From IMG/VR virus record IMGVR_UViG_3300032093_014924: a stretch of 64,000 bases of DNA. The stretch is one strand, 5' to 3'. Source of the DNA: a virus (lineage: Duplodnaviria > Heunggongvirae > Uroviricota > Caudoviricetes). Within the stretch, counting starts at the first letter, position 1. Every line of letters starts with the position of its first letter. The notes beneath the pieces are model-generated. The model saw only the letters and a list, made by a program, of their open reading frames with translations, was not told the origin of the DNA and made no database searches. Shown here in pieces: positions 1-64,000 of this stretch. The translations under genes were made by a program, and so were the position numbers.

Positions 1-534
1 TCTAACCCATAATGGAGATTGTGTTACATCATCACCATAATATGAATTATTTTTACCAATATTAAAATTATAAACATTTGGTTTATATTTTAAATAATCA
101 TTCAAATCTTCTTCTATTTTTTCTAAATTAACCCCATATTTTTTTATAAATGTTTCATACCAAGTTTTTGTGATACCAGCATGACTGAAGACAAAATCAT
201 TATATTTATAACAGATATTAAGATAGTTTTTGTTAAATGCCTTATCTAACATTTCTTCTATCCTATATCTATATATGTGTTGATAACCACTATATTTTTC
301 GTATATGTTTTTCATATAATGGAAATCGTGATTACCTATCAATAAAATAACCTTATCTTCATTCTCTTCTTTAAATTTAATTAAATCTTTAAAGTTAGCA
401 TCTTGATGCTCATATGGAATATTAAAAGAATCAAAATAATCACCAATAAATACATATTTATCTGCGGATTCTTTTTTTACAATATCCAACCATACACCTC
501 TGCCATGCAAATCACCAATTACAACTATTTTCAT
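1..534 (-). CDS. Metallophosphoesterase / Ser-Thr phosphatase-like protein; partial, the 3' end runs off the window
   Basis: Minus-strand translation from the ATG at 532-534 reads MKIVVIGDLHGRG...FIGDYFD...LLIGNHDFHY, the calcineurin-like GDxHG/GDxxD/GNHD signature. Promoter motif directly upstream. Confidence 0.7.
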   Translation of the reverse strand, partial: MKIVVIGDLHGRGVWLDIVKKESADKYVFIGDYFDSFNIPYEHQDANFKDLIKFKEENEDKVILLIGNHDFHYMKNIYEKYSGYQHIYRYRIEEMLDKAFNKNYLNICYKYNDFVFSHAGITKTWYETFIKKYGVNLEKIEEDLNDYLKYKPNVYNFNIGKNNSYYGDDVTQSPLWVR

Positions 535-556
535 AATACAAATATACTAATAAAAT
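535..556 (-). promoter_or_regulatory. conserved upstream motif instance (TTAGTATATTTGTATT-ATG)
   Basis: Reverse complement of aatacaaatatactaataaaat directly 5' of the ATG at 532-534. Confidence 0.55.
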
Positions 557-557
557 C

Positions 558-836
558 CTAAAAATTACTGTTATGTGGTAAAATTATTTTAAAATTAAGT
601 AAAATAATTAATAACCCTGTCATAAACGATATAACATCTAAAATAGTTATATCATCAAAAATTTTCATATATAAAAAAAATAATCTGTTTTTAACACTTA
701 ATGGTAGTAAATTTGTAAATATCTTTAATACCTCTGATATTATATATGATAAAAATAATATTATAAAAAGATTAAAGTAAAACGATAACATTATAAAACA
801 TAAATTGATATGTATTGTGCTAACTTGTATCCACAA
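558..836 (-). CDS. hypothetical small membrane protein
   Basis: Hydrophobic 92-aa ORF on the dominant strand. Confidence 0.3.
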   Translation of the reverse strand: MWIQVSTIHINLCFIMLSFYFNLFIILFLSYIISEVLKIFTNLLPLSVKNRLFFLYMKIFDDITILDVISFMTGLLIILLNFKIILPHNSNF

Positions 837-1114
837 AAAGCACCTAATGTGGCTGAACCAGGTAAAACAATAAGTTTACCAAACATTGTTTCATATTTAT
901 TTCTATTAACAATATATGATATAAACATATAATATACAAAAAAATTTATGAATACCGCTAAATCATTGTTTTTGCTAATAAAAACAACTATCGAATTACC
1001 AAAAAACCCCCAAAGAAAATTAATAAGAGTTTCCTTAATTAATTCTATTGGTGATGTTATGGCATCAAATAACTTTATTTTATTTGTTAATATCTTTCTA
1101 CCCTTTTCTTTCAA
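791..1114 (-). CDS. hypothetical membrane protein
   Basis: 107-aa ORF with hydrophobic segments on the dominant strand. Confidence 0.35.
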   Translation of the reverse strand: MKEKGRKILTNKIKLFDAITSPIELIKETLINFLWGFFGNSIVVFISKNNDLAVFINFFVYYMFISYIVNRNKYETMFGKLIVLPGSATLGAFCGYKLAQYISIYVL

Positions 1115-1632
1115 CTTAAAATAACATTTATATTAAAATCTTTTATATTACCATTGATAATGTTTTCTTTCCCCCAAGCCTCAAACTTAGGAATGTGTTC
1201 AAGCCTGTCATCCCACATCTCAACATACTCAACATTTTCGTATTTCTTAATTAACTTATCCAAAATACTTAATTTAAATTTATCTGTACTACCACCATCA
1301 TTATAGTAATATTCATCAAAATGTAAATCATGTTTATCCAGAATCTTTTCAACATCACCAGACAACTTTTTAATCCTACCAGTCAGCAACACTACCAATA
1401 TTTTATCATTACCATAGTTCTCTTTGTAATCATCCACGACTTTTTTGTTAACATCAATATCAAATATTTCATCGTCAAGTGATTCTTTTCGACCCCACCA
1501 ACCACTATGTGGCCAATCTTTACCAGTTTTGTTTTTATACTCAATTTTACCATCTTCAGGTAATGGAGTATACGCAATGGTTTGGTCAAAATCAAAAACA
1601 GCAATCTTTTTTATATTTTCTACTTTCTTCAT
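1111..1632 (-). CDS. HAD-superfamily hydrolase (phosphatase/nucleotidase-like)
   Basis: N-terminal VFDFDQTIAY = HAD motif I DxDxT. ATGA start overlaps the downstream gene. Confidence 0.5.
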   Translation of the reverse strand: MKKVENIKKIAVFDFDQTIAYTPLPEDGKIEYKNKTGKDWPHSGWWGRKESLDDEIFDIDVNKKVVDDYKENYGNDKILVVLLTGRIKKLSGDVEKILDKHDLHFDEYYYNDGGSTDKFKLSILDKLIKKYENVEYVEMWDDRLEHIPKFEAWGKENIINGNIKDFNINVILS

Positions 1633-1684
1633 TTTTTTTATCTAAATTTAAGCTTATGTACACAAAAGTGTACATTTTCTTTTA

Positions 1685-2182
1685 CTATTTTGTTTTAGGT
1701 CTTATTATCGTAAACATTTTTTTACCATCTAATTTTGGCATAAATTCTGCTGTTGATACATTTTCTAATTTAACCAATAGATTAAGAAACAATGTTTTTG
1801 CGTTATCTATGTAATTCATTTCTCTACCCCTAAATTCCATAGTTATTTTAACTTTATGACCTTTATTTATAAAATCAATAATATGATTTATACGGTAATT
1901 TAAATCATTTTCAGAAATATTCGGACCTATTTTTATTTCTTTTAAATCTATTTTTTTAGGTTTATTGTTTTTATTTTGTTCATATAAAAATTTTTCATAT
2001 TTAAGTAATTTACAAAAACCAATATTATCATTGTTATCAATGTTAAAAAGAACTAAGTCCATATTTTGGGTATTAGCCAAAGATAGAGCCTCAGTTAATG
2101 ATATAACACCAATTTCTGGTAATCTTACTTGAGAAACTTTTATTTCTTCATTAATTAAATGTTTTTTTTCTTTGTTTTTCAT
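1685..2182 (-). CDS. infC: Translation initiation factor IF-3
   Basis: 165 aa. INEEIKVSQVRL, GVISLTEAL, DLVLF, KYEKFLYEQNK, KEIKIGPNISENDL and FRGREM align along the whole length with bacterial IF3 (GIVSLxEAL...DLV...YGKFxYE...KEIKxRP...FRGRE). Confidence 0.85.
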   Translation of the reverse strand: MKNKEKKHLINEEIKVSQVRLPEIGVISLTEALSLANTQNMDLVLFNIDNNDNIGFCKLLKYEKFLYEQNKNNKPKKIDLKEIKIGPNISENDLNYRINHIIDFINKGHKVKITMEFRGREMNYIDNAKTLFLNLLVKLENVSTAEFMPKLDGKKMFTIIRPKTK

Positions 2183-2388
2183 TATTTCAATTCAATAATA
2201 TAATTATCACTATTAAATAAATTTTTAGATATCGTATAACCTTTTTTATTAACTAAAAATATTAATTCATCTAATATTTCTTGGTTTACACCATTAATAT
2301 AAACTCTTTTAAGTTTATTATTAACCGATGTGTTAATAAATTGTTCAATCTTATCTATTGAAATATCATCTTTTATGTTTAATTCCAT
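2182..2388 (-). CDS. hypothetical protein
   Basis: 68-aa ORF abutting infC on the dominant strand. Confidence 0.4.
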   Translation of the reverse strand: MELNIKDDISIDKIEQFINTSVNNKLKRVYINGVNQEILDELIFLVNKKGYTISKNLFNSDNYIIELK

Positions 2389-2390
2389 GA

Positions 2391-4001
2391 TTAGTTAAAA
2401 AAAGTTGTAAAATTAACATCACCATCTTTATCACTCATAAAACAAATATGTTGAGCTTTACCATCATTGTGTATTATAACATGTGATTGTAACCAAGAAG
2501 AAGGTCCTAAGTTATAACTTAATCTAAGCTTTGTAGATGTTCCTACGGCTAAAGCACCATCTTTTCTTCCTGGTGTGTGATAATGGCCTAATATTATTTT
2601 GGTATTCAAACGCCTAAAATTTTCTAATGAGCCTCTTGAACCATTACTGGCTAAATCACCATGGACACCAAGTTCCCAACCACCTTTAACTTTATATGAT
2701 GATTTCCTATCTAATGTTATATATTTAGGATAAACTTTATTAATTAAATGTGGTATGACACCTTTTATTGCTGAACCACCATTAGAATATTGTTCTAACA
2801 ATATATCTGATAATTGCATGTATAATCTAGAATTTTTAAAAGTTGGTTGTTTTTTCCAATCTTCATTTTTCAACCATCTATCTAAAAAATCATCATGATT
2901 ACTTCTTACGATAACGACATTATCAAACTGTTCAAATGGTTTTAAACAATTCATTAATATATCTATTTCTTTGTTTAAATCATTCGTACCATTAATTTCT
3001 TTTCCATATTGAATAAAAGGGTCTTTAAGTTCATGGTGTGATATTGAATAACCATCAAACACATCGTGTAATACAACATGCTTTGGTTTAATTATTTTCA
3101 ATAAATCTAGGGTTTTATTTATTACATTTTGGTCATGATGACCAAAATGCATATCACCAAATACAATAGCTTCAATTGATTTTATTTTATTAACGACACC
3201 ATCTTGTACATTATAACATAAATCATTGAAAGAACCAGTTTTATCATCGGCTGTTACTTGTCTAACATAAAATACTTCATCATCTTTTATTTCAATAATA
3301 CAAAAACCAAATGTATGATGGAAATCACCTTTTTTACCAGCCTTAGAATCTGTATAGTTCTTAATTGTTAAGGCACCAGTTGACAACATCATTTTAGGGT
3401 GATTATTATCCAATACTGGAATCATCTCCATTTGAATTTTAGGTGCGCCAAAGATACATGTATTAACACCACTCAATGAATTAAGGCCACTCATTGGATT
3501 TACTGCTGTTGGTTGTATCTTAACATCTGACATAATAGACACATATTTATGAATATCATGTCTATTAGCATCAGAATATTTAATTATTTCTGGTGACCAT
3601 GTTTCTTCTTGTTTTATTTTATCACTAGCAGATAACGAAGTAGGGTTTTTATATCTTCCTAATATAACATGTATATCAGCATTTATTTCTTTAGCGTAGG
3701 CTTCTATATTCTCTAAAAATTTTTTATGAACATTTGTATTACTTTGTGCCCAAGTTATTATAAACCTTTGTTTATCTTTATCAAATTGCCTTTTTTTAGC
3801 TAACTCGTATTGCTCAGAAATTGGTTGTTCTTTTTCTTTTAAAAAGAATTTTTCTGCTACCCATTTTCTAATCGTTCTTTCAGACACTTCAAATAATTTA
3901 GATAACTCAATCGCTTTCTTTTCCCAAGACAAACCATTTTTATTTAAGTATGTCTCTTTAATCAACTCAATGTCTTTTTCATTTAATTCATTAAACCTCA
4001 T
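2391..4001 (-). CDS. HTH domain + calcineurin-like metallophosphoesterase
   Basis: N-terminal SERTIRKWVAEK helix-turn-helix-like segment. FGDMHFGHHD and C-terminal GHYHTPGR are metallophosphatase motifs. Confidence 0.55.
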   Translation of the reverse strand: MRFNELNEKDIELIKETYLNKNGLSWEKKAIELSKLFEVSERTIRKWVAEKFFLKEKEQPISEQYELAKKRQFDKDKQRFIITWAQSNTNVHKKFLENIEAYAKEINADIHVILGRYKNPTSLSASDKIKQEETWSPEIIKYSDANRHDIHKYVSIMSDVKIQPTAVNPMSGLNSLSGVNTCIFGAPKIQMEMIPVLDNNHPKMMLSTGALTIKNYTDSKAGKKGDFHHTFGFCIIEIKDDEVFYVRQVTADDKTGSFNDLCYNVQDGVVNKIKSIEAIVFGDMHFGHHDQNVINKTLDLLKIIKPKHVVLHDVFDGYSISHHELKDPFIQYGKEINGTNDLNKEIDILMNCLKPFEQFDNVVIVRSNHDDFLDRWLKNEDWKKQPTFKNSRLYMQLSDILLEQYSNGGSAIKGVIPHLINKVYPKYITLDRKSSYKVKGGWELGVHGDLASNGSRGSLENFRRLNTKIILGHYHTPGRKDGALAVGTSTKLRLSYNLGPSSWLQSHVIIHNDGKAQHICFMSDKDGDVNFTTFFN

Positions 4002-4022
4002 TATCAGTTTTTTTAGTAATAA

Positions 4023-4388
4023 TTATTTTATTTTTTTCCATTCACGAATATGGTATTTAGTTTTATATCGACCATATTCAATCTTACCAAGATAAAGTAT
4101 TATATCTAAGGCCATTGGTAATTCACTATATAATTTATCCCATTCAGCAATCTGTTCTTCTGTATATACAATATCACCAGTATCGTTTAATGGGTCAAAA
4201 TTAGTTGGTTTACCATTCAAGATTAAATCAATAGCATAATACAAATCATCTTCGCCAAATGGTGGTATAACTTCATCAAATTCATTTGTTGAAATACCGT
4301 TTATTATTTTGTCTTTACCTAAACTCCAATTAAGGTTTTTAAGTAATTTAACATGCTCTTCTTTTAACTCAAATTTTAATACACTCAT
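4023..4388 (-). CDS. hypothetical protein
   Basis: 121-aa ORF with ATGA overlap to the upstream gene. Confidence 0.4.
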   Translation of the reverse strand: MSVLKFELKEEHVKLLKNLNWSLGKDKIINGISTNEFDEVIPPFGEDDLYYAIDLILNGKPTNFDPLNDTGDIVYTEEQIAEWDKLYSELPMALDIILYLGKIEYGRYKTKYHIREWKKIK

Positions 4389-4699
4389 AGTTTATCATTT
4401 TTTTTAGTCGGGTCATACCATAAATATGTGGCTGTTAATTCTTCACCATCATTTATGTCTTTAATTGTCGCCAATTTTAAAAAGTCACCATCATATAAGA
4501 CAATACAATTGGGTTCGTCAGAATGGTTAAAAAAGGCCCCTAACGGTGTTCTAATATAACCATCTTCAAATCTAATATCTCTAACATGTGTTATACCGAG
4601 TATAACATTTTTTGGTATGTCATTCGTAGCGAATAATCCAAGTCCATCAATATTAGATGATTTAACAGTTAAAAACTCTGGTAATGGTCTATAATTCAT
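4385..4699 (-). CDS. SET-domain protein (putative lysine methyltransferase)
   Basis: 104 aa with GLGLFATNDIPKN, FFNHSDEPNC and GEELTATY, the SET core motifs GxG/NHSxxPN/ELTxxY. Size resembles minimal viral/bacterial SET proteins. Confidence 0.65.
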   Translation of the reverse strand: MNYRPLPEFLTVKSSNIDGLGLFATNDIPKNVILGITHVRDIRFEDGYIRTPLGAFFNHSDEPNCIVLYDGDFLKLATIKDINDGEELTATYLWYDPTKKNDKL

Positions 4700-4700
4700 A

Positions 4701-5993
4701 TTATCCTTTCACAACACCAAAACCAATGTTATCTCTTTCAGCCTCTATTTGAGAATGATAAAAACCTTTATAAGATTCTTTTATTAACTGAAGCGTATCT
4801 TCTAGACTCCACTCTACATTATCTATGGTCATATCTTTTATATTCTCAGACAAGTTATAAATAAACGCACCAGTTATTTTAGTCTTCTTACCATTTATTT
4901 TACCAGTGAGTAAATTATAAACTTCTTTAACTCTCCACTTTTCAGGTAAATAAAGTTCACATACTTTTCTTATTTGCTCATCTGTTAAGAAACCATAATC
5001 AATAATGAAATTAAATCTACCTGGTCTTTCAGCTGCTTTATCAACTAATTTTTTATCATTTGTTGACGCAATAAAACTTATTTTTTGTTTTTTAATACCA
5101 TCAAATATTGTTAAGAATTCACCCAAATTTTGAGTATAACCTCCAGTATCTCTTGACCCAATGAACAAATCAATATCATCCATTATGATAACAGCTTTGT
5201 CGAAGATATTACATGTTTCAATGATTGTTGCCAAATCAGACCCATCAACAAAATCTGGGATAATGAAAGTAGAATTAGGTAATAATTTTTTAGCTATTTC
5301 TCTAATTGTTTTAGTTTTACCTGTTCCTGGTTCACCATTCAACAAATATCTTAAATTACCACCTCTAGACACCACATTAACAAAATGGTCAATGAATTTG
5401 TTTTGAGTGTCATTTAACACTAGTAAATCATTATCACTATCATTGGTTTCAATTATTTCAATACCATGAAATGATGATTCATAAAATTTAACTTTAATTA
5501 CTTTGCCAACATATTTTGAAGAATTAAACGCTACCTTTTTCAATTTTTGAAAAATGTTATTAATTTCTTCATCCTTTATTTTCTTGTTTGTTGATATGTT
5601 TAAAAAACATTCAAAATCACCTCTACTGTTAACATATGCTCTAGTTTGAAAAATTAATAGATAATCATATTCTTTTAATTTACCCATAAACCAAAATGAT
5701 TCAGTATCTTCATGAACACCACCTTGTTCTAATTGTCCAATGTGATTAACTTTACCATATGTCATTACATTAACATCACTTTTATTTTTATTATCTTTAA
5801 AGCAAGATAATAAATATGAATTTATTACTGATAACTCAATAAAAGAAATTTTTTCTACTATTTGATTAACATTTGATAATCCATCGTCTGCGTCATCATC
5901 AATCCCAAGATTAAGTTTACTCATCTCATAAACCTCATGAGGCATGTCAAAATATTCGTCAATACTTCTGGTTTTAATTTTACCTTTTTTCAT
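4701..5993 (-). CDS. AAA+ ATPase
   Basis: Walker A LLNGEPGTGKTK and Walker B IIMDDIDLF. 430 aa. Confidence 0.7.
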   Translation of the reverse strand: MKKGKIKTRSIDEYFDMPHEVYEMSKLNLGIDDDADDGLSNVNQIVEKISFIELSVINSYLLSCFKDNKNKSDVNVMTYGKVNHIGQLEQGGVHEDTESFWFMGKLKEYDYLLIFQTRAYVNSRGDFECFLNISTNKKIKDEEINNIFQKLKKVAFNSSKYVGKVIKVKFYESSFHGIEIIETNDSDNDLLVLNDTQNKFIDHFVNVVSRGGNLRYLLNGEPGTGKTKTIREIAKKLLPNSTFIIPDFVDGSDLATIIETCNIFDKAVIIMDDIDLFIGSRDTGGYTQNLGEFLTIFDGIKKQKISFIASTNDKKLVDKAAERPGRFNFIIDYGFLTDEQIRKVCELYLPEKWRVKEVYNLLTGKINGKKTKITGAFIYNLSENIKDMTIDNVEWSLEDTLQLIKESYKGFYHSQIEAERDNIGFGVVKG

Positions 5994-6003
5994 TTTTTTT
6001 TAT

Positions 6004-6429
6004 TTAAATTAATTCTTTAATTACACTACTTACTAAATTATTATCAAAGTTTTTACCTTTATTCTCCTTATTGAATTTACCAATTAGGAAACCAGAATTT
6101 TTATTATCCCCAGATTGTATATAATCACTAATTATAGACCTAATTTCATTTTCTGTCATTGGTTTAGGTAAATAATCTTGTAAATAACTTAATTCCGTTT
6201 CATCATCAGATGACGATACATTTATTTTCTTTTTGTTTTCTATTGTCTCTTTAAGGTTTTTCTCAATAATCTTTAAAACCTTTAAAACATTTTCATCTGT
6301 TGATTCGATTAACTTTTTTTCTTGTGTTTCAATAGATGCTTTTAACAAACCTAAAAAGTTTTTCTTACCCATGTTTTTTTCTTTAAACGCTTGGATAAAA
6401 TCTTTACTGATTCTTTCTTTTATTAACAT
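6004..6429 (-). CDS. GatB/YqeY-like domain protein (tentative)
   Basis: 141-aa helical protein whose pattern resembles YqeY/GatB C-terminal domains. Weak. Confidence 0.35.
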   Translation of the reverse strand: MLIKERISKDFIQAFKEKNMGKKNFLGLLKASIETQEKKLIESTDENVLKVLKIIEKNLKETIENKKKINVSSSDDETELSYLQDYLPKPMTENEIRSIISDYIQSGDNKNSGFLIGKFNKENKGKNFDNNLVSSVIKELI

Positions 6430-6488
6430 ATTTTTTTAGTTACTTAATGCAAAGATACATAATATTTGCAAGCAAAACAAGTTTTTTT

Positions 6489-6698
6489 TTAATTTTGAAT
6501 AAGTTTTACTTTTTTATTCTTTAAATTAATTAATAATGAAACATATAGGTCATTATCTTTGTATAAGTCATTAAATAAATTAATATTCAATAAAGATTCG
6601 TTTATTGAATCAATAGTCTCACATTTGTCTATCTTATCTATCAAGATATTATATCTATTCAAAATATCTTTAGGCTTTTCGTCAAACATTCTTTTCAT
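6489..6698 (-). CDS. hypothetical protein
   Basis: 69-aa ORF on the dominant strand. Confidence 0.3.
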   Translation of the reverse strand: MKRMFDEKPKDILNRYNILIDKIDKCETIDSINESLLNINLFNDLYKDNDLYVSLLINLKNKKVKLIQN

Positions 6699-6933
6699 TT
6701 AATTTATTCAAATGAAAAATAGATGCCTTAATCAAATCATCTTTATCGTGATAACTATTATCATCAGCCAATTTAATTAACATACATAGTGTTTCACAAA
6801 CGCATGTTATGTCGTCCAAAATAATTTTTTTAGCTTCTTCTTTAGTTTCTGGTTGTTTGAAATCATCTGGTTTACCTATTTTTACAGGTATATCCCTTTC
6901 AGTGTCAATATCAATTATAAGTGTGTTTTTCAT
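6682..6933 (-). CDS. hypothetical protein
   Basis: 83-aa ORF. Promoter-motif variant GTAACAAATGTACTAAA directly upstream. Confidence 0.4.
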   Translation of the reverse strand: MKNTLIIDIDTERDIPVKIGKPDDFKQPETKEEAKKIILDDITCVCETLCMLIKLADDNSYHDKDDLIKASIFHLNKLNEKNV

Positions 6934-7033
6934 GTAACAAATGTACTAAATATATATAACAAAAAAAAGAAAAAACTATAAAAAATTATATTATTATTGA
7001 TATTTCAATAAAAAAAATATTATTTATTTTTAT

Positions 7034-7582
7034 TTGTTAAAATATTTATTAATAAATACATTAATTATGGATAAAATAACATTAGACCGAATTGCATTAC
7101 TACATCCTAAAGTAAGGGAAGAAGTTAGAGATATTTACGTGAATAAAATAACCCAAGCATTAACTGGTAGAGCAATATGTAGATTTGCTTATACTTTAAG
7201 AACATTTCAAGAACAAGATGCTTTATATGCTCAAGGTAGAACAAGATTATTTGATGCTAATGGTAATAGACTTGGTGTCGTAACTAAAGCTAAAGGTGGT
7301 CAATCTATTCATAATTTCGGTTTAGCTTTAGACATTGTTTTAATTGTTGATAATAAAACAGCTAGTTGGGACACTGTAATTGATTTTGATAAAGATGGTA
7401 AATCAGATTGGATGGAAGTTGTTAATATATTTAAATCACATGGTTGGATATGGGGTGGTGATTGGAAATCCTTTAAAGATAGGCCACATTTTGAAAAAAC
7501 ATTTGGTTATACTTGGCAACAGTTATTAGCAAAACACAATGCTAAAGATTTCATAAAAGGGACCAATTATGTTAATCTTTGA
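7034..7582 (+). CDS. Peptidase M15 family L-alanyl-D-glutamate peptidase (endolysin-type cell-wall hydrolase)
   Basis: SIHNFGLALD ... GGDW ... DRPHFE matches the SxHxxGxAxD ... DxxH zinc-ligand pattern of VanY/T5-type endolysins. One of the few plus-strand genes. Confidence 0.7.
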   Translation: MLKYLLINTLIMDKITLDRIALLHPKVREEVRDIYVNKITQALTGRAICRFAYTLRTFQEQDALYAQGRTRLFDANGNRLGVVTKAKGGQSIHNFGLALDIVLIVDNKTASWDTVIDFDKDGKSDWMEVVNIFKSHGWIWGGDWKSFKDRPHFEKTFGYTWQQLLAKHNAKDFIKGTNYVNL

Positions 7583-8049
7583 TTGATTACTTTTTTATAT
7601 ACGTCTAACCATTCTGGTAATCTTTCGTTTTCTTTAATAATATAATCTATCGCTTTTGTTTTTATGTATTTGTTATCTGCTTCATTAATCATTATCATAT
7701 ATGATTTTAAATTAATTGCAGATTCTTTAACATAATCTTCATAATTTAATTTGTCGGCTATTTTTAAATATTTTGCAATTAACCAACCAATATCCCAAGC
7801 ATTTATTTCCTGTTCTAATATTAAAAACTTACTGACATTTATATTTTTTTTTTCTATTTGAAATAAACTAACTGGTTGAATAACATGCCCCAATTCATGT
7901 AATAATGAAAAACATTTATTATTTATTGTTTGTTTGTTGTGTATTAAAATTATTTTATTTTCTAAATCAATATAAGTATCATTACTATTAAGATTAACAT
8001 CAATTAATAATTCTTTTTTCGCAAATTCATTTATTTTGTTTAACACCAT
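7567..8049 (-). CDS. HExxH metallopeptidase-like protein
   Basis: SLLHELGHVIQ = HExxH zinc-binding motif. 160 aa. Confidence 0.4.
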   Translation of the reverse strand: MVLNKINEFAKKELLIDVNLNSNDTYIDLENKIILIHNKQTINNKCFSLLHELGHVIQPVSLFQIEKKNINVSKFLILEQEINAWDIGWLIAKYLKIADKLNYEDYVKESAINLKSYMIMINEADNKYIKTKAIDYIIKENERLPEWLDVYKKVINQRLT

Positions 8050-8061
8050 ATATAATATCTT

Positions 8062-8226
8062 TTTTATTTTAATTTACCATTACCCCAATAGTATTCCCAA
8101 TAACCATGTCTGTTACCATTAACATAGTTTCCTTTATAATATAATTGACCATTAGAAAAATAGTGTTCCCAATAACCATGTGGTTGATTATTTTCATTTA
8201 TTGGTGTTATATTTTTTAAATTCATA
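8062..8226 (-). CDS. small MORN-repeat protein (not in the ORF track because it is under 60 aa)
   Basis: Manual translation MNLKNITPINENNQPHGYWEHYFSNGQLYYKGNYVNGNRHGYWEYYWGNGKLK carries YxNGxxxxxGxxxNGxxHGxW MORN repeats, paralogous to the next gene. Confidence 0.4.
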
Positions 8227-8458
8227 TGTAATATGTTTTAGATTTTAATTTACCAAAATATTCAAACCTCTCCCAATAACCATATGGTTTACCATTAAAA
8301 TATTTACCTTTATACATTATTGCACCATTACTATAATAAGATTCCCAATATCCATGAGGTTTATCATTAAAAAAATAACCTTTATACATTATGGCTCCAT
8401 TATCATAATACCATTCCCAATAACCATGTTTTTGGTTATTATCATTATATTGATTCAT
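8222..8458 (-). CDS. MORN-repeat protein
   Basis: Three tandem MORN-like repeats (HGYWEWYYDNGAIMYKGYFFNDKPHGYWESYYSNGAIMYKGKYFNGKPYGYWE). Confidence 0.5.
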   Translation of the reverse strand: MNQYNDNNQKHGYWEWYYDNGAIMYKGYFFNDKPHGYWESYYSNGAIMYKGKYFNGKPYGYWERFEYFGKLKSKTYYI

Positions 8459-8798
8459 TTTTTTTAATTAAATCCCTTAACCTAGCAGCTTCTTCATAGT
8501 TTTCTTCATCAACAGCTTTTTCTAGTAGTTTTTCCATATCAGGTTCTTCACTAATAAGACCTAATTTAACTAAAATAGTACCATTTATATCCCATGTTGT
8601 TTTTTCATATTTAACACCATCAATTTTTACTATTTCAACCTTAATTAAATTAGCCTTATTACCAACATCTTTAGAATCTAAACTTATATTTTTTTTAATA
8701 AAATCACTGATTTGTTGTATTTTATTATCAAGTTCAGCATCTTTTTTTATTTCCTCATCCCCAGAAAAAAAATCATTAAAAAGTTCGTCAAAAGTCAT
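8445..8798 (-). CDS. UVR-domain containing protein
   Basis: C-terminal YEEAARLRDLIKK resembles the UvrB/UvrC (UVR) motif. Confidence 0.35.
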   Translation of the reverse strand: MTFDELFNDFFSGDEEIKKDAELDNKIQQISDFIKKNISLDSKDVGNKANLIKVEIVKIDGVKYEKTTWDINGTILVKLGLISEEPDMEKLLEKAVDEENYEEAARLRDLIKKNESI

Positions 8799-9187
8799 AT
8801 TCTTATATTTTTAAAAAAGTTAATATTATATAAAAACAAATATACTAAAAAAAACATTATGCTCAAAATATACATAAACATTATTGTTATCCAATAATCA
8901 CCAGTTAACATATTAATTAAACTAACAACTATGTCATAACCAAAAGGATTAAAAAATAAAGCTAATGTTAACAACAAATTACCTAATTTGTTACCAATTT
9001 TTTTAAATGAAAAATAAGATAATCCAAACAATAGGGCCGACATAACGTATAATATACCCATTGTATGCCAATAATCTTTCGTTAATGTCATTAACTTGTA
9101 AACAACTATGTCGAACCCTAAAGGATTTAAAAAAGTTGATATACCTAAACATATAGTACCCATCTTTTTTTTCTCTATTACCATCAC
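8795..9187 (-). CDS. membrane protein with internal duplication (holin-like candidate)
   Basis: Two homologous halves (NPLGFDIVVYKLMTLTKDYW and NPFGYDIVVSLINMLTGDYW), each hydrophobic. 130 aa. Confidence 0.4.
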   Translation of the reverse strand: MMVIEKKKMGTICLGISTFLNPLGFDIVVYKLMTLTKDYWHTMGILYVMSALLFGLSYFSFKKIGNKLGNLLLTLALFFNPFGYDIVVSLINMLTGDYWITIMFMYILSIMFFLVYLFLYNINFFKNIRI

Positions 9188-9281
9188 AATCCATATTTAA
9201 ATAATTATTACCGAACAAAAAATATTATATATCTGTCCTTATGTATTTAATGCATTAATAAATATGAACTTAATTAAATAG

Positions 9282-9545
9282 TTATAGCTTTTTGCCCAAA
9301 TTAATAATTAATTCTTCTTCATCAGTTGATAATCTATGTTTGTTTTCAGATAATTTTAACAAAGCATTATAATAATCGCTATTTTCATACAAAGTAAGCT
9401 TTGACGTTAATACGCCATCTTTAATTATAACTGATTCATCTACATAACCATCTTCTTTTAGACATTTTAACAAATAATCGTAATCACGACTGTTCATTGC
9501 TGATAAAAAATCATCAATATCAATTTCAATTTCAACTGTTCTCAT
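9282..9545 (-). CDS. hypothetical protein
   Basis: 87-aa ORF on the dominant strand. Confidence 0.35.
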   Translation of the reverse strand: MRTVEIEIDIDDFLSAMNSRDYDYLLKCLKEDGYVDESVIIKDGVLTSKLTLYENSDYYNALLKLSENKHRLSTDEEELIINLGKKL

Positions 9546-10098
9546 ATTTTTCTTCTAATCTATTTAATTCTTCTCTTAATATTTCTTTGCTACTACCAGA
9601 ACTATATTTTGTTTCTGGGTCTAATTCTTTTATTCTATCAGCCAAATCTTTTCTTAAACCTTTATTATAAAATTCTGATTCTATCGCATTTGCTAAAAAC
9701 CAAGATTGTTTATCACCAGTTATTGATATTCTTAAATCATACCATTCCCATTTTGTCTTATAATCATAAATCATAAAACCTTTTGTTAATTTTCTATGTA
9801 AATTATATAACGTAAAGTTACGAACCCTTACAATAGAATTATCGTTACCAAATAAATGTAATAATCTAAGAAACCATCTAGGACACCATTTTGGCCTAGC
9901 CTTGTAATCCATAAAAATGACCAAAGGTTCCAATGCCTTAAACAACTCGTCTTTTTCATTCCAAGGTACAGAACCTAAATAAGAATATTTAGCATGAAAT
10001 GTTTTAGGGAAAAAAACGTTAATAATATGTAATATAGATATATCAATTGTATGAATCATACCTTTTTTTCGCCCTTTAAATAAAATTATGTCTTTCAT
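9532..10098 (-). CDS. hypothetical protein
   Basis: 188-aa ORF with the promoter motif abutting the ATG. Confidence 0.45.
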   Translation of the reverse strand: MKDIILFKGRKKGMIHTIDISILHIINVFFPKTFHAKYSYLGSVPWNEKDELFKALEPLVIFMDYKARPKWCPRWFLRLLHLFGNDNSIVRVRNFTLYNLHRKLTKGFMIYDYKTKWEWYDLRISITGDKQSWFLANAIESEFYNKGLRKDLADRIKELDPETKYSSGSSKEILREELNRLEEKYENS

Positions 10099-10120
10099 AT
10101 TACAAATATACTATTAAAAT
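10099..10120 (-). promoter_or_regulatory. conserved upstream motif instance
   Basis: attacaaatatactattaaaat abutting the ATG of 9532-10098. Confidence 0.55.
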
Positions 10121-10164
10121 AATAACCAAACAAAAAAATATAATGTTATTTAACTTATTTAAAT

Positions 10165-10401
10165 TTAATCTTTATCAGTTCCATAGATTTCTTCGTAGTA
10201 TTGTTCACCGTTCTGACAGTTTCGAGCATTAATTGGAAATCCATCGTAGGCGTTAATTATCTGCTCTCGTTCCATTTTCAGTGCCTCATTAAACACTTTT
10301 ACAACATCATGCTTCAGGTGATATCGAAGTTCTCCTGTTTCGGTTTCTTCGAGCAACTTTTCCCAAAGCCAGTCAACTGCGGTTTGTTGTTTACTTTCCA
10401 T
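10165..10401 (-). CDS. hypothetical protein on a G+C-rich island
   Basis: 78-aa ORF whose DNA is visibly more G+C-rich (about 40-45%) than its flanks. Confidence 0.45.
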   Translation of the reverse strand: MESKQQTAVDWLWEKLLEETETGELRYHLKHDVVKVFNEALKMEREQIINAYDGFPINARNCQNGEQYYEEIYGTDKD

Positions 10402-11263
10402 TTCTTTTTTTAAATTGTTTTAAATTTTCAATAGCGTGAAGTTTGTTTTCTGAAATCTGATTAAAAGGAACATTCATAATTTTACTAATATAACAGTATG
10501 TATTAAATGCAAAATCAATCATGTCTTCCTCACTATACATTCTTTCTTGTTGCCACTTAGCACCAAATTTTGCTGATTCCAAATCTGGATATGAATCTCT
10601 AATTGGAAAATGATATCTTTCATTTACATAATTTCTAAATGTTTCTTCAAGTGTTTCTTGTTTAGGTTCTTCTTTTGATGCCCATTCTCTTAATGTTTCA
10701 TTACTAAGTATAATACCACGGCAATCAATATCTGTACAAGTTGGTGTACAATGTTCTCTTATGATTAAATCTAAACCACACTTAGGACAGTTATTAATTA
10801 GTTTAGGTTCTTTGGGAATGATTATTTTGTAATAAAAACCATCTTTTAAATTGTCAGGTGTTTGTATAAATTCTACTTTAATTTCAACCTCCTCACAAGT
10901 AGGATTCTTAACAAACCATTCTGCAAATGTATTATCAATCTCTTGTACACCATCAGCAATAAGGGCTTGGTCTGTTGTTAGGATGATTTTTTTATATTCT
11001 GATTTATATTCAGGAAAATTAATCTTTACATTTTCAAAATCACTTAATATAAAAGGTTTTTGAGCAAATAATCCATAACACCAATCTCCTTCCTTAATTT
11101 CTTCATCAGAAGATGTAATGTAAATGTTTACTTCAGAATCACAAACTGAATTTTTGTACTCACTTGTAATTGTTAAAGCATTTTCAATTAAATGCAACCT
11201 ACTTGGTTTGTCTGTTGGTAATAAATGTAGATTTTTCATATTATTTCTTTTTAAATTGTTCAA
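10391..11263 (-). CDS. paralog family A, member 1 (long form, Cys-rich middle, conserved C-terminal module)
   Basis: C-terminus SAKFGAKWQQERMYSEEDMIDFA...LKQFKKRNGK. N-terminus MKNLHLLPTDKPSRLHL...YITSSDEEIKEGDW is shared with 12088-12837 and 13886-14485. Confidence 0.55.
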   Translation of the reverse strand: MNNLKRNNMKNLHLLPTDKPSRLHLIENALTITSEYKNSVCDSEVNIYITSSDEEIKEGDWCYGLFAQKPFILSDFENVKINFPEYKSEYKKIILTTDQALIADGVQEIDNTFAEWFVKNPTCEEVEIKVEFIQTPDNLKDGFYYKIIIPKEPKLINNCPKCGLDLIIREHCTPTCTDIDCRGIILSNETLREWASKEEPKQETLEETFRNYVNERYHFPIRDSYPDLESAKFGAKWQQERMYSEEDMIDFAFNTYCYISKIMNVPFNQISENKLHAIENLKQFKKRNGK

Positions 11264-11576
11264 ATAATTCTTTTGTAGAAAGGTAAGTATCTTTTCCGTT
11301 TAAATACTTAATCCACCATCCATTTTCTCTTGGAATTTCTTGCTTATCAATCCAATTAATAAAGTCTTCTATTTCACTATAACTTCTTTCTTGTTGCCAT
11401 TTAGCACCTGCAATAAAATCCGTAGAAGTTTCCCATCCCCAATTACCTCCGCTTGGAGCTATGTCATCATACATATCATCACATTGTTTTCTTGCATAAT
11501 TTTCAGCCGCTTCTTCAAGTGTTTCTTGTGTCATCTTATTTCTTTTTAAATTGCCTAAACCAATCTTTAATATCAA
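11241..11576 (-). CDS. paralog family A, member 2 (short form)
   Basis: IAGAKWQQERSYSEIEDFINWI...FEQFKKK. Confidence 0.5.
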   Translation of the reverse strand: MILKIGLGNLKRNKMTQETLEEAAENYARKQCDDMYDDIAPSGGNWGWETSTDFIAGAKWQQERSYSEIEDFINWIDKQEIPRENGWWIKYLNGKDTYLSTKELFEQFKKK

Positions 11577-11832
11577 AACTCCAATCCAAAGGAGATGTAT
11601 TTCTTACAGCCCTTCTATAATCAGATTGATGTTTTAATAGTATTTTAATTACTTCTTCCTCACTATACCTTCTTTCTTGTTGTATTTCAAGATAATCAAT
11701 ATATGTATTCAAATCTTTTGCATATTGATTGTTTGTATAGTCAGCAGGATGATAACTTTCCGTTCTAACACCTTCTAATGGTTTAGAATATTGATTGGGT
11801 CTTTTCATCTTATTTCTTTTTAAATTTTTCAA
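11536..11832 (-). CDS. paralog family A, member 3 (short form)
   Basis: LEIQQERRYSEEEVIKILL...FRQFKKK. Confidence 0.5.
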   Translation of the reverse strand: MKNLKRNKMKRPNQYSKPLEGVRTESYHPADYTNNQYAKDLNTYIDYLEIQQERRYSEEEVIKILLKHQSDYRRAVRNTSPLDWSFDIKDWFRQFKKK

Positions 11833-12085
11833 ATAATTCTTCTGTTGTATAGTATATCAGCTCTAAACCAATCCAATTATCTCTTTCTGTAGTTTGGAAG
11901 TCTTTAATTCTAATCCACTCAGCAAATTCAATTGCCTCACTATACCTTCTTTCTTGTTGCCATTTAGCACCATTTATAAAGGCTGTTCTTTCATAAGAAT
12001 TACTATCATGTTGACCATCCATAATTGATTCCCAATTTTCAGGATATAATCTTTCAGCAGCTTCTTCAAGTGTTTCTTTATTCAT
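11810..12085 (-). CDS. paralog family A, member 4 (short form)
   Basis: INGAKWQQERRYSEAIEFAEWI...FEKFKKK. Confidence 0.5.
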   Translation of the reverse strand: MNKETLEEAAERLYPENWESIMDGQHDSNSYERTAFINGAKWQQERRYSEAIEFAEWIRIKDFQTTERDNWIGLELIYYTTEELFEKFKKK

Positions 12086-12087
12086 AA

Positions 12088-12837
12088 CTATTTCTTTTTA
12101 AATTGTTCAAGCCATTTAGCAATATCTTCCCAACTTCCTTCTTCTACTAATTTAGGCGTATGTAATAATGATGCAATTATTCCCTCCACTTCTTTCTCAC
12201 TATACATTTTTTCTGATTGCCATTTAGCACCTAATTTAATACCACCTGATGTAAACTTAATAGACATTTCATTACCAAAATTTTTAGTTACTTCACTAAT
12301 AAATTCTTCAAGTGTTTCTTGTTTAGGTTCTTCTTTAATAAGATAACCTTCTTCATTAAAAAATAATTCATTACCATTTTCTGAAAATACCTTTGGGTGT
12401 GTTTTAGGTTCTTCACTTGGAATGATTATTTCGTAATCTAATTTCCATTCTCCTTTAGTTTGCCAAGATTCTACTTCAACTTCCTCACAAGTAGGATTCT
12501 TAACAAACCATTCTAAGAACTCATCATCAATAGCTTGTATACCATCTTTGATTAAGTCTTGGTCTGTTGTTAGGATGATTTTTTTGTAATAATCTTTATG
12601 CTCATTTACATTTGTATTTTGACTACCCAGTGTATCATACTTACATATAATATCTTCTCCAAAATGTTTATAATACATCCAATCTCCTTCTTTAATTTCT
12701 TCTGAATTAGTGATGTAGATGTGTTGTTTACCATCTGCTGTAGAATACCCACCTCTGGGAGCAAACCATAAAACTTCTTTACTATCTAGGCATAACCTAC
12801 TTGGTTTGTCCCTTGCTAATACGTGTATGTTTTTCAT
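12088..12837 (-). CDS. paralog family A, member 5 (long form)
   Basis: MKNIHVLARDKPSRL...YITNSEEIKEGDW...YKKIILTTDQDLIKDGIQAIDDEFLEWFVKNPTCEEVEV...LGAKWQSEKMYSEKEV...LEQFKKK. Confidence 0.55.
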   Translation of the reverse strand: MKNIHVLARDKPSRLCLDSKEVLWFAPRGGYSTADGKQHIYITNSEEIKEGDWMYYKHFGEDIICKYDTLGSQNTNVNEHKDYYKKIILTTDQDLIKDGIQAIDDEFLEWFVKNPTCEEVEVESWQTKGEWKLDYEIIIPSEEPKTHPKVFSENGNELFFNEEGYLIKEEPKQETLEEFISEVTKNFGNEMSIKFTSGGIKLGAKWQSEKMYSEKEVEGIIASLLHTPKLVEEGSWEDIAKWLEQFKKK

Positions 12838-13253
12838 ATTAAATTATTTAAAGTGTATTCAATAGCAGCTTCGTAGGCTTCTGTTGGTGAGTTATAATAA
12901 TTTCCTGGTTTACATATACGAGAAGGGTAATTATTTTTTGTTGAATCTTTTTTACCTGTTATATCAATACATTGATAGTAATATTCTTTTTGTATTGTTA
13001 TTGACACACTAATCCATATCCCATGCTTCTCATACAACCACATTACTACTTCTGCAATGGTTGGTGCTGAACAATAAAATTCACCTCCGTTATAATTCCT
13101 ACCCTCATAATAACCATGTCCGTTTTTAACTGGTTCTTGACCTCCTTGATGTAGATATACATCTCCACTTTCAGTATATCCTGAAGTACAGTATTTATCA
13201 AACCCTTTTTCTTTTAGCAACTTCGCTAATTCAAATTTTACTGGTGTTGTCAT
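12834..13253 (-). CDS. hypothetical protein
   Basis: 139-aa ORF with ATGA overlap. Confidence 0.4.
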   Translation of the reverse strand: MTTPVKFELAKLLKEKGFDKYCTSGYTESGDVYLHQGGQEPVKNGHGYYEGRNYNGGEFYCSAPTIAEVVMWLYEKHGIWISVSITIQKEYYYQCIDITGKKDSTKNNYPSRICKPGNYYNSPTEAYEAAIEYTLNNLI

Positions 13254-13453
13254 TTTAATTCAAGATTAAAGTTTAATTTAGTTTCATCATCTTTGAAAGA
13301 TTTCATTTCTGGAATATATTGTTCCATAACACACATTGAAGGTGTTTCTTCGTCTTCAAAATCAAAATGCTGTTCTAAACTCCCTTCATATTGATTCAGC
13401 CATTCAATAGCTTGTTCTTTGGTTTTAAAACCACTTAATGTTATTGTTATCAT
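13250..13453 (-). CDS. hypothetical protein
   Basis: 67-aa ORF with overlapping start and stop. Confidence 0.35.
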   Translation of the reverse strand: MITITLSGFKTKEQAIEWLNQYEGSLEQHFDFEDEETPSMCVMEQYIPEMKSFKDDETKLNFNLELK

Positions 13454-13734
13454 ACTTCAAATTTGTTATAGGTTTCTTCAAATGTGTTTATTATTGATTC
13501 TTTATCAACCGTATTACTTCCACATAATTCACAACTTCCTTTCCAATAATCAGGTTCAGCTTTTTCAGCAGCAGTTTCAAGAGCTTGTTTAATTACATTT
13601 TGAGTGTATTCATTAAGTTGTTCTGGTGTGAAGAAGTAGCCTTGTTGTAAACAGAATAAGTCATCAACTTTTCCTTTCATAGAAAGTGGGAATGTAGATT
13701 TAGGTAAATAAACTGTTTGTTTAGTTGGTTTCAT
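13450..13734 (-). CDS. hypothetical protein
   Basis: 94-aa ORF with elevated G+C. Confidence 0.4.
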   Translation of the reverse strand: MKPTKQTVYLPKSTFPLSMKGKVDDLFCLQQGYFFTPEQLNEYTQNVIKQALETAAEKAEPDYWKGSCELCGSNTVDKESIINTFEETYNKFEV

Positions 13735-13885
13735 TTTTCTAAATTATTAAATAATAAATTCAAAACACTTGTCACAAAGAATCCTATACCCATATACAAA
13801 ATTTGCTCAGGATTAGGTAAAAACATAAAAAATATACCAAATATTAGCATGCAAATATTTACCAAGTTTATCGTTTGTTTTCTGT

Positions 13886-14485
13886 TCATATTAATTTCAA
13901 TTTACCTTGTTCATCGAAAGTACATTCCCATTCTGTTTTTGGAAGCATGGTTTTTAAAAGAGATTCTTGTAACTGTTTAATAAATGATTCTGTAATAGTT
14001 TTGCCTATCATATTCCATACTAAAACTTCTCCAAATTTTTGCATATCCTCAATAGAAAACAATTTATCCTTTACAAGTTCTTGGTGTGCTTTGAAGCCTA
14101 CTTTATAACCTTTCCTTTCTCTTGGACTAAAACTATCTCTCCAACCAGGAGTTGTTTCATCAGGAAATTCTTCTTCAGCCATCTTTTCAACACTATAACC
14201 ATAAATAACTTCTTCTACTTCTGCTACAGTAAGTGGTTTAATATCAAGAAATACTTTAGAAGTATAATTACCATGATTCATATCTTCTAACGGTTGAGTT
14301 GAATGAGTAATTTTGTCCCAATGCTCTTGAATTGATACACGATTATTCTCAGTACAAATAATAGGTTTTTCTTTATATTGCTCACGATATTCTTTATTAT
14401 TATGAATAGCATAATCACCATTCTTTATTTCAGAATCATCTGTAACTATATAGTGCACGTCTTTTAAAATTTCAATCAGTTTCAT
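13886..14485 (-). CDS. hypothetical protein; N-terminus related to family A long forms
   Basis: HYIVTDDSEIKNGDYAIH is similar to the YITSSDEEIKEGDW module. 199 aa. Confidence 0.45.
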   Translation of the reverse strand: MKLIEILKDVHYIVTDDSEIKNGDYAIHNNKEYREQYKEKPIICTENNRVSIQEHWDKITHSTQPLEDMNHGNYTSKVFLDIKPLTVAEVEEVIYGYSVEKMAEEEFPDETTPGWRDSFSPRERKGYKVGFKAHQELVKDKLFSIEDMQKFGEVLVWNMIGKTITESFIKQLQESLLKTMLPKTEWECTFDEQGKLKLI

Positions 14486-14486
14486 A

Positions 14487-14687
14487 TTAATGTTTTTTAA
14501 AGAATTGAGTAAAAGCTCCTTTTACTGTAGAATAATCTTTTTCGTTTCCGTTATGAAACGAGATATGATAGCCATCAATAGCGTAGTTAATTTTATCTCC
14601 GTTACTATTTTCAACAGAAAAACCCATATCTAACACTTTTTCTAAACTTGCTGCTTCTTCTTTTGTGTATAGTTTATTTGTTCTCAT
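14487..14687 (-). CDS. hypothetical protein
   Basis: 66-aa ORF. Confidence 0.35.
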   Translation of the reverse strand: MRTNKLYTKEEAASLEKVLDMGFSVENSNGDKINYAIDGYHISFHNGNEKDYSTVKGAFTQFFKKH

Positions 14688-14716
14688 TATACCAGATTAA
14701 AAATTGATTAATTGCT

Positions 14717-15553
14717 TTAGGACTTATATTTCCAAATAAATCCTTTGTAATTTTTATATTTACCACTCGCTGCGTGGTTAATATTTGTTCGATTAAATCC
14801 TAATTTATCTTCAACTTCTTTAGAAGAAACCCACTCTTTAATAAAAGTTCCTTCTAAATCATATTGTAAGATATTTTTTGATTTTCTTCTCCTTTTTGTA
14901 ATATTTAAAATATTAGCAATTGCTTTTGTCGAACTATTGTATATTTTAATTATTTCTTTAACTGTTAATCCTTCTTTATAATAAAGATTTATAATATTTT
15001 CTTCGTCTTTTTCAGATAAGTTATATGATTTTATTAAATGTTTATAATCATCATATAAAACTCCTTGACTTGATAAATATTCATTTATCCAATGAGTTCC
15101 AGATTTTATCTTCCATAAAACCTTTAAATCTACTGTACTAAAAATTTTTTGGATTTCAGCAGTAGTTTTTCCAGAAATATATAAATCCCAAATTTTTAAA
15201 CAGTCTTCTAAAGAGGTTTTAGCTACTTGTATTTTAGTTTCTAATGATACTATTCTTGGTAACTCTTCTGTATTAGTTAAGTTGCAATTTAAACCTTTAT
15301 CTTTATTTAAAACATCATAGTAATCTTGCCAGTACCTTTCTCTTTTATTTAGTAAATTAATAGAACATTCTTCAACTATTTCAAATTTGTGGGTTTCCCA
15401 TCCGTATTTTAATACAGAATAATACAATCTTCTTTGTTTAGGTTCATTATATTTTTTGTATGTTTTATATCTTTTTGAGATGTTCTTACTTTGTCCGATA
15501 TAAATTTTACCAGAAGGTGAAGTGATTTTGTATATTCCACAAATTTTATCCAT
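14717..15553 (-). CDS. GIY-YIG homing endonuclease (I-TevI-like, free-standing)
   Basis: N-terminal GIYKITSPSGKIYIGQSKNISKR...YGWETHKFEI...ERYW = GIY-YIG catalytic module, followed by a C-terminal basic DNA-binding region. Canonical SD AAGGAGG 7 nt before the ATG, unlike the other genes. Confidence 0.8.
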   Translation of the reverse strand: MDKICGIYKITSPSGKIYIGQSKNISKRYKTYKKYNEPKQRRLYYSVLKYGWETHKFEIVEECSINLLNKRERYWQDYYDVLNKDKGLNCNLTNTEELPRIVSLETKIQVAKTSLEDCLKIWDLYISGKTTAEIQKIFSTVDLKVLWKIKSGTHWINEYLSSQGVLYDDYKHLIKSYNLSEKDEENIINLYYKEGLTVKEIIKIYNSSTKAIANILNITKRRRKSKNILQYDLEGTFIKEWVSSKEVEDKLGFNRTNINHAASGKYKNYKGFIWKYKS

Positions 15554-15683
15554 TACTAACCTCCTTTATTAAAAGTGTTCTAATATAAGAGGAAACAGAA
15601 AGCCCAAGAGATTTAGCTTTTTCTTGAACTTTCTTTTTTAGTTCTGAATCAATTCTAATTAAAATATCTTTTTCTTTTAGCAT
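15546..15683 (-). CDS. ribbon-helix-helix (CopG/Arc-like) small regulator; manual call, under 60 aa
   Basis: Manual translation MLKEKDILIRIDSELKKKVQEKAKSLGLSVSSYIRTLLIKEVSNG. Its stop overlaps the GIY-YIG start. Promoter motif upstream at about 15697-15720. Confidence 0.45.
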   Translation of the reverse strand: MLKEKDILIRIDSELKKKVQEKAKSLGLSVSSYIRTLLIKEVSNG

Positions 15684-15718
15684 AATTATAGTATTTTGAT
15701 TACTACAAATATACTACA

Positions 15719-16114
15719 TTATTTTGACATTTCCAAATTTTTATTATAAAATTTAAGAAAAGAATCAATTGCTTGTACTACTGCTTCTTTTTTAGTTTTA
15801 CCGACTGCTTCTGTTATATAATTTTCATCAGGTGTGTCACATATTTCTACACAATTAGAAAATATATCTATTTCATATCCTAATTTCTCAATAGCTTCAA
15901 CTACTTCCATTATCCAATTCCAATCTGAATGGAATTTTAGTTCTTTTTCAAATCTTTGAGCTTCTATTACATTGTGGTACATAACACCATGAAACATTTT
16001 TGAACCGATGTTTTTAGCATTACCAAAACCCCACGCTTCCGCATCTTCAGAATATATTGCATCTAAAAACTCAGCACACAGCTTATTATATTGTAAGATT
16101 TCTTCTTGTGTCAT
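15719..16114 (-). CDS. hypothetical protein
   Basis: 131-aa ORF. Confidence 0.4.
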   Translation of the reverse strand: MTQEEILQYNKLCAEFLDAIYSEDAEAWGFGNAKNIGSKMFHGVMYHNVIEAQRFEKELKFHSDWNWIMEVVEAIEKLGYEIDIFSNCVEICDTPDENYITEAVGKTKKEAVVQAIDSFLKFYNKNLEMSK

Positions 16115-16335
16115 AACTTATCGTTTTTTTCTTTTCTCATATCATTATAGTACGGTGCTTGATGTTTACCTACTTTATCTATTGCAGTAAATCCATCTAA
16201 AACTTTATCAGTTCTACCATGAACACAATAACCACAACAAGGAATGGTATTACACATCACCTTATCTGATATATTAGAAGTCCAAGCATTGCAATAAACA
16301 GGTTTGTTTTCAATCTTTATTTCTTCTTGTGTCAT
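16111..16335 (-). CDS. hypothetical Cys-rich small protein
   Basis: 74 aa with C..C....CC.YC.H. Preceded by the junction motif CTTAAAACTTGATATATG. Confidence 0.4.
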   Translation of the reverse strand: MTQEEIKIENKPVYCNAWTSNISDKVMCNTIPCCGYCVHGRTDKVLDGFTAIDKVGKHQAPYYNDMRKEKNDKL

Positions 16336-16622
16336 ATATCAAGTTTTAAGTTTGAAATGTAGTCTTTAAATTCTTCATTTGATAAACAATGCTTATAAGC
16401 TTTTTCAATCTCAGGAATCAATGGAGTTGATTGAGATAGGATTTCTTTTAATTCTTCTAATTTATCTTCAAACTGAAAATCATAATCACCTGTTTTTTGA
16501 GCAGATTGAATATGCTCTTGCATCTGTTTCTCCAATTCTTCTATTCTTTTTTGAATAGCGGTTTTTGAAATGATAATGAATTCCTCTTTCATTTTAATAT
16601 TCTTTAATTGTTGGATATTCAA
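16332..16622 (-). CDS. paralog family B, member 1
   Basis: IISKTAIQKRIEELE...LKEILSQSTPLIPEIEKAY...NLKLDI is shared with 18110-18388. Confidence 0.5.
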   Translation of the reverse strand: MNIQQLKNIKMKEEFIIISKTAIQKRIEELEKQMQEHIQSAQKTGDYDFQFEDKLEELKEILSQSTPLIPEIEKAYKHCLSNEEFKDYISNLKLDI

Positions 16623-16839
16623 TTACATCAATAAAATTCAAACATAGTTTTTTGTGGTCTAAAACTTCTTTTAACAACGTTTTTTTATCTTTATTATTAA
16701 AATAGTTATAAACGCTTCCATAACCCATATTTATTGTGAAGCCTAGTCGTTTCCAACCAAACCATCTTTTTTCTTCTATGTAGTTGTTAAGAACTTCGCC
16801 AGTTACTTTACTACATTTTTCTACATATCTAATTTTCAT
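16594..16839 (-). CDS. hypothetical protein (start trimmed to the internal Met to avoid a 125-nt overlap)
   Basis: The track ORF is 16594-16953. The internal MKIRYVEK start gives a near-abutting arrangement with 16829-17362. Confidence 0.3.
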   Translation of the reverse strand: MKIRYVEKCSKVTGEVLNNYIEEKRWFGWKRLGFTINMGYGSVYNYFNNKDKKTLLKEVLDHKKLCLNFIDVIEYPTIKEY

Positions 16840-17362
16840 AATAAACTGTTTTAAGTTGTTGTTCTTTCCAAAGTTGGAGGAGTTTTTTAGATGATTTACA
16901 ATCTTGCATTGTTGAATTAAACTCTTCTCTAAAATAAAACTCAGCAAACTCAATCATATCATCTTCACTAAAAGGATATGTTTGTTGGGATTTGTTGTAG
17001 CCTGTTTTGAAGCCGCTTAAATACTTTTCCCCTTCTGATGTCAATTGAATATCTGTACCATAAAATTCTTGCAAATCATTAATACAAATAATTTCAACCC
17101 CATCCACAACTTGTGGAATATCAATGTTTGAGTTGTTGGTTGCTATTACAAACCGATGATTTTTATTTCCAAATGTTCTAACCGAAGACTTGTATTCTTC
17201 TGTATTATAATTGACTATTTGTTCCATAATGATACCATCTTTAGGTATATGTACTAAATTGGTTTTATGTTCATCACTCACATAATAATCAAAACCATCT
17301 ATTGTAACCTTGTCACAAAAGGTTTCTATACCTGTTGTTTTATCTATTAATCTGTATTTCAT
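16829..17362 (-). CDS. hypothetical protein
   Basis: 177-aa ORF preceded by the CTTAAAACTTGATATATG junction motif. Confidence 0.4.
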   Translation of the reverse strand: MKYRLIDKTTGIETFCDKVTIDGFDYYVSDEHKTNLVHIPKDGIIMEQIVNYNTEEYKSSVRTFGNKNHRFVIATNNSNIDIPQVVDGVEIICINDLQEFYGTDIQLTSEGEKYLSGFKTGYNKSQQTYPFSEDDMIEFAEFYFREEFNSTMQDCKSSKKLLQLWKEQQLKTVYYEN

Positions 17363-17378
17363 ATATCAAGTTTTAAGA

Positions 17379-17615
17379 CTACCAACTTCTTCTAAATCTA
17401 TCAATAGCTTCACCAATCCAATTTCCATTACCTAATTCTTTGCCAGATTTATCAATATAAACATTACCACCACCAAAAGTATAAGTTGCATCTCTGTCTT
17501 TATATTCTTTTGTTTTTTCTTCAACACCCAATAATTTTTCTAACCAATTAGGTGTAAATGTTACTTCATAAATAAAGTAAGAATTTTCTTTTCTTTTTAT
17601 TTCTTTAATTTTCAT
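17379..17615 (-). CDS. hypothetical protein
   Basis: 78-aa ORF with the junction motif upstream. Confidence 0.35.
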   Translation of the reverse strand: MKIKEIKRKENSYFIYEVTFTPNWLEKLLGVEEKTKEYKDRDATYTFGGGNVYIDKSGKELGNGNWIGEAIDRFRRSW

Positions 17616-17618
17616 ATA

Positions 17619-17834
17619 TCAAGTTTTAAAATGTAAAAATGTATTATTAATAGCACAATAAATTATAAAAAATACTAAAGTCATCATAATCACCATAAAA
17701 GTTTGATACATAATATATAACTCATCAGTACTATCAAAAATATCTTTTATTTTGGTGTTTAATGAAGCGGCAATTAGTGTTAATACACTGTAAGTAGATA
17801 AAAGACTCATTAAAAAGATTATTATTAGTGTCAT
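17619..17834 (-). CDS. hypothetical small membrane protein
   Basis: 71-aa hydrophobic ORF with the junction motif upstream. Confidence 0.35.
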   Translation of the reverse strand: MTLIIIFLMSLLSTYSVLTLIAASLNTKIKDIFDSTDELYIMYQTFMVIMMTLVFFIIYCAINNTFLHFKT

Positions 17835-17844
17835 ATATCAAGTT

Positions 17845-18084
17845 TTAAGTTTGATGATAATATTTATTTGGTGGTGTTGGTTGGAAACCATTCAATGCTA
17901 ATATTTCTTCATAATACTCAGAATACTTTTCAAAATATTCATCACCATCTTCAAATGGGATGTCAACATAATAACAACTATAATCTGAGTTGGTGAATGT
18001 TTTATTACCTCTTGAACGTTCAACATCTACAATAGTTCTATCAATACCATCAGGAAATTTATACTTTTTGTTTTTCTTAATCAT
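17845..18084 (-). CDS. hypothetical protein
   Basis: 79-aa ORF. Confidence 0.35.
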   Translation of the reverse strand: MIKKNKKYKFPDGIDRTIVDVERSRGNKTFTNSDYSCYYVDIPFEDGDEYFEKYSEYYEEILALNGFQPTPPNKYYHQT

Positions 18085-18109
18085 TGTTTAAATTTTAATT
18101 AGTCAATCC

Positions 18110-18388
18110 TCATATATCAAGTTTTAAGTTTGTGATGTAGTCTTGTTTTGTGGTACAAGCATCTGTGCCTATTCCATAACACTCTCCTTCAAAGTAAGCC
18201 TTTTCAATCTCAGGAATTAAAGGGGTAGATTGTGATAAGATTTCTTTAAGAACTTTTATTATTGAATTATATCTATAACAATCATCAGTTCTACTTGGAT
18301 TAAATGCATATTCATCTCTTTTATTTTCCAACTCTGCTATTCTTTTTTGAATAGCTGTTTTTGAGATTATGATGTATTCGTTATTCAT
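18110..18388 (-). CDS. paralog family B, member 2
   Basis: IISKTAIQKRIAELE...LKEILSQSTPLIPEIEKAY...NLKLDI. Confidence 0.5.
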   Translation of the reverse strand: MNNEYIIISKTAIQKRIAELENKRDEYAFNPSRTDDCYRYNSIIKVLKEILSQSTPLIPEIEKAYFEGECYGIGTDACTTKQDYITNLKLDI

Positions 18389-18400
18389 TTTATAAAATAT

Positions 18401-18724
18401 TTAATTATCCAAACAAGCAAAACAATCAACACCGCATGTAAAATAATTTGTTTTAGTATCGTACATTATCTGTTCTATTTTTTCACGGATAACTTCTATG
18501 TTATTATTTTTTATTTGATGTGACACATTTTTAACTTTTTCTAACAAATTATCAAAATCTGTAGAATATCCGCTTATATAAAACCACTTACCAACACCTA
18601 AAACTGGGTCTCCTGTTATCCAAGAAGTTTTCATGTTATTATCAGAAGCAATTTTAAACAATAGTTTTGCTTCTGTAATATCTTTTGGCTTATTAAGCGT
18701 TATGTGAGATTCAAATTTAGTCAT
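18401..18724 (-). CDS. hypothetical protein
   Basis: 107-aa ORF. Confidence 0.4.
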   Translation of the reverse strand: MTKFESHITLNKPKDITEAKLLFKIASDNNMKTSWITGDPVLGVGKWFYISGYSTDFDNLLEKVKNVSHQIKNNNIEVIREKIEQIMYDTKTNYFTCGVDCFACLDN

Positions 18725-18729
18725 AATAA

Positions 18730-19173
18730 TTAATTATTAAGATTTTCAATATTAATTTTACAATCAGGAGTTTTAATACCTGCAATATTACATATATCTG
18801 CTGGATATTCATCAACGGTATGATGTCTTTCTGTTTGTTCACCAGATGCTATTCTATCTTTATAACGTTCATGTCTAAATTGTTGATACATATGACAGGC
18901 TATTCTAACATCATCTTGTACATCTTGTGTATTAAAAATAGATGGGTGTGATGGTGGGTTGTAATTAAAAACAGATTTAAGGTCATCCGCCCTATCCCTG
19001 AATTTGTCGGATATATCATCCTTCCATAGTTTAGATTGCAAACTATTACATAATGTAAGATTATCGAATTGAAATATTCCAACTCTACTATATAATTCAA
19101 GTGCACGTTCAATTAAACACGCTTCTTCAAATCCTAATTCAACTGTTATTTTCTTTCCCATATGTTTGTTCAT
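18730..19173 (-). CDS. hypothetical protein
   Basis: 147-aa ORF. Confidence 0.4.
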   Translation of the reverse strand: MNKHMGKKITVELGFEEACLIERALELYSRVGIFQFDNLTLCNSLQSKLWKDDISDKFRDRADDLKSVFNYNPPSHPSIFNTQDVQDDVRIACHMYQQFRHERYKDRIASGEQTERHHTVDEYPADICNIAGIKTPDCKINIENLNN

Positions 19174-19384
19174 AATATTCTACTGGTTCAAAAACATAAA
19201 AAACATTTCCATCTGAATCAACATCTCTTATTATTTGCATTTTATGTGCCATTTCAATCATCTCTTGCCTTTGTATTTTATACGCTTGTTCAATCAAATC
19301 CATAGAATCCGTTTTCAAAGCGTTAGAAAATCTTTTAGGTAAGTTTTCTAATAAAAAATCTAAACCTGTTTGTTTATTTTTCAT
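19139..19384 (-). CDS. hypothetical protein
   Basis: 81-aa ORF with the promoter motif abutting the ATG. Confidence 0.4.
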   Translation of the reverse strand: MKNKQTGLDFLLENLPKRFSNALKTDSMDLIEQAYKIQRQEMIEMAHKMQIIRDVDSDGNVFYVFEPVEYYEQTYGKENNS

Positions 19385-19405
19385 AATACAAAGATACTAA
19401 TAAAA
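19385..19405 (-). promoter_or_regulatory. conserved upstream motif instance
   Basis: aatacaaagatactaataaaa abutting the ATG of 19139-19384. Confidence 0.55.
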
Positions 19406-19432
19406 AATTATAAAACAAAATTTATTTTTTAG

Positions 19433-19578
19433 CAGTCAGGACAGGATTCGAACCTGTATGTAAACCTTTTATCAACTTACCTTTACCAAAGCGTTTCTGC
19501 GCAACCTACTTTGGATTTATGTTGGTAATTTACTCGTAAGTATAATTGCGTAGCGTCTACCAATTTCGCCACCTGACT
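19433..19578 (-). tRNA. long tRNA-like gene, type-II (Leu-like) acceptor/D/T arms with a roughly 60-nt extra insertion
   Basis: Minus strand reads AGTCAGG-TG-GCGA-AATTGGTAGA-CGC ... ACAGG-TTCGAAT-CCTGT-CCTGACT-G. The perfect 7-bp acceptor stem, canonical D and T arms and a GCGCAGAAACGC variable-arm-like hairpin support a tRNA. Total length is about 146 nt. Confidence 0.5.
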
Positions 19579-19806
19579 ATTTAGCACTCTATTTTATCCA
19601 ACTTACAAGTGCCGAGGCTGTCCTTGACTCCACCAGTTAGGCAATCATCAAGTTAGGAATAAACTATTGAGTGAATCACTACTAGTACACTCTTTCGGAG
19701 CAGATAGTCAATCTGAATAGAATCTTGTCCTATTATCAATCCTCTATGGTTATCACACCATTTCTCATCGTATAAGGCATACTATCCGTTGATTAGTCGG
19801 AACGTG

Positions 19807-19932
19807 TAGTCAGGACAGGATTCGAACCTGTATGAATAATGTTGCAAAACTTGGGAATGTATTTTATCGGTTTTACCAGCAACTTCTTCTAGTCCCATTT
19901 ACTTAGCGTCTGCTCTATTCCGCCACCTGACT
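19807..19932 (-). tRNA. long tRNA-like gene, paralog of the previous one (about 126 nt)
   Basis: CAGTCAGG-TG-GCGG-AATAGAGCAGA-CGC ... ACAGGTTCGAATCCTGT-CCTGACT-A. Same acceptor and T arm as 19433-19578 but a different middle. Confidence 0.45.
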
Positions 19933-19961
19933 GTTATTAGTTTCAATTTGAATTCTTATTA

Positions 19962-20702
19962 TTAAGCTGAAACTTCTTTTTTATTATTTAATAATTGATT
20001 AAATTCTTTTTGTCCATTAATTACTTTTTTAATAATCTCTTCAAATTTAATCTTACTAACGTTAATATTAAATTCAATATCATTACCTATACCAATCATA
20101 GTGGCAAAACAATCATGCTTAAATGTTAATGGGTTGAAATTAAAATAAATACCTTCGTTTTTAAAGTAATTTGATTGATATCCAATTTGGAAACTTCTAT
20201 ATAATGTTGTTTCATCACCACTAGTTGATGTAATAACACGATTAACTAATCCGTTATTTACCATTATCGGCATTAATTTAAAAAGCTTTTTATTAAATTT
20301 TGTTACCTCTTCAAAATAATTATTAGCGTAATTCAAATAAAAATATTCATCAGTTATTATATTTAAAACAACATGGAAATATTTTAATTCATTTCTAATT
20401 AATTCAATACATGGGTATTCTGGTTTTGAATAACCCATAGTTGAATAAGCTATAGATTTATCTATTTCAAATGTAACATTTTCTACTTTAACATTATCTA
20501 ATAATTCACCACCATTTTGGTAATCTAATTCGGTTCCTTCTGGGAAATCTTTTTCTTTTGGGTTGTGGCCAAAAGATATATCTATAGACCCTTCAATATT
20601 GTTATTCCGAAAATGAACCATATCCAAAACAGAATCTGTTTGTATTGCATATACATTAAAATTCTTAGATAGTAATGCTTTTCTTATTTCTCCGTATTTC
20701 AT
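19962..20702 (-). CDS. hypothetical protein
   Basis: 246-aa ORF with the promoter motif abutting the ATG. Confidence 0.45.
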   Translation of the reverse strand: MKYGEIRKALLSKNFNVYAIQTDSVLDMVHFRNNNIEGSIDISFGHNPKEKDFPEGTELDYQNGGELLDNVKVENVTFEIDKSIAYSTMGYSKPEYPCIELIRNELKYFHVVLNIITDEYFYLNYANNYFEEVTKFNKKLFKLMPIMVNNGLVNRVITSTSGDETTLYRSFQIGYQSNYFKNEGIYFNFNPLTFKHDCFATMIGIGNDIEFNINVSKIKFEEIIKKVINGQKEFNQLLNNKKEVSA

Positions 20703-20724
20703 ATTACAAAGATACTAATAATTT
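20703..20724 (-). promoter_or_regulatory. conserved upstream motif instance
   Basis: attacaaagatactaataattt abutting the ATG of 19962-20702. Confidence 0.55.
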
Positions 20725-20764
20725 TTAAAAAAACAAAAAAAAACTATAAATAACAAGAAAAAAT

Positions 20765-20995
20765 TTATTTATAGTATCTTTTAACTACCCCTACGCTTAC
20801 GTTTAACCATTTAATAACAAATAAATGTGTTATTTCTTTGTCATCGTTTATACCTTCCCAATTAAGTCTTTGGAAACCTATTGTTGGTGTGATGTACCAC
20901 ATACCTTCTTCACCAAAATGAAGACTTATGGTTTTAGTTAAGTTGAAGTCTCTTTGTATCAACATAATTTTATCTTTTTTTATCATCAACATCAA
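20765..20995 (-). CDS. hypothetical protein
   Basis: 76-aa ORF. Confidence 0.3.
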   Translation of the reverse strand: MMLMIKKDKIMLIQRDFNLTKTISLHFGEEGMWYITPTIGFQRLNWEGINDDKEITHLFVIKWLNVSVGVVKRYYK

Positions 20996-21545
20996 ACGCT
21001 TTTAATTTACCATCTTTTGAATAACCCATGTTCTCTGGTCTAATATCAGATGCGTCAACGCCTAAATATCTATATGCTCTAATGATATCATCTAAATCAT
21101 CCATAAATGATTGTAATTCATCAGATATTTGAATTTCATCAGTATCTAAATAGTCAAGGTATTGAATTGGTAACCCCTGTTCATCTAAATAATTTTGTAG
21201 TTCATAATACAAATCTTCAATACGTGAATTTTCTTCTAATTCTTCTAATATAATTAACATTTGTCCATTAATAATATCAGTTTTATATATCTTTGCTAAT
21301 GAGTTTAGTACAGGTATATCTTTACCTTCCATTTGTTTTGCTAAATTAAATTCATTTTTAGATGATGTCTTTTTTAAGACTCTACCATCATCACCAATTG
21401 AATATGCTTCACCAAAATCACCGCTACCAAGATAACTTAACTCATCTGGATTTATCCCGTTTTCATGATAAAAATCATTAATTGTTTTATCATTTTCATT
21501 TAAATACTCCATTAAAATAGTTTTAATAAGTTTTTTATTCCCCAT
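20970..21545 (-). CDS. minimal protein-kinase-like protein
   Basis: LGSGDFGEAY resembles the kinase glycine loop GxGxFG. ASDIRPENMGY resembles the catalytic loop D(L/I)KPEN. KAFDVD resembles DFG. 191 aa. Confidence 0.4.
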   Translation of the reverse strand: MGNKKLIKTILMEYLNENDKTINDFYHENGINPDELSYLGSGDFGEAYSIGDDGRVLKKTSSKNEFNLAKQMEGKDIPVLNSLAKIYKTDIINGQMLIILEELEENSRIEDLYYELQNYLDEQGLPIQYLDYLDTDEIQISDELQSFMDDLDDIIRAYRYLGVDASDIRPENMGYSKDGKLKAFDVDDKKR

Positions 21546-21811
21546 ATAATTTTTAATATATAAATATCTTAAAAAACGAAACTACAAAAAGAAATTGTGC
21601 CAATCTTATTGAAGAATTCTTTCTCAATAACTGATATATTCAAACCAAATATGGTTATTTCAAAACCTTTAAATAAATTAAATTTCTTGATTTTAAATAA
21701 CCATTTAAATACCTCATTTTTACAATATTTTTCGAATCTTACCTTTACCATATTTACTTTAAATATATGACCATTTACTTTTTTGTCAATTAAGTTTAAT
21801 TAAAATAATAC

Positions 21812-22135
21812 ATGGGATACATTTATTTAATTCTTGAAGTCGATGCTTTTGGTAACGAAAGATGCAAAATAGGTTTTACAAAAAACAATCCAGAAAAAAG
21901 AGTTAAATCTTTGCAAACTGGTAATTCAAATAATATATCATTATTGAAAACATTCGAAACTAAAAATTATAAACTTCTTGAAAAATGGTTACATGGAAAA
22001 TTCTATAGCCAAAAAACTGAAGCTAATAACGAATGGTTCCAATTAACTAATGAAGAAATTAATAATTTCACCATAACCTGTAAAGAATATGATGAAATTA
22101 TTAATTCATATAACGAAAAAGTTAATTTAATTTAA
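21812..22135 (+). CDS. T5orf172 / GIY-YIG-like DNA-binding domain protein
   Basis: GYIYLILEV...CKIGFTKNNPEKRVKSLQTGN matches the T5orf172 pattern GYVYxL...KIGxT...R...L.TG. Plus strand. Confidence 0.5.
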   Translation: MGYIYLILEVDAFGNERCKIGFTKNNPEKRVKSLQTGNSNNISLLKTFETKNYKLLEKWLHGKFYSQKTEANNEWFQLTNEEINNFTITCKEYDEIINSYNEKVNLI

Positions 22136-22177
22136 TTTTTTTTAATGTTATCACTATTTATATTAAAAAAAATATAA

Positions 22178-22324
22178 ATGGGAAAACAAATTAAATCTTC
22201 AGGTTCTTCATCATTATTAACCAAACCAAGGGTTCGCAGAAAAGGAATTCACGCTAAAAGCAAAGCAAGTAGAGGCAAAAAAACTAAAAATTATTTAAAA
22301 AGATATCGAGGCCAAGGCAAATAA
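22178..22324 (+). CDS. small highly basic protein (manual call, 48 aa)
   Basis: MGKQIKSSGSSSLLTKPRVRRKGIHAKSKASRGKKTKNYLKRYRGQGK has an Arg/Lys-rich composition like nucleic-acid-binding or ribosomal-type small proteins. Confidence 0.3.
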   Translation: MGKQIKSSGSSSLLTKPRVRRKGIHAKSKASRGKKTKNYLKRYRGQGK

Positions 22325-22546
22325 TTAAAGATTCGATATATCTTTTAATATGTTTTGATTGTTTTTAATGAAACCATAAAACATCTGTTGCATCAATGGT
22401 GGTATTAAATTACCATCAACATACACAACATAATTTAATACGCCAATCTCTTGACCTTTCTTTAAAGTTATTTCATTAGTTAATGAAACATCTTCTGTTA
22501 ATTTGTACCTTACATTATTTATTTCCATATTATTTCTTAGCATCAT
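22325..22546 (-). CDS. hypothetical protein
   Basis: 73-aa ORF. Confidence 0.3.
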   Translation of the reverse strand: MMLRNNMEINNVRYKLTEDVSLTNEITLKKGQEIGVLNYVVYVDGNLIPPLMQQMFYGFIKNNQNILKDISNL

Positions 22547-23801
22547 ATTCTGGGTTCATATATTTACAAGATAAGTCATTACTAAAATGTGTCCTAATAA
22601 CAACACCTTCAATAACTCTACCTTGTTCTTTTTCTTTTGCAATAATTGAATCACAAAACTGACATAATTCTTCATATGAAGATGGTTTAACCAATTCTGG
22701 TTTTGTGTATTCCAAACCTAAAGCGACACATACAGTTTCAAGATTAAATTCACTTGAATAGTTTAATCTTTTTGAAAAACCTTCAGATAAATTATCAATA
22801 CCAAACATTCTAAGTGTTTGTTTTTTATTAGAATCTGGATTATATTTGTTACCAGAACCCTTTAACCCCTGACCATAAATTTCACCTCTAAATGCTAATT
22901 CCAAACCATGTGTTTTACAATATTCTAATCCTTTATCAATTAAACCACTTGAATACGCTAAATCAACCCAAGAATCTTTTACATCAACAAAAATTGGGGT
23001 TAATGAATCAAGTTCTTCATTTGTTCTGAAATCATTTAACGCATCACAATACCAACCCTTTTCTTTCGTTTCTGGGTTAATATATTTATGATAATTGTTG
23101 TTATTAGCATCAAAATAATTTGTAATCGCTTTTTGTTCAAGTTTTTTCTCTAAACTTCTTGAACACACACCAACCTTATATTCACCATCAATAAGTTTAA
23201 AATATGTCGTGTGTGATGAACCATCATGTTTAATTGTAACACCAAACACTGTGTTACCATCACATAACTTCATAACCCTTGATTTAAGGTTTGAATAATT
23301 TTCTTCATCCGTTTTATATAAGAAAGATGGGAAATCACCAGCAATCAAACCAGAACCAGCTGTTTCAGGTTCTTCATATTTTGTAATACCAAGAATTTCT
23401 GTTATATCATCAGTATCTGAATCTTTACCAATAAATGAATCAACTTCACTCTTTGGTAATAAAACACCAAAAGAATAGATAGGGTCTGTTGATTCAGCAA
23501 ATGAGAAATTAAATTTAATTGCCCTAACCCTATTGTTTTTACCTAACCTGCTTTTCTTAGGGTCATTATCTGGCATTGTAAAACTATTGAATAATCCAAT
23601 GTCTGATAAGCAATAATCAGGTTGAATATAACAGGCTTTTGACCCTATTTCATATAACCCTTTTTGTGCAATGACATTGTACCCACATTCATCACCATTC
23701 TTAAACTTAAAGTTGATTACTTGGATACTATTAGCCTCTTCACCATTCTTGTATACAGGAATGATTTTATTTACTTCAACAATTTCAACTGGTTTTATCA
23801 T
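22530..23801 (-). CDS. ATP-dependent nucleic-acid ligase (KxDG nucleotidyltransferase; RNA-ligase-like)
   Basis: GVTIKHDGSSHTTYF = motif I KxDG of the covalent nucleotidyltransferase superfamily. 423 aa. Confidence 0.5.
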   Translation of the reverse strand: MIKPVEIVEVNKIIPVYKNGEEANSIQVINFKFKNGDECGYNVIAQKGLYEIGSKACYIQPDYCLSDIGLFNSFTMPDNDPKKSRLGKNNRVRAIKFNFSFAESTDPIYSFGVLLPKSEVDSFIGKDSDTDDITEILGITKYEEPETAGSGLIAGDFPSFLYKTDEENYSNLKSRVMKLCDGNTVFGVTIKHDGSSHTTYFKLIDGEYKVGVCSRSLEKKLEQKAITNYFDANNNNYHKYINPETKEKGWYCDALNDFRTNEELDSLTPIFVDVKDSWVDLAYSSGLIDKGLEYCKTHGLELAFRGEIYGQGLKGSGNKYNPDSNKKQTLRMFGIDNLSEGFSKRLNYSSEFNLETVCVALGLEYTKPELVKPSSYEELCQFCDSIIAKEKEQGRVIEGVVIRTHFSNDLSCKYMNPEYDAKK

Positions 23802-23947
23802 ATTTCTTTTTTTTTTACAAAGTTACTAAAAAGTTTTTTAATGTGCAAATATTTTTTTTATTATAGGATTAAAATTAAGATATATTTATTTCTTCTATCC
23901 AAAAATTTTCATTTGGAAAATCTCTTTTATATTGAATGCGTAAAACC

Positions 23948-25299
23948 CATAAGTCTTTAGCTTATGTGATATAAGCACTACAAAAATACAAATAAATAAA
24001 CAAATAAACAAATAAATATTTTTTTTTCTTAAAATATGTCTTTTTTAATATTATCATATATTTATCATATATAGAGTTAATCTGATAAATAATGTTAAAA
24101 TCATATAAATATAAACTTAAACCAACTAATGAACAAATTGTTTTATTGAATAAACACTTTGGTTCAATTAGGTTTATATATAATTATTTTTTAAATGAAA
24201 GAAAACATGAATATGAAACAAACAAAAACTCAATTAATTATTATGATAACGCTAAATCATTAACTGAATTAAAAAAACAAGATAATTATTCATGGTTAAA
24301 AGAAATTAATTCACAATCATTACAGGATTCATTAAAAAATTTAGAAACAGCTTATAAGAATTTTTTTAGATTCAAAAAAGGTTTTCCTAAATTTAAATCT
24401 AAACACGATAAAAATAGTTTTACAATACCTCAATTTGTTAAATTAAATAAAAATGAATTATCTATACCTAAATTTAAAGACCCTATTAAAGTCATTATAG
24501 ATAGAAAATTTAATGGTTTAATTAAACAATGTACTATTTCAAAAACACCAACAAATGAATATTTTGTATCTATTTTGGTTGAAACTGAACATAATAAATT
24601 ACCAAAAACTAACAAATCTGTTGGTATTGATTTAGGTATTAAAGAGTTTGTTATAACATCTGATGGTTATAAATATAAAAATAATAGATACACAAAAACA
24701 TACGCTAAAAAACTTAAAGAACATCAACAACATTTAAGCAGAAAAATAAAAGGTAGTAACAGATATAATAAACAAAAATTAAAAGTGGCCACTATTCATA
24801 AGAAGATAACCAATTCTAGAATAGATAATCTACATAAAATATCCACAGATTTAATTAAAAAATATGATTTAATTGTATTGGAAGATTTAAATATTAAGGG
24901 TATGGTTAAAAATCATAAATTATCTAAACATATTTTAGATGTTTCATGGGGAAAATTTGTAACAATGTTACGTTATAAATCTGAATGGAATGATAAAAAA
25001 ATAGTTAACATAGATAGGTTTTTTCCTAGTAGTAAAACATGTAATTGTTGTGGTTATATTAATCAAAATTTAAAATTAAATATTAGAGAATGGGTTTGCC
25101 CATCATGTAATACTAAATTAGATAGAGATTTAAACGCAAGCATAAATATCCTTAAAGAAGGAAATAAGATATTATCGTCAGGAACTGACGATTACAGACG
25201 TGGAGATGAAATAAGACCAACATCCGTTGGCACAATCGGTGAAACGTCTAAAATTCTTAACAATATTGTTAAGAAACCCATTGGTCTTTAGCCAATGGG
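23948..25299 (+). mobile_element. IS200/IS605-family (IS1341-like) TnpB-only insertion element
   Basis: The only large plus-strand gene in its neighbourhood. Flanked by two related hairpins with an identical TCTTTAG loop: CATAAG-TCTTTAG-CTTATG at 23948-23966 and CCCATTGG-TCTTTAG-CCAATGGG at 25277-25299. Confidence 0.6.
24092..25291 (+). CDS. tnpB: TnpB (OrfB_IS605) RNA-guided endonuclease-family transposase accessory protein
   Basis: N-terminal YKYKLKPTNEQ, central RuvC-like region, and C-terminal CNCCGY...CPSCNTKLDRDLNASINI zinc ribbon + RuvC-III signature. Confidence 0.85.
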   Translation: MLKSYKYKLKPTNEQIVLLNKHFGSIRFIYNYFLNERKHEYETNKNSINYYDNAKSLTELKKQDNYSWLKEINSQSLQDSLKNLETAYKNFFRFKKGFPKFKSKHDKNSFTIPQFVKLNKNELSIPKFKDPIKVIIDRKFNGLIKQCTISKTPTNEYFVSILVETEHNKLPKTNKSVGIDLGIKEFVITSDGYKYKNNRYTKTYAKKLKEHQQHLSRKIKGSNRYNKQKLKVATIHKKITNSRIDNLHKISTDLIKKYDLIVLEDLNIKGMVKNHKLSKHILDVSWGKFVTMLRYKSEWNDKKIVNIDRFFPSSKTCNCCGYINQNLKLNIREWVCPSCNTKLDRDLNASINILKEGNKILSSGTDDYRRGDEIRPTSVGTIGETSKILNNIVKKPIGL

Positions 25300-25533
25300 T
25301 AGTTCATCTATAGTGTTTATTAAAGCCATATGTGGAATATGTCTACCAATCAACACAGACCATATTAATTCACGTTTTTGATTTAAATCCCAAACAAAAT
25401 CACGCTGTAAGTTCTTACCTCTTGTTTCTAAGAAAACATCCCAATCAATATTTAATTGTTTAAAGTACTTTACGCTTGAGCAAGCTTCTTCAACTTTTAG
25501 ACCAATATTTCTAAGTTCTTTTATAGTTTTCAT
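25288..25533 (-). CDS. hypothetical protein
   Basis: 81-aa ORF. Its 3' end runs into the right-end hairpin of the IS. Confidence 0.35.
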   Translation of the reverse strand: MKTIKELRNIGLKVEEACSSVKYFKQLNIDWDVFLETRGKNLQRDFVWDLNQKRELIWSVLIGRHIPHMALINTIDELPIG

Positions 25534-26654
25534 TTTTTTAAATGTTCGTATAACCTCTTGTTATCAAAGTCTTTAAGGTATTCTTCTGGTGATGGTGTTT
25601 TACCGTCAATCAAAGAGAAAAACATATTTGAAAATAACATTAAATTATTCTCTGAACAAACTTTAAATACATTTGTGGCGTAATTTTTACGTTCTTCTTT
25701 TGTGTTGTTCTTAGGTTTAAATTCATATAAAACATACCAATAATGATTTAACGCACGTATTAACCCATAATACTTTTCTCTTAGTTCAAGTATCTCATTT
25801 TCACGTTCTTTGAATGTTGATATGAATTCTTCAACTTCATTATTCTTTATTATCCCCAATATATTATAAAAAGATAATTTATCTTTTAAATGGTGAACCA
25901 AAACATATTCAGGATTCTTTAATTTAACTCTGTTAAAATCATTATCAACAATAACATACCCCTCTTCTGAAAATGGCATATTTTCAAAAGTCTTAACCAA
26001 AGAATCTATGTTCTTATTTAGGTCATATTCAGTCACCACAGGGATATTTATTTGTTTTGATACTTCCATTACATCATTGTAAGATAATTCGTTTAAGGTC
26101 TTTAAATCCCTTATTGTTAATAATGTTAGTGAAGATTCAGAATGTGGTTTAACAACAATATTATAAGGTGTCATTAATTCAAAAACATAACTAAAACCTT
26201 TTGTTAATTTATTTTCAGTTAAACCATATTTTGAAGCTGTATTCCAAAACAGTTGATTAAATGTTAAATCTAACATTCCATTAACATTCCCTTCACCTTC
26301 AGCAGTTCCTGTTGTTGCAGCAAACCACTTATCTTTATTCCAATCGTAGTGTAAATTAATTAAAGAACCATCACACTTCTCAAGGATTCTTGCGGTATTC
26401 CAATTAATTGTATGAGCATTAGTTTCACTATGATTAAAGAATTTTTTAAAAGCCATACCAATAACTTTCCATGTGTCTAATTCGAGAATTAATCCACGAC
26501 ATTCTTGAACTTCTTCCAAAGCCATTATTACTGGTGATGATAATTGGTCATACTTTAATATGACTTTATCATAGTATAACTTATGTTTTAACTCTAAATC
26601 AGATACGGTTTTTTCTAACCCATCTCTATTTAACTTTTCAACTATTTTTAACAT
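25530..26654 (-). CDS. rnlA: RNA ligase 1 family (T4 RnlA-like)
   Basis: RILEKCDGSLINL = KxDGSL motif I, as in T4 Rnl1 (KEDGSL). 374 aa. Confidence 0.6.
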   Translation of the reverse strand: MLKIVEKLNRDGLEKTVSDLELKHKLYYDKVILKYDQLSSPVIMALEEVQECRGLILELDTWKVIGMAFKKFFNHSETNAHTINWNTARILEKCDGSLINLHYDWNKDKWFAATTGTAEGEGNVNGMLDLTFNQLFWNTASKYGLTENKLTKGFSYVFELMTPYNIVVKPHSESSLTLLTIRDLKTLNELSYNDVMEVSKQINIPVVTEYDLNKNIDSLVKTFENMPFSEEGYVIVDNDFNRVKLKNPEYVLVHHLKDKLSFYNILGIIKNNEVEEFISTFKERENEILELREKYYGLIRALNHYWYVLYEFKPKNNTKEERKNYATNVFKVCSENNLMLFSNMFFSLIDGKTPSPEEYLKDFDNKRLYEHLKK

Positions 26655-26660
26655 TTTATT

Positions 26661-26966
26661 TTAATTATCTTTAAAGTTTTGTTCTTCGCCATCTAAATTA
26701 TTAAAATATTTTAGTATCTCTGAAATTCTTATGTTTTTTTCTTCAAGGTCATCCATAATCCTTTTTGCAGCATACATTGATGAAATTAACCCATATTCTT
26801 CGACATCTTTTTCATCTAACATAACACCAGCGATAAATATTAATAAACTACCAGCTTTATTAACACAATAATCACCAGTTTCATGGCTTTCTTTACATAA
26901 AGAAGTTCCCATTTCAAATAATTTTGAGCTTATTTCGGCTCTACGTTCTAACATATTATTTTCCAT
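26661..26966 (-). CDS. hypothetical protein
   Basis: 101-aa ORF with the promoter motif abutting the ATG. Confidence 0.4.
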   Translation of the reverse strand: MENNMLERRAEISSKLFEMGTSLCKESHETGDYCVNKAGSLLIFIAGVMLDEKDVEEYGLISSMYAAKRIMDDLEEKNIRISEILKYFNNLDGEEQNFKDN

Positions 26967-26988
26967 ACTACAAAGGTACTAATAATTT
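26967..26988 (-). promoter_or_regulatory. conserved upstream motif instance
   Basis: actacaaaggtactaataattt abutting the ATG of 26661-26966. Confidence 0.5.
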
Positions 26989-27004
26989 TATTAATAATAC
27001 AAAA

Positions 27005-27931
27005 TTATTTTTTCAAAATGTTTTTAACCACGCCAGTTAATTTAATTGGTTTAATTTTTTCCCAATCAGTTATATCATTACTCATTTTAGGTGAACCATC
27101 TGGACTAATAGCTATAGTTATATGTGGTATATTTTTTTTTGATTCATATCCACTTACTTCTATGGCAATTGCTTTATCTGATATACCTAATTTATTACCT
27201 TGTAATATCACTTCTTTATCCAAATCTTTTTCATTCTCAACACCTTTTCCAAATTGAATTGTCATATGATGTGCATAAACTTTCCAATCTTCAGGTATGA
27301 TATCTGAAAACATATTAATCAATTTATTATGTGATTCTTCATCCAATACAACTGCTGAATATAACACATCATCTTTTTTACCCATATCTTTGCTATTAAT
27401 CACTTTTTCAATTGTTATTGGGTTATGTGTCTTATATTTATCAATCATTGATTTAATCTTATCTAAAGGCACATTATGTGTATTTCTTTTGGCCAATTCT
27501 TCTGCTGTTAATCCACCAGTACCGATATTAATAAATTTTATGTTCTTATCATCGTAACCCATTTCTAATGCAGCCATAACATATTGTTTTGGTTCACTTG
27601 GGCTTAAATTGGTATTATCAATTATAACTGGTGTAATACCATCTTTCATAGATTTTATAGCGTTTTTAAGATTTTGTTTATGCATATTACTTAATGGTCC
27701 AAAATCTTTATTTGCCATCATATTATTAAAGAATTCGTTATAATCACCAGTAGCTTCAATTAAATCATCTGTTGAATGGATAATACCATTACCAACTATA
27801 GATTTAGCTTTTGTGCTTTTACCGCTACCAGGTATACCAACCATTATAATCAATTCTTGATTATCTCTGGTTATTGGAACATTTATTATATTTGTTCCGT
27901 TCAATTGTTCTAATATATTTCTTATTTTCAT
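27005..27931 (-). CDS. P-loop kinase, polynucleotide-kinase-like
   Basis: IIMVGIPGSGKSTKA Walker A near the N-terminus, as in T4 Pnk. No HAD motif is visible in the C-terminal part. Confidence 0.45.
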   Translation of the reverse strand: MKIRNILEQLNGTNIINVPITRDNQELIIMVGIPGSGKSTKAKSIVGNGIIHSTDDLIEATGDYNEFFNNMMANKDFGPLSNMHKQNLKNAIKSMKDGITPVIIDNTNLSPSEPKQYVMAALEMGYDDKNIKFINIGTGGLTAEELAKRNTHNVPLDKIKSMIDKYKTHNPITIEKVINSKDMGKKDDVLYSAVVLDEESHNKLINMFSDIIPEDWKVYAHHMTIQFGKGVENEKDLDKEVILQGNKLGISDKAIAIEVSGYESKKNIPHITIAISPDGSPKMSNDITDWEKIKPIKLTGVVKNILKK

Positions 27932-27948
27932 ATGTTTTTAAAATAAAA

Positions 27949-28030
27949 CGAATGTTCTCAGGGACATCAGGTAGTTAACCTTAATAACAGATGGTTGCAA
28001 CCACTATTAAATGAGTTTGAGAACATTCAT
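27949..28030 (-). ncRNA. structured 5' leader / small RNA candidate downstream of a promoter motif and upstream of the kinase gene
   Basis: Promoter motif at 28031-28052. Long-range stem GAATGTTCTC (27950-27959) with GAGAACATTC (28019-28028). Perfect palindrome GGTTGCAACC at 27993-28002. 7-codon uORF MNVLKLI. Confidence 0.3.
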
Positions 28031-28052
28031 TATTACAAATATACTATTAATA
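28031..28052 (-). promoter_or_regulatory. conserved upstream motif instance driving a structured leader
   Basis: tattacaaatatactattaata. Followed by a uORF/hairpin instead of a long gene. Confidence 0.5.
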
Positions 28053-28077
28053 ATATAATTAAACAAAAAAATATTTT

Positions 28078-28175
28078 AGTTGCGTGATATTTTTATCCTA
28101 AAATACTGTTGTAATTAAATACATAGCAATTAGTTATAAAAATGTATTGCGTATAACCTATTGTTATGTGTAATA
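28078..28175. repeat. about 100-bp dispersed repeat, copy 1
   Basis: Near-identical to 46158-46258 (gtgatatttttat.ctaaaatactgt.gtaattaaatacata.caattagttataaaaatgtattgcgtata.cct.ttgttatgtg). Confidence 0.7.
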
Positions 28176-28180
28176 ATTTT

Positions 28181-28693
28181 TTACCCACCCACTTTTGATA
28201 TTCTTATAGATAAGGTATTTACTTTTAATCCTAAAACATCTTCAATTTTATCAAAGGTTTTGGATTCTATTATCTTTTTATTTGAATTTTTAGGTGATTT
28301 ACCACCAGCAATAACACCTTCTTCATCATGTAATAAATCAGCAAGTTCATCATAATTAGGATTATCTAATTCATATGAAATGCTAACTGGTTTTGAATTT
28401 CCATATTTATATCCATAAACCTCCATAACATAATTAACACCACTTATCAACCACTCTTTAATTTCGAATTGGTTCTCACCAAAAAATCTTTGAAAATGAA
28501 GTATAATGTTGTTTGGTGTGCCTTGTAATTGAAAATTAGGATTTTCTCCGTTATAATCATCATATGAAATCCATTTGAATATATCTATAAGTTCTTCTCT
28601 ATCTTTTAAAATATCTAATTTTAGATTCTTACGACTCTCATTCAAATTAAACCTTTTGAATGTATCTATCAATCTTCTCATTTCTTTACTCAT
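28181..28693 (-). CDS. hypothetical protein
   Basis: 170-aa ORF. Confidence 0.4.
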   Translation of the reverse strand: MSKEMRRLIDTFKRFNLNESRKNLKLDILKDREELIDIFKWISYDDYNGENPNFQLQGTPNNIILHFQRFFGENQFEIKEWLISGVNYVMEVYGYKYGNSKPVSISYELDNPNYDELADLLHDEEGVIAGGKSPKNSNKKIIESKTFDKIEDVLGLKVNTLSIRISKVGG

Positions 28694-28742
28694 AGTTTTA
28701 TCTTTATATATAAATAGTTAAAAACTAAAATCCAACGCACTT

Positions 28743-29228
28743 TTATTTTATTAATTCAAATTCACCTTTATTATTTCTTTTCCACAACTTGAAATTTTTA
28801 GAATCACGATATTCTGGTTTCAAAACACCAACATTTGAACTATCATTCAAGTTATCATAATTTTTACGATTCCAATTTGGTTGGAAAGCACTATCTGGTA
28901 ATTCGGTTGTAATCAAATATGGATGTTGTTCAAATCCGTGAAATATTGACCCCTTTTTAAAGTTTGGTGAATGTTGATTAACAAATGTAGCAAAAGGACC
29001 TATCTTTTCTATATTAAACTTACTTAAATCTTCTTTTTCACCTATAAAGTCACCACCACTTTTTAAATGATTTATTAATTCATCAGAAGAGGTAGCATGT
29101 GTCCAAATATTAGGTTTTTGTTTAAAAATTTCATTCCTTTTAAATCTATCAAATATGCCTTCATTAAACTCTTGTTGTTCAATAAATTCTCGTATCTTAG
29201 TTTTAATCACTTGTTTAAAATCTTTCAT
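28743..29228 (-). CDS. hypothetical protein
   Basis: 161-aa ORF. Confidence 0.4.
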   Translation of the reverse strand: MKDFKQVIKTKIREFIEQQEFNEGIFDRFKRNEIFKQKPNIWTHATSSDELINHLKSGGDFIGEKEDLSKFNIEKIGPFATFVNQHSPNFKKGSIFHGFEQHPYLITTELPDSAFQPNWNRKNYDNLNDSSNVGVLKPEYRDSKNFKLWKRNNKGEFELIK

Positions 29229-29262
29229 CTTTTATTTTATATATAGATATTCAGAATTAAAA

Positions 29263-30849
29263 TTAACCAAAAAAATTAGTAATGTTTTTTAATTTAACCT
29301 TCGTATCATCTTTAATTGTTATTTCATTTTCCCAAGGATGCAAAACAAATGTTCTCATAGTCTCATAATAATCTATATTTGATGTTGGTGTTTCAACTTC
29401 TATCAAATAAACATCATCTTCTTCCAAATTTTTATCTAGCTTTCTCGCATTTTGGTATAAATAATCTAACATTTCTTCATGAAAATCTTCTGTACTTAAG
29501 ACATAATGATGTCCAAAATTATTCTTATTTAACTTATCTGGGTTTTTTATATAAACAACCCTATACAATATTATTGATGATTGTTTTTGAATTGTTTTCA
29601 AATCATATATTTTATCTTTTATGAATTTTTTTGGGTTATCTACTTTGTCACCAATAATATCTAATAACACATCTAATCTATGACCAAAAATATTTGTGTT
29701 TAATATATCAATAATTGGATTGCTATTAAATAAGACATATGATTCAAATTTTTCACCATCTTTTTGTTCAATTATTATTAAACCATCATATCCTCTACTT
29801 TGAAAAGTTTTTTTAATATCACCATCAAAATCTAATCTAATTAATTCCCATAAAGAATTATTTTGATTCTTAGTTAAAAGTTTTGATGGAAAATATTGTT
29901 TTGTCTCTTTATAGAATGTTTTACTATCAATTTTATTTGTACCTAGTGACCTTAAATCTAATAATTTAGATGTATCTATCTTTAATCCTGTAACGCCATC
30001 TTCATTTCCTTTAGCATACATTAACGCATATCTAAAAATTGGTGTTAAATAAAAATAATTGTTATTATCAAAAGTTATGTTATCTAATTTATAACCAGAT
30101 TTATTACCGTGATATAATGTTTTTAATTCTTCAGTTAAAATTATGTTTTCATTTAAATTTTGTTTTGTTTTTATTTTGACTTTTGATGGGTCTAAAACCA
30201 TTCTAACTGTTGATTTAATAGTACCACCATGATATGAATCCAAAACACCAATAACATCTATACAATCAAAATTTAAAATGTTCCCTATTGCTCCTATAAC
30301 ATCTGTTTTAATTCCTTTATCATTATAATAATAATTAAACATTGATATTAATTCATCAATTCTTTCTTCAGATATACCAGCATTAATAAAACCATTTTTA
30401 ACTTTATCTAAACTAATATAACTAAATCTATCACCAATTGCTATTATCTTAACTATTTTATCACAATCAACATCAACTTCATACACTTTTTCAATAGCGT
30501 TTTGATAATCAAAAGCTCTTTTAGCATCAGCATATGTTTTAGCAACAGAATATTTGTCAGTTATGAATAATGGTTTGTTATACGAATAATAATCTTTAAA
30601 ATTAGAAACTTTATTTAATAAACTAAAATATAATTCTTCATCACCTGAAATTTTAGCTTTATTCATTTTTTCTTGTAATTTATCAAGAGCTTTAGGGTTA
30701 TTAACATATTCTACTCTAATAGTTTTATTAGTAAAACCACCTTCTTTTTCTATTTCTCTAGAATCATAAGTACCATGAAACCAACCTTCTAATAATATAT
30801 TAGTGTTCAAATATTTCCTTAATGATTCTTTAATATATGTTTTATTCAT
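29263..30849 (-). CDS. hypothetical protein (528 aa)
   Basis: Long uninterrupted ORF with no recognised motif. Confidence 0.45.
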   Translation of the reverse strand: MNKTYIKESLRKYLNTNILLEGWFHGTYDSREIEKEGGFTNKTIRVEYVNNPKALDKLQEKMNKAKISGDEELYFSLLNKVSNFKDYYSYNKPLFITDKYSVAKTYADAKRAFDYQNAIEKVYEVDVDCDKIVKIIAIGDRFSYISLDKVKNGFINAGISEERIDELISMFNYYYNDKGIKTDVIGAIGNILNFDCIDVIGVLDSYHGGTIKSTVRMVLDPSKVKIKTKQNLNENIILTEELKTLYHGNKSGYKLDNITFDNNNYFYLTPIFRYALMYAKGNEDGVTGLKIDTSKLLDLRSLGTNKIDSKTFYKETKQYFPSKLLTKNQNNSLWELIRLDFDGDIKKTFQSRGYDGLIIIEQKDGEKFESYVLFNSNPIIDILNTNIFGHRLDVLLDIIGDKVDNPKKFIKDKIYDLKTIQKQSSIILYRVVYIKNPDKLNKNNFGHHYVLSTEDFHEEMLDYLYQNARKLDKNLEEDDVYLIEVETPTSNIDYYETMRTFVLHPWENEITIKDDTKVKLKNITNFFG

Positions 30850-30853
30850 AAAG

Positions 30854-31516
30854 TTAACTATAATATTTTTCTAGCGTATCATGGTCAAGACCATAATCAA
30901 TTAAAACAATAGTATCTTGACCATTTCTTTTAACTAAACCATAAGAAGACAATTTCATTAAATCCCCAACAGGTACGTTAAAATTACCTAAATATTGAAA
31001 AATATCATAAGCGAATTCATCTTCCCATAAATCTTGAATAGCTTGTTCTAAACCATCTATATGTCTAACATTTCTATTATTTGGTTTTAAACTACCGTAA
31101 TAATAATTATTTATTGCTAATGAATATAATCCGAAACTATATCCATTAACTTGTTTAAATATTTTTTCAGTTACTGGTCTAGCTAATTCCATCTCAACCC
31201 ATAAATAATCTTCATGATAATCAAAAACTTTAGCTAAAATGCTTTCAATAACATATTCCTTAGAATAATCAACCTCAACTTCATTTTGTGCTAACCCCTT
31301 TTTATTTCTGGCTAATTTCAAAACCTTTTCATCATCAATTTTATATACGATTCTACTAGTGCCACTAGATATCCTTTTTAAATGTTCACTACAATAATTA
31401 ACCCTATCTTTAAAAGTTGTTAGGGATTTAAATTTATCCATATTAAAACTTTCTGGATAATCTTCATCCAATAAACTTTCTCTTAATAATGTTTTAATTA
31501 TTATTTTTGTTTCCAT
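30854..31516 (-). CDS. hypothetical protein
   Basis: 220-aa ORF. Confidence 0.4.
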   Translation of the reverse strand: METKIIIKTLLRESLLDEDYPESFNMDKFKSLTTFKDRVNYCSEHLKRISSGTSRIVYKIDDEKVLKLARNKKGLAQNEVEVDYSKEYVIESILAKVFDYHEDYLWVEMELARPVTEKIFKQVNGYSFGLYSLAINNYYYGSLKPNNRNVRHIDGLEQAIQDLWEDEFAYDIFQYLGNFNVPVGDLMKLSSYGLVKRNGQDTIVLIDYGLDHDTLEKYYS

Positions 31517-31595
31517 GATAATAAATATCTTTAAAACAAAAAAAATATACCCAAATTAATGAGTATATTTTTTTTGTTGTTCTATATTATTGATA

Positions 31596-32399
31596 TTATC
31601 GTTTACCAACATTTTTAAGTAATGTTAATTGTTCAGAACTAAAAACATTCCCCTCACCATAACTACCATTCCACTTTTCAATGTATTGTTGAGTCAACAA
31701 CATTGGTGATAGTGACCTTTCTTTAAGAGCATATGCATCGGCTTCAGCTTTAGCTTGAGTTACTTTAATCTCAGCTTGTGCTTTAGCTTCAACAAGCTTG
31801 TTTTGGGCACTAAGTCCATCTTGTATCGCCTTATTTTTGGCCTCAATAGCTTGAACAATCGTAGGTGGATATTGCATACCAGATGTCATTTGCTCAAGCT
31901 TAAAACCTTCTTTTTGTAAAGTACTATCAAGCATCATTTGAACCATGTTTTCAAATGTTGCCCTATTAGAAATAACACTATCTGTTGTGAAAGAATTAAA
32001 TTGAATCCTAAACGCATCCCTTACATAATTGTAAATAGTTGTGTTAACAATCTCTGATAGCTCCTTACGATATTTCGTAAAAATAACTGGTGAATGTCCA
32101 TCAATAACTTTAATACTTAAAGTTGGGTCAACTGTAAACACTGAACCGTCTTTAGCATTAACAGTGAACGCTTCGTAATCAACTGTTTGAACAAATGTTG
32201 GGAATTCATATACACTCGTTGTTAATGGATTATAAAACTGCCAACCAGTTACAAGAGCAACACCATCAACACCTTTATCGGATGCTACAAGATTAACTTT
32301 AACACCCTCATGTCCAGCATCAATCCGAGAACATGCACAACCTTGCATTATCAAAAATGCACCGAAAATTAAAAAAATTGTTTTTACTGACTTTTTCAT
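31596..32399 (-). CDS. SPFH/band-7 domain lipoprotein
   Basis: Signal peptide + lipobox (LIMQGCAC). SPFH-like core and C-terminal coiled coil (KAQAEIKVTQAKAEADAYA). Higher G+C than the flanks. Confidence 0.5.
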   Translation of the reverse strand: MKKSVKTIFLIFGAFLIMQGCACSRIDAGHEGVKVNLVASDKGVDGVALVTGWQFYNPLTTSVYEFPTFVQTVDYEAFTVNAKDGSVFTVDPTLSIKVIDGHSPVIFTKYRKELSEIVNTTIYNYVRDAFRIQFNSFTTDSVISNRATFENMVQMMLDSTLQKEGFKLEQMTSGMQYPPTIVQAIEAKNKAIQDGLSAQNKLVEAKAQAEIKVTQAKAEADAYALKERSLSPMLLTQQYIEKWNGSYGEGNVFSSEQLTLLKNVGKR

Positions 32400-32402
32400 G
32401 AA

Positions 32403-32588
32403 TTAAAATTGTTTTAAATAAAATTTGATTGTTTTGTATAAGGCTATCATTAATACTCCGCTAGCCAATGCGGATAAAAGAACTAAATAATCTGAACTTG
32501 AAGAAAAACCTTCTAAAATTAAAGTCCAAATCATAAACACAACTACCAATAAAATTGGTATGGATGACATTAAATATATTTTTTTCAT
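32403..32588 (-). CDS. small membrane protein
   Basis: 61 aa with two hydrophobic helices. Promoter motif abuts the ATG. Confidence 0.4.
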   Translation of the reverse strand: MKKIYLMSSIPILLVVVFMIWTLILEGFSSSSDYLVLLSALASGVLMIALYKTIKFYLKQF

Positions 32589-32610
32589 AATACAAAGTTA
32601 CTAATTATTT
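32589..32610 (-). promoter_or_regulatory. conserved upstream motif instance
   Basis: aatacaaagttactaattattt abutting the ATG of 32403-32588. Confidence 0.5.
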
Positions 32611-32634
32611 TGTTAACTAACAATTTTTTTTTTT

Positions 32635-32913
32635 TTAAAGTTTTTCGAATTCTTTTTCTAATCGAGATAACTTTGAATTTAATTCTTGTTTTTTGTTATC
32701 TAACAAACATTTAATATCTTCATTTGAAAAATTTAAATCAAATAAAATAGTGTCCTTAAAAGTAGTCATCCTGTTTAAACCAGTGACCACTAGTTGTAGA
32801 CTACAACAATTAAATAATTTTTCAAGTTTTCTTAATTCAGTTTTAACTAAAGATATCTCATCTTTAATAGCCTGTATTTCTTTGAATTTTTCTTCTGTCA
32901 TATTTTTAACCAA
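32635..32913 (-). CDS. hypothetical coiled-coil protein
   Basis: 92-aa ORF. Confidence 0.35.
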   Translation of the reverse strand: MVKNMTEEKFKEIQAIKDEISLVKTELRKLEKLFNCCSLQLVVTGLNRMTTFKDTILFDLNFSNEDIKCLLDNKKQELNSKLSRLEKEFEKL

Positions 32914-33148
32914 TTTTTTTTTCTTTATTGAACCATTCTTCTAATGTTAAAAATGAATATTCTATTTCATCTAATTTATCTTTTTCAACATAAACGCCTA
33001 AAATATCACATCCGTATTCCGATTTTTGAAGTTTTTTTATCTGATTATAAATAAACTCAATTAAATCATTACATTCAAAAGGGATAATTAAATCGTAACC
33101 ATATGTGTAGTTATCGGTTACATAATATTTAAAAATGCATTTAATCAT
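32906..33148 (-). CDS. hypothetical protein
   Basis: 80-aa ORF. Confidence 0.35.
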   Translation of the reverse strand: MIKCIFKYYVTDNYTYGYDLIIPFECNDLIEFIYNQIKKLQKSEYGCDILGVYVEKDKLDEIEYSFLTLEEWFNKEKKIG

Positions 33149-33238
33149 GCGATGTTATTATATACTTTAGCCCAAATTTCAATTACTTTATCCCTAGTTT
33201 GACATGGTTTTAACTTTGACCACCTATCAATCCATTCT

Positions 33239-33511
33239 TTAATCTCTTTCTTCGTCATTTTCTGGTAGATATTCTTCGATTAATGTTTCTTCATCTAAAG
33301 ATGAAAAACCATTTGGGCCATCAAGATATGAAAAGGCTAATGTAGCTAAACCAATTCTAAGCCCATCCATTTCTGTTCTAATATCTTCTGGTTCGATTAT
33401 TATTTCTGAATTAAATGTATCATATTTTTTAATAGAGTTATTTAATTTTTTGGTTAATGAATTATAATCTATAATTAACCTTTTTCTCAAACCATCCATA
33501 GAAACTTCCAT
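33239..33511 (-). CDS. hypothetical protein
   Basis: 90-aa ORF. Confidence 0.35.
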   Translation of the reverse strand: MEVSMDGLRKRLIIDYNSLTKKLNNSIKKYDTFNSEIIIEPEDIRTEMDGLRIGLATLAFSYLDGPNGFSSLDEETLIEEYLPENDEERD

Positions 33512-33522
33512 ATTTTTTTTAT

Positions 33523-34014
33523 TTAATTATTTAAAATAATTTTAGCAAATGCTGTATCTGATTTCATTTTTTCCATTAATTCAGAACTTGACATATTTTT
33601 AGCTTCATTTAATATTTTTTCTTTCTGATTATTAATGTTTAACTCCACTTTAGCATCAGAAGCCATGTTCTTTAATTCAGTCACAACAAAACTAGTTAAT
33701 TCATGTGGTATCTGCCTAGCTGTTGAATCTGTGGTTAAGAAATTTAACGTTTCCCCACCAGCAACAATTAATAAAGCATCTTTTTTAGAAGGTGTTGCTA
33801 TTTGTAATAACCAAAATAAAATACAAAAAGGATAAGACCACCACATCCATTTTCTTGACATTCTTTGGTTATCTTCATCTTCAGAGTTCTTATTAAAAAG
33901 ATAACATATTGTTGATATGACAGATATTAAAGTGAAAATAACTATCATAGTACCAAAAAAATATTTGGCATTGTCGGCTACCGTTAGCCAATAAAATAAT
34001 TGTGTGTAATTCAT
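33523..34014 (-). CDS. membrane protein
   Basis: Two N-terminal TM helices. 163 aa. Confidence 0.4.
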   Translation of the reverse strand: MNYTQLFYWLTVADNAKYFFGTMIVIFTLISVISTICYLFNKNSEDEDNQRMSRKWMWWSYPFCILFWLLQIATPSKKDALLIVAGGETLNFLTTDSTARQIPHELTSFVVTELKNMASDAKVELNINNQKEKILNEAKNMSSSELMEKMKSDTAFAKIILNN

Positions 34015-34040
34015 AAGTGATTTATTTTTAAATGTTTTAG

Positions 34041-34112
34041 TAGCCCCACTTGGAATTGAACCAAAAACTAATTCTTAGAAGGAATTTGTTATATCCGTTT
34101 AACTATAGAGCC
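34041..34112 (-). tRNA. tRNA-Arg(UCU) candidate
   Basis: Minus strand: GGCTCTA-TA-GTTA-AACGGATA-TAAC-A-AATTC-CTTCTAA-GAATT-AGTT-TTTGG-TTCAATT-CCAAG-TGGGGCT-A. The acceptor stem needs three G-U pairs, so confidence is moderate. Confidence 0.45.
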
Positions 34113-34123
34113 ATGTTTAATTG

Positions 34124-34197
34124 TGGGCCTCACAGGACTTGAACCTGTAACCCCTTGATTATGAGTCAAGTGCTCTAACCGCTTGAGCTAGAGGCCC
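34124..34197 (-). tRNA. tRNA-Met/Ile2 (CAU anticodon)
   Basis: GGGCCTC-TA-GCTC-AAGCGGTTAGA-GCAC-TTGAC-TCATAAT-CAAGG-GGTT-ACAGG-TTCAAGT-CCTGT-GAGGCCC-A gives a clean cloverleaf. Promoter motif at about 34204-34225 immediately upstream. Confidence 0.8.
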
Positions 34198-34203
34198 TAA
34201 ATT

Positions 34204-34225
34204 ATAATACAAAGATACTATTAAT
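34204..34225 (-). promoter_or_regulatory. conserved upstream motif instance upstream of tRNA-Met
   Basis: ataatacaaagatactattaat lies 7-12 nt from the tRNA 5' end. Confidence 0.5.
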
Positions 34226-34247
34226 ATTATTAATAAACAAATATTAT

Positions 34248-34706
34248 TTATTCTTTTTTTATCAAAGTTAATGAAAGATAAATTAAATCTATTGTTTTAA
34301 CTCTAGTTATAACATCTTTTCTATTAGTGCGTCTATATAACTCATATGGGTCTTTATTACTACCAATTTCTTTACCTTTAATTTTTTCGTCTATGAAATG
34401 TTGTAACTTTTCTTTTTCGACTATTATCCAATAATCTTCAGTTTCAAACGCAAAATAATCAGCCTCACCAAATAACCATGATTTCTCACCTCTAACATTT
34501 TTAAGTTCAACCCAATGAAAATTTTCATTATATCTAGGGTCATATCTAGCCCCTTTTTTCATTGATTTAACATCTATCTTGGCACTTATTGTTAAATCAA
34601 AATGTAAATACATATCATCTTCTCTAGATGATGGTGTTACATTAGTGAAAAGTTTCGCAAACTCACTTTCCTTTAACTTGCCAATTATGAATTCTTTGTT
34701 ATTCAT
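34248..34706 (-). CDS. hypothetical protein
   Basis: 152-aa ORF. Confidence 0.4.
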   Translation of the reverse strand: MNNKEFIIGKLKESEFAKLFTNVTPSSREDDMYLHFDLTISAKIDVKSMKKGARYDPRYNENFHWVELKNVRGEKSWLFGEADYFAFETEDYWIIVEKEKLQHFIDEKIKGKEIGSNKDPYELYRRTNRKDVITRVKTIDLIYLSLTLIKKE

Positions 34707-34710
34707 TTTT

Positions 34711-35214
34711 TTAACTTTCTATGTTTTTAATTGAATCGTAATAATTTAATAATTCCTTTTCAGTTTTAAAATATTTAATGTTTATTGGTTCATAGTTAAC
34801 CATTTCTCTACCTTTTATTATTATACCGTTATAACCTAACTTTAACATTTCTTTTTCGATAGTTGTATTTTGTTCAAAAAAACTTCTACTATAGCCCTGT
34901 CCATTTTCTTTACAGAAATTATCGATTAAATTTTGAATTAGTAATTCAGCGTTATTTAATCCATTAACTATTTTTGGTTTTGTTGGTTTAGCATTAACAA
35001 CATAATATAAGTCACCATATTGTTTTGCCATTGCTTTATTACTCAAAGGTACTGTATATAATCCATTACCAAGCGAACCATAAACTTCATTTGGTTTCCC
35101 AAATTCTTTAATCCCTCTGTAGGTGACATTATTACGTTTCCATTTTGAGTAATCCTCTATTGATTCGTTAAGATAATTCGTTAACATTTTTTTAATTGTT
35201 ATTAGTTGGTTCAT
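34711..35214 (-). CDS. hypothetical protein
   Basis: 167-aa ORF. Confidence 0.4.
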   Translation of the reverse strand: MNQLITIKKMLTNYLNESIEDYSKWKRNNVTYRGIKEFGKPNEVYGSLGNGLYTVPLSNKAMAKQYGDLYYVVNAKPTKPKIVNGLNNAELLIQNLIDNFCKENGQGYSRSFFEQNTTIEKEMLKLGYNGIIIKGREMVNYEPINIKYFKTEKELLNYYDSIKNIES

Positions 35215-35251
35215 ATTAATTAATTTATATATAAATATTTTAATTAATCAA

Positions 35252-35443
35252 TTATCTCTTATTATCTAGACAAATATATATTAAAACTTTACCGTGTTCC
35301 CTTATTATTATTAAATCTTTATGATAACCCATTTCAATAGCCTTTTTTTTATATCTATCATAAACGGAATCAAAATTTTTTAAAAAGGTTTTGTTCTTTT
35401 CTACACCTATTTTTTTTATATTTCCACCACAATTAATACTCAT
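35252..35443 (-). CDS. hypothetical protein
   Basis: 63-aa ORF. Confidence 0.3.
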   Translation of the reverse strand: MSINCGGNIKKIGVEKNKTFLKNFDSVYDRYKKKAIEMGYHKDLIIIREHGKVLIYICLDNKR

Positions 35444-35523
35444 TAATTATAAGTAGTTATGACATAAAAAAAAACCACCATACAAATGGAGGTTTTTTTT
35501 ATTTAAAAAGATAAGTTAAAAAA

Positions 35524-35772
35524 TTAAGAATTTAGTGAATTGTATTCTTTAACTAATGTTCTGAATTCTTGATAGGATTCTCTTGTAACCGCACGATTTT
35601 TGTAATTGTCAGACAATCTTGATTTAATCGTGTAGACATAGTTTCTACCAAAGTTTGCTCTTCTTGATGCTTCAGAAAGTGAAATTTTGCGCTTAATAGC
35701 GTTTTTCAAAATTTTAATTCCATTTTCGACACTAATCTGTGTCTTGCTTCTTTGTTGATTTTTTGTACTCAT
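35524..35772 (-). CDS. hypothetical basic protein
   Basis: 82-aa ORF with the promoter motif about 20 nt upstream. Confidence 0.4.
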   Translation of the reverse strand: MSTKNQQRSKTQISVENGIKILKNAIKRKISLSEASRRANFGRNYVYTIKSRLSDNYKNRAVTRESYQEFRTLVKEYNSLNS

Positions 35773-35834
35773 AACTATTTAATTTTTTTATAATACAAAT
35801 ATACTACATTAAACAAAAGAAAACAAATTTTTTT

Positions 35835-36218
35835 TTAATAATCGTCACCATCAGATGAAAATAGATAATTATCATCATCATAATTATCGTCATCACCAGT
35901 TTCAATATCTAAATCATCATCTGATAAAATAATCTTTAGATAATCTTCATCTATAAAATAACCAAACTTTAACCCAAATAAATTATTAATTGTGTTAAAT
36001 TCTTCGTCAGTAATTTCTTTAAATTCAATTTTATTTAAATAGTCTTCACCATCAACAAAGTCAGCATAATCAAACTCAGATAAATTATAAGAAAAACTCC
36101 AAGTTATTGACATAGCTAAGCTCTCATAACGTTCCATGTCTTTATCTGACATTAATTTTAATCCGAAGACATCTATGTTATTAATGTTATCAGTATAAAT
36201 TGCTAAATATTTACTCAT
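35835..36218 (-). CDS. highly acidic protein
   Basis: 127 aa, Asp/Glu-rich C-terminus (DDDLDIETGDDDNYDDDNY). Confidence 0.4.
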   Translation of the reverse strand: MSKYLAIYTDNINNIDVFGLKLMSDKDMERYESLAMSITWSFSYNLSEFDYADFVDGEDYLNKIEFKEITDEEFNTINNLFGLKFGYFIDEDYLKIILSDDDLDIETGDDDNYDDDNYLFSSDGDDY

Positions 36219-36268
36219 GTTTGCTTTTTTATAATATAAATATGTATTTTAATTAAAAAAAATAAATA

Positions 36269-37183
36269 TTATTTAATTGTTTTTTTAAAGTTATCTGTTT
36301 CTAACGATGTTATTTTATTACCAAGTTCTTGACTAGGTTTAAGATTAAATTTATCCATTACTTCTTGTGAATTAACAGACAATTCAAAATCTATAAAAGC
36401 ATCAACTAACTTTTTATCTAAATTATTTATTTGACCGAATTTTTTTATTTGTTCATCATTCAATGTTATATTTTTTTGCATCTTTTTTAATGCTACGGCT
36501 GTATCAATACTTATATTTAAAAAACTAAGTAAAAATTGAATGTTTCTTATCTCATCAATAGTGTATCTTAATTCATTTAATTTGTTACCAATGTTTTTAG
36601 GGTTATTTAATTTTAATAAAGTTGATATTGTTATGATATAATCATCTGTTAAGTTTTTGAAATTCTTATTAATATTAAGTTTAGGAAAAATCCAATCAAA
36701 TAAATTATATCTATCTATTAAAGATAGAAAGAAAGAAACATTTTTAGCTGATTTAATTCCTTTAATAAATTCATCTTTTACTCTCTCAGCAGATATACCT
36801 TCTAAACTAGCATCTTTTTGTAATGCTTCATCTGTTTGTTGGTCTATATCACTATCTAATCTGGCTGAGAATCTTAGAACTCTTAAAATCCTAAGTCTAT
36901 CTTCATTGAATCTATCTTCTGGTTTACCAACGGTTCTAATCACACCATTTTTTATATCTTCAATACCACCAACAAGGTCAACAATTTCTTTATTTTTAAT
37001 ATCGTAAAATAAAGCATTTATTGTTATATCTCTTCTTAGCACATCTTGATATATATCTGTGAATTCGACTGAATCTGGTCTTCTTTTATCAGCTAAAGTT
37101 TTTTCATAATCTTCAAATTCTTTTTTAAAGAATTCTTTAGCTATTTGTTCCCAATTTTCCATTTTAATTATTTTAATTTCCAT
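36269..37183 (-). CDS. CCA-adding tRNA nucleotidyltransferase, C-terminal portion (neck/body), separate ORF
   Basis: ADKRRPDSVEFTDIYQDVLRRDITINALFYD = the conserved RRD(F/I)TINA motif that follows the head domain. Begins with its own ATG overlapping the end of the GIY-YIG gene. Confidence 0.7.
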   Translation of the reverse strand: MEIKIIKMENWEQIAKEFFKKEFEDYEKTLADKRRPDSVEFTDIYQDVLRRDITINALFYDIKNKEIVDLVGGIEDIKNGVIRTVGKPEDRFNEDRLRILRVLRFSARLDSDIDQQTDEALQKDASLEGISAERVKDEFIKGIKSAKNVSFFLSLIDRYNLFDWIFPKLNINKNFKNLTDDYIITISTLLKLNNPKNIGNKLNELRYTIDEIRNIQFLLSFLNISIDTAVALKKMQKNITLNDEQIKKFGQINNLDKKLVDAFIDFELSVNSQEVMDKFNLKPSQELGNKITSLETDNFKKTIK

Positions 37184-37875
37184 TTATAACCACCACACTT
37201 ATTTCTATTACCATTTATTACCGACCAAATATTGCCTTGACTCAACCCTAATTCTTTTGCTGCTGCTGTTGCACTAACCCATTCTTTAATTAATTCACTA
37301 TCTTTAGATAATTGTAATACTGGTGTTGCGTTCCAAGACAAAGTACCTTTTTTGGTTTCTGATATTTGTTTTTTAGTCTCTTCGCTGTGTTTATTACCAG
37401 TATTTCTACCAGGTTTACCAATTAATGATTGACTTATTTTTTCTCTTGTTATATTACTAACCTCCCTATTTTTATTGTTTTGACTGATTTTATTCCTATA
37501 CTCTAACGACCTTATGTGACCAGAAACACCATCGCCTCCATTGGTAAGGTTGGTTAATGGACCATTTTTTAAATCATTCCTACCAATAACTAATATTAAT
37601 TTTTTTTCTAACTCGAAAGCATCAACTTCAAATATATTTTCACTAATTTTTAAAATTATTGGTTTTAAACCAATATTTATTATTTTATTAATTTTTCTAA
37701 TTTTATATGTGTTATTATCACACTTCATCCTATTAGGGTTTAAGTGTTCTAAGCATCTTTTGTAACATCCCTTTCCAACATAAAATGGTTCATATTCAAA
37801 TTTATAATCACCATATGTAAATTCACCTTTTTTTCTTGGGTCTAGGTAAACATAGACATAATATTTTGATTCCAT
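37168..37875 (-). CDS. GIY-YIG homing endonuclease inserted within the CCA-enzyme gene
   Basis: YVYVYLDPRKKGEF...FYVGKGCYKRCLEHLN = GIY-YIG module, with C-terminal NUMOD-like basic repeats. Located between the two halves of the CCA enzyme. Confidence 0.75.
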   Translation of the reverse strand: MESKYYVYVYLDPRKKGEFTYGDYKFEYEPFYVGKGCYKRCLEHLNPNRMKCDNNTYKIRKINKIINIGLKPIILKISENIFEVDAFELEKKLILVIGRNDLKNGPLTNLTNGGDGVSGHIRSLEYRNKISQNNKNREVSNITREKISQSLIGKPGRNTGNKHSEETKKQISETKKGTLSWNATPVLQLSKDSELIKEWVSATAAAKELGLSQGNIWSVINGNRNKCGGYKWKLK

Positions 37876-37919
37876 GACATTCTTTTTATTATAAATATCA
37901 TGGATTAATCTAAAAGTCG

Positions 37920-39485
37920 CTATTTCATTAATTTAGTTAAAAATTTTTCGTAACTACCATTATTTAAACGTTTTAAATAATCTTTAAACCCTTCTAAATC
38001 ATAACCTTTATATTGGTCTATTCTGAATGTGGCTATTTCATATTCATCACTATCTGTTATAACATTAATGACACCAAATGCTTTTCCTGTTGCTATTGTT
38101 TTATAACCGTTTTCTTGTAATATGTTTTCAATATCATCTGGTTTAGCATTTGTTGCTAAATCATAATCTTTTGGTTCTTTATTTAGTAAAACATCCCTTA
38201 CTGAACCACCAACAAGATATAAATCATAACCATTCTTAACAAAAATATCTTTAATATCTATTATGTCCTTTGGTAAGTTAATATCATATTTAATTCTTAT
38301 TTCAGATGAAGTATTTAATTTATTTTCGTTTTCGGTAAAAAATTGTTTATATTCATCATCTTCTTTCACGTTATTTAATAAACGTTCTTCTTCATCATTT
38401 AATGGTCTATTTATGTTTTTTAAAATCAATTCTTGATGTTTTTCATCATACTTCCAAAAATCTTCTAAAATATCTTCTAATATAGTTACATCATTTACTT
38501 TAATGTTTTCATCATAAATTAATTTAATATAACCATCATCAATCATTTTTTTAACCATTTTATAATGTGGTAATTTTTCTAATAAACCATTCTTAAATTT
38601 AATTGGTAATGAATTATAATAAACTTTTTTTAAGTTTTCATCTAACTCATCTAATTGATAAGGTTCAAAATAATATTCAAAATTTTTTATATAAATTATT
38701 TTTTCATTATTTTTTAATTTATTAAAAAAATCAATACTTAATTTATCACCAGCTAAAGCATCTGAACGCATATTTGGGAAATTAGTTATCACATCACGTT
38801 TTATTTTACAAAATAGTTCTGGGTTTTTAACTTCTACTGGATTAGACGATAGTTTAGATAAATCATATATAACAGACCCGTGTAATGTATTATCATACCC
38901 ATCTATACCGCTAACATTAACACCATTAAAACCATTGTACTCCATTATTCTTGTTGACATGGATGCTAAATTGGTTTTGTTCTTCATGTCATTTGCGGCT
39001 TCTTTAACCATATTTATATATTCACGATATTTTGGAATATTTAAACCTAGGTATTGTGCATTATTTATTATTTTTAAATAAATAATTTTGAATTTGTTAT
39101 CCATTTCAAATTTGCTATCATAAACTCTAACAACTAAATAAAAACTTTCATTTATTAGTTTTAATGTTTTAAATAACATTTCAGCATGGTCTGGTGATTT
39201 AACCCTAAATAAATTTTTATAAATATCAAAATCAACACGATAAATATTATCTTTTATTTTAGTTAATTCTTTTTTTGAGTTATCGGAATCATCAAAATTT
39301 TCACAACTATAAGTAGAAAAATAAAGACCAGAACCAAAATGCCCAGTTCCACGACCTTGCATACGAAATAAATTATCTGAACCATATGGTCTTATATTTT
39401 CTACATTTTCTATATCACCTTTATGGTAATTAAATTCCGTTTCGTTTAATAAGTTTCTTAATTTGAATTTAATATAGTTTTTCAT
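37920..39485 (-). CDS. Unknown about 400-aa N-terminal domain fused to the CCA-adding enzyme head domain (N-terminal half of the split nucleotidyltransferase)
   Basis: C-terminal 90 aa YDLYLVGGSVRDVLLNKEPKDYDLATNAKPDD...GKAFGVINV...EYEIATFRIDQY = class-II polymerase-beta head domain (GGxVRD, DxD, ATFR). The ORF stops immediately after. Confidence 0.7.
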   Translation of the reverse strand: MKNYIKFKLRNLLNETEFNYHKGDIENVENIRPYGSDNLFRMQGRGTGHFGSGLYFSTYSCENFDDSDNSKKELTKIKDNIYRVDFDIYKNLFRVKSPDHAEMLFKTLKLINESFYLVVRVYDSKFEMDNKFKIIYLKIINNAQYLGLNIPKYREYINMVKEAANDMKNKTNLASMSTRIMEYNGFNGVNVSGIDGYDNTLHGSVIYDLSKLSSNPVEVKNPELFCKIKRDVITNFPNMRSDALAGDKLSIDFFNKLKNNEKIIYIKNFEYYFEPYQLDELDENLKKVYYNSLPIKFKNGLLEKLPHYKMVKKMIDDGYIKLIYDENIKVNDVTILEDILEDFWKYDEKHQELILKNINRPLNDEEERLLNNVKEDDEYKQFFTENENKLNTSSEIRIKYDINLPKDIIDIKDIFVKNGYDLYLVGGSVRDVLLNKEPKDYDLATNAKPDDIENILQENGYKTIATGKAFGVINVITDSDEYEIATFRIDQYKGYDLEGFKDYLKRLNNGSYEKFLTKLMK

Positions 39486-39519
39486 ATATAATAAATATAT
39501 ATCTTAAACTATTAAATTA

Positions 39520-40407
39520 TTAACAACCAAAAAAATCTTTTAAATCTTCATTTTTTTTAAGGTCTCTTATCGCAAACTCTATTATTTTTTTAATTCTTAT
39601 AGTTGTCATATTATACTCTTCTGACATTTGTTTAATTGTTAATTGTTTATAGTCATACAAACCATAATAATGACAAATAATAACTCTACTTATAGGGTTT
39701 AAAGAATATATTACCTTTTTTAATACTTCGTTTGATTCTTTTTCTTCACTATCTACTTCAAAATCATTGTGTTTGAATAAATAATCATTTTCTTCAGTTA
39801 TTAATGATTTAGTAACAACACTAGATTTAATAGCCATCAATACACTATTTTTTATTCTATCTGTACCAATATCAGAATTATTAATAACATATTCGTAATC
39901 AAGTTCATGACCACATTCTTTCTCCATTTTTGCTTTCAAATTATTTATTATTTTAATTTTAGGCATAATGTTTGAAGATATGTTAGCTACATATAAATTT
40001 TCATTTAAAAACAATAAAATTCTTTTTCTTATATGCCAAATAGCATATGAAATAAATTTATTATCTGAATCTGTTTTGAATTGTTCAATAGCTTCACTTA
40101 AGCCAATATTGCCCTCACATATCAATTCTTCAACACCAATATCACCACTGGTTATTTTTTTAGCATATGTTCTTGCAACAGAAACAACAAATAAAAGATT
40201 ATGATTTATTATTTTATCTTTTATTTTTTTTCTGTCTAATTCATCAGTTGTCTCAGACAACTTTATGAATAGTTCTTTTTCTTCTTCTTTGGTTAAAGGT
40301 TTAAGCTTTTCAATTTGACTGTAATAAGCTTTTAAAGATTCTTTAGATAATGTGTTTACAAAAAAATCATCATTACCAAGTCTTTTTTTACCGAAATCTG
40401 TTATCAT
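39520..40407 (-). CDS. Sigma-70 family RNA polymerase sigma factor
   Basis: Region 2 FISYAIWHIRKRI and region 4 LTIKQMSEEYNMTTIRIKKIIEFAIRDLKK. Confidence 0.7.
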   Translation of the reverse strand: MITDFGKKRLGNDDFFVNTLSKESLKAYYSQIEKLKPLTKEEEKELFIKLSETTDELDRKKIKDKIINHNLLFVVSVARTYAKKITSGDIGVEELICEGNIGLSEAIEQFKTDSDNKFISYAIWHIRKRILLFLNENLYVANISSNIMPKIKIINNLKAKMEKECGHELDYEYVINNSDIGTDRIKNSVLMAIKSSVVTKSLITEENDYLFKHNDFEVDSEEKESNEVLKKVIYSLNPISRVIICHYYGLYDYKQLTIKQMSEEYNMTTIRIKKIIEFAIRDLKKNEDLKDFFGC

Positions 40408-40470
40408 ATACTTTATTTATTTAATACAAAGATATTAAAAAATACGATACGAAACAAATTTTTTTTTAGA

Positions 40471-40977
40471 TTACTTGAATAATAAATTCCCTAAATTTAT
40501 CGCTCTACGTTGAAAATTTTCATACGTATCATTATTTTCAATAATGATATCTGCACATAATGAATCAATATCAAAAGAATCTTTTGATTCAAATGGTAGC
40601 CTTTTACTACCATCAACCCATATAACTAAATTAAACACATTTTGTCTTAAACACTCTTCTATCTCATCTCTACTTCTCATACCAACATAAATGTCGTTAT
40701 TTTTCATGATTTCTTTAGCTAATCTAGCTTTGTCATCTTTATTATACTCACTTATTAAATTAAACCATTCTGCTCTATGTTTAAACCTATCGTTAAAACA
40801 TTCTTTAACACTACTATAACCATATAAATCTTTTAATTTATCATATATGAATATGTCAGCACATGCTTCAGATGAAGATGTGTATTTTAAACCAAACTGC
40901 TCATTAAAAATTTCAGCTAGTGAGTCTTTTCCCCATCTAGCTGAACCAATTAAACATAACTTAACGTTTTTACCCAT
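40471..40977 (-). CDS. P-loop NMP-kinase-like protein (dNMP kinase candidate)
   Basis: LCLIGSARWGKDSLAEIF resembles the T4 gp1 dNMP kinase N-terminus (LSGVKRSGKDTTADFI). Weak. Confidence 0.35.
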   Translation of the reverse strand: MGKNVKLCLIGSARWGKDSLAEIFNEQFGLKYTSSSEACADIFIYDKLKDLYGYSSVKECFNDRFKHRAEWFNLISEYNKDDKARLAKEIMKNNDIYVGMRSRDEIEECLRQNVFNLVIWVDGSKRLPFESKDSFDIDSLCADIIIENNDTYENFQRRAINLGNLLFK

Positions 40978-41178
40978 TAAAAACCTAGAAACTTATAAAT
41001 TTCTTTATAATAATAAGATACAACACCAATTATACTATAAAATATAATGTAATCATACCAATGATAACCAATAGGTTTAATAAAGATAAATAAAATGGTT
41101 ATCGGACATGTCAATAACCAACACTTAAATAGTTCTTTTAAAAAGTTTTTCATATTTTTTTTATGTTTAAATTAATTG

Positions 41179-41256
41179 TAATCAGGACAGGATTCGAACC
41201 TGTAATAGACGCTCCTTAGAGTCCGCTATCTTGGCAACCAATTCCGCCACCTGACT
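41179..41256 (-). tRNA. tRNA-like gene (paralog of the Leu-like family; the anticodon arm does not fold canonically)
   Basis: AGTCAGG-TG-GCGGAATTGGTTGCC ... ACAGG-TTCGAAT-CCTGT-CCTGATT-A. It shares the acceptor and T arm with the other family members, but I could not find a 5-bp anticodon stem. Confidence 0.35.
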
Positions 41257-41386
41257 AAGAAAATAACTAATGAGGTCTTCGTTTCTCCTAGCTGGCCCAC
41301 TTGAATATTTCTATTCTTGCCCGACTCGAACGGGAATGCTAGCAACCCAATCCAGCTTGCTCTTTTCAGAGTCATTAGTTATTTTT

Positions 41387-41489
41387 GTTGTTAGGACAGG
41401 ATTCGAACCTGTACGCAGTATCTTAATTACAGGCTCTTTTCACGATACTGCCGAGCCATGCGTGCGTCTACCAATTCCGCCACCTAACT
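41387..41489 (-). tRNA. long type-II tRNA-like gene (Leu-like), about 103 nt
   Basis: AGTTAGG-TG-GCGG-AATTGGTAGA-CGC ... ACAGG-TTCGAAT-CCTGT-CCTAACA-A. The middle 50 nt contains a 9-bp stem CGCAGTATC/GATACTGCG. Confidence 0.45.
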
Positions 41490-41757
41490 TCCACCCCACC
41501 TTGAGATTACTGGTGAGTAGATGTATCGGTTTTCTTTCTTTCAATAAACCTGTGGGTCTTACCCTCTTAAAATTAGTCAAACTACTTGGAGCCTCTGTTA
41601 CCTAGCTTTATTCCAAAGAGACTGGCGTTTTATAGAGCTATAACCAGTTTCTACCAAAATGTGATAGTCTTCTTTATAGATATTAGGATGTCCAGTCTAA
41701 TACCCTATTCATTGTTTAAGTCTTGAATTAAAGACTCTGAGTATCTCTTACTCATTG

Positions 41758-41843
41758 TAGTTAGAGTGGGGGTCGAACCCACAAGGGCGTTTCTGCCCAC
41801 AAGATTTTAAGTCTTGCATGTTTTCCTATTTCATCATCTAACC
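41758..41843 (-). tRNA. tRNA-Leu(UAA)
   Basis: GGTTAGA-TG-ATG-AAATAGGAAAA-CAT-G-CAAGA-CTTAAAA-TCTTG-TGGGCAGAAACGCCCTTG-TGGG..TTCGACC-CCCAC-TCTAACT-A. Anticodon UAA, long variable arm, canonical T loop. Confidence 0.7.
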
Positions 41844-41974
41844 ATTTTATTATTTACAGGATAGCGTTAGTTGACTTTATCTATTTTGAATTTGAATGTA
41901 ACTTTTGCTGAATCTATCCTTTAAAATAATTTATATTACAAATTTACTAACTTTTTAACATTAAAACAATTTTT

Positions 41975-42050
41975 TTTATTTTTATACCCTATATGGTATT
42001 AATTTATTTGTTTTATTATTTTTATACCCTATAGGGTAATATTTTTAGTT
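41975..42050. repeat. tandem direct repeat containing the palindrome TACCCTATAGGGTA
   Basis: Two copies of tttttatttttataccctatA(t/g)ggta about 37 bp apart. Lies in the about 400-bp non-coding leader between a promoter motif (about 42204-42224) and the tRNA cluster. Confidence 0.6.
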
Positions 42051-42203
42051 ATTTACAGAATCGGTTTTTCGGGTTGAATTTAAAAGATTCATCGATAATT
42101 TAATTTTGCTGAAATAATTCTTCAAAATAACTAAAATAATTTCAAAGTGGGTTTCTATAATTTTGCATAATTATTCTTTTTTGTTTTGCTGTAACCACTT
42201 TTT

Positions 42204-42224
42204 ATAATACAAATATACTAACCT
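42204..42224 (-). promoter_or_regulatory. conserved upstream motif instance driving the tRNA-cluster leader
   Basis: ataatacaaatatactaacc, with no ATG-initiated gene downstream. About 360-nt leader, then tRNA-Leu(UAA). Confidence 0.5.
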
Positions 42225-42257
42225 TTACCTCATGAAAACAAATTTATTTTCTGTTTT

Positions 42258-42500
42258 TTATGTAATTATTTGATTATTAACCAATTTAAAATCTACTTTA
42301 GGTTTAAGTTCTGTTAAAACAACTATTATTTGTTGTTTTTCTATTTTTGAAATATCATAAATTACATTAACCACTTCGTAATATATATCATTAAAGAAAA
42401 GTAATTCATTTTTTTTAGGAATAACATTCATTTGGATATCATTTTTTAAAATCTTCCAATTTACATCTATAAACCTTATATTATTTTTTTTCTTAAACAT
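42258..42500 (-). CDS. hypothetical protein
   Basis: 80-aa ORF. Confidence 0.35.
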   Translation of the reverse strand: MFKKKNNIRFIDVNWKILKNDIQMNVIPKKNELLFFNDIYYEVVNVIYDISKIEKQQIIVVLTELKPKVDFKLVNNQIIT

Positions 42501-42625
42501 AAGTCAAATTTACTACATTTTTTTAATTAATGAACGATATTTATTAATAAATAACATTTAGCTAAATAATTTAAATCATGAAAAATCAAGTAAGAGAATG
42601 TGGTTGTAAAAAATAACCATGTATT

Positions 42626-42646
42626 AAGGGGATTTTAAATCCCCTT
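42626..42646 (-). terminator. hairpin AAGGGGAttttaaATCCCCTT, likely an intrinsic terminator
   Basis: Perfect 8-bp G+C-containing stem followed by a T/A run, immediately 3' of ORF 42654-42911. Confidence 0.5.
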
Positions 42647-42653
42647 AATTATT

Positions 42654-42911
42654 TTAAATGTTTTCAATATTTTCATTTTGGGTTGTATCTTTTTTTGTTC
42701 TTCTACTAGAAAATTGTTCGGATGCTGTAAACCCTAAACCACCTAACACAATCCAAGCCATATATTCATATATAAACTCGTTTACAGTGTATTCAAAGAA
42801 TAAATCTGATATAAACCCTATAGCCATAAAAATAAACGCCATTAAGGTCACAAAACGCTTACTTGATACTTTATTCTCAACCAATAATAATGACATAAAG
42901 AACTTTCCCAT
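42654..42911 (-). CDS. small membrane protein
   Basis: 85 aa with two TM helices. Confidence 0.4.
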   Translation of the reverse strand: MGKFFMSLLLVENKVSSKRFVTLMAFIFMAIGFISDLFFEYTVNEFIYEYMAWIVLGGLGFTASEQFSSRRTKKDTTQNENIENI

Positions 42912-42964
42912 AATATTTAATTTATTTATAAATATGCTGAAATAAAAAAAACCTTACAAAATAA

Positions 42965-43317
42965 TTGTAAGGTTTTTAGTGGAGCGAGTCGGAGTTGCAC
43001 CAACGTGTTGGTTATTCTTCAATACCTTTCTACATGTTTATAATGGTTTTCTAACCATTCAAAATACATCAAATTTGTTAAGTTCTCTGATTAGAAACTA
43101 ATGGACTACCATTATGTTGTAGAAAATACTACAATTAAGTAAGTTATTACTATCAGCGATATCAGGCTACCGCAAGCTCTCCAGCGAAGCTACATGTAAC
43201 TTCGTTAAGGAAATTTTCAGAAACAACTAAATCGTTGCCATTTGTTTGTTTTGATAGGGTATTTAAGTGTTTCCATCTAACACTACATGCTTAATACTTA
43301 CGACTATAACCAGTCGA
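42965..43317 (-). ncRNA. ssrA: tmRNA (SsrA)
   Basis: Minus-strand 5' end GGGGCGAUAUUAGAAUCGACUGG... is near-identical in pattern to the bacterial SsrA 5' end GGGGCUGAUUCUGGAUUCGACGGG. The 3' end ...GGUGCAACUCCGACUCGCUCCA is the T-arm-like + acceptor strand pairing with GGGGCGA. A candidate internal tag ORF ...FAGELAVA-UGA ends with a typical hydrophobic (A/L/V)A tag. Promoter motif about 14-19 nt upstream. Confidence 0.8.
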
Positions 43318-43330
43318 TTCTAATATCGCC

Positions 43331-43350
43331 CCATTGTTTTAATAATTATT
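43331..43350 (-). promoter_or_regulatory. conserved upstream motif instance upstream of tmRNA
   Basis: ttattacaaatatactaaaa about 14 nt 5' of the GGGG start of ssrA. Confidence 0.5.
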
Positions 43351-43399
43351 ACAAATATACTAAAAGATACAAATAAAAACAAATATTATTTAATAAATA

Positions 43400-43924
43400 T
43401 TATGTGTATTTATCAATAATAGTTTTAAACATGTAATAATATGTGCTAATAGTTGTTTTAGCACCGTGAGTACTAACATTATTAAATTCATTTTTAATAA
43501 CATCAGAAATATTGTTTATGGTTGATGCTTTTTCTATAAATGAAAAACCCTCCCTTTCTTGAAATATGATTAACGCTTTTCTAACGCTGTACGTGCCGTA
43601 AAAAGAAAACGGCATATAGTTTGATTTTATCCAATCCCACATGTCATTAGGGTTGTTTGTGTTTGGTGCTTCTTGATGACAATCTTTACATAGAAGAACA
43701 TAGTTGTCAGGTGAATCACTACCACCTAAACTATGTGGAACTATATGACATCTTTCTAATGAAGGGGTTTTATGTGATTTTCTAAATCTGTCATCACCAC
43801 AATTCCAACAGTGTGTGTGTGCATCGGCCCAATCGAAATTTAATTCTAGTTCACTTATATTACTATTTTTTATCCAGTAATCAGCAATATGTTTTATAGT
43901 TGTTTTACAATATCTTGTCGCCAT
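43400..43924 (-). CDS. HNH homing endonuclease
   Basis: HCWNCGDD...CHIVPHSLGGSDSPDNYVLLCKDCHQ = HNH motif with zinc-binding cysteines. Confidence 0.75.
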   Translation of the reverse strand: MATRYCKTTIKHIADYWIKNSNISELELNFDWADAHTHCWNCGDDRFRKSHKTPSLERCHIVPHSLGGSDSPDNYVLLCKDCHQEAPNTNNPNDMWDWIKSNYMPFSFYGTYSVRKALIIFQEREGFSFIEKASTINNISDVIKNEFNNVSTHGAKTTISTYYYMFKTIIDKYT

Positions 43925-43933
43925 TATTATTAA

Positions 43934-44650
43934 TTATTTTTTTCTACTTATTACCGAATCAATAATACCATATTTAAGTGCTTCATCAGCATTCAACCAA
44001 AGGTCCCTGTCAGCATCTTTCATAACTTGTTTTGCAGTTTTGTTTGTGTACTCACCAAGCAACCCAAATAATATTTCATTATATTTCTCAGTTTCAGCAA
44101 TTGTTAATCGCATGTCTTGAATAGTACCCCCCATTGAAGAAGAAACTTGGTGTAGCATAACTCTACTGAAACTTAAACTATACCTTTTACCTTTGGTTCC
44201 AGCACCTAATAATACACTACCCATACTAGCGGCCATACCTGTGTTTATAGTGACGATATCAGAAGATATATAACCAATAACATCAACAATTGATAAACCA
44301 CTTTTAACGCTACCACCAGGTGTATCAATATGTAGAGTAATATCTTTTGTTTCCATATTATCAAGAAACATTAATTGTGCTTGAACAACCGTGCTCATCC
44401 TATCGTTAACTGGTCCAGCTAACCATATAATCCTATCCATCATCATTCTATCAAACACTGACATTAGTGTTGCTCTGAATTCTCTTTCTTCCAAAATCAT
44501 CGGTGATAAAGAACCAAATACATTTACATTTGAATAAATGTTTTCTTGCAGTTTTTCCCAATAATATAGTTGCATACTGCTTATGCCCATGTGTTTTGTT
44601 GCATAAGATTTGAATTCTTCATGCATACCAGTGTCTACTAAATTTTCCAT
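43934..44650 (-). CDS. clpP: ATP-dependent Clp protease proteolytic subunit ClpP
   Basis: DRIIWLAGPVND...TPGGSV...NTGMAASMGSVLLGAG...MLHQ gives a full-length match to the ClpP fold, with a catalytic Ser (GMAASMGS) and His (LHQ). Confidence 0.85.
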   Translation of the reverse strand: MENLVDTGMHEEFKSYATKHMGISSMQLYYWEKLQENIYSNVNVFGSLSPMILEEREFRATLMSVFDRMMMDRIIWLAGPVNDRMSTVVQAQLMFLDNMETKDITLHIDTPGGSVKSGLSIVDVIGYISSDIVTINTGMAASMGSVLLGAGTKGKRYSLSFSRVMLHQVSSSMGGTIQDMRLTIAETEKYNEILFGLLGEYTNKTAKQVMKDADRDLWLNADEALKYGIIDSVISRKK

Positions 44651-44657
44651 TTTTTTT

Positions 44658-44909
44658 TTAATTGTTTAAACTTCTAACATAAATTGGTGTATTTTCACCT
44701 AGCCAAGCACCTAAAATATTAAAATGATAATATTCTTCGGCTTCATCATATGACATATCATATTTATCGATTAATATTGATAACATTTTTTCTACATCAT
44801 ATGTTACAACTGGGTTTAAATTAATTCTTTCCGCAATACCTATTATTGCATCATCAAACCCATCACACATTAGTGCTTCTGGATTAATCAATTCTATCTG
44901 TTCTTTCAT
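44658..44909 (-). CDS. hypothetical protein
   Basis: 83-aa ORF. Confidence 0.35.
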   Translation of the reverse strand: MKEQIELINPEALMCDGFDDAIIGIAERINLNPVVTYDVEKMLSILIDKYDMSYDEAEEYYHFNILGAWLGENTPIYVRSLNN

Positions 44910-44912
44910 ATT

Positions 44913-45104
44913 TTATTTAATAACTTCAATTTTAATTATTCTATCATCAGAAGAAAAATTTAACGGACTATCGTTAAAATTATCTGATATAAATCTATAT
45001 GCTGCTGTTGGATTACAATTAAATTCGTCATGAAATGTTTTCTCGTCAATCATTTCTGTACAATCAAACTCAACTGTTATTCTAAAACCAATATTCTTTT
45101 CCAT
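44913..45104 (-). CDS. hypothetical protein
   Basis: 63-aa ORF. Confidence 0.3.
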   Translation of the reverse strand: MEKNIGFRITVEFDCTEMIDEKTFHDEFNCNPTAAYRFISDNFNDSPLNFSSDDRIIKIEVIK

Positions 45105-45106
45105 GA

Positions 45107-45643
45107 TTAATTATTAAAGCATTTCCTACATATAGGTATATAAGTTTTTTTATCACCGATATACATCAAATCAGTATTATTAACCATTCTTTTAGAATAG
45201 TTTGCCAAATTTTTCTTACAGACCATACAAATTGAATTAATCTTATCAACTTTATCAGCAATTGAAAATAATTTAGACATTGTTATAAACGGATTTCTTT
45301 CATAATCCAAATCTAAACCACTTATTATTATTCTTTTACCTTCATCAGCCATTCTTAATACAATCTTGTATAAATCTTCATCAAAGAATTGAGCTTCATC
45401 TATTGCAATAACTTCATAATCTTTACTCTTATTGTAGATATCATCAATGTTATCGACAACAACAGCTTGTAATTCACCACATAAATCATGTGTTGCTATT
45501 GCATTATTTTCCTTTTCGTTTCTACTATCAATGTTAGGTTTGAAAACAATGAAACTTGTTTCAGAAATTATAACTCTTTTAATTCTTCTAATCAACTCTT
45601 CTGTTTTACCTGAAAACATAGGGCCACAAATAACCTCAATCAC
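45107..45643 (-). CDS. tdk: Thymidine kinase
   Basis: MIEVICGPMFSGKTEELIRR (P-loop) ... IAIDEAQFF ... C-terminal Cys-pair zinc ribbon (CMVC...CRKC). Confidence 0.85.
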   Translation of the reverse strand: MIEVICGPMFSGKTEELIRRIKRVIISETSFIVFKPNIDSRNEKENNAIATHDLCGELQAVVVDNIDDIYNKSKDYEVIAIDEAQFFDEDLYKIVLRMADEGKRIIISGLDLDYERNPFITMSKLFSIADKVDKINSICMVCKKNLANYSKRMVNNTDLMYIGDKKTYIPICRKCFNN

Positions 45644-45645
45644 TA

Positions 45646-46086
45646 TTACCTCCCTGTTCTACTTAAAGATTCGTCTTCAGATTGGTTTTCAGCATCGTAA
45701 AGACTTTTAATTGTTTCTCTAACATTTTCAATAACTTCAAATGTATGTTTTCTTAAGATACCGCTATGAGCCAAAAAGTCTGGTTCAGTAATTAATACTT
45801 TATCTTTATCCATGTCATAAGCGATATATGCTACAGCTTCTTCAGCAACAATCATTTTTTGCACATCGGTTAATTGTTCAAAAATGTTTTGATTAATAAT
45901 AATGATAACATCATCACCAGTTCTGTACTTTAACAAATCATTAGCCCTCATAACTTTAAAAATCTTTTTTGATTTGTTATCTGCTAATAACTTAATGTTT
46001 ACACTTGGTGGTAATGTTGATTGGTTAACAACCACTTCATCAAATAAACTTTCAATGTCCTCATAAGGTTCTTCAAATCTTGCCAT
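45646..46086 (-). CDS. hypothetical protein
   Basis: 146-aa ORF with the promoter motif upstream. Confidence 0.4.
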   Translation of the reverse strand: MARFEEPYEDIESLFDEVVVNQSTLPPSVNIKLLADNKSKKIFKVMRANDLLKYRTGDDVIIIINQNIFEQLTDVQKMIVAEEAVAYIAYDMDKDKVLITEPDFLAHSGILRKHTFEVIENVRETIKSLYDAENQSEDESLSRTGR

Positions 46087-46123
46087 AATTACTTTTTTTT
46101 TAACTTGTTATTTATAATACAAA

Positions 46124-46146
46124 TATACTAATAATAATCGAACTAA
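46124..46146 (-). promoter_or_regulatory. conserved upstream motif instance
   Basis: ataatacaaatatactaataata upstream of 45646-46086. Confidence 0.5.
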
Positions 46147-46157
46147 ACAAAAAAATG

Positions 46158-46258
46158 TTTTAATTTCGTGATATTTTTATTCTAAAATACTGTCGTAATT
46201 AAATACATATCAATTAGTTATAAAAATGTATTGCGTATAGCCTGTTGTTATGTGCAAG
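46158..46258. repeat. about 100-bp dispersed repeat, copy 2
   Basis: Near-identical to 28078-28175. Confidence 0.7.
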
Positions 46259-46259
46259 G

Positions 46260-46544
46260 CTACAGTTCAATTTCAATCAAAGATGTTTCGACAAGTTCAA
46301 ACCAGCATTGATTATATGAACCGCTACCATCATCTTCCCAATTTCTTTTAAAGCCAAGCATATACCATTCTTCTGCCTTTAAATCTTTAGTATCAATTTC
46401 ATTAACCGATTCCCAAAGTTTATCAAAATCTTTTTTTACCAATGTTTCATTATCTCCAATTGAAGCAACTCTCAAATCAAATTCTTCAAAAGAAATTGAG
46501 CCATCAACTACGCTACTGTGTGTATAAATTTCAACGTAAATCAT
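46260..46544 (-). CDS. hypothetical protein on a G+C-rich island
   Basis: 94-aa ORF with distinctly higher G+C codon usage. Confidence 0.4.
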   Translation of the reverse strand: MIYVEIYTHSSVVDGSISFEEFDLRVASIGDNETLVKKDFDKLWESVNEIDTKDLKAEEWYMLGFKRNWEDDGSGSYNQCWFELVETSLIEIEL

Positions 46545-46714
46545 TTCATTTCAAATTAAATTTAGTGCTGATAAACCGCCCAGCACATAACATCGGTTTG
46601 GCAAAATTGGGGTTGACTTTTTTCTATCATTTTTTGTAGTTATTTAAACATTAGTAATTTTTATCTGTTTTTGTAGGTATTATCACACACTTCACCAAAC
46701 TGTAGTCATTAGGT

Positions 46715-46897
46715 TTAATCATTAATTTGTTTTGAATCATCTATTGGTTTCACATCTGGAAGTTCGTTTATCCCCTGTTTTCCAATTGACTCAATAACAT
46801 TCAACATTGGATGGTCTTTATCCATTTCAGTAAGTCCATCTAATAGACCACTCTCTTCCCATTTTTTGATAATTTCTTCTTTTCGTTTATTTTCCAT
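46715..46897 (-). CDS. hypothetical protein
   Basis: 60-aa ORF, G+C-rich. Confidence 0.3.
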   Translation of the reverse strand: MENKRKEEIIKKWEESGLLDGLTEMDKDHPMLNVIESIGKQGINELPDVKPIDDSKQIND

Positions 46898-46985
46898 ATT
46901 TATATTTTTTACAAAGGTAAAACAAATTAATGACTAAACCTAACAAATGATAAACAACATTAAAACGATTGTTTATCATCGGACG

Positions 46986-47324
46986 TTATAAGCCATTTTG
47001 ACGAGCTACTACAACCATTCCGACCTCTGGATGATATTGGATAGCACATTTATATTCAGCAGCTAATTGATAAAACTTTTCAAGAAACTCCTTATGCTTA
47101 CCTTCTGGAGTGTTGTGGTTAAGTTCAATCCTTTGCCCTTCTAAACTTGCTTTTCTTAACCCTATTTCAATTCCGTGTTTAATTCCTCTATCCCAAGTTT
47201 CTCTCATTTCAACTTTAGAGTATTTATGAGTTCCAAAAAGCAAACTTAATCCGCTTTCTTTTTCTTGAAAAGATGTATCTCCTTTCATTTCTTCTCTGAA
47301 AATGTGTTCAATTCGTAAGTCCAT
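46986..47324 (-). CDS. hypothetical protein (G+C-rich island)
   Basis: 112-aa ORF. Confidence 0.4.
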   Translation of the reverse strand: MDLRIEHIFREEMKGDTSFQEKESGLSLLFGTHKYSKVEMRETWDRGIKHGIEIGLRKASLEGQRIELNHNTPEGKHKEFLEKFYQLAAEYKCAIQYHPEVGMVVVARQNGL

Positions 47325-47478
47325 TTATTTTTGATTTGTGAAGAAAAACGGCTTATAACAGCACATTGCCAAAAGTGGCGGTTTAGTGCTAATATCAACT
47401 GTTGTGCTTCGGTTTAACATTTGTGTTTATATCAAGTTTAGTGCTTCGATTTCGCCACCTTCGGCAATCTGCGGAACG

Positions 47479-47736
47479 TTATAGGTAATGCTTGACGAAC
47501 CTATCTACTTTTGCTTGGCATTCTGCTTTACCTAAAAATTTTTGATACCATACCATTTGTTTAGTCTTTGTTTCAATTACAGCAATATCCATAATTAACC
47601 CTTCATCACTTCCATATTCTAATGATTTAATTGCATCTTCAATAGTATTATGTTCATTATAATCAGTAACACCGAATCTATCAAAAATTGAAACAAAAGC
47701 ACTACCTATAACAACAGGTTGTTTATTACTACTCAT
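47479..47736 (-). CDS. hypothetical protein
   Basis: 85-aa ORF. Confidence 0.35.
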   Translation of the reverse strand: MSSNKQPVVIGSAFVSIFDRFGVTDYNEHNTIEDAIKSLEYGSDEGLIMDIAVIETKTKQMVWYQKFLGKAECQAKVDRFVKHYL

Positions 47737-47744
47737 TTTTTTAG

Positions 47745-48737
47745 TTATTCGGTTATATTGTTTTCAATAATTCTTAATTTATTTATCACTTCTTTTTGTT
47801 CTTCTGTTATGCTTTTTGGTATTGATATATCAGCAATAACAAATAAATCACCACGTGAATTGCTTTTAAATTTATTTAATCCTTTTTGTGGTATTCTAAA
47901 CATTTTATTTAATTCAGTATGTTCTGGTATGTTAATTCTTATTTTACCACCATCAATCGTTTCTATATCTATTTTATCACCTAATACTAATTGGTCATAT
48001 CTTAGCTTAACATTTAACTTTAAATCATCACCAGACCTAACATACGTGTCATGTGGTAATTCTTTAATTCTGACGATTAGATTACCATTTATACCATTCC
48101 TAACAGCATTACCTCTACCATTTATATTAAAACCCATATTTTCAAAAACACCTTTTGGTATTTCTAATTCTATTTCGTCTGTTATCTTTTTAGTACCACT
48201 ACCATTACAATCACCACAAACATCCTCATAAACAATACCATCACCTTCACAAACATTACAAGTTGTTGCTTGTTGGAAATAACCAAATGGTGTTTGTGTT
48301 ACATTAATAATAACACCATCACCATTACATTTAGGGCAAGTCTTAGAATTTGTACCACCATGACCATTACATGTTTTACAACTATCCAATCTATCAAATC
48401 TATATTTGTTTTTTACACCATTATGTATCTCGTTAAGATTTAATTTAATTTCTAATAAAACATCACTACCAATCTTTTGTGGTTTCGCAAAATCATTAAA
48501 ATCAAATATTGAACGTCTTTTTTCTGTACCAAATCTATCATAATTTGACCTTTTTTCATCATCAGATAATACACCATAAGCCTCAGATATGTCTTTAAAT
48601 TTTTCTTCAGCTTCTTTGTTGTCAGGATTCTTATCTGGATGATATTGCTTTGCCAACGTTCTATAGGCTTTTTTAATCTCATCCTTTGTTGCATCTTTAG
48701 CAACGTTTAAAATAGCATAATAATCTTTCTTTGACAT
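47745..48737 (-). CDS. dnaJ: DnaJ (Hsp40) chaperone
   Basis: J domain DYYAILNV...[16 protein letters not shown]. Four CxxCxGxG zinc-finger repeats. C-terminal substrate-binding domains. Confidence 0.85.
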
Positions 48738-48792
48738 AGCTTTATTTACTTTTTAACAAAAATACTATATATTTATGATATAAACAAACAAA

Positions 48793-49449
48793 ATGACATA
48801 TAGAGTAGTTTTATTAAGTAATGGTGAATATAAAAAAACCTTGTATAGATGTAAAACAAGGGAATCAGCTTTCATAAAATTCCATAAATTAAAAAAAGCT
48901 AATAATGTTTATTTCCCTAAAAAATACTTAAACACAAAAAAAATAAAACCAGTTAAGTTTCAAATATGTGTAACTAAACCTACTGAAGATACAGATACTT
49001 TTAGATTACTAAGAGATGATTATGGTAAAGTATATGTAGAAAAACCATTAGGTGATTGGACTATATTACATTCTGATTCATACGAAGTTGAAGAAAAATT
49101 CTGGATATTCGGACATGACTCTAAAAAAAATAGACCAACAATTAAAGAAATTGTTAAAAAACTAATGGTTAACGCATATTCAGCTAAATTAGTGAAACAA
49201 GTAATCGTAGTTAATAACAAATTAGTTATTTATAACGAAACAGACTTTGATTTAGTCCTATGCAAAAACACTGAAGATGCACAAAGATTACATCATACAC
49301 TACATAAGATAGCCAAAAAACATAGATATAGACATCTTATGTTTATGGGCACTGCCAGTAAATATATGATAAGTGTTATGTATGACTTAATAGTTGAAAA
49401 AACAGGTTGGGATTACCCAAAAGTTAGAAGAATGACCACAAGACCTTAA
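48793..49449 (+). CDS. hypothetical protein (plus strand)
   Basis: 218-aa ORF divergent from dnaJ. Confidence 0.4.
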   Translation: MTYRVVLLSNGEYKKTLYRCKTRESAFIKFHKLKKANNVYFPKKYLNTKKIKPVKFQICVTKPTEDTDTFRLLRDDYGKVYVEKPLGDWTILHSDSYEVEEKFWIFGHDSKKNRPTIKEIVKKLMVNAYSAKLVKQVIVVNNKLVIYNETDFDLVLCKNTEDAQRLHHTLHKIAKKHRYRHLMFMGTASKYMISVMYDLIVEKTGWDYPKVRRMTTRP

Positions 49450-49450
49450 A

Positions 49451-49915
49451 TTAACTTTCAAGTGGTTTAGTGGAATCAATTGAAAAAGTAGTTTTTATAT
49501 CATTAATAATACCATTTATCCTTTCCATATCTGGTTCTGAAACAATTACAGGGTTTATACACTCAATTCTTTCAACACCATCTGTTGGTAAAAAGAATGC
49601 TAAAACATTTGATTGTTTCTCATGTAACATTCTATTAACAGATTCAGCAAAAGGACCAATAATTTCTTTATTAGCCATTAAATCCCTATCAAGATAAAAA
49701 ACTAAAATTAATGGATGTGGATTAGTAAATTCTTTTTCAATAACATCACTTAACTTGTAATCCTCACCTTCAAAATAATTTGATAGATATTCATTAACTA
49801 TATTGTTAACCTCTTTCTTATCTTTAGCGATTGTTGCTTGTACATTAACTTTATTATGACGATAATAAACGATAATGTCACTATTGCTTAATTGTTTAAT
49901 TACTATTCTTTTCAT
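49451..49915 (-). CDS. hypothetical protein
   Basis: 154-aa ORF. Confidence 0.4.
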   Translation of the reverse strand: MKRIVIKQLSNSDIIVYYRHNKVNVQATIAKDKKEVNNIVNEYLSNYFEGEDYKLSDVIEKEFTNPHPLILVFYLDRDLMANKEIIGPFAESVNRMLHEKQSNVLAFFLPTDGVERIECINPVIVSEPDMERINGIINDIKTTFSIDSTKPLES

Positions 49916-49918
49916 ATC

Positions 49919-51349
49919 TTACAAACTTATTTTTGAATATCTTTCTGAGTTAACAATATCTAACATTATTTTTTCTGGTGAATAGTCAACATCACCTAAA
50001 ATATTTTTAAGTAATGTTGGTGAAAAACCACTAACTAAACAAACACCACTCTTATCGTATTTTACTGGGAAATTATTATTAGCACCATTTAAATTCCAGT
50101 AAATAACACTAGGCATTTTATAACCAGCATCATTATACATCCTTTCAATCATCTCTTGTGCAGATGTATTATATTTAACACCTTGATTAAACTGCATATC
50201 TGACAATATCACAAGTGTATCTGGCATTTCATCAGCTGAAACTTTGTTTTTAACAGCTGAATTTAATACTAAATTGAAAACACTCTCTAAATTGGTTGAC
50301 ATACCCCAATGAGAATTGCTCATTTGGATAAACCTTTCACTTAAAGTACCTTTAAGTATTTCTAATGTCGGTGATGATGAAAATGTAACAAAACCATCTT
50401 TAAATAACCCTTGATTTCTTTCAGAAATGTATATACCTAAAGATATAGCAACATCTAAACATGTTATTGTTTTACTACTACCAGCAGGACATGACATAGA
50501 ACCAGAAACATCTACGATAGGTAATAGTCTTTTTTTATTACCTTCCATATAATTAGGTAATGAATTCCATTGAACATCCGCACCATCTTTATTACCATAA
50601 CGCATATTTTTAATAATATCGTATGGATATACTGCACCAGCTTTAATAGTGGTTTTACCTGTCTTAACATCATTAATAAAAGATAAAAATCTTTCTTTAT
50701 CATGTCTAATAAATACTGACATGTAATCACTCATGGCTTTTGATGGTATTTTATTATATTCAATAGAACCCCATTTATTAGAACACATAAGTTGTTCAAC
50801 AGTATTTGACAAGTCACTTAGTAATATTCTATATTCTTTAGGTGACAATCCTAAACTTTTTCTAATTTGATTAGCCCAACGTTTTTTATCTTTATTATTA
50901 ACATTAGGTCTTGGTAACCATTTTGCACATAACCCGTCTTTGGCTTTTAAACCCTCTCTAATGAGCGTTAATACGTTATCCTTTGCCTTGGTATCAATCA
51001 AAGGTAACATGTCATCCCATCGCCCATATTCGCTAATTAAATGGATATTATTAATTAACGTATTTAAATCGTTATCAGCAAGGTAAGTAATAACATCTTT
51101 AAAGATTTGACGTTCACCTGCACCTTCTCTTACATCACGACTCCAAAATAAAATTTTAAGTGCTATTAATTTATTCTCATGGTATGCTTTAATGAAGTTA
51201 TTCATCAACGTTTGCTTATTGTGTTTACCTCTTAACGCACCAATACTGAAAAACAAATCAACACAATGATTGCTTGTCGTACTATTAGCCAACATACCAT
51301 TTGTTGTTAGCGTATCATTACTTGTCATACCGTTAAATAAGTTACTCAT
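49919..51349 (-). CDS. vWA-domain protein, possibly Ro60/TROVE-like
   Basis: C-terminal LPIVDVSGSMS...TFSS...SDM = von Willebrand A MIDAS motif (DxSxS...T...D). The N-terminal about 260-aa helical domain is of uncertain identity. Confidence 0.4.
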   Translation of the reverse strand: MSNLFNGMTSNDTLTTNGMLANSTTSNHCVDLFFSIGALRGKHNKQTLMNNFIKAYHENKLIALKILFWSRDVREGAGERQIFKDVITYLADNDLNTLINNIHLISEYGRWDDMLPLIDTKAKDNVLTLIREGLKAKDGLCAKWLPRPNVNNKDKKRWANQIRKSLGLSPKEYRILLSDLSNTVEQLMCSNKWGSIEYNKIPSKAMSDYMSVFIRHDKERFLSFINDVKTGKTTIKAGAVYPYDIIKNMRYGNKDGADVQWNSLPNYMEGNKKRLLPIVDVSGSMSCPAGSSKTITCLDVAISLGIYISERNQGLFKDGFVTFSSSPTLEILKGTLSERFIQMSNSHWGMSTNLESVFNLVLNSAVKNKVSADEMPDTLVILSDMQFNQGVKYNTSAQEMIERMYNDAGYKMPSVIYWNLNGANNNFPVKYDKSGVCLVSGFSPTLLKNILGDVDYSPEKIMLDIVNSERYSKISL

Positions 51350-51420
51350 AAGTCGTTTTTAAATCTTTATACAAAGATACTACATTTTAAACCTAAAAAA
51401 CAAATTTTTTTTAAAAAAAA

Positions 51421-51645
51421 TTAAGGTAATTTAACAAATTTAACTAATATCCCATCAATCTCTACCTCAAACTCATCATTTGGTGTGAATGTCTTAGAAT
51501 ATTGATTAGTTTGTCTGAATAATTCTTCGTTTAACGCTGTATGTTCTTGATTTGTAAGGCTATAAGTTAAAGTTAACCCATTTTTATAGATATTAGGTTC
51601 TTGGATAATAGCTGATATTGTTTCTATTAGTTTTTCGTAAGTCAT
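51421..51645 (-). CDS. hypothetical protein
   Basis: 74-aa ORF. Confidence 0.35.
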   Translation of the reverse strand: MTYEKLIETISAIIQEPNIYKNGLTLTYSLTNQEHTALNEELFRQTNQYSKTFTPNDEFEVEIDGILVKFVKLP

Positions 51646-51647
51646 GA

Positions 51648-51869
51648 TTAAATTGTTTTGAAAAAATTTTTAATTGATTCTTTTAATTTAACGTACCATG
51701 GTTTTTTTATTATTTTTATGGTTGTTAAATTTTTTTTCATTTCATCACCTAAACCATTTTTTAATTCGTTAATGAATTGTTGTTTTTTTAAAGAAGTCAA
51801 ATACTCGTCATTTTTTGCTTCTTTTTCAAGTTTTTTAAGCTCTCTTACTAATAAGTCTTTATTATTCAT
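51648..51869 (-). CDS. hypothetical protein
   Basis: 73-aa ORF. Confidence 0.35.
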   Translation of the reverse strand: MNNKDLLVRELKKLEKEAKNDEYLTSLKKQQFINELKNGLGDEMKKNLTTIKIIKKPWYVKLKESIKNFFKTI

Positions 51870-52399
51870 ATTTTAATTATTTTTTCTTTCATATCACGGT
51901 ATAAAGGTAACGGTATTCTTTTTTTTGAGAACCATCCACATTTTAGATTTTCATCATCTAATTTAGCTTTAAATTCATCTTCAGTAAAACCTTCATAATA
52001 ATGAAATGTAACCCCATCATCATTTTTAACCACATTTATTTTTTTAAAATCAATTATATCAGGGTTTATTGAGATTTCTTCTTTTATTTCTCTCTTTAAC
52101 CCTTCTAAAATATCTTCATTTTTTTCTATATGTCCAGCAACACATGACCAAGTTGGTTTTTTATCATTTCTTAATAATAAGAATATTCTATCAGTTGATA
52201 AACATTTAATAAGTACTCCAGCGGCAACATTTGGTTTTGTTGAATAATTATTAGAATTATCATGACCACATTTATGGCAAACATATTTATCATGTTCATC
52301 AGAGTCTACTGTATTCCAAGACCAACCACAGCTTGAGCAATTAACTATTTTATTTATTTCTTCTTTTAATAGTTTAGTTATTATAATTTTGTTGTCCAT
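51866..52399 (-). CDS. NUDIX hydrolase with N-terminal zinc ribbon
   Basis: GHIEKNEDILEGLKREIKEEISI = Nudix box Gx5Ex7REUxEExGU. N-terminal CSSCGW...CHKCGH. Confidence 0.7.
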   Translation of the reverse strand: MDNKIIITKLLKEEINKIVNCSSCGWSWNTVDSDEHDKYVCHKCGHDNSNNYSTKPNVAAGVLIKCLSTDRIFLLLRNDKKPTWSCVAGHIEKNEDILEGLKREIKEEISINPDIIDFKKINVVKNDDGVTFHYYEGFTEDEFKAKLDDENLKCGWFSKKRIPLPLYRDMKEKIIKI

Positions 52400-52481
52400 A
52401 TGATTTATTTATTTATTTATTTAAATAAATATTTACAAATATACTAAAAAAAATATAATTTATATATAGTTAACAAAGATT

Positions 52482-52808
52482 ATGAACACATTATTATTTA
52501 TTTTACTTTCTTATGGTATAACAAATATTTTATTATTTGGTAGTATTTTCTCTGGTTGGAGAAATTTTTGCTTAAAATATAGCCCTAATTTTTTTGGTAA
52601 GTTATTCACTTGTCCTATGTGTCTTTCGACATGGGTTGGTTTTATTCTATCTTATTTTTTTTCTTATTTAAATTATGAAACACCATTTACAACATATGGT
52701 GTTGATATTTTGTATCTAAAGATTTTCTTAGATGGTTGTTTTACTAGCGGTTGTGTTTGGTTAATTCATAATTTTGAAGAAGCGTTTGAAAGACACCACA
52801 AAAAATAA
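52482..52808 (+). CDS. membrane protein (plus strand)
   Basis: 108 aa with three hydrophobic helices, followed by a terminator hairpin. Confidence 0.4.
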   Translation: MNTLLFILLSYGITNILLFGSIFSGWRNFCLKYSPNFFGKLFTCPMCLSTWVGFILSYFFSYLNYETPFTTYGVDILYLKIFLDGCFTSGCVWLIHNFEEAFERHHKK

Positions 52809-52815
52809 AATAAAA

Positions 52816-52842
52816 AAACCACATTAATTATGTGGTTTTTTT
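52816..52842. terminator. bidirectional intrinsic terminator AAACCACATtaatTATGTGGTTTTTTT
   Basis: 7-bp stem + T-run between convergent genes 52482-52808(+) and 52828-53430(-). Confidence 0.6.
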
Positions 52843-53430
52843 ATTCTTCAACATTTTTCTGTTTATTTCAGCTCTTTTTTCTTCCTCTATCATTTCAAGT
52901 TCTTCTTCACTTAATTGAAGAGGATTACCATGTTCATCTAAATATGGTATTTCATTTATAACATTTGTAGATTCTTCATTAATGGTTTCTTCGTAATAAG
53001 TATCATTTGTAATAGGTTCTGGTGTTTCTTCATTTATTGATGTATTATCAATCATTGGTAGAAAGTCATCATCATGAGAATTAAAAACAAATTTTAACTC
53101 TTTTAATTTCTCTAATGAATTTTCTTTAAATAATTTTTTTAACTCATTAAACTTTACTTTTAACAATTCTTGTTTCTTTTCATGTTCAATGTTTAAATTA
53201 ATTATTTTTCTAACATTCTCTAATAATTCATCAATACCTATTTCATTTGTTTCGCTATAAAACATAAAATAGTTGACTTCATCATTACCTTTTACTTTTT
53301 TAATTTTTGGGTCGTTTGTAACAACCCAATCATTTTTAAATACAACATCTATAAGCGGTTTACCATCTAAGTATCTAATACCTATAACATAAGGTTGTAA
53401 TGATTCTAATGTTTTTTGGATGTTAGCCAT
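52828..53430 (-). CDS. hypothetical protein, acidic C-terminus
   Basis: 200-aa ORF. Confidence 0.4.
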   Translation of the reverse strand: MANIQKTLESLQPYVIGIRYLDGKPLIDVVFKNDWVVTNDPKIKKVKGNDEVNYFMFYSETNEIGIDELLENVRKIINLNIEHEKKQELLKVKFNELKKLFKENSLEKLKELKFVFNSHDDDFLPMIDNTSINEETPEPITNDTYYEETINEESTNVINEIPYLDEHGNPLQLSEEELEMIEEEKRAEINRKMLKNKKTT

Positions 53431-53437
53431 ATTAAAT

Positions 53438-53644
53438 TTAAAAAAGCGTGATTAAAACAGTTAATACATATGATATTGATAATCCTAATAAAATTAATGA
53501 TTTTTCACTTAATTTATATTTAACTGGTTCTATTTGTTCATCTGTATTATTACTATTGACTATAATTGTTTGAAACAAAAAATAACCATGTCTTACAATA
53601 TTCAATATTGATAAGAAAAACAAAATCATTAATATTTTATCCAT
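53438..53644 (-). CDS. small membrane protein
   Basis: 68 aa with two TM helices. Confidence 0.35.
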   Translation of the reverse strand: MDKILMILFFLSILNIVRHGYFLFQTIIVNSNNTDEQIEPVKYKLSEKSLILLGLSISYVLTVLITLF

Positions 53645-53664
53645 GATATAAAAATATGATAGTA

Positions 53665-53886
53665 TTAGTTATTTTTCTTTGCGTCAGATACATTAACCCT
53701 TAAAGTTTGTGCTAATGCTTTAACTTCTTGCATACCTTTTCTAAGTCTGGTACCAGCAGATTTGTTTTCTTTTTCAAAGAATTTGTTTGCATCATTTTCT
53801 AATGATAGGATTAAGTTTTTTAGTTCTAGAAATGTTTCCATAAATTTTAATTTAATTATTGTTATTATTGTTATTATTTTCGTCAC
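53665..53886 (-). CDS. hypothetical protein
   Basis: 73-aa ORF. Confidence 0.3.
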   Translation of the reverse strand: MTKIITIITIIKLKFMETFLELKNLILSLENDANKFFEKENKSAGTRLRKGMQEVKALAQTLRVNVSDAKKNN

Positions 53887-54079
53887 GTTTTAACATATTT
53901 GTTAATTTGTTTAAATTATGTTCTAACGTGTTTATTTTGCTTAATTGTTCTTTAATTTTACTTATTTTTTCATTAATGTCAATATTTGAATTCATTAACC
54001 TCTCTAATTCGTCTTCTGACTTCAATATATCAGAAGTTAATTCCATAGTTAAGATTTGAAATACCCTATTATAATCCAT
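53852..54079 (-). CDS. hypothetical coiled-coil protein with poly-Asn tail
   Basis: 75 aa. Promoter motif abuts the ATG. Confidence 0.4.
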   Translation of the reverse strand: MDYNRVFQILTMELTSDILKSEDELERLMNSNIDINEKISKIKEQLSKINTLEHNLNKLTNMLKRDENNNNNNNN

Positions 54080-54100
54080 ATAACAAATATACTAACTTTA
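54080..54100 (-). promoter_or_regulatory. conserved upstream motif instance
   Basis: taacaaatatactaactttaa abutting the ATG of 53852-54079. Confidence 0.5.
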
Positions 54101-54121
54101 ATTCAGTATATCAATACTTTT

Positions 54122-54538
54122 TTAATCTTTTTTTTCTAATATCTTATATATTTCAATTAAGACATCTAATTCAGATTTAGTTTTTGGTTTAACATAATCA
54201 AAAACATCTAACCAAAACTTTAAACTTTTTTTATCGGTATAATCACTATCTTTATTAGTGTTATTATAAAAAGTTTCATTTAGAAACTGAAAAAAATATT
54301 CCTTTGATTTTTCATTTGTTAAATGAAAACCTTCTTTTAAAAAATTATCTACGTTTTTATCCCAACACCAATCATAATGTTTTTTCTGTTGTTTTTTATT
54401 TGTTATATCATCACCTAAATAAGTGTCATATATTAACATTAATAATGATTGTACAAAATCACTATATAATTCACATCTTTCAAATTTTATATTATTTGCT
54501 ATATATGTGACATTTATGTTATTATTGTTTGTTCCCAT
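54122..54538 (-). CDS. hypothetical protein
   Basis: 138-aa ORF. Confidence 0.4.
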   Translation of the reverse strand: MGTNNNNINVTYIANNIKFERCELYSDFVQSLLMLIYDTYLGDDITNKKQQKKHYDWCWDKNVDNFLKEGFHLTNEKSKEYFFQFLNETFYNNTNKDSDYTDKKSLKFWLDVFDYVKPKTKSELDVLIEIYKILEKKD

Positions 54539-54592
54539 TATTAATATATAATTTAAATAAAATTATTTATTAATAAATAGTTAAAACAAACA

Positions 54593-54622
54593 AAAAACCC
54601 CTACATTTGTAGGGGTTTTTTT
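54593..54622. terminator. intrinsic terminator CCCCTACAtttgTAGGGGTTTTTTT
   Basis: 7-bp G+C stem flanked by an A-run and a T-run (bidirectional), 3' of ORF 54625-56736. Confidence 0.6.
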
Positions 54623-54624
54623 AA

Positions 54625-56736
54625 TTAATCTAATCCTGAATCTTCTTGCGAATCTTCAATCGCTGTAAATATTCTTTCAGCCCTATTTTTAGAAGTAGCA
54701 TACCTGTCTAAAAACTGGCTAGGTACTGAATACATCGTATTTCCTTTTTTTACGATATATTCACTAGGATTGTCAGCGTTTCTTAATAACATCGCCTTAT
54801 TAGAATCACCTATAAAATTTTCTGGTGATTTTTCTTTGTTTAAATCAACATCAGATGGTTCTAATTCTATCATAGAATCATCTTCTATTTCTGGTTTATC
54901 TTCTATTTCTAATTCCTCATCTTCTGTTTCCTCTTCAGTATCAGTTTCATCTTCTTCTTCATCTTCTTCTTCATCATCTAATGTTACTTCATAAACAATG
55001 TCATCTAAATCCTCTTCACGGTAAAATCTGTTCTCTTCGTCAGAATAGCTATAATTATCTTCTACATCTTCTACATCTTCTTCATCTTCTCTGTCTTCTA
55101 AATCCGCTTTTCTTTTTTCATCACCTCTTGTCATAGCATTCCACCATTCGTCATCTTCATCTTCATCTTCGTCTTGGTTCCAAGGTGCTCTAGGGTCATA
55201 CTCAGCGCCTGGAGGGTAATTACTCTCACTAACTTCAATTTCATATATGTTTTCATCAATATCACCGTCCATATCTTCGTATATACCTTCATCCATACCT
55301 TCATACATACCTTCGTACATATCTTCGTGCATATCTTCGTACATACCTTCGTACATGTTTTCATCCATATAATCAAGTTCATCAAGATTCATACGACCTT
55401 CTGTTGACATATAATCAGATTCTTTAATATGTTTTTTAGCTTCAGGTGCTTGTTTTACTTTATTCTTTGGCATCTCTGTTGTTTCTTTTTTAACAGCAGA
55501 CATTTTTGTTTTACCTGAGTTAATATGTTTTGTTGCTTCAGGTGCTTTTTTAGTAACTTCGTCAAAATTACCTTCATTATAGTCAGCTTGTGATTCTATA
55601 TTTTTACCAGAAGAACTTTTAAGTGGTTTTTTAGCTTCAGGTGCTTGTTTTTTAGCTTTATCTGGATTACCAGCTGTTGCCTTTGCTATTGGGGTGTCTT
55701 TGCTAACAGAACCATGAATGTGTTTTGTTGCTTCAGGTGCTTTTTTAGTAACTTCATCCCAATTACCTTCTGTTGCTTTAACACCTTCCATATCAGAACC
55801 TTCACTTAATAGTTTTTTTGTTTTATCTAAAATACTACCAAATACTTTATTCTCATTAATTCTTTCATTACCTTTAACAATACCTAAAGTATCTTGTGAT
55901 TTATAACCAAAAAGTTGTTTCATTCTTGTGATATCTTCATTAACTAAATTTTTATCTGAAGCTACTAATACAACTGGTTTACCATTATTTGAACCTTCCC
56001 ATCTGATTCTGTAACTTTCATTACCATCAGTCATTTCAAATACTTTATTATTAGTTTTATATGATTCTGGTATTAATTTTAAAGCATTACCTAAACCATT
56101 AAATTCTTTTTTAAACTTAAGTCTTTTCATTTTATTGTTTTCTGTTAATTTATTATTATTCTCTTTATTTTCAAACATTGAATGTTTAACAATAGTTTTA
56201 TTACCTTTATTAGATTCTGTTGTACTTTCAACATCGTCACCAAAACTATAAATACCTTTTTCAGCTTTTATTCTTTTATCAAAAGATGATTTTGATATTC
56301 TATTAAAATTTTTACCAAAATCATCTGAAGATGCACCAAATGTTTCTTGAGCATTACCTACTTCTTTACCACCTTTGTTACCCATTCTAGTAGAACCTTC
56401 GATTGCTTCTTTATTTCTTTTTTTAAATCCTTCGCTTGGTTCTCTATCATATTCTAACATCTCCATACCATTTCTTATTTCAATTTCATTATGGTATTCA
56501 ACTTCATCTTCATTTGTGTAATTAAATTTATTTACAGGTATTTTATCACCACCAGCTTCTTCTTTACCTAAACCTTTTTCATAGTTAGTTAATTCTTTAC
56601 TAGTATCAGATAACCCTTTTTTATTTATCTTATTATTTTGATTTCTTATAGAATTATTCATAGAAATGGCTGGTGTGGCATCTTCAGATATGAATAAACT
56701 ATGTAATTTTTGTTGTATTTTGTTTTTATTACCCAT
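54625..56736 (-). CDS. large repetitive acidic protein (703 aa)
   Basis: Internal repeats GN(W/F)DEVTKKAPEATKHI (x3-4) and (E/D)(G/D)MYE(D/G)M (x8). Long Asp/Glu tracts. Possible virion or decoy protein. Confidence 0.5.
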   Translation of the reverse strand: MGNKNKIQQKLHSLFISEDATPAISMNNSIRNQNNKINKKGLSDTSKELTNYEKGLGKEEAGGDKIPVNKFNYTNEDEVEYHNEIEIRNGMEMLEYDREPSEGFKKRNKEAIEGSTRMGNKGGKEVGNAQETFGASSDDFGKNFNRISKSSFDKRIKAEKGIYSFGDDVESTTESNKGNKTIVKHSMFENKENNNKLTENNKMKRLKFKKEFNGLGNALKLIPESYKTNNKVFEMTDGNESYRIRWEGSNNGKPVVLVASDKNLVNEDITRMKQLFGYKSQDTLGIVKGNERINENKVFGSILDKTKKLLSEGSDMEGVKATEGNWDEVTKKAPEATKHIHGSVSKDTPIAKATAGNPDKAKKQAPEAKKPLKSSSGKNIESQADYNEGNFDEVTKKAPEATKHINSGKTKMSAVKKETTEMPKNKVKQAPEAKKHIKESDYMSTEGRMNLDELDYMDENMYEGMYEDMHEDMYEGMYEGMDEGIYEDMDGDIDENIYEIEVSESNYPPGAEYDPRAPWNQDEDEDEDDEWWNAMTRGDEKRKADLEDREDEEDVEDVEDNYSYSDEENRFYREEDLDDIVYEVTLDDEEEDEEEDETDTEEETEDEELEIEDKPEIEDDSMIELEPSDVDLNKEKSPENFIGDSNKAMLLRNADNPSEYIVKKGNTMYSVPSQFLDRYATSKNRAERIFTAIEDSQEDSGLD

Positions 56737-56775
56737 ACTTTTTTTATTAATAAATATTGTATAATTTAAATAAAG

Positions 56776-59217
56776 TTAATTTATTTTATTTTTTTTAGCC
56801 TGTTCAGCTTCTTTATCAATCATATTTATTATGAATTCAGAAACTTTAGATATAATTTCTAAATTATTTTGAATTTTTTCTTTATTAGCTTTCCAAAGTG
56901 CCAAATAAGTTGAATGATGTTTAACTGGTAAATCATAATGTTTTAATACAACATAAGATACACTTTCAGCTTGTAATTCAACCAATTCATTTTTTTCTTT
57001 ACCTTCACCATTATCAATATAATATATTGATGATTTTTTCCAATGCATTAATTCATGTGCTATTTCATGTATCATTGTTGATAATCTAGCAACACCAGTT
57101 ACGCTAGAAGTTAAATTAATATGGTCACCTGCCGAATAACCTTTCTCACCACTTTTAGAATCTGAAGATGTTACTTTAATTCCCATATTATTAGCTATAT
57201 CTTTAACATATTCAAATAATTCATCAGCTGTTTCTGATGGTGTGTTATCTCCCCACCATTGTGGCGTTTCTGGTATTTCACCTTCTGGACTTGTGGCTTC
57301 AGTATCGGCAATATCAAATACAGGTACTGCTCTAAATCCGCTAACATCTTTTTTGAAACCCAATTCATCACCAATTTCTTCATCTGAATCTTTTGTCTTT
57401 GTTATTATTGGTGCTAAAATAAAAATACTTTTAGCACCCTTTTTAACTTGTCTATTTTTTTCTTGCCATTTTTTATATGATGCTACACGTGTTGCATTTG
57501 GATTTTGTATAAAAATTAACATTCTATTATAGAAACTATAATTATGAAATTTAGAAAAAAATGTTAAATATCTTCTTATTTCAGCAGATAAAGCTTTTTC
57601 ATCTGTAGCGTTAGCTAAATCATTAATATACATTTCAATTTTGCTTTTTAATAATGATTTTTTATCAGTAGCCGAATTATCAATCGCTTCTTCTAATTCT
57701 TCTAAACTATCTACAATATATTCAACTTTATTTACTAATGATAGTGTTTTTTTAGCAATATCCATTTTATCTTTACTTATCACCCAATTACTACCATTCC
57801 ATTGAAAACCATTTTGTTTTAAAATATTTTTATTTGTAAATGTCTCTTGACTAGCTGCTTTACCTTCTAAATCAGATATTACAATTAATTCATTTTTTTC
57901 TTTATTAATTTGTAATTTTAAAGCCTCATTTAAAGATGGTGAAATTATATTACCTTTAGTTTTCTTTATCTTAACAACATTATCAATAGCACCAGTACTA
58001 CAACCACTACCAGCTGGTTTATTATTAAGTTTAACACAATCATTGAATTCTACAAATCCGCCATCAGGATATTGTGTTTTTTTCTGTGCTTTTGTTTTTT
58101 TAACTGGTTTAAAAGTGCCATCTCTGTTAATCCCTATTAAAGCATTTGTATCATATGGACCAACACTATCAGTACCTTGTGTTGTTTCATAAACTACTGG
58201 TATTTTACCAGCTATTGTTGGTCTGGTTATCGGTTTGCTAAATAATCCAGTGTATTGTCCAGAAGAACCAGCAGTAGTTATTTCATTTATATCTTCTTCT
58301 TCTTCTTCTTCTTCTTCTTCTTCTTTTTCTCTTTTTTCTAATTCTTTTTTTCTTATATCAGCTATCTTAGCTAATAATTCTTCTCTATTAGTTTTTTTCT
58401 TATTTGAATCTATTCCCCTAGCTTTTTGTAAATCACCTTTAAATTTTTGCCATACATCACTAAACTCAGATTCTATTATAGACATTAAATGTTTATCTTT
58501 TTCATATATTTTTTTTAACTCATTTAATACATTTTCATCAATTAATTTTTCTTGGCCATCATCTTTATATTTCAATTTACAACTACCATCTTCATGTATC
58601 TCCATAATGAAGTCAGCATTCTCATATAAATTTCGTGATTTTTTGGCACTCTTTACTAGTCTATACCAAAGCTGCGGAAATTCTTTTTCGTTTGGTTCTA
58701 ATATAACTTTAAAACCGTTTTCAAGACTTTTAAGCGCATCATCTTTAGTAGAATGGATTCTATTGACAATGTATTTATTTTCGTCAACATCAAATACTAA
58801 AACATTTTGTTCAACCAAAGATTTAACAACACTACCAAAAGTTAAATTCTTTTCTGATAATATACTAGGAAACTCAATATCTGAAACATTAATATGCTGT
58901 GCTTTACCATTTTTCTGTAATTCTTTTATTTCATCAATATATAAATAATTAAGAAAATTTTCAGACAATTTTTTGTAATCAATCTTTGACTCGTTTTCCA
59001 TTATTTGTTTTCCGACTTTATCTATATTTGACACACTAGGATTTGTTCTTTTTGGTTTAATTGTGTTTGAATACGTTATAGGTTCTATCTCACCCTCACT
59101 AAAATATTTTTTAAATAATTTATCAACTCTTGTTTCACCACCTTTTACTTTAGGCGATTTATTCAAATTTTCTTTTATAAGATTATATTGTTCTTTGGTT
59201 ATTTTTATTCTTTTCAT
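56776..59217 (-). CDS. ArdC-like protein (ssDNA-binding N-domain + HExxH metalloprotease) with long N-terminal extension
   Basis: YLTFFSKFHNYSFYNRMLIFIQNPNATRVASYKKWQEKNRQVKKGAKSI matches the ArdC-N/DUF1738 pattern. Downstream MIHEIAHELMHW is a zinc metalloprotease motif. Poly-Glu tract E11 at the middle. Confidence 0.5.
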   Translation of the reverse strand: MKRIKITKEQYNLIKENLNKSPKVKGGETRVDKLFKKYFSEGEIEPITYSNTIKPKRTNPSVSNIDKVGKQIMENESKIDYKKLSENFLNYLYIDEIKELQKNGKAQHINVSDIEFPSILSEKNLTFGSVVKSLVEQNVLVFDVDENKYIVNRIHSTKDDALKSLENGFKVILEPNEKEFPQLWYRLVKSAKKSRNLYENADFIMEIHEDGSCKLKYKDDGQEKLIDENVLNELKKIYEKDKHLMSIIESEFSDVWQKFKGDLQKARGIDSNKKKTNREELLAKIADIRKKELEKREKEEEEEEEEEEDINEITTAGSSGQYTGLFSKPITRPTIAGKIPVVYETTQGTDSVGPYDTNALIGINRDGTFKPVKKTKAQKKTQYPDGGFVEFNDCVKLNNKPAGSGCSTGAIDNVVKIKKTKGNIISPSLNEALKLQINKEKNELIVISDLEGKAASQETFTNKNILKQNGFQWNGSNWVISKDKMDIAKKTLSLVNKVEYIVDSLEELEEAIDNSATDKKSLLKSKIEMYINDLANATDEKALSAEIRRYLTFFSKFHNYSFYNRMLIFIQNPNATRVASYKKWQEKNRQVKKGAKSIFILAPIITKTKDSDEEIGDELGFKKDVSGFRAVPVFDIADTEATSPEGEIPETPQWWGDNTPSETADELFEYVKDIANNMGIKVTSSDSKSGEKGYSAGDHINLTSSVTGVARLSTMIHEIAHELMHWKKSSIYYIDNGEGKEKNELVELQAESVSYVVLKHYDLPVKHHSTYLALWKANKEKIQNNLEIISKVSEFIINMIDKEAEQAKKNKIN

Positions 59218-59219
59218 CT

Positions 59220-59471
59220 TTAATTTGTTTTATTGTCTAAATTATTAATCCAAGTTGCTCTTTTTATCCATAATGTTTTATATAATTGTGTTAAAACATT
59301 TTTTGTAATGTCAACAATTTTATCCTCAAGCTCTTTATCATTTTTGTAACGGTCTTTAATTATTTTCTCTATTTTTGATTCAAATGACTTTGAGTCAATA
59401 AAGTTTTTTAGCTCTTTTGTTACATCTGATTTTTTAAGCTCTTCTTTTATTAATATTTTATTTCTATCCAT
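59220..59471 (-). CDS. hypothetical protein
   Basis: 83-aa ORF. Confidence 0.35.
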   Translation of the reverse strand: MDRNKILIKEELKKSDVTKELKNFIDSKSFESKIEKIIKDRYKNDKELEDKIVDITKNVLTQLYKTLWIKRATWINNLDNKTN

Positions 59472-59512
59472 TGTTAAAATAACTTAACAATAAATATAAT
59501 TTATAAATAAAA

Positions 59513-59540
59513 AAACCCATATAAATGGGTTTATTTTTTT
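59513..59540. terminator. hairpin AAACCCATataaATGGGTTT + T-run
   Basis: 8-bp stem followed by TATTTTTTTATTTTT. Confidence 0.5.
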
Positions 59541-60106
59541 ATTTTTATGTTATTTGTTACAGTTATTGTATCTCCTATACATTGGCTATATACAGCAGCC
59601 CTATAATGTGGTTTAAGTTTAATAAGTTTAAAGAAATACTTTTTATCCCAATCTTTATATATAAATGTTGTTAACGTATCATTAAAAGTGGTTTTATCAA
59701 AAAATATTGTATCTTTATTAATAAATCCAGAAAAACCATAACATTTTTGATTGAAATCGAAAGTTAATCTTTTTCTTAAAGTATCGACTTTAAGTGTTGT
59801 TGATTTAATCGTAGTATCTTTATAATTATAGGTTGTTTCAACAATATTTGTTACATTCTTAGTCTTAATGTTTATCTTTTCAGCAAGACTATCTAATCTA
59901 GGATATAAAGCTTTTAATTCATTTACTGTATATTCTTGTTGTCTAGATTTATCTAAAATCAAACTATTTACATTTTCTGTAAACCTTTTTCTCTCTTCTT
60001 TCTCATTAGTATATAAATTATATAAAAAATAAAGAGATGTTGACAATAACATTATCAACCCAATTAATATTATTAATATTTTATTGCCTATTGACATTGT
60101 ATTCAT
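59531..60106 (-). CDS. membrane-anchored protein
   Basis: N-terminal TM helix (ILIILIGLIMLLSTSLYFLY). 191 aa. Confidence 0.4.
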   Translation of the reverse strand: MNTMSIGNKILIILIGLIMLLSTSLYFLYNLYTNEKEERKRFTENVNSLILDKSRQQEYTVNELKALYPRLDSLAEKINIKTKNVTNIVETTYNYKDTTIKSTTLKVDTLRKRLTFDFNQKCYGFSGFINKDTIFFDKTTFNDTLTTFIYKDWDKKYFFKLIKLKPHYRAAVYSQCIGDTITVTNNIKIKK

Positions 60107-60557
60107 TTGTTAATTTTAAAGACCATTCTTTTGCCCAAACATCATAATAGCCTTTTAATTTTGTTAATATTGTATTTACTTCATTAGTTAATTCAACATT
60201 TTTCATTGTTGTTTCAATCTCACCACTAGCTAAAGACATTTTAAAGTTAATACCACTTTCACCATAGTTTTTATTTAAAAAAGACCCTTCTAATAACACA
60301 TCATTATCTTTAACATAAATTTTGAAATTAGTTATTTTAACTCTTGGGTCAATAGTGTTTTGTAGTTTGGTTAACTCTTCTTTAAATAATGGGTCACCTT
60401 CTTTTGGTGCTATAGTATCTTTTTGGTCGTCAGGTATTGGTTTCATATCTGGACCAGTTATCGGTTCTTCGACCTCATTTATTAATTTTTTATAACCACT
60501 TCTTATGACATTCATCATTTTTTTTGTCATGTCATGTTCATTTATAATTTCTTTCAT
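60081..60557 (-). CDS. hypothetical protein
   Basis: 158-aa ORF. Confidence 0.4.
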   Translation of the reverse strand: MKEIINEHDMTKKMMNVIRSGYKKLINEVEEPITGPDMKPIPDDQKDTIAPKEGDPLFKEELTKLQNTIDPRVKITNFKIYVKDNDVLLEGSFLNKNYGESGINFKMSLASGEIETTMKNVELTNEVNTILTKLKGYYDVWAKEWSLKLTNEYNVNRQ

Positions 60558-61165
60558 AGTTCTATTTTATCTTTAAATATATCAAATTTCCAATTAGGGT
60601 TTAAATCTGTAAAATGTTTTTCAATATTACTTTTATATAACACACCTTCAAAGTCATATAAGTCATCTATTTTAGTGTTATGAGCAACAACTAATTTAGG
60701 TATATTTAAGTCACTACATAATGTTCTAACTAATTTTATTGCGGATTCTAATTGTTCATCATTGTATGGTGCCCAATAAACATAATCTCTCCATTTTTTT
60801 TCCATTATACCATCAATTTTACCATAATATTTTTCATTAAACCAATTTGTGTATTCATTTTTCTTATTATCTTTTGTTAACCAACCAATATTTTCTATTA
60901 ATATAACGACAGATTTAGTGTTTTGGTCTGGATTATTAAAATATCTTGAATAATACTTTGGGTCAAAATGTTGATAAATTTTACCCTTTTTATCTATGGT
61001 AAAAGAAGCTGTTTTTTTATATTTACCATTATAACGTGTTTCCCAACCAAAAACATGTCTCATACCATCATTAAAAGTGTTACCTAAAACAATTTGTTTT
61101 TTTTCACTTTCTAATGGGACATATTTATTTACATCTAATTTATACGTTTTGTCATCTATTATCAT
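60554..61165 (-). CDS. N-acetylmuramoyl-L-alanine amidase (amidase_2/PGRP-like) candidate
   Basis: Order of motifs: GMRHVFGWET ... ASFTIDKKGKIYQHFD ... NTKSVVILIENIGW ... YNDEQLESAIKLVRTLC ... VVAHNT. This parallels T7-lysozyme-type amidases (H...YHF...NSIGIE...Q...L...HHE). Confidence 0.45.
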   Translation of the reverse strand: MIIDDKTYKLDVNKYVPLESEKKQIVLGNTFNDGMRHVFGWETRYNGKYKKTASFTIDKKGKIYQHFDPKYYSRYFNNPDQNTKSVVILIENIGWLTKDNKKNEYTNWFNEKYYGKIDGIMEKKWRDYVYWAPYNDEQLESAIKLVRTLCSDLNIPKLVVAHNTKIDDLYDFEGVLYKSNIEKHFTDLNPNWKFDIFKDKIEL

Positions 61166-62421
61166 TTATATCGTTTAAAAATAACTTTATCTTTATTACC
61201 ATCTCTAATTATTTTATTTGCGCCTATTGATTCAATCATGTTATTTCCTTTTGGCATAGGTACATTAACTGAATAACCTCTGTTTTGCTCTTTTATTTCT
61301 TTAATATCTTCTAAAGTTATTTTATTCTTTTTTGGTTGGTCTTTAACCTCTTCTTCTTTTATTTTTTCTTCATTTTTATTTTCTTCTATTTGCTCTTCTA
61401 TTTGTTCTTCTATTTGCTCTTCTATTTGTTCATTTTGTTCTACATATTCATCTTCTTCTATTTTTGTTGCATTTTCCTCTATAGTTTTTTCTACAATAGG
61501 TTCAACAATTACTTCTTTTTCATTGTTTTTTTTACTATTGATAACTTTAGTTATACTATCTAATAAATTAGCTTTATTAAATAGTTTATTAACTTTTTTT
61601 TCTTGCTTGTTTTTAGGTTCTGTATGCTCATTTCTTTCTATTTGTAATACTTTGTTAGCAATTAATATTAAAGCAACAGCCAGAGGGTCAAAAACGAAAA
61701 TAAATAGTAATATCAATATATTAACTATTTTTGACATTTCTTGATTAGTTAATTCAGATAAATATTTTAATGGACCTATTTCACCAGCTATTTCACTATT
61801 AGCATTTAGTTCCAATGCTTTAATTGTAAAAGTATTTATTGAATCAGATAAAACATTATTTTTTTTATTTAATTCATCTATCTCATTATTTAATCTCTGT
61901 ATTTCATCATTTGATGATTTAATATCATTTCTAGCGTTATTTCTACCTAAATTATTTTTAGCGTTATCTAATCTATTTTCTTGAGTTGACCTTAATGCTG
62001 ATAATTGTTCAATTCTTTTATTTTTACTTTCAATAATTTTTTGATTATCATCAACACTTTTTTCAATAATAGCTTTTTTACTATCCAAAACATTTATTTC
62101 TCCTTGATGTATTTCAAGTTTGTTAGCTGTTTTTTGATAAGCGTTTGATAAAAACCCATAAATACCTATTGAAGTTATAGCCATTAAAACTAATATACTT
62201 ATCGTTAAATAAATTTTTAATCCATTGGCTATTTTATCCCAATAATTATGTAATGCTGTTGTAGCAATAATTTTACTTATTTCTAATACACTGGCCATTA
62301 TAATAACAGCAACACTGGCACCAGCAAACAACTGACTTAATCCAAAAACAGAAAAATATGCTGCACAAGCTGCAACAACTAACGCAAAAAATAATATTAT
62401 ATAACTAAATCTAATTTTCAT
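61162..62421 (-). CDS. membrane protein with coiled-coil and EEQIEEQI repeat
   Basis: N-terminal and central TM segments, long coiled coil, (EEQI)x4 repeat. 419 aa. Confidence 0.45.
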   Translation of the reverse strand: MKIRFSYIILFFALVVAACAAYFSVFGLSQLFAGASVAVIIMASVLEISKIIATTALHNYWDKIANGLKIYLTISILVLMAITSIGIYGFLSNAYQKTANKLEIHQGEINVLDSKKAIIEKSVDDNQKIIESKNKRIEQLSALRSTQENRLDNAKNNLGRNNARNDIKSSNDEIQRLNNEIDELNKKNNVLSDSINTFTIKALELNANSEIAGEIGPLKYLSELTNQEMSKIVNILILLFIFVFDPLAVALILIANKVLQIERNEHTEPKNKQEKKVNKLFNKANLLDSITKVINSKKNNEKEVIVEPIVEKTIEENATKIEEDEYVEQNEQIEEQIEEQIEEQIEENKNEEKIKEEEVKDQPKKNKITLEDIKEIKEQNRGYSVNVPMPKGNNMIESIGANKIIRDGNKDKVIFKRYK

Positions 62422-62458
62422 AATCTTAATTATTTATAAATATATAAAACGAAAAAAA

Positions 62459-63298
62459 TTATTCATTAATTAGTGAATATAATTCACCTGAATTGTACCT
62501 TAATTTACGTAACGAACTTTCTTTTATTTGACGTATTCTTTCTTTTGTTAGGTTATATTTTTCACCAATAGCTTCTAATGTCATACTTTCAACATCTGGA
62601 TTTAAACCAAAATAAGATATGATAATGTCTTTTTCTCTTTCATCCAAAATATTAAGAATATTCACTATACCATTTTTTATATCTGAAGTTAATTCATATT
62701 TATCTTCTTCTTTTTCATCAATCCCTATCAAATCAATTAATTCATCATTGTTATCATTAACAAAATCATTTAATGATTTATTTTGATTATACACTGATAA
62801 ACCAAGATGTTCAGCCTCATTTGTTAATTCTTCATTTTCATAGTTAAAATTATCGTATTTTTTTAACTCTTTTAATATTTCTTTATTTAAATTAGATAAT
62901 CTGTTTATAACATTTGTTGGTAATCTTACCGTTCTAGCGTTTTCGTTTAGACTATTGATTATTGATTGTCTTACCCACCAAACAGCATAAGAAATGAATC
63001 TAAAACCCATTGTGTGGTCAAATTTCTTAGCTGCTTTTAATAAACCATAATTACCTTCATTTATTAAATCATTTATCGGTAAGCCTTGATTTTGATATTC
63101 TTTAGCTATTGTTACAACAAATTTTAAATTTGCTTCCACTAAACTTTTAACGGCATCTTCATCACCGTTTTTTATTCTTTCAGAAAGAATTATCTCTTCT
63201 TCTTTTGTTATTACTTTACTTTTTCTTAAATCTTTAAAATATAAATTTAAATTGTTTAAAGAATCTTTTTCATAAAAAATTTGATTATTTTTTTTCAT
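62459..63298 (-). CDS. Sigma-70 family RNA polymerase sigma factor
   Basis: Region 2 FISYAVWWVRQSIINSL, region 3, region 4 MTLEAIGEKYNLTKERIRQIKESSLRKLR. Confidence 0.75.
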   Translation of the reverse strand: MKKNNQIFYEKDSLNNLNLYFKDLRKSKVITKEEEIILSERIKNGDEDAVKSLVEANLKFVVTIAKEYQNQGLPINDLINEGNYGLLKAAKKFDHTMGFRFISYAVWWVRQSIINSLNENARTVRLPTNVINRLSNLNKEILKELKKYDNFNYENEELTNEAEHLGLSVYNQNKSLNDFVNDNNDELIDLIGIDEKEEDKYELTSDIKNGIVNILNILDEREKDIIISYFGLNPDVESMTLEAIGEKYNLTKERIRQIKESSLRKLRYNSGELYSLINE

Positions 63299-63322
63299 TA
63301 ATTACATTTATTACATATTTTG

Positions 63323-63877
63323 TTATTTTGATAATAAAGTAAGCAGTCTTTTATCTAAATCGCTTAATTTATCAACACCCTTATCTATTAATTCGTTAAA
63401 TAAAGCTTCTTTCTCATCTTTTGATAAAGATGATATAAATTCGGTTATATCTATTTTATGGTTATTAAAAATTATTTTATCATTTGTTTTATTATAACCA
63501 TTTATTTCATCACCATGTTTTATTTCATGGATTTCAGGAATGTCATTAGTATCGTTTATGTCATTAATAAAATTTTTAGACATTTCATCCAAATCAATAT
63601 CACCTAAAAAACTAAATAAACCATTTTCAACAGTTTTATCTTGTAAATTAAAAGAAGTAACATCCTCATTTAACTCAAAAATAAAATAATTATTTTTACA
63701 TGTTTTCAACAAATTTTTCATTTCTTTTGGTGTCATAATTGTTGAAAAAGTTGCAATATATAAACCAGTAGTGTATATATAATTAATTTTAACCTCACTA
63801 ATTTTATTTAGTTCTTCAAATGCAACTTCTTTATCAAACTTACCCAATAAAATCAAACAATAATTCTTAAATATCAT
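63323..63877 (-). CDS. hypothetical protein
   Basis: 184-aa ORF with the promoter motif abutting the ATG. Confidence 0.4.
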   Translation of the reverse strand: MIFKNYCLILLGKFDKEVAFEELNKISEVKINYIYTTGLYIATFSTIMTPKEMKNLLKTCKNNYFIFELNEDVTSFNLQDKTVENGLFSFLGDIDLDEMSKNFINDINDTNDIPEIHEIKHGDEINGYNKTNDKIIFNNHKIDITEFISSLSKDEKEALFNELIDKGVDKLSDLDKRLLTLLSK

Positions 63878-63898
63878 AATACAAATATACTATTTTTT
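63878..63898 (-). promoter_or_regulatory. conserved upstream motif instance
   Basis: aatacaaatatactattttt abutting the ATG of 63323-63877. Confidence 0.55.
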
Positions 63899-64000
63899 TA
63901 AAAATAAAACAATTATTTAATAATAACATTAGATATGTTATTATTTTTTGTTACGGTAATAACATTATTTGCCCAATCTTTTACCATATCATTATGCGTT

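Follow-up and report, generated by a model that had tools for sequence, protein, structure and literature searches.

Promoter sites and the genes they precede

The window, i.e., the whole stretch of 64,000 nucleotides analyzed here, carries 27 promoter sites, all of which (27/27) lie on the coding (minus) strand. A preliminary description had listed 20 motif coordinates, each of which matches a site (those at 40410, 43331 and 52421 only approximately), and seven sites were added (48767, 41949, 23991, which is weak, 8847, 46922, 42515 and 6460). Sites are given below as the interval from -36 to +3 relative to the predicted transcription start (+1); all sites and genes are on the minus strand, so that the higher coordinate of a gene is its start.

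At ten of the 27 sites, the ATG of a real open reading frame (ORF) falls exactly at the predicted +1, four nucleotides separating it from the G of TTTG, and a leaderless mRNA is predicted. The site at 63875..63913 opens a 184-aa gene (63323-63877), the first in an operon with a sigma-A-like gene. The others open a 75-aa gene (54077..54115; gene 53852-54079), an 80-aa gene absent from the earlier list (42498..42536, TAGTAAATTTGAC; gene 42258-42500), a 61-aa gene followed by a Band7/SPFH gene (32586..32624; gene 32403-32588), a 101-aa gene followed by an RNA ligase gene (26964..27002; gene 26661-26966), genes of 246 aa (20700..20738; gene 19962-20702), 81 aa (19382..19420; gene 19139-19384), 188 aa (10096..10134; gene 9532-10098) and 83 aa (6931..6969; gene 6682-6933), and a metallophosphoesterase gene that runs from 534 to past the window end (532..570).

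Twelve further sites precede a gene at a distance. The leader measures 10 nt for a 60-aa gene starting at 46897 (46905..46943, a weaker promoter with TTT for TAG at -15..-13), 12 nt for a 423-aa RNA-ligase-like gene at 22530-23801 (23811..23849), 15 nt both for DnaJ at 47745-48737 (48750..48788) and for a second sigma gene at 39520-40407 (40420..40458, with TAA at -15..-13), and 16 nt for a 141-aa gene starting at 6429 (6443..6481, a weaker promoter with ATG at -15..-13 and TTTGCA). It is 18 nt for a 476-aa DUF2828/DUF7788 gene (phrog_850 RNA-binding protein; 51365..51403) and for a 45-codon ORF starting at 15683 (15699..15737), 19 nt for an 82-aa gene starting at 35772 (35789..35827), 29 nt for a 146-aa gene starting at 46086 (46113..46151, within a 143-nt duplicated intergenic block), 32 nt for a NUDIX-like 177-aa gene starting at 52399 (52429..52467) and 34 nt for a 117-aa gene starting at 8798 (8830..8868, which lies within the 3'-terminal part of the ORF before it). 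At 28029..28067 (site 28046), part of the same 143-nt repeat, an ATG at +2 opens only seven codons, and the real gene is an AAA_33 kinase-like gene (27005-27931) with a 100-nt leader. The 45-codon ORF overlaps the start of a GIY-YIG homing-endonuclease gene (14717-15553).

Three sites precede RNA genes, namely tRNA-Met (34123-34197, 8-nt leader, followed by tRNA-Arg at 34040-34112; site 34203..34241), tmRNA (42977-43332, 15-nt leader; 43345..43383) and tRNA-Leu (41757-41843) with a tRNA-like cluster, approximately 91 nt downstream of the site at 41932..41970. The remaining two have no identified product. The site at 42203..42241 has no downstream ORF and would drive a conserved segment of approximately 110 nt, a candidate small RNA, and that at 23974..24012 is weak and uncertain (TTG at -15..-13, G at +1, lowest weight-matrix score of 13.6) and adjoins a TnpB gene.

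The strand bias of the motif is strong. Allowing at most three mismatches, the 19-mer CATAATACAAATATACTAA has 14 matches in the window, all on one strand, versus 0.39 expected. A position weight matrix (PWM) trained on the window's own sites yields 24 minus-strand versus 2 plus-strand hits at a threshold of at least 12 bits, and 22 versus 0 at at least 16 bits. A generic TTGACA/TATAAT scan of the window showed no enrichment (144 found versus 146.8 in shuffles). With a density of about one per four genes, the motif is not ubiquitous, as the preliminary description had called it. Neither does it stand 0-3 nt before at least 20 genes, since an ORF-opening ATG follows directly at only nine of the 20 listed sites and at 42515. 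That it also precedes tRNA-Met and tmRNA was correctly seen, and its position before RNA genes, its distance of 0-100 nt from start codons and its two-box architecture support the view that it is a transcription signal and not a ribosome-binding site.

Promoter architecture and class

Upon alignment of the 27 sites, TAHHTTTG is found at -12..-5 in all of them (27/27), with a G at -10 or -9 in none. A TTG begins at -35 in 17/27 sites, and within one nucleotide of this position in 23/27, downstream of an A-tract at -45..-37. Irrespective of the downstream content, T occurs at -1 in 21/27 and A at +1 in 24/27 sites. The extended consensus reads A-tract / TTTGTTT / N14 / TAG-TAHHTTTG-TAnT / A(+1)T. 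As it already ends on A(+1)T(+2), a G alone completes an ATG, which makes some coincidence cheap, yet the ORFs are real.

In Bacteroidota, the -7 box spans -12..-5 and 4-5 nt lie between box and start site (PMC6847099, PMC9723704). The core had been likened to this box before; a matching -33 TTG, which had gone unmentioned, lies at the canonical distance, and both boxes, their spacing and the register agree with the Bacteroidota consensus. Judged by sequence, the sites are complete Bacteroidota sigma-A promoters with a lineage-specific TAG at -15..-13.

A repeat finder groups the sites in families of 37-56 nt (D1, D3, D8, D12), and one pair (46113..46151 and 28029..28067) shares 143 nt at 90% identity. 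Both observations could mean that the element is not a promoter but a mobile or recombination repeat in dispersed copies, or else a signal at the RNA level, e.g., a processing site or a translation enhancer. We regard this as highly implausible: the information content is limited to -45..+2 and drops to background level beyond, neither terminal inverted repeats nor target duplications were seen at the sites, and the two-box structure with its fixed spacing matches a known promoter class. Moreover, the motif precedes tRNA/tmRNA genes and ORFs alike at variable distance, and orthologous positions are kept in relatives with diverged flanks.

Sigma factors and the reading of the motif

The window encodes two sigma-70-family genes, as had been proposed. 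The sigma-A-like gene (62459..63298; 279 aa; regions 1.2, 2 and 4) is the second gene in the operon of promoter 63892. Its product is 56-60% identical to Bacteroidota RpoD/SigA, with regions 2.3-2.4 and 4.2 nearly invariant, and its identity to the sigmas of 50,697 phage records does not exceed 37%; on this comparison, it is classified as a phage-encoded xenolog of the primary sigma of Bacteroidota that has kept the DNA-reading regions. The second gene (39520..40407; 295 aa) is divergent (29% identical to the first), and the two proteins have different DNA-recognition helices. The phage is AT-rich, and a member of the 90%-identity cluster of the sigma-A-like protein sits on a 293.5-kb contig; the window belongs to a jumbo (giant) phage. 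A Bacteroidota-type host, as suggested previously, is supported by the identity of this sigma and by the occurrence of the exact 19-mer in 38 bacterial genomes, 28 of which are Bacteroidota, where the TAG-containing 19-mer precedes ORFs.

The TAG at -15..-13 occurs in 19/28 two-box sites of the window and in 20/65 of the RNA-ligase relatives, versus 3/85 IMG/VR contexts, and it is absent from the top triplets of 255 IMG/VR sites and of 23 Bacteroidota genome sites. Likewise, G is present at -13 in 27% of IMG/VR sites compared to 75% in the window. As the TAG is no general Bacteroidota feature, the host sigma alone may not explain the full motif. Alternatively, the extended motif may serve the phage as a private promoter whose main reader is its own sigma-A-like factor; host core polymerase would be redirected to the phage genes, with the host sigma in a minor role. 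The lineage-specificity of the TAG speaks for it, as do two positions at which the phage sigma clade differs from all listed bacterial homologs, in region 3.0 (PTNVIN versus PAN[VI]IN) and region 2.4 (QSIINSL versus QSI[IL]QSL); mapped from the alignment, these sit in helices expected to face -12..-15. Such private use nevertheless seems unlikely to us. The sigma gene is itself second in a TAG-promoter operon, in the window as well as in three relatives, so that this promoter, at least, must be recognized by the host sigma, except if the phage sigma enters by injection. The other DNA-reading regions are nearly identical to those of the host sigma, and the exact TAG-containing 19-mer also lies 5' of ORFs in the 28 Bacteroidota genomes. 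The motif does not require the dedicated phage sigma considered earlier: of the two phage factors, one closely copies the host primary sigma, and the operon encoding it is under the same promoter type.

The reading that we prefer, and consider likely, is that the approximately 27 sites act as strong promoters of the class recognized by the Bacteroidota primary sigma, ten of them giving leaderless mRNAs, and that they are read by the host sigma and later probably also by the phage sigma. Each site would head a transcription unit on the single coding strand. Host core RNA polymerase with the host primary sigma would read the sites, and later the phage's near-copy sigma probably does so too. From the register in other species, we infer that transcription starts at the conserved A, 5 nt past the G of TTTG. 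At ten sites this A would be the A of the ATG, with translation from a 5'-terminal AUG; at 12 sites it would begin an A-rich leader of 10-100 nt without Shine-Dalgarno, as is normal for the phylum, and the remaining sites would drive tRNAs, tmRNA and the candidate small RNA.

Start codons at the predicted transcription start

Leader lengths of the genes are bimodal, being either 0 (ten cases) or at least 10 nt, with none of 1-9 nt, and the chance of at least 10/27 sites having an ATG at +1 is 1.2e-9. These ATGs are genuine starts: in each case no earlier start codon is possible after the preceding in-frame stop, orthologs align from residues 2-3, and in the gene at 534 the Pfam Metallophos profile aligns with its position 1 on residue 1.

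Relatives retain the arrangement down to a protein identity of 44%. At the sigma-operon promoter of L001, L003 and L004, the ATG keeps its place at +1 and the spacing is identical, although the flanks have diverged. The arrangement at 54077..54115 is kept in L003, while L001 and L004 have TTGACA-N16-TATATT-N7-ATG instead. The ortholog of 26964..27002 in L127 (RNA-ligase operon, 44% protein identity) also has its ATG at +1, and L127-L136 together give 21 PWM hits on the gene strand and 0 on the other, 10/21 with an ATG at +1. In L250, the ATG of the 42498..42536 ortholog lies one base further downstream. Sites with a leader have orthologs with leaders of 27 nt (52429..52467, in L250/L004), 11 nt (51365..51403, in L250) and 12 nt (DnaJ, 48750..48788, in L250). 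An ATG at +1 also recurs in unrelated IMG/VR contigs. The exact 19-mer is present in 82 of these, and in 76/83 occurrences an ORF of at least 40 codons, or one running off the contig end, begins at the ATG; the same applies to 85/111 distinct contexts of a shorter core.

Shine-Dalgarno sequences are not enriched in the window (4/114 genes versus 5.7 +/- 2.5 at random positions), and the sole full AAGGAGG lies at 15553, before the GIY-YIG gene, in line with the preliminary description. Bacteroidota initiate internally without Shine-Dalgarno on A/U-rich upstream sequence (PMC6847099), and leaderless mRNAs, as generally defined (PMC6847099), are rare in the studied hosts (3.7-5.5%; PMC7366714, PMC9723704). 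Both facts would fit the view that the promoters are real but that polycistronic read-through RNA is the main template for translating the genes whose ATG abuts them, the transcripts with a 5'-terminal AUG being minor or untranslated. In addition, the spacers upstream of seven of the ten sites are only 23-66 nt long and filled by the promoter, leaving no room for a terminator, so the same genes are probably also present on read-through RNA. As the chief mode of translation, this is improbable in our view: the G-N4-ATG spacing is kept to the single nucleotide across relatives and leaders of 1-9 nt are missing, both of which would be difficult to account for if the 5'-terminal AUG were of no consequence, and all ten genes start with ATG, which leaderless translation requires. 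With the published register (-12..-5; 4-5 nt), +1 coincides exactly, at ten sites, with the first base of the ATG, and the mRNAs of these ten genes should be leaderless, beginning directly with the start codon. The earlier proposal of leaderless transcripts stands in this respect, with predicted start sites and for ten of the 27 sites instead of about 20.

Comparison with known systems

The sites represent a known kind of promoter in a variant with an extended motif and a frequent ATG at +1. With the Bacteroidota primary-sigma (sigma-ABfr) promoter, -33 TTTG / -7 TAnnTTTG (PMC6847099, PMC7366714, PMC9723704), they share both boxes and the spacing, the TAHHTTTG refinement (no G at -10/-9) with the box at -12..-5, an A/T-rich upstream region and the lack of a downstream Shine-Dalgarno. 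They are far more uniform than the chromosomal promoters, have a clear -33 element, which is barely detectable genome-wide in F. johnsoniae, and add TAG at -15..-13 and TA at -4/-3. P_BfP1E6, a strong Bacteroides phage promoter of synthetic biology (cited in bioRxiv 10.1101/2025.03.18.644028), is also phage-borne, is read by the Bacteroides host polymerase and beats native promoters. As described there, P_BfP1E6 is paired with a separate ribosome-binding region and not with a leaderless fusion.

The super-consensus early promoters of T4, T5 and T7 (A1) are, like the window sites, stronger and more uniform versions of the host consensus. Jumbo phages and cyanophages encode sigma-70-family factors of their own, as does this phage; its first sigma, however, is no divergent factor specific to phages but a xenolog closely related to the housekeeping sigma of the host. 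Lambda cI (from P_RM) and many genes of Actinobacteria, Deinococcus and haloarchaea are known to have leaderless mRNAs, with the -10 box at a fixed distance from the start codon. There, too, the downstream box lies a few fixed nucleotides from an obligatory AUG whose A is +1, as predicted for the phage. The phage case, a prediction from sequence, differs in its promoter class (TAnnTTTG) and in concerning a phage of a phylum in which leaderless genes are reported to be rare. An ATG at +1 is found in 37-45% of phage sites versus short or absent leaders in 3.7-13% in three studied host species, a predicted leaderless share far above that reported for the host bacteria.

Architecture of the promoter element

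The 19-mer put forward in the preliminary description has 14 matches in the window (at most three mismatches), all in one orientation, versus 0.39 expected. With a weight matrix derived from the window's own sites, 24 matches of at least 12 bits are found on the minus strand and two on the plus strand; raising the threshold to 16 bits leaves 22 and zero, respectively. All 20 positions listed in that description correspond to genuine motif sites, to which we add 48767, 41949, 8847 and 23991 (weak), as well as 46922, 42515 and 6460, which are intergenic and weaker. The sites are intergenic and lie on the coding strand, and the same motif family was recovered independently by a repeat finder. The bare core TAHHTTTG shows a slight strand bias (53 vs. 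40); the specificity resides in the extended two-box element and not in this core. Two-box density is about 0.44 sites per kb in the window versus 0.12–0.15 per kb in the comparison sets. One strong plus-strand matrix match (705-717 (+); TAGTAAATTTGTA, 14.6 bits), with a TG-T-rich region upstream, runs antisense to small ORFs at 558-1114 and may be an antisense promoter or due to chance.

Twenty-seven sites were aligned with the G of TTTG fixed at -5, in the published register of F. johnsoniae and F. psychrophilum, with the box at -12 to -5 (PMC6847099, PMC9723704). The alignment comprises an A-tract at -45 to -37, the extended -33 consensus TTTGTTT at -36 to -30, T-15, A-14 and G-13 (the latter in 25 of 27 sites), TAHHTTTG in all 27 sites, and T-4 and A-3. 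At the position expected for the transcription start, T(-1) occurs in 21 and A(+1) in 24 sites. In 17 sites the TTG begins exactly at -35, and in 23 it begins no more than one nucleotide away, which places a TTG or TTTG about 19–21 nt 5' of the -7 box, as in sigma-ABfr promoters. No site carries a G at -10 or -9, matching the refined consensus TAHHTTTG. Judged by its sequence, the element is a complete putative promoter for the Bacteroidota primary sigma factor (sigma-ABfr). The Bacteroidota -7 box recognized earlier is thus present throughout, although it represents only the -7 half of a two-box promoter.

Three other readings were rejected. A canonical sigma-70 promoter (TTGACA-N17-TATAAT) is not enriched, with 144 hexamer matches in 44001-64000 versus 146.8 ± 12.6 in shuffles. 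A ribosome-binding site or enhancer does not fit a motif located 5' of tRNA and tmRNA genes and 0–100 nt from start codons. Finally, the preliminary description had named a repeated mobile sequence as the finding that would overturn its interpretation. A dispersed mobile repeat (MITE/REP-like) was rejected: the motif keeps to a single strand, terminal inverted repeats were not seen, and information content drops to background level beyond -45 to +2, which counts against such a repeat. The lone exception to this confined similarity is a 143-nt intergenic block (28031-28173 vs. 46115-46257, 90% identity, 18 kb apart), which holds two promoters and about 125 nt 5' of them and possibly represents a regulatory region common to both or a small RNA.

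Leaders and predicted leaderless genes

Since 4–5 nt separate the box from the start site in published data (PMC6847099), +1 is predicted to be the conserved A located five bases past the G. At ten sites, the ATG of an ORF coincides with this position (gene starts 63877, 54079, 42500, 32588, 26966, 20702, 19384, 10098, 6933 and 534), while 12 sites precede their first gene by 10, 12, 15, 15, 16, 18, 18, 19, 29, 32, 34 and 100 nt. As had been noticed before for non-coding genes, tRNA-Met, tmRNA and tRNA-Leu follow the sites at 34220, 43362 and 41949 with leaders of 8, 15 and 91 nt, respectively. Site 42220 has no downstream ORF, and site 23991 is weak and doubtful. The earlier observation is therefore confirmed in part: every listed site is real, but the claim of at least 20 genes directly adjoining the motif holds for nine of the 20 listed sites and not for the rest. 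Site 28046 was not counted among the leaderless sites, since its ATG lies at +2 and opens an ORF of just seven codons. The probability that at least 10 out of 27 sites carry an ATG at +1 by chance is 1.2e-9, and leaders of 1–9 nt do not occur. Such a bimodal distribution (0 or at least 10 nt) is the pattern that two distinct initiation modes would be expected to produce. At seven of the ten predicted leaderless sites, the spacer of 23–66 nt is too short for a terminator, so these genes are likely carried on read-through transcripts as well.

Several observations indicate that these ATGs are genuine starts. All ten predicted leaderless genes begin with ATG, each being the first possible start codon past an in-frame stop. 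Position 1 of the Pfam Metallophos profile aligns to residue 1 of the metallophosphoesterase encoded by the gene at 534. Alignments with orthologs start at residues 2–3, as for the 101-aa product of 26661-26966, whose alignment with its ortholog in L127, a distantly related locus (44% identity), begins at residue 2. Independent gene calls in the related loci L001, L003 and L004 chose the identical ATG.

Shine-Dalgarno sequences are not enriched among the 114 genes: AGGA, GGAG or GAGG occurs at -20 to -4 in four of them versus 5.7 ± 2.5 for random positions. In agreement with the preliminary description, the sole full AAGGAGG belongs to the GIY-YIG homing-endonuclease gene at 14717-15553 (-), 7 nt 5' of its ATG (15553-15575); being unique among the 114 genes, it suggests a foreign origin or special regulation. 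Upstream regions are A-rich (A = 0.5–0.66 across -14 to -2), and this composition without Shine-Dalgarno sequences agrees with the Bacteroidota pattern (PMC6847099).

Conservation was assessed in the syntenic relatives L003 (sigma factor 89% identical) and L001 and L004 (70% identical). All three retain TAGTATATTTGTAttATG 5' of the gene located before the sigma gene, with diverged sequence upstream of the box, and the arrangement at 54079 is retained in L003. The ortholog of this leaderless 75-aa gene in L001 (18100-18160) and L004 (13840-13897) instead has TTGACA-N16-TATATT-N7-ATG and no TAnnTTTG box, apparently a classical sigma-70-like promoter with the ATG again near the expected start site. 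In the related locus L250, promoters are kept at orthologous positions in front of the NUDIX gene (leader of 27 nt vs. 32 nt in the window), the Ro-like gene (11 vs. 18 nt), DnaJ (12 vs. 15 nt) and the 146-aa gene (24 vs. 29 nt); leadered spacings thus drift, while the zero spacing does not. Among more distant relatives found via their RNA ligase (L127-L136, 51–54% identity), the weight matrix has 21 matches, every one of them on the gene strand, and ATG occupies +1 in 10 of the 21, opening ORFs of 67–309 codons. No related loci were found in IMG/VR for the product of the 184-aa leaderless gene. The segment downstream of promoter 42220 (window 41990-42205 (-)) is conserved over about 110 nt in L250 (15745-15870) and contains two complementary stretches (AAAGTGG...CCACTTT) as well as several copies of a TTCAGCAAAA motif that also occurs downstream of promoter 41949; it has no Rfam match and is a candidate phage small RNA.

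The arrangement extends beyond these relatives. The exact 19-mer TTAGTATATTTGTATTATG is present in 82 IMG/VR contigs, several of them near-duplicates, and in 76 of its 83 occurrences the ATG opens an ORF of at least 40 codons or one running past the contig end (median of 215 codons). For the shorter core TATATTTGTATTATG, this is the case in 85 of 111 distinct contexts among the matches listed. Other, unselected promoter-like sites in those loci have a zero leader in 11 of 73 cases and a leader of 10–19 nt in 26 of 73. In GTDB (one genome per species), the 19-mer occurs in 38 contigs, 28 of which are from Bacteroidota; these include one Ignavibacteria and one Kapaibacterium MAG, which belong to this phylum in GTDB. 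The ATG opens an ORF of at least 40 codons or past the contig end in 29 of the 38. In four non-Bacteroidota MAGs (L092, L097, L112 and L123; Patescibacteria-type and others), the identical 19-mer abuts the ATG of gatB (MK[ML]IPIIGLEIHVQL...), a hint that candidate-phyla-radiation bacteria may have a comparable promoter-to-ATG fusion.

Sigma factors, the TAG extension and a candidate second promoter class

The window has a GC content of 24–30%, and nearly all genes lie on the minus strand. Its content is that of a large phage: tmRNA, tRNAs, two RNA-ligase-like genes, DnaJ, an ArdC-like anti-restriction domain, homing endonucleases, a TnpB gene, two sigma-70-family genes and PHROG families 1745, 968 and 850. 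A homolog of the first sigma factor with more than 90% identity is encoded on a 293.5-kb contig, which identifies the virus as a jumbo phage. DNA similarity to known phages amounts to a single 68-bp match to a 735-kb megaphage, hence there is no close annotated relative at the DNA level; kinship with 'moraphages' (PMC12619734) or with the 27% GC outgroup of bS21-encoding phages (PMC9723584) is conjectural.

Some of these genes have peculiarities of their own. The TnpB/IS605 OrfB gene at 24092-25291 (+), with HTH, OrfB and Cas12f-like TNB domains, is among the few plus-strand genes and breaks the single-strand gene order. A gene of the CCA-adding/poly(A)-polymerase family is split at 36269-39485 (-) into ORFs covering head-domain profile positions 1–72 (37920-39485) and 69–126 (36269-37183), with a GIY-YIG/NUMOD homing endonuclease (37168-37875) between them; its L250 counterpart is uninterrupted (393 aa, 17828-19009). 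Rfam tRNA matches without an ARAGORN call lie on the minus strand at 19433-19578 (146 nt), 41388-41489 (102 nt) and 41179-41256 (78 nt), and are possibly tRNA genes that carry introns or have been disrupted; a T-arm segment of the GGTTCGAATCCTGTCCTGAC type occurs in four copies. Tandem arrays of paralogous small genes at 10165-12085 and 16111-18084 (-) have conserved junctions (...caatttaaaaagaaataaG-ATG and ...cttaaaacttgatat-ATG), and a 703-aa gene contains a 12-nt periodic repeat (55240-55371).

Both sigma factor genes reported earlier, at 62459-63298 and 39520-40407, are upheld as members of the sigma-70 family. The first (279 aa) comprises regions 1.2, 2 and 4, and is 56–60% identical over its full length to proteins of 275–276 aa annotated as primary sigma factor, one of them RpoD/SigA of a Bacteroidota bacterium. 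Across 50,697 phage records, no phage sigma factor exceeded 37% identity over most of the query. Regions 2.3–2.4 (GFRFISYAVWW.QSII.SLN.NAR.VRLP) and 4.2 (MTLEAIG..Y.LTKERIRQIKE...RKLR) are nearly unchanged between phage and bacterial sigma factors. The comparison shows that the jumbo phage encodes a near-copy of the host housekeeping sigma factor. This kinship and the 28 Bacteroidota among the 38 contigs with the 19-mer support placing the promoters in the genome of a Bacteroidota phage. Its gene is the second in an operon under a TAG-type leaderless promoter, both in the window and in three relatives; consequently, the host sigma factor must recognize at least that promoter.

The TAG extension was surveyed with a two-box definition (TTG-N19-21-TAHHTTTG) that is blind to positions -15 to -13. 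In the window, 19 of the 28 two-box sites carry TAG there, with G at -13 in 75%; for the RNA-ligase relatives (L127-L136), this is 20 of 65 sites and 60%. TAG falls outside the top triplets at 255 sites from IMG/VR loci (G at -13 in 27%) and at 23 sites from Bacteroidota genome loci (39%), and a core-matched IMG/VR sample has TAG in 3 of 85 sites among the matches listed. Being frequent in the window and the RNA-ligase relatives and scarce elsewhere, the extension is lineage-specific. The promoter core is the same as the host consensus, and TAG at -15 to -13 is the only lineage-specific part of the motif. In the phage sigma clade (P0001-P0007), region 3.0 reads PTNVIN versus PAN[VI]IN in all listed bacterial homologs, and region 2.4 reads QSIINSL versus QSI[IL]QSL; in the alignment, the N of QSIINSL occupies the place of the R in the AITR of Firmicute SigA. 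In other sigma factors, these helices face the -12 to -15 duplex. The two substitutions are a lead as to a possible TAG preference, with residue-to-base contacts mapped by alignment only, since a PDB search by sequence returned no Bacteroidota sigma structure and Firmicute SigA as best match.

The second, divergent sigma factor shares only 29% identity with the first, from which it also differs in its recognition helices; its own gene has a promoter of the two-box TAnnTTTG class with a 15-nt leader. In nine genes (starts 62421, 59471, 56736, 42911, 37875, 36218, 35214, 28693 and 21545), TATTTAT, often as ATATTTATA, lies 20–25 nt 5' of the ATG, against a chance expectation of about 0.5. In many cases a terminator-like hairpin or T-run precedes the motif, which is retained in the orthologous spacers of L001, L003 and L004 despite flank divergence. 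TATTTAT is a candidate for a further class of promoters, which the divergent sigma factor (39520-40407) may recognize.

Predicted leaderless expression in relation to known systems

In the best-supported reading, the sites form a set of strong host-class promoters, which would serve the host holoenzyme and, probably, the sigma xenolog of the phage as well. Transcription would start at the conserved A and yield leaderless mRNAs at ten genes. Taken as a whole, the earlier interpretation is supported in part. A more far-reaching scenario, which we deem rather unlikely, is that the phage sigma factor has been retuned through its region 2.4 and 3.0 substitutions to TAG promoters, giving a semi-private set of about 0.4 sites per kb, and that systematic promoter-AUG fusion supplies leaderless mRNAs translatable during takeover in a phylum without Shine-Dalgarno pairing. 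If so, leaderless expression would be a phage strategy and not a by-product.

Frequent leaderless mRNAs are a well-constrained prediction from the sequence. Confirmation of the start sites would make this the first Bacteroidota phage system with nearly half of its promoter-proximal genes leaderless, and would offer a direct handle on 5'-terminal AUG initiation by Bacteroidota ribosomes, whose anti-Shine-Dalgarno is sequestered. The element would also supply a compact cassette of about 50 bp, a strong promoter to which a leaderless start can be joined or not; as its core is common across Bacteroidota phage contigs, it is potentially useful for Bacteroides and Flavobacterium expression tools. 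Strong Bacteroides phage promoters are already known, e.g., P_BfP1E6, cited in 10.1101/2025.03.18.644028. In the literature searched, no earlier account of leaderless mRNAs was found for Bacteroidota or crAss-like phages. For the host species with published data, leaderless-type mRNAs make up 4–13% of the total: 5' UTRs shorter than 10 nt account for 3.7% in B. thetaiotaomicron (PMC7366714), leaderless mRNAs for 5.5% in F. psychrophilum (PMC9723704) and leaders of at most 10 nt for 13% in F. johnsoniae (PMC6847099). The zero leader at 10 of the 22 window promoters preceding a protein-coding gene (45%) is much above these three baselines.

Follow-up and report, generated by a model that had tools for sequence, protein, structure and literature searches.

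A probable functional IF3 orthologue encoded by an uncultured jumbo phage with Bacteroidota-type expression signals

The IF3 gene and its phage neighbourhood

[quoted passage not shown] As given in the ORF list, the gene encodes 165 amino acids between an ATG at 2182-2180 and a stop codon at 1685-1687, and the reading frame is intact, with no internal stops. Immediately 5' of it lies an ORF of 68 amino acids (2182..2388, minus strand), the TAA stop of which overlaps the IF3 ATG by 1 nt (TAATG), an arrangement that fits translational coupling of the two. The same junction is found in the related contigs L131 and L001, where the overlap reads ATGA. The 68-aa ORF is fast-evolving, with 55% amino acid identity and a dN/dS of 0.45 in the comparison with L131.

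Further upstream, a block of co-oriented, closely packed genes (2391..6429, minus strand), annotated by Pfam and PHROG matches, leads from a promoter to IF3. It consists of a YqeY-like gene (6004-6429), an AAA ATPase gene (4701-5993), a SET domain gene (4385-4699), a 121-aa ORF (4023-4388) and a gene for a T5 A1-like protein (2391-4001), all on the minus strand. The order YqeY-AAA-SET-121aa-A1-like-small ORF(s)-IF3-HAD_SAK is conserved in L001, L131 and L132-134, which speaks for vertical retention of the gene in phages. The nearest recognisable promoter upstream of IF3 is that of the YqeY gene, where a motif scan placed the −7 element TATCTTTG at 6450..6457 (minus strand), 20 nt from the ATG; the predicted leader is about 16 nt long, and L131 and L001 have retained the intergenic sequence. 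On the other side of IF3, a perfect palindrome (ATGTACAC-TTTT-GTGTACAT, 1656..1675, minus strand) begins 10 nt past the stop codon and, as an RNA hairpin, has a folding energy of −11.3 kcal/mol and a fold z-score of −3.3. It is kept in L131 and L001, with a different loop in L001, and no U-run accompanies it on the gene strand. Next comes a HAD_SAK_1/polynucleotide-kinase-like phosphatase gene (1111..1632, minus strand; Pfam PF10307, E=9.4e-16), which adjoins or lies near IF3 in L001-L006 and L131-L134. The gene cut short by the left edge of the window is a Metallophos gene, followed by SmpB, as identified from the identical contigs L132-134. Cellular infC typically resides in a neighbourhood of the thrS-infC-rpmI-rplT type. 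No ribosomal-protein or synthetase family was matched among the genes flanking phage IF3 (Pfam, PHROG), and the scanned ORFs of the window yielded no second initiation factor and no ribosomal protein family, IF1, bS21 and S1 included.

The proposal of the earlier note that this IF3 is phage-encoded was borne out by the phage-type PHROG and Pfam neighbours and by the presence of relatives on IMG/VR viral contigs, which are up to 368 kb long. The phage-type genes of the window include, besides the A1-like gene, GIY-YIG and HNH homing endonucleases, T4-type RNA ligases and an ArdC-like protein, and 104 of its 112 genes share one orientation. A tmRNA, SmpB, three to five tRNAs, a CCA-adding enzyme, two RNA ligases and PNK-like proteins are encoded in the window and just beyond it. 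A protein-index search located the exact IF3 protein in 54 collection blocks, with contigs of 0.2-1 Mb among them, and a 24-mer of the gene searched as exact DNA in IMG/VR and JGI metagenome contigs gave no match. IF3 homologues were present in 75 GenBank phage records, and the hosts of these phages include E. coli, Salmonella, Erwinia and Vibrio.

The cellular IF3s that we found were at most about 40-45% identical to the phage protein, and the best matches of the cellular scan, which reached only 40% identity, came from Chlamydiia, Alphaproteobacteria, Clostridia, Caldithrix and others. Of 1.84 billion cluster representatives, only 6 matched phage IF3 at E<=1e-30. Recent capture of the gene from a host was considered and not adopted, given that the matches were scattered over phyla and that no donor emerged from the cellular scan, which was biased, its seeds being peptide patterns taken from phages, and had no Bacteroidota IF3 among its results.

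Domain architecture and clade-specific features of the protein

The product had been described, from the letters alone, as a full-length IF3 homologue with four hallmark segments, and each part of this description held. The Pfam IF3_C profile, for which the earlier note had named the lack of a significant match as a refutation, matched strongly over its entire length (positions 1-86 of 86; 90.1 bits, E=9.2e-26, cutoff 34.8), and IF3_N matched as well (E=1.5e-14, 54.4 bits, cutoff 26.9). Residues 5-165 aligned with positions 2-170 of 170 of the NCBIfam equivalog model TIGR00168 (infC) at 130.2 bits, more than twice the cutoff of 60, and PHROG 9787, annotated as translation initiation factor, was matched from 2 to 167 of 168 (E=3.6e-31). 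IF3 chains headed the phmmer matches to PDB sequences (5me0_Y, 8e-25; the E. coli chain 8jsg_A, 2e-23). All four segments are there in slightly different spelling, namely IGVISLTEAL, YEKFLYE, KEIKIGP and FRGRE.

Pfam matches and structural superposition divide the protein into an N-terminal domain (residues 10-74; 1961..2155), an interdomain linker (residues 67-81; 1940..1984) and a C-terminal, 30S-binding domain (residues 78-163; 1694..1951), all on the minus strand. An AlphaFold2 model has a mean pLDDT of 84, which falls to 64 in the linker. The modelled C domain superposes on 1tig at 1.5 Å over 88 columns (TM 0.93). For the N domain and 1tif the values are 2.0 Å over 72 columns (TM 0.76), and all 25 structures that matched the model at E<=1e-3 are IF3, mitochondrial IF3 (mtIF3) or ribosome complexes holding them. 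The agreement of the predicted folds with the solved IF3 domains is thus far beyond chance. Comparison with the 84%-identical L131 orthologue gave a dN/dS of 0.09 for IF3, with similar values for neighbouring genes, and IF3 is under purifying selection.

The protein belongs to a clade of 66 sequences that are 45-85% identical and have the invariant IF3 positions in common. As a reference, we used 80 cellular IF3s, a biased panel that contains no Bacteroidota IF3. Loss of conserved 30S-binding residues had been raised as a possible objection, and we found that the positions (near-)invariant across these 80 sequences are all kept in the phage protein. In particular, E. coli R25, Y75, K94, E95, D106, K123, K125, G132 and R133 are conserved as R20, Y67, K81, E82, D93, K110, K112, G119 and R120. 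E. coli R66 is replaced by K58, lysine being the majority residue in the cellular IF3s. These ten window residues are (near-)invariant over the 66 clade sequences. The clade also carries the substitutions R99G, R112N/K, R116D/E, R129E/Q, R147N/K and R168K (E. coli numbering), at basic C-domain positions implicated in 30S binding in E. coli. The possibility that this loss of arginines marks a non-functional protein was rejected because most of the substituted basic positions vary in cellular IF3s too and the net charge of the C domain is normal (+4, cellular mean +4.2).

Tabulation of hairpin and linker lengths in 159 aligned IF3s set the clade apart. The beta-hairpin equivalent to E. coli R25..G35 has six residues (RLPEIG) in the window IF3 and five to six in 50 of the 66 clade members, as against 11 in all 80 cellular sequences. 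The Lys-rich linker, YEQNKNNKPKKIDLK, has 15 residues (15-17 in the clade), making the clade linkers 3-5 residues shorter than those of cellular IF3s (19-20). Distant viral IF3s have hairpins of 9-13 and linkers of 16-20 residues, and the combination of short hairpin and short linker is limited to the window clade. Taken together, the short hairpin, the shorter linker and the basic-position substitutions could give this protein an activity that differs from that of canonical IF3.

Phage IF3 therefore shares with bacterial IF3 its two-domain architecture, folds, core residues and basic C domain, and differs from it, besides in hairpin and linker, in the clade-specific Y107L, K110R, R129Q/E and R168K, in its low identity to any cellular IF3 found and in being phage-encoded, outside the cellular infC operon context. 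With mtIF3 it shares the domain folds (Foldseek matches 6rw4_8 and 6neq_z), but the N- and C-terminal extensions of the mitochondrial factor are missing from it, and its match to Pfam mIF3 is weak and below threshold (20.5 bits, cutoff 33.8); membership of that family was rejected on these grounds. Closer counterparts are the phage IF3s of PHROG 9787, found in Escherichia phages 121Q and PBECO4, Agrobacterium phage Atu_ph07 and the LR7565xx genomes (Al-Shayeb et al. 2020). The proteins of these cultured jumbo phages and metagenomic huge phages appear from their sequences to be full-length homologues, likewise encoded in very large genomes with tRNAs and translation or RNA-repair genes, but they are only 29-40% identical to the window IF3. 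The window clade is further distinguished from them in being uncultured, AT-rich and free of Shine-Dalgarno (SD) sequences, and in having promoters of Bacteroidota type.

Expression signals and the start codon

SD-like motifs upstream of the 112 genes occurred at or below background, and SD-led initiation was thus rejected. Promoters of the sigma-70 type (−35/−10) were not enriched either (48 found, 56.9 in shuffles). The pattern TTTG-N17-21-TAnnTTTG, in contrast, was observed 21 times where 5.9 were expected, and 62% of the window genes have an A at −3. Initiation that does not depend on SD and favours A at −3 is normal in Bacteroidota (PMC6847099), and the best cultured matches of the A1-like protein are in Flavobacterium phages. 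On the basis of these features, namely the promoter pattern, the lack of SD sequences, the A at −3 and the A1-like matches, the expression signals point to a Bacteroidota host, and a host of this type explains the absence of SD sequences better than leaderless mRNAs do.

The earlier note had suggested that the mRNAs of this phage are leaderless. For most genes the suggestion fails, since 52 of 96 same-strand junctions are no longer than 10 nt, which makes most genes, IF3 included, internal cistrons that cannot be leaderless. For a subset it has merit. At 10 of 24 extended promoter motifs (TAGTAHHTTTG), the −7 element is followed by an ATG at a distance of exactly 4 nt, and the pattern of −7 element, 4 nt and ATG was counted 12 times against 2.6 expected, a number reached in 0 of 100 shuffles. 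The ten N4-ATG starts open ORFs of 61-246 aa. One of these predicted leaderless promoters, TATATTTG-TATT-ATG (532..546, minus strand), belongs to the left-edge Metallophos gene and has the same arrangement in L131; another, TATATTTG-TAAT-ATG (10096..10110, minus strand), stands at the start of the gene at 9532-10098. Besides the latter, nine promoters have the exact 4-nt spacing, namely the left-edge one, at 546, and those at 6945, 19396, 20714, 26978, 32600, 42512, 54091 and 63889. Because transcription in F. johnsoniae starts 4-5 nt after the −7 element (PMC6847099), the 4-nt gap would place the transcription start site on the A of the AUG, and the transcripts of the ten genes, about 9% of the total (10/112), are predicted to begin at AUG. 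Among relatives, the spacing occurred at 21 of 86 promoters, 19 of these opening ORFs of at least 85 aa, and in clade loci it was observed 50 times against 18 from other spacings. Two Flavobacteriia control phages (50 kb each) showed no spike at 4 nt. By comparison, 3.7% of 5' UTRs in B. thetaiotaomicron are reported to be shorter than 10 nt, and leaderless mRNAs reportedly make up 5.5% in F. psychrophilum.

The IF3 gene also departs from cellular infC in its start codon. Many cellular infC genes begin with a near-cognate codon (AUU/AUA/AUC), and the starts at AUU in E. coli and at ATA in F. johnsoniae support autoregulation through this codon (PMC7797042). The window IF3 has ATG instead, as do all 43 viral IF3 genes at the aligned position, many of which abut an upstream stop codon. 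In a crude automatic assignment, 25 of 80 cellular loci had no ATG, GTG or TTG near the aligned start, and 23 of these had ATT, ATC, ATA or CTG. With its ATG and the abutting upstream stop, phage IF3 should be free of the start-codon autoregulation typical of cellular infC, translation probably being coupled to the preceding ORF instead. A tRNA with the anticodon CAT (34123-34197) was considered as an initiator tRNA that might partner IF3, and was rejected. It has a G1-C72 pair, and its anticodon stem (CTTGA/TCAAG) does not have three G-C pairs; judged by these features, it is an elongator Met or an Ile2-type tRNA.

A proposed role for phage IF3 in infection

We consider it probable that this protein is a genuine, functional IF3 orthologue of an uncultured jumbo phage with a genome of at least 200 kb, the signals of which indicate a Bacteroidota host. 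During infection, phage IF3 would bind the host 30S subunit through its C domain, keep the subunits apart, speed formation of the 30S initiation complex and proof-read it, and it may thereby sustain and bias initiation on phage mRNAs that have no SD sequence and are mostly polycistronic. What bears on the putative 30S binding, anti-association and start-codon or initiator-tRNA discrimination is conservation together with the dN/dS ratio. Escape from feedback would raise total IF3, and phage IF3, if active on host ribosomes, would shut down host infC and therefore progressively take the place of the host factor. The further idea of the note, in which this IF3 would alter the regime by which start sites are selected, is not supported, as the residues offered no evidence of altered start-codon or tRNA discrimination.

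One could envision that the same protein serves as a spare part against host defence or stress, replacing depleted host IF3 within a translation-maintenance kit. The tmRNA, SmpB, tRNAs, CCA-adding enzyme, RNA ligases and PNK-like proteins do have the look of a repair and rescue kit. This account overlaps with the preferred one rather than excluding it, and we know of no defence system that targets IF3; as a separate explanation, we think it unlikely. The same kit interpretation has been offered for jumbo phages (PMC7824862). A quite unlikely alternative is that phage IF3 is a specialised variant that co-evolved with leaderless first cistrons, either by tolerating or promoting 5'-AUG (70S-type) initiation that host IF3 disfavours, or by turning leaderless transcripts down as it accumulates and so acting as a temporal translational switch. 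The predicted coincidence of ATG and transcription start in the window and its relatives, the excess in clade loci, the controls without a spike, the reported host baselines and the distinctive hairpin and linker are in keeping with this hypothesis, as is the dose dependence of E. coli IF3, which stimulates leaderless mRNAs at low levels and inhibits them at high levels (PMC9031893). These associations are purely correlative, however, the start sites being predicted and the control set consisting of only two phages of 50 kb each, and the leaderless prediction extends to so small a share of the genes. Moreover, the discrimination residues are conserved (R25, and R66 as K), and IF3 genes are carried both by phages that infect E. 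coli, Salmonella, Erwinia and Vibrio and by one or more viral contigs that do use SD sequences (L129), which argues that phage IF3 does not need a leaderless context. We see only a slim chance that the compact, non-autoregulated clade IF3 co-evolved with a transcription design in which roughly half of the recognisable promoters begin the mRNA at the AUG, and that it is a phage-made switch between 70S-type (leaderless) and 30S-type initiation (SD-less, on leadered or internal cistrons) on Bacteroidota ribosomes.

We regard as very unlikely the notion of an IF3 mimic for host shut-off, a dominant-negative decoy that occupies the IF3 site on 30S with defective or altered function. It could draw on the hairpin truncation, which removes the equivalent of Q33, a tRNA elbow contact, on the shorter linker, on basic C-domain positions replaced in the sub-clade (N99, D103, E116 and N134, window numbering) and on an operon shared with host-takeover-type genes (A1-like, AAA, SET). 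Yet the phage initiates on these ribosomes too and would itself be blocked by such a decoy, and the core positions, normal net charge and high equivalog-level score argue against it. R25 and R66 are the residues of E. coli IF3 that act at the tRNA elbow, and Q33 varies naturally among bacteria (PMC9723500). Finally, it is scarcely conceivable that the gene is a cellular infC and the contig bacterial or mis-binned: the 64-kb window holds no capsid or terminase gene, but the flanks, unlike the cellular thrS-infC-rpmI-rplT arrangement, are phage-type, the genes run almost entirely along one strand, the relatives lie on IMG/VR contigs, and cellular IF3s are only distantly similar.

The preferred reading, a functional orthologue, adds to a known group. 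Huge and jumbo phages have been reported to encode IF3, IF1, tmRNA and SmpB (PMC7162821, PMC7824862, PMC11895373), and descriptions of IF3 genes in phages, cultured jumbo phages among them, are available (Al-Shayeb 2020, Iyer 2021; PHROG 9787), the examples so far being known from sequence (PMC11895373). The role of IF3 in Bacteroidota, the likely host phylum, is unsettled, the F. johnsoniae factor having behaved anomalously when 30S complexes formed (PMC7797042), and initiation in this group can be studied in vitro. Phage initiation factors have been catalogued before; the window clade offers a clean case, with a conserved, apparently non-autoregulated IF3 under purifying selection in an SD-less genome whose first cistrons are predicted to be leaderless unusually often. 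If the balance between leaderless and leadered mRNAs is left unshifted by phage IF3, the gene would simply join the other auxiliary translation genes that jumbo phages carry. If phage IF3 does shift this balance, it would reveal a way in which viruses reprogramme the selection of start sites, and, were the switch interpretation true, a virus would encode its own temporal regulator of this choice.

Identity and architecture of the phage IF3

The gene at window 1685-2182 encodes the translation initiation factor IF3. Its intact 165-aa ORF begins with ATG and lies on the minus strand; the position given in the earlier note was right, and the strand had simply been left unstated. Pfam IF3_C matched the product strongly and across the entire profile (E=9.2e-26), IF3_N matched with E=1.5e-14, and PHROG 9787 ('translation initiation factor') with E=3.6e-31. 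The NCBIfam infC equivalog TIGR00168 scored 130 bits, as compared with a cutoff of 60. The protein also matched solved IF3 chains, including 5me0_Y (8e-25) and E. coli 8jsg_A (2e-23). An AlphaFold2 model computed from 34 family members reached a pLDDT of 84, and its C and N domains superimposed on 1tig and 1tif at 1.5 A and 2.0 A, respectively. These results bear out the claim that the gene specifies a full-length IF3 homologue with four hallmark motifs, which are spelled IGVISLTEAL, YEKFLYE, KEIKIGP and FRGRE.

We aligned 66 phage sequences of the clade that includes the window's IF3 with 13 more distant viral sequences, 80 cellular sequences and E. coli IF3. The earlier note had named loss of conserved 30S-binding residues as a finding that would refute it, and no such loss was seen: R25, Y75, K94, E95, D106, K123, K125, G132 and R133 (E. 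coli numbering) are all retained. The R66 position is occupied by K, as in most cellular IF3s. R25 is invariant, and both R25 and R66 contact the elbow of the initiator tRNA and add to start-codon fidelity (PMC9723500). Clade signatures that differ from the cellular proteins are Y107L (63/66), K110R (66/66), R129Q/E and R168K. R99, R112, R116, R147 and R168 are presumably the E. coli arginines that mutagenesis identified as important for 30S binding; in the sub-clade of the window, residues 112 and 147 are N and residue 116 is D, and cellular IF3s vary at these positions too. The net charge of the C domain is +4, as compared with a cellular mean of +4.2. The N-domain hairpin from R25 to G35 comprises 11 residues in 80/80 cellular sequences, whereas 50 of the 66 clade members have only 5-6, and the short form drops the equivalent of Q33, a residue that contacts the tRNA elbow and varies naturally. 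The linker between Y75 and K94 is likewise shorter in the clade (15-17 residues) than in cellular IF3 (19-20). Judged by its alignment, the phage IF3 is compact and otherwise orthodox.

The carrier genome and the history of the gene

The carrier belongs to an uncultured jumbo-phage lineage. GC content of the window is 26%, coding density is 90%, and the minus strand carries 104 of the 112 called genes. The window encodes a T5 A1-like protein (phrog_1745, 2e-147), T4-type RNA ligases, an HNH endonuclease, an ArdC-like protein, thymidine kinase and a CCA-adding enzyme whose gene is interrupted by a GIY-YIG homing endonuclease. Neither a capsid nor a terminase gene was found within the window, as expected when only 64 kb of a very large genome are sampled. 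The order YqeY, AAA ATPase, SET, 121-aa ORF, A1-like gene, small ORF(s), IF3, HAD_SAK is kept in relatives whose IF3 is 73-84% identical. Contigs with the identical IF3 protein (L132-134) carry genes for a metallophosphatase, SmpB and a third sigma factor just past the left edge of the window. That the IF3 is phage-encoded is supported by the A1-like gene, the homing endonucleases, the kept gene order and the homologues on IMG/VR viral contigs.

Several other genes deserve mention. The CCA-adding enzyme/poly(A) polymerase-family gene is seemingly in two pieces (36269-37183, 37168-37875 and 37920-39485, minus strand); the PolyA_pol head is matched in both a 521-aa and a 304-aa ORF, with a GIY-YIG/NUMOD homing-endonuclease gene between them. 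A 399-aa transposase (24092-25291, phrog_506, E=3e-135), among the few plus-strand genes, suggests an insertion sequence within the phage genome. The minus strand also encodes, in the IF3 operon, a SET-domain protein (4385-4699) that is a possible protein methyltransferase, and elsewhere a full DnaJ (47745-48737), a ClpP protease adjoining the tmRNA region (43934-44650) and a 476-aa protein (49919-51349) that matches phrog_850 'RNA-binding protein' and probably also underlies the DUF2828 and DUF7788 Pfam matches.

Comparison with the 84%-identical orthologue on the related contig L131 gave an IF3 dN/dS of 0.09 at dS 0.84. The A1-like, HAD and AAA neighbours gave similar values, and the 68-aa ORF upstream of IF3 evolves fast (0.45). 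The exact protein occurs in 54 blocks of a public collection, on contigs of up to 0.2-1 Mb, and IMG/VR viral contigs of up to 368 kb encode homologues that are 33-57% identical. In a filter-free HMMER search of 1.84 billion cluster representatives, only 6 reached E<=1e-30, after which identity fell to about 40%. None of the homologues in 75 GenBank phage records, among them 121Q, PBECO4, Atu_ph07 and the LR7565xx huge phages, reaches 40% identity. The nearest cellular IF3s, from a scan of one-genome-per-species contigs seeded with phage-derived peptide patterns whose results held no Bacteroidota IF3, reach only 40% and are scattered over unrelated phyla. The low cellular identity, the purifying dN/dS and the distance of the phage homologues argue against a recent capture and indicate that the gene is an old, vertically kept component of the clade, which may nevertheless derive from a host in the distant past.

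Start-site usage of the genome and expression of IF3

SD-like motifs did not exceed background upstream of the 112 genes. Positions −14 to −2 are rich in A, and 62% of genes carry A at −3. This is the pattern of Bacteroidota, in which an A at that position is a positive determinant (PMC6847099). Same-strand junctions are 10 nt or less in 52 of 96 cases, with 27 overlapping, and therefore most genes are internal cistrons.

The Bacteroidota-type promoter TTTG-N17-21-TAnnTTTG occurs 21 times between genes (5.9 expected), including 17 times on the gene strand, with the extended consensus TAGTAhhTTTGTAwT. Of 24 extended motifs, 10 have an ATG separated from the G by exactly 4 nt, and these ATGs open ORFs that are 61-246 aa long or run off the window. 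These elements (TTTG-N19-21-TAGTAhhTTTG class; each span takes in the −7 element, the 4 nt and the ATG) lie on the minus strand at 532-546, 6931-6945, 10096-10110, 19382-19396, 20700-20714, 26964-26978, 32586-32600, 42498-42512, 54077-54091 and 63875-63889. The pattern TANNTTTGNNNNATG was seen 12 times (2.6 expected), a number reached in 0/100 shuffles. The −7 element of F. johnsoniae occupies −12 to −5, with the transcription start 4-5 nt beyond it (PMC6847099), so that transcripts with the 4-nt gap should begin on the A of AUG. About half of the recognisable protein-coding transcription units, or about 9% of genes, are thus predicted to be leaderless; as baselines, 5' UTRs of less than 10 nt make up 3.7% of those in B. 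thetaiotaomicron, and leaderless mRNAs account for 5.5% in F. psychrophilum. Among IMG/VR relatives the 4-nt gap recurs in 21 of 86 non-redundant extended motifs (19 of the 21 open ORFs of at least 85 aa), and at the clade loci a shorter motif has it 50 times vs 18 from other spacings, in 23/32 loci. The predicted leaderless start of the Metallophos-SmpB unit is kept in L131. Two Flavobacteriia phages used as controls, elemoA and jumbo phage PTm1 (a 50-kb part), lacked the spike at 4 nt. The earlier note held that the phage mRNAs appear leaderless; this stands, as a prediction, for the ten promoters, but most genes, IF3 included, are internal cistrons, and the genome is better termed SD-less than leaderless.

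Sigma-70-family proteins with regions 2 and 4 are encoded at 39520-40407 and 62459-63298 (minus strand), and a third lies left of the window (L132 5853-). The extended consensus may therefore be recognised by a phage sigma factor, either in place of host sigma-A or in addition to it.

The ATG of IF3 overlaps the TAA of the 68-aa ORF (TAATG), and orthologous junctions overlap as ATGA. The nearest recognisable promoter is 5' of the YqeY gene (−7 box 6450-6457), where 20 nt separate the −7 element from the ATG and the predicted leader is about 16 nt, an arrangement kept in relatives. This makes IF3 roughly the seventh cistron in a long operon whose first genes are of the host-takeover type, and IF3 cannot itself be leaderless. 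Ten nucleotides past the IF3 stop is an 8-bp perfect palindrome, ATGTACAC-TTTT-GTGTACAT (1656-1675; −11.3 kcal/mol, z=−3.3), with no U-tract on the gene strand. Its general form, ATGTACAC-N4-GTGTACAT, is kept in L131 and in another related locus, L001 (loop AATT), despite an IF3 dS of about 0.8 vs L131, and it could serve as a binding site for a protein or as an RNA element for 3'-end formation or processing.

All 43 viral IF3 genes have ATG at the aligned start position. By a crude automatic call, at least 25 of 80 cellular loci lack a canonical start there, 23 of them having ATT, ATC, ATA or CTG. The infC start is AUU in E. coli and ATA in F. johnsoniae, which permits IF3 to repress its own translation (PMC7797042). 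The ATG-started phage gene would escape this feedback, and its product, if active on host ribosomes, should repress host infC, adding to and then replacing host IF3.

A proposed role for IF3 in phage translation

Phage IF3 has been reported several times: huge phages with IF1, IF3, tmRNA and SmpB were listed by Al-Shayeb et al. 2020 (PMC7162821), IF3 was described in group 2.2 jumbo phages by Iyer et al. 2021 (PMC7824862), and its role in phages was called unknown by the Sharanji paper (PMC11895373). New here are the compact architecture specific to the clade, the universal ATG start of viral IF3 and what it implies for regulation, and the class of predicted leaderless promoters, of which we found no mention in the searchable literature.

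Model leaderless mRNAs in E. coli are stimulated by low and inhibited by high IF3 (PMC9031893), which makes the pairing of extra, apparently unregulated IF3 with many predicted leaderless first cistrons an interesting juxtaposition. One could envision that IF3 acts as a timer, lowering these cistrons as it builds up, or that the compact protein is permissive for 5'-AUG starts. Three points argue against a necessary tie: IF3 also occurs in E. coli, Salmonella, Erwinia and Vibrio phages as well as on an SD-using viral contig (L129), residues related to discrimination are conserved, and 90% of the phage genes are not leaderless. We consider this reading quite unlikely.

The window also contains three standard tRNAs, two odd tRNA-like genes and a tmRNA. 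The tmRNA (42977-43332, minus strand) was found with the full Rfam model RF00023 (48.5 bits vs a gathering score of 47, E=4e-16) and was not called by ARAGORN. Directly upstream is a TAGTATATTTGTAAT promoter (about 43359); the 3' terminus is ...CUCCACUA rather than ...CCACCA, and reading by eye gives the candidate tag frame GNDLVVSENFLNEVTCSFAGELAVA. The CAT-anticodon tRNA (34123-34197, minus strand) was rejected as an initiator, because it pairs G1 with C72 and its anticodon stem is without the three G-C pairs. Together with tRNA-Arg(TCT) and tRNA-Leu(TAA) it is consistent with a tRNA set for AT-rich codons, and it is possibly an Ile2 (lysidine) tRNA reading AUA. The tRNA-like genes at 19433-19578 and 41388-41489 (minus strand) scored 34.7 and 32.5 bits, enough to pass Rfam's tRNA threshold, and were missed by ARAGORN. 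They have 37-41-nt insertions in the anticodon-arm region and long extra arms, their acceptor, D and T arms resemble those of tRNA-Leu(TAA) at 41757-41843, and they may be intron-containing or decayed paralogues.

We favor a model in which the phage IF3 is a working factor that would load onto host 30S subunits, keep up the pool of free subunits and aid accurate AUG selection on the SD-less phage mRNAs. It would be made without feedback, from a long operon opening with host-takeover-type genes, and would form part of a wider translation-maintenance kit that includes tmRNA, SmpB, tRNAs for AT-rich codons, the CCA-adding enzyme and RNA ligases.

Follow-up and report, generated by a model that had tools for sequence, protein, structure and literature searches.

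Positions 4385–4699 of the window, the 64,000-nucleotide stretch of a Caudoviricetes genome analyzed here (IMG/VR record IMGVR_UViG_3300032093_014924), are a real gene encoding a SET-domain protein of the protein lysine methyltransferase type, hereafter mini-SET. From the gene itself, its family membership, fold, motif conservation and distribution, and from the operon context of its homologs in SAR406 bacteria, we infer that mini-SET is probably an active AdoMet-dependent protein-lysine methyltransferase, reduced to a nearly bare catalytic core and carried by phages as an accessory gene; it probably works as a dimer, most likely on a host protein. The gene and its ribosome-binding site are located as follows:

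4385..4699 (including the stop codon), minus strand: gene for the mini-SET-domain protein, 104 aa; an ATG-started ORF recognized by Pfam PF00856, with an AlphaFold2 (AF2) model and a fold match to vSET (3kma_A)
4704..4708, minus strand: Shine-Dalgarno-like AAGGA, 4 nt 5′ of the SET ATG, read directly from the sequence

Translation of 4385–4699 on the minus strand yields the following 104 residues:

MNYRPLPEFLTVKSSNIDGLGLFATNDIPKNVILGITHVRDIRFEDGYIRTPLGAFFNHSDEPNCIVLYDGDFLKLATIKDINDGEELTATYLWYDPTKKNDKL

The gene is one member of a tightly packed string of co-directional minus-strand genes. Its AAGGA motif lies inside the last codons of an upstream AAA-ATPase gene, the stop codon of which (4701–4703) is located 1 nt ahead of the SET ATG, and its own stop codon shares a 4-nt overlap (ATGA) with the start of the next gene, a 121-aa ORF directly downstream (p121; 4023–4388). 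No second SET copy was found within the 64-kb window.

The SET assignment rests on concordant profile, sequence and structure comparisons. Pfam PF00856 matches the 104-aa protein with 42.1 bits (E = 1.2e-10; gathering score 22.4), the alignment spanning only residues 54–92, that is, profile positions 62–104 of 105, in the C-terminal half of the domain. The N-terminal half was confirmed separately, by alignment of the family profile to vSET and MLL1 and by the structure model. In sequence and profile searches against the PDB, all matches were SET methyltransferases, with SMYD3 (E = 8e-6) and MLL proteins (MLL1, E = 2e-8) being the best. The enzyme vSET (A612L; 119 aa; PDB 1N3J/2G46/3KMA) of the chlorovirus PBCV-1, the classic minimal viral SET protein and a histone H3K27 methyltransferase, was matched at E = 2e-3 by the single sequence (phmmer) and at E = 6e-7 by the family profile. 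Among phage protein families, mini-SET matches PHROG 28741 (phrog_28741, “unknown function”; E = 3e-23).

The AF2 model, obtained from a 55-sequence alignment (pLDDT 87.3, pTM 0.76), is nearly all beta, with a single short helix ahead of the NHS motif; confidence is lower at the N-terminus (mean pLDDT 75 for residues 1–10). When the model was compared with the PDB using Foldseek, the best match was PBCV-1 vSET (3kma_A; TM 0.70, rmsd 2.7 Å over 103 columns, 26% identity), and the ranks below were occupied exclusively by SET/PR domains. Similarly, the top matches in BFVD, a set of predicted viral structures, are all annotated as SET-domain proteins, several of them from “uncultured Caudovirales phage.” The vSET sequence, validated against 1N3J, was aligned to the family profile, which gave a residue-level map: G19xG21 of mini-SET corresponds to G15xG17 of vSET, N58-H59-S60 to N69-H70-S71, P63-N64 to P74-N75, and Y92 to the catalytic Y105. 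In the order in which they occur in the protein, the relevant segments are:

4679..4693, minus strand: N-terminal Y3-R-P5-L6-P7 (Y/F-x-P-L-P), a family-specific segment outside the canonical SET signature, recognized by its conservation
4637..4645, minus strand: SET motif I, G19-L-G21 (GxG; AdoMet-binding strand/turn), aligned with vSET G15-Y-G17 and MLL1 GRG
4559..4579, minus strand: residual SET-I, residues 41–47 (DIRFEDG), a short loop between strands E33–40 and E48–50 in the DSSP assignment of the model
4505..4528, minus strand: SET motif III, N58-H59-S60-D-E-P63-N64-C65 (NHSxxPN; contacts to AdoMet, and a limb of the predicted pseudoknot), aligned with vSET N69-H70-S71..P74-N75
4424..4441, minus strand: SET motif IV, E87-L-T-A-T-Y92 (ELxxxY; catalytic tyrosine Y92), with Y92 aligned to vSET Y105

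SET enzymes bind AdoMet through the GxG turn and the NHS segment, and their SET-I insert normally supplies one half of the groove for the peptide and of the lysine channel; in the pseudoknot, the ExxxxY segment threads through the NHSxxPN loop and its tyrosine lines the lysine channel. The original prediction had proposed a SET domain on account of three strings in the 104-aa ORF, naming a Pfam search and structure prediction as checks, and the absence of the catalytic tyrosine or of the pseudoknot residues as grounds for abandoning the idea. It has withstood all of these. GLGLF (residues 19–23), NHSDEPNC (58–65) and GEELTATY (85–92) are all present in the translation in the claimed order, the Pfam score exceeds the threshold, the modeled fold matches vSET and then the SET domains of MLL, SET8 and PRDM proteins, Y92 is retained in every ungapped member of the family, and both segments that form the pseudoknot in SET domains are present and conserved. 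The explanation that 4385–4699 is a chance open frame, or that its resemblance to SET motifs is coincidental, could draw on the small size of the ORF and the AT-richness of the genome (the GC content of the window is 26%), although long chance ORFs are uncommon in such sequences anyway. It is effectively excluded by the Pfam match, by hundreds of homologs of the same length which keep the active-site residues, by the ribosome-binding site and tight packing within a co-directional gene string, and by the occurrence of the identical protein in 63 blocks of the assembly collection.

How little of the domain is left can be gauged against the two reference enzymes. In the aligned core, 83 profile positions cover 100 residues of vSET, a deficit of 17 residues in mini-SET that reflects the near-complete loss of the SET-I insert: the gaps cluster between the GxG strand and the pre-NHS segment. 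Relative to MLL1, ~27 residues corresponding to the SET-I insert have no counterpart in the same interval. Where other SET domains carry an insert of 20–30 residues, mini-SET keeps a loop of ~7 residues. This loss is atypical, yet not disqualifying for membership, because SET-I is the variable part of the SET domain. As judged from the alignment and the model, mini-SET would thus consist of the SET-N and SET-C core, essentially devoid of SET-I and with neither pre-SET nor post-SET regions, placing it slightly below the textbook minimal SET domain. The further claim of the original prediction, that the protein is comparable in size to the smallest viral SET proteins, is borne out by the comparison of its 104 aa with the 119 aa of vSET. 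Small size as such is not unique to mini-SET, given that a SET protein of 100 aa from a Marseillevirus and several phage SET proteins are already present in BFVD/UniProt.

Mini-SET belongs to a large family. A word-indexed search recovered 284 close homologs, nearly all of 96–105 aa, and among the matches listed for these, 120 out of 120 homologs have a precomputed PF00856 match; some members are called “SET domain-containing protein” by IMG, and UniProt labels relatives likewise. When 1.84 billion cluster representatives were searched exhaustively with the profile, 838 clusters reached E ≤ 1e-10 and 4,475 reached E ≤ 1e-3. Thus, with clusters defined at 50% identity, the mini-SET family comprises at least 838 clusters, with a median protein length of 112 aa in the top 150. 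NCBIfam contains no model for the family. Across 358 aligned members, the most conserved positions are N58 (100%), G21 (98%), S60 (97%), G19, P63 and N64 (96% each) and H59 (95%). E87 and Y92 are each present in 91%, the remaining ~8% being gapped rather than substituted, and both are invariant in alignment A1. The N-terminal segment is similarly constant (Y 88%, P5 95%, L6 95% and P7 89% over the 358 sequences; invariant in alignment A1) and, along with S15, G35, H38 and R50, forms a signature that goes beyond the general SET consensus; it is possibly a substrate or dimer contact. The alignment points to strong purifying selection on the active site across the 838 clusters.

This pattern of conservation bears on the question of whether mini-SET is an enzyme at all. 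Inactive SET/PR domains do exist, PRDM PR domains are among the fold matches of the model, and with SET-I so severely shortened, the lysine channel may not be fully formed; a catalytically inert module of SET-like (beta-clip) type could then serve in binding, as a decoy or as an AdoMet-binding “sponge.” Furthermore, the NHS motif is missing from the second module of tandem relatives and from some Saccharibacteria copies. Specifically, three cluster representatives (P0296, P0316 and P0375) are tandem double mini-SETs, in which the first module keeps the catalytic tyrosine, whereas the second lacks NHS and often the tyrosine as well, and in some Saccharibacteria copies the histidine of NHS has been lost, so that not every member of the family need be active. 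Nevertheless, we regard an inert module as improbable for the family as a whole, since the residues conserved at 91–100% across hundreds of divergent clusters are precisely those for cofactor binding and catalysis, including the tyrosine, and the association with metK and ahcY in SAR406 described below fits turnover of AdoMet to AdoHcy and not mere binding. Domain fusions were also considered as clues to the substrate: among 10 long relatives scanned, no second Pfam domain was found except in P0272, an Amidoligase_2+SET fusion represented by a single cluster and possibly a gene-call artefact.

Several deposited phages encode homologs, namely, Pelagibacter phage Kolga (gp27), Prochlorococcus phages P-SSM7 (PSSM7_204) and P-RSM6, and one marine single-virus genome, with a more distant homolog in Rhodoferax phage P26218; all of these are annotated as “hypothetical protein.” In IMG/VR, we identified 72 mini-SET loci. 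The carriers represent unrelated phage types, including T4-like cyanomyoviruses, the pelagiphage Kolga and jumbo phages, the latter recognized as contigs of >350 kb which carry close homologs of mini-SET along with genes for NAD salvage and PRPP, Sir2, macro domains and homing endonucleases. One such jumbo-phage contig also encodes Cas3 and Cas7fv.

A megablast search of the window against 50,697 deposited phage genomes returned no nucleotide match. Among the products encoded in the window are IF3, YqeY, a T5-A1-like protein, enzymes of RNA repair, a CCA-adding enzyme, two sigma-70 factors, ClpP, DnaJ and thymidine kinase, as well as tRNAs and the product of a tmRNA-like gene. Public assemblies contain the identical SET protein in 63 blocks, the contigs reaching >200 kb and the gene order being that of the window (YqeY, AAA, SET, p121, A1-like). 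The window belongs to a marine jumbo-phage lineage carrying mini-SET, and the placement of the gene in a phage, as originally predicted, is upheld by the window and its relatives alike, all of which are jumbo-phage contigs.

Within this lineage, the most constant neighbor of mini-SET is p121, which is 52–63% identical across the SET-bearing loci. It occupies the +1 position in 14 out of 14 SET loci of the lineage despite a variable upstream gene, and the stop and start codons of the two genes overlap in the window, as would be expected if SET and p121 formed an obligate two-gene module, of an enzyme with either its specificity subunit or its substrate. The reverse test led us to reject such a functional cassette: SET is found within 3 kb in only 10 of the 68 viral p121 loci, and p121 is absent from ~60 other SET-bearing phage loci as well as from every cellular genome with SET, making the module very improbable. 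The lineage thus has p121 as a resident gene, mostly located slightly upstream of the A1-like gene, and SET was inserted beside p121. The p121 protein has no Pfam, PHROG, NCBIfam or PADLOC match, and its model (pLDDT 78) has no fold match in the PDB (best E = 2.6).

The other neighbors are no more consistent. SET comes directly after an AAA-ATPase gene in both the window and Kolga, and this linkage was considered and rejected: the two AAA proteins are unrelated (E = 0.27), so that the shared adjacency is coincidental; elsewhere, the families of these two proteins lie 1–12 genes away from SET. The AAA ATPase upstream of SET in the window has a weak PADLOC match to IetA-like models, whereas neither SET nor p121 matches any of the PADLOC defense or counter-defense models. 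A neighbor conserved across phage lineages was also sought by clustering the ORFs of 79 loci, which yielded lineage-specific synteny only, involving dUTPase, an unassigned 163-aa protein, Sir2 and PRPP synthetase; neighbors in other phage lineages include dUTPase, Sir2 and ribonucleotide reductase. Thus, in the 79 clustered loci and 10 long relatives scanned, no conserved neighbor, fusion or regulon pointing to a substrate was found in phages. Collectively, mini-SET has the distribution of an accessory gene, being sporadic within the lineage (10 of 68 p121 loci), present in unrelated phage types without a constant partner gene, and closely related to cellular homologs.

The cellular homologs, identified by scanning one genome per prokaryotic species, provide the context that the phage loci lack. 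Marinimicrobia (SAR406) encode mini-SETs of ~100–108 aa which are 53–60% identical to the window protein and have the same motifs and the same truncated SET-I. The genes are chromosomal, being located on contigs as large as 734 kb from single-cell and metagenome-assembled genomes. Mini-SET is also present on Saccharibacteria chromosomes, and Pelagibacteraceae (SAR11) encode a form of 142 aa (~40% identity) with an insert of ~38 aa after NHSxxPN, preceded in the genome by genes for an aminotransferase and alanine dehydrogenase. In SAR406, SET overlaps or abuts metK in 18 out of 18 loci, and in most of them ahcY follows 8 nt further, the order on the same strand being SET, S-adenosylmethionine synthetase (MetK) and S-adenosylhomocysteine hydrolase (AhcY). 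On the other side of SET lie genes for YbeY, a PgpH-like 7TM-HD protein and FabH, the RNase P RNA gene, to which one apparent ORF (c6) corresponds, and a 235-aa gene. A search upstream of SET-metK-ahcY for a SAM riboswitch gave no match at the Rfam gathering level.

SET-metK-ahcY is therefore a core-genome operon of SAR406 that joins SET to the SAM-regeneration cycle: MetK makes the cofactor of SET enzymes, and AhcY removes their product. Such a setting speaks for a functional enzyme that consumes SAM and has its substrate in the cell, and it constitutes the strongest contextual evidence available. The phage loci differ in this respect, the SAR406 copies being cellular core genes in fixed synteny with metK, whereas phage copies have no methyl-cycle neighbors: neither metK nor ahcY was found beside SET in any phage locus or anywhere in the window. 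The proteins differ in detail as well, SAR406 copies having F-E-P-L-P at the N-terminus and ...DYTKHDW toward the C-terminus in place of Y-R-P-L-P and ...TYLWYDP of the window copy (Y95 is H in SAR406). In a neighbor-joining tree built from ~100 columns and without support values, phage, SAR406, SAR11 and Saccharibacteria mini-SETs form one clade, apart from the SETs of Methanosarcina type (~110 aa). Deep branches are formed by phage sequences, among which every cellular group sits as a compact cluster; the backbone is poorly resolved. The mini-SET family is thus a gene pool common to marine phages and marine bacteria.

The distribution of the family also helps to discriminate between possible targets. 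Because the gene is surrounded in its phage genome by genes that the phage expresses, and self-modification of viral proteins is an established theme, the physiological substrate of an active enzyme might be encoded by the phage, such as a component of the virion or a protein of DNA binding or replication. We consider this unlikely, given that the same family is a core chromosomal gene in SAR406 and is also found in SAR11 and Saccharibacteria, cells that offer no phage substrate, and that the unrelated carrier phages have no common neighbor gene which could encode a shared substrate. A host protein is the most likely target of the phage enzyme, since cellular orthologs need a cellular substrate and the carriers infect unrelated hosts. 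The nucleoid proteins, ribosomal proteins and EF-Tu put forward in the original prediction would be reasonable, though speculative, candidates.

By analogy with characterized SET enzymes, mini-SET could be envisaged to function in the following way. The gene would be part of a block of cell-derived host-takeover genes and be translated from the minus-strand string of its neighbors. AdoMet would be bound in a pocket lined by G19xG21 and N58-H59-S60, with the substrate lysine entering a narrow channel from the opposite face and Y92 aligning its epsilon-amine for SN2 methyl transfer. With SET-I missing, a protein of 104 aa is too small for a full substrate groove, and something else must therefore complete the substrate site. 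A homodimer is probably the working form, the groove being too large a task for a single protein, and Y-x-P-L-P, S15, G35, H38 and R50 may contribute substrate or dimer contacts. The tandem double mini-SETs with their degenerate second module hint in the same direction, being the pattern expected if single-module proteins act as dimers. During infection, the phage enzyme would then methylate a conserved host protein.

A more far-reaching version of this scenario can be offered only tentatively, as a possible but doubtful extension. The mini-SET family might represent a previously unrecognized bacterial lysine-methylation system, in which the SAR406 form, co-transcribed with the SAM cycle, modifies a conserved and abundant housekeeping protein, such as a component of translation or the nucleoid; marine phages of many lineages (jumbo phages, pelagiphages and cyanomyoviruses) would have captured the gene to impose or boost this modification during takeover, and the ~100-residue dimer devoid of SET-I would be the smallest functional SET methyltransferase architecture.

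The domain call itself is routine, being within reach of Pfam and already reflected in the labels that IMG and UniProt attach to relatives. Our result is an annotation with context and not a new mechanism, concerning an uncharacterized member of a known enzyme superfamily. Three features stand out: SET-I is lost almost entirely, marine phages carry the gene widely, and orthologs have newly come to light in SAR406 (with the SET-metK-ahcY operon), SAR11 and Saccharibacteria. What is understood of SET methyltransferases comes, to our knowledge, almost wholly from eukaryotic chromatin, a handful of effectors secreted by bacteria and a single enzyme of an algal virus. Here, a compact SET family of ~100 residues is abundant in ocean phages and in very numerous ocean bacteria (SAR11 and SAR406), which makes the question of its substrate ecologically relevant. 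The identity of the substrate would reveal the role of lysine methylation in histone-free, genome-streamlined bacteria and would also explain the repeated carriage of the gene by unrelated phage lineages. Given that cultured carriers exist (Kolga gp27, P-SSM7 PSSM7_204 and P-RSM6), the question is directly testable. In addition, with SET-I nearly deleted, mini-SET offers a natural minimal scaffold for asking how little of a SET domain suffices for catalysis. In a full-text literature search, SET proteins of bacteriophages came up solely as brief mentions in annotation (PMC9025141, PMC10734472) and never as the subject of functional work, and no experimental study of the SAR406, SAR11 or Saccharibacteria mini-SETs was found in the searched literature.

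Among characterized SET proteins, the MLL/SET1-type enzymes and SMYD3 have NHSxxPNC and GEELTxxY blocks nearly identical to those of mini-SET, although these histone methyltransferases are large, comprise several domains, depend on complexes and possess SET-I and post-SET regions. The secreted bacterial effectors LegAS4/RomA of Legionella, NUE of Chlamydia, BtSET of Burkholderia and BaSET of Bacillus have the SET catalytic fold in common with mini-SET; LegAS4 is among the fold matches of the model (8swi_A), and the corresponding NCBIfam AnkI/LegAS4 model gives a very weak match (16.6 bits against a cutoff of 550). Bacterial SET effectors such as LegAS4 are large and aimed at eukaryotic histones (PMC3980110). 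Mini-SET, by contrast, is of unrelated architecture, has no secretion context, and is found in phages whose hosts are free-living marine bacteria. Closer in size are the stand-alone prokaryotic SETs of the Go1-SET type (~110–130 aa), for which the target, where known, is a nucleoid protein; Go1-SET of Methanosarcina mazei methylates the chromatin protein MC1-alpha (PMC3980110). Methanosarcina loci were recovered in our searches as distant relatives (29–32% identity), which are longer than mini-SET, keep more of SET-I and fall outside the mini-SET clade.

The closest counterpart remains vSET, the best structural match. Both proteins are virus-encoded bare SET cores lacking pre-SET and post-SET regions, and their GxG, NHSxxPN and ExxxxY motifs align residue by residue; vSET is reported to act as a dimer. 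The two are nonetheless not orthologs, as indicated by the structural identity of 26% and a profile E value of 6e-7: mini-SET forms a separate clade with bacterial members, has SET-I almost deleted, and possesses invariant residues of its own (Y/F-x-P-L-P, S15, G35, H38 and R50). Furthermore, the hosts of the carrier phages, Prochlorococcus and Pelagibacter, are bacteria without histones, and the substrate of mini-SET is therefore expected to differ from H3K27, the substrate of vSET.

Cellular relatives of the phage mini-SET gene, which encodes a predicted protein lysine methyltransferase of 104 aa, occupy a characteristic genomic setting in Marinimicrobia (SAR406). The genomes of this group, represented among loci L079-L101, contain a conserved SET-metK-ahcY cluster in which the mini-SET ortholog comes first, next to the genes for S-adenosylmethionine synthetase (metK) and S-adenosylhomocysteine hydrolase (ahcY). 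In 18 out of 18 SAR406 loci, metK is overlapped or abutted by SET, as exemplified by L084 (SET, 4974-5303; metK, 5300-6418; ahcY, from 6427), with FabH, YbeY, RNase P RNA and a PgpH-like gene bordering the cluster. Exactly the same synteny is seen on contigs that bear the labels Flammeovirgaceae (L086), Flavobacteriales TMED96 (L087) and Chloroflexota (L089) and that probably represent mis-binned SAR406 DNA. In the neighbour-joining tree of phage and cellular mini-SETs, the SET of L042, a 4.5-kb contig classified as viral in IMG/VR (3300025120_014618), nests within the SAR406 cellular cluster, and no metK adjoins SET on this contig. L042 is either a recent phage capture from SAR406 or a misclassified fragment.

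Other mini-SETs depart from the canonical motifs. Three proteins of 195-212 aa (P0296, P0316 and P0375) are tandem double mini-SETs: module 1 carries N-Y-S in place of N-H-S and keeps the catalytic Tyr, and in module 2 the NHS motif is gone and the Tyr is often missing too. They look like pseudo-dimers composed of one catalytic and one structural module. Several of the Saccharibacteria mini-SETs (L093, L096, L098, L100) also lack the NHS His (NFS, NYS or NNS) while retaining the catalytic Tyr, a replacement which may mean that, in this lineage, the cofactor is bound differently or activity has been lost.

The phage represented by the window bears translation-related genes, including a tmRNA-like gene for which ARAGORN made no call:
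1685-2182, minus strand: IF3 of full length, with the IF3_N and IF3_C domains
6004-6429, minus strand: YqeY/GatB-like protein
42977-43332, minus strand: tmRNA-like gene (Rfam RF00023, 48.5 bits; gathering score, 47)
34040-34197 and 41757-41843, minus strand: three tRNAs, tRNA-Arg(TCT), tRNA-Met and tRNA-Leu(TAA)

Two weak Rfam tRNA matches, neither called as a tRNA by ARAGORN, are far longer than a tRNA and may represent tRNA genes that contain an intron or are interrupted:
19433-19578, minus strand: 146 nt, 34.7 bits
41388-41489, minus strand: 102 nt, 32.5 bits

An RNA-repair set is also encoded in the window:
25530-26654, minus strand: T4 Rnl1-type RNA ligase
27005-27931, minus strand: AAA_33 (polynucleotide-kinase-like) protein
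1111-1632, minus strand: HAD_SAK_1/PNK-phosphatase-like protein

The presence of two sigma-70-family factors, whose genes lie within 25 kb, suggests phage-directed reprogramming of the host RNA polymerase:
39520-40407, minus strand: regions 2 and 4
62459-63298, minus strand: regions 2 and 4, plus region 1.2

Cell-like proteostasis and metabolism genes comprise:
43934-44650, minus strand: ClpP protease
47745-48737, minus strand: complete DnaJ, with J, Zn-finger and C-terminal domains
45107-45643, minus strand: thymidine kinase
31596-32399, minus strand: SPFH/Band-7 protein

Further proteins with recognizable domains are:
49919-51349, minus strand: DUF2828 + DUF7788 protein, 476 aa
56776-59217, minus strand: protein of 813 aa carrying ArdC-N, an anti-restriction domain that binds ssDNA

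A gene of the CCA-adding enzyme/poly(A) polymerase family (36269-39485, minus strand) is apparently split:
37920-39485, minus strand: part 1, with head-domain positions 1-72 at its C-terminus
37168-37875, minus strand: GIY-YIG/NUMOD homing-endonuclease ORF
36269-37183, minus strand: part 2, with head-domain positions 69-126 and the RNA-binding domain

The division of the head domain, with a homing endonuclease between its parts, suggests that the gene is interrupted by an intron or a homing-endonuclease gene. Among the sizeable genes with a domain match, a single one lies on the plus strand of this otherwise minus-strand window, presumably as an IS200/IS605-family insertion in the phage genome:
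24092-25291, plus strand: TnpB/IS605 OrfB-type protein (HTH_OrfB_IS605, OrfB_IS605 and Cas12f1-like TNB)

In the window, SET is immediately flanked by two genes:
4023-4388, minus strand: p121, a 121-aa protein downstream of SET (further loci, L159-L226)
4701-5993, minus strand: AAA+ ATPase directly upstream, with weak matches to IetA/IteA models

The p121 family (at least 219 clusters) is confined to the jumbo-phage lineage of the window and is usually encoded 0.3-3 kb upstream of a T5-A1-like gene. The p121 of the window had no match in Pfam, PHROG, NCBIfam or PADLOC, and its AF2 model (pLDDT 78) matched no PDB fold (best E=2.6); p121 is a predicted orphan fold. Similarity of the ATPase to the anti-phage ATPase IetA/IteA (E=1.4e-11 in PADLOC; 37 bits in NCBIfam, where the cutoff is 510) probably reflects generic AAA+ resemblance. 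In a related jumbo phage (L001, 12431-16300; contig JAWVGW010000003.1, 364 kb), Cas3 (HD and helicase) followed by a Cas7fv-like protein is encoded a few kb from the SET gene, apparently as a type I-F-variant CRISPR-Cas module carried by the phage.
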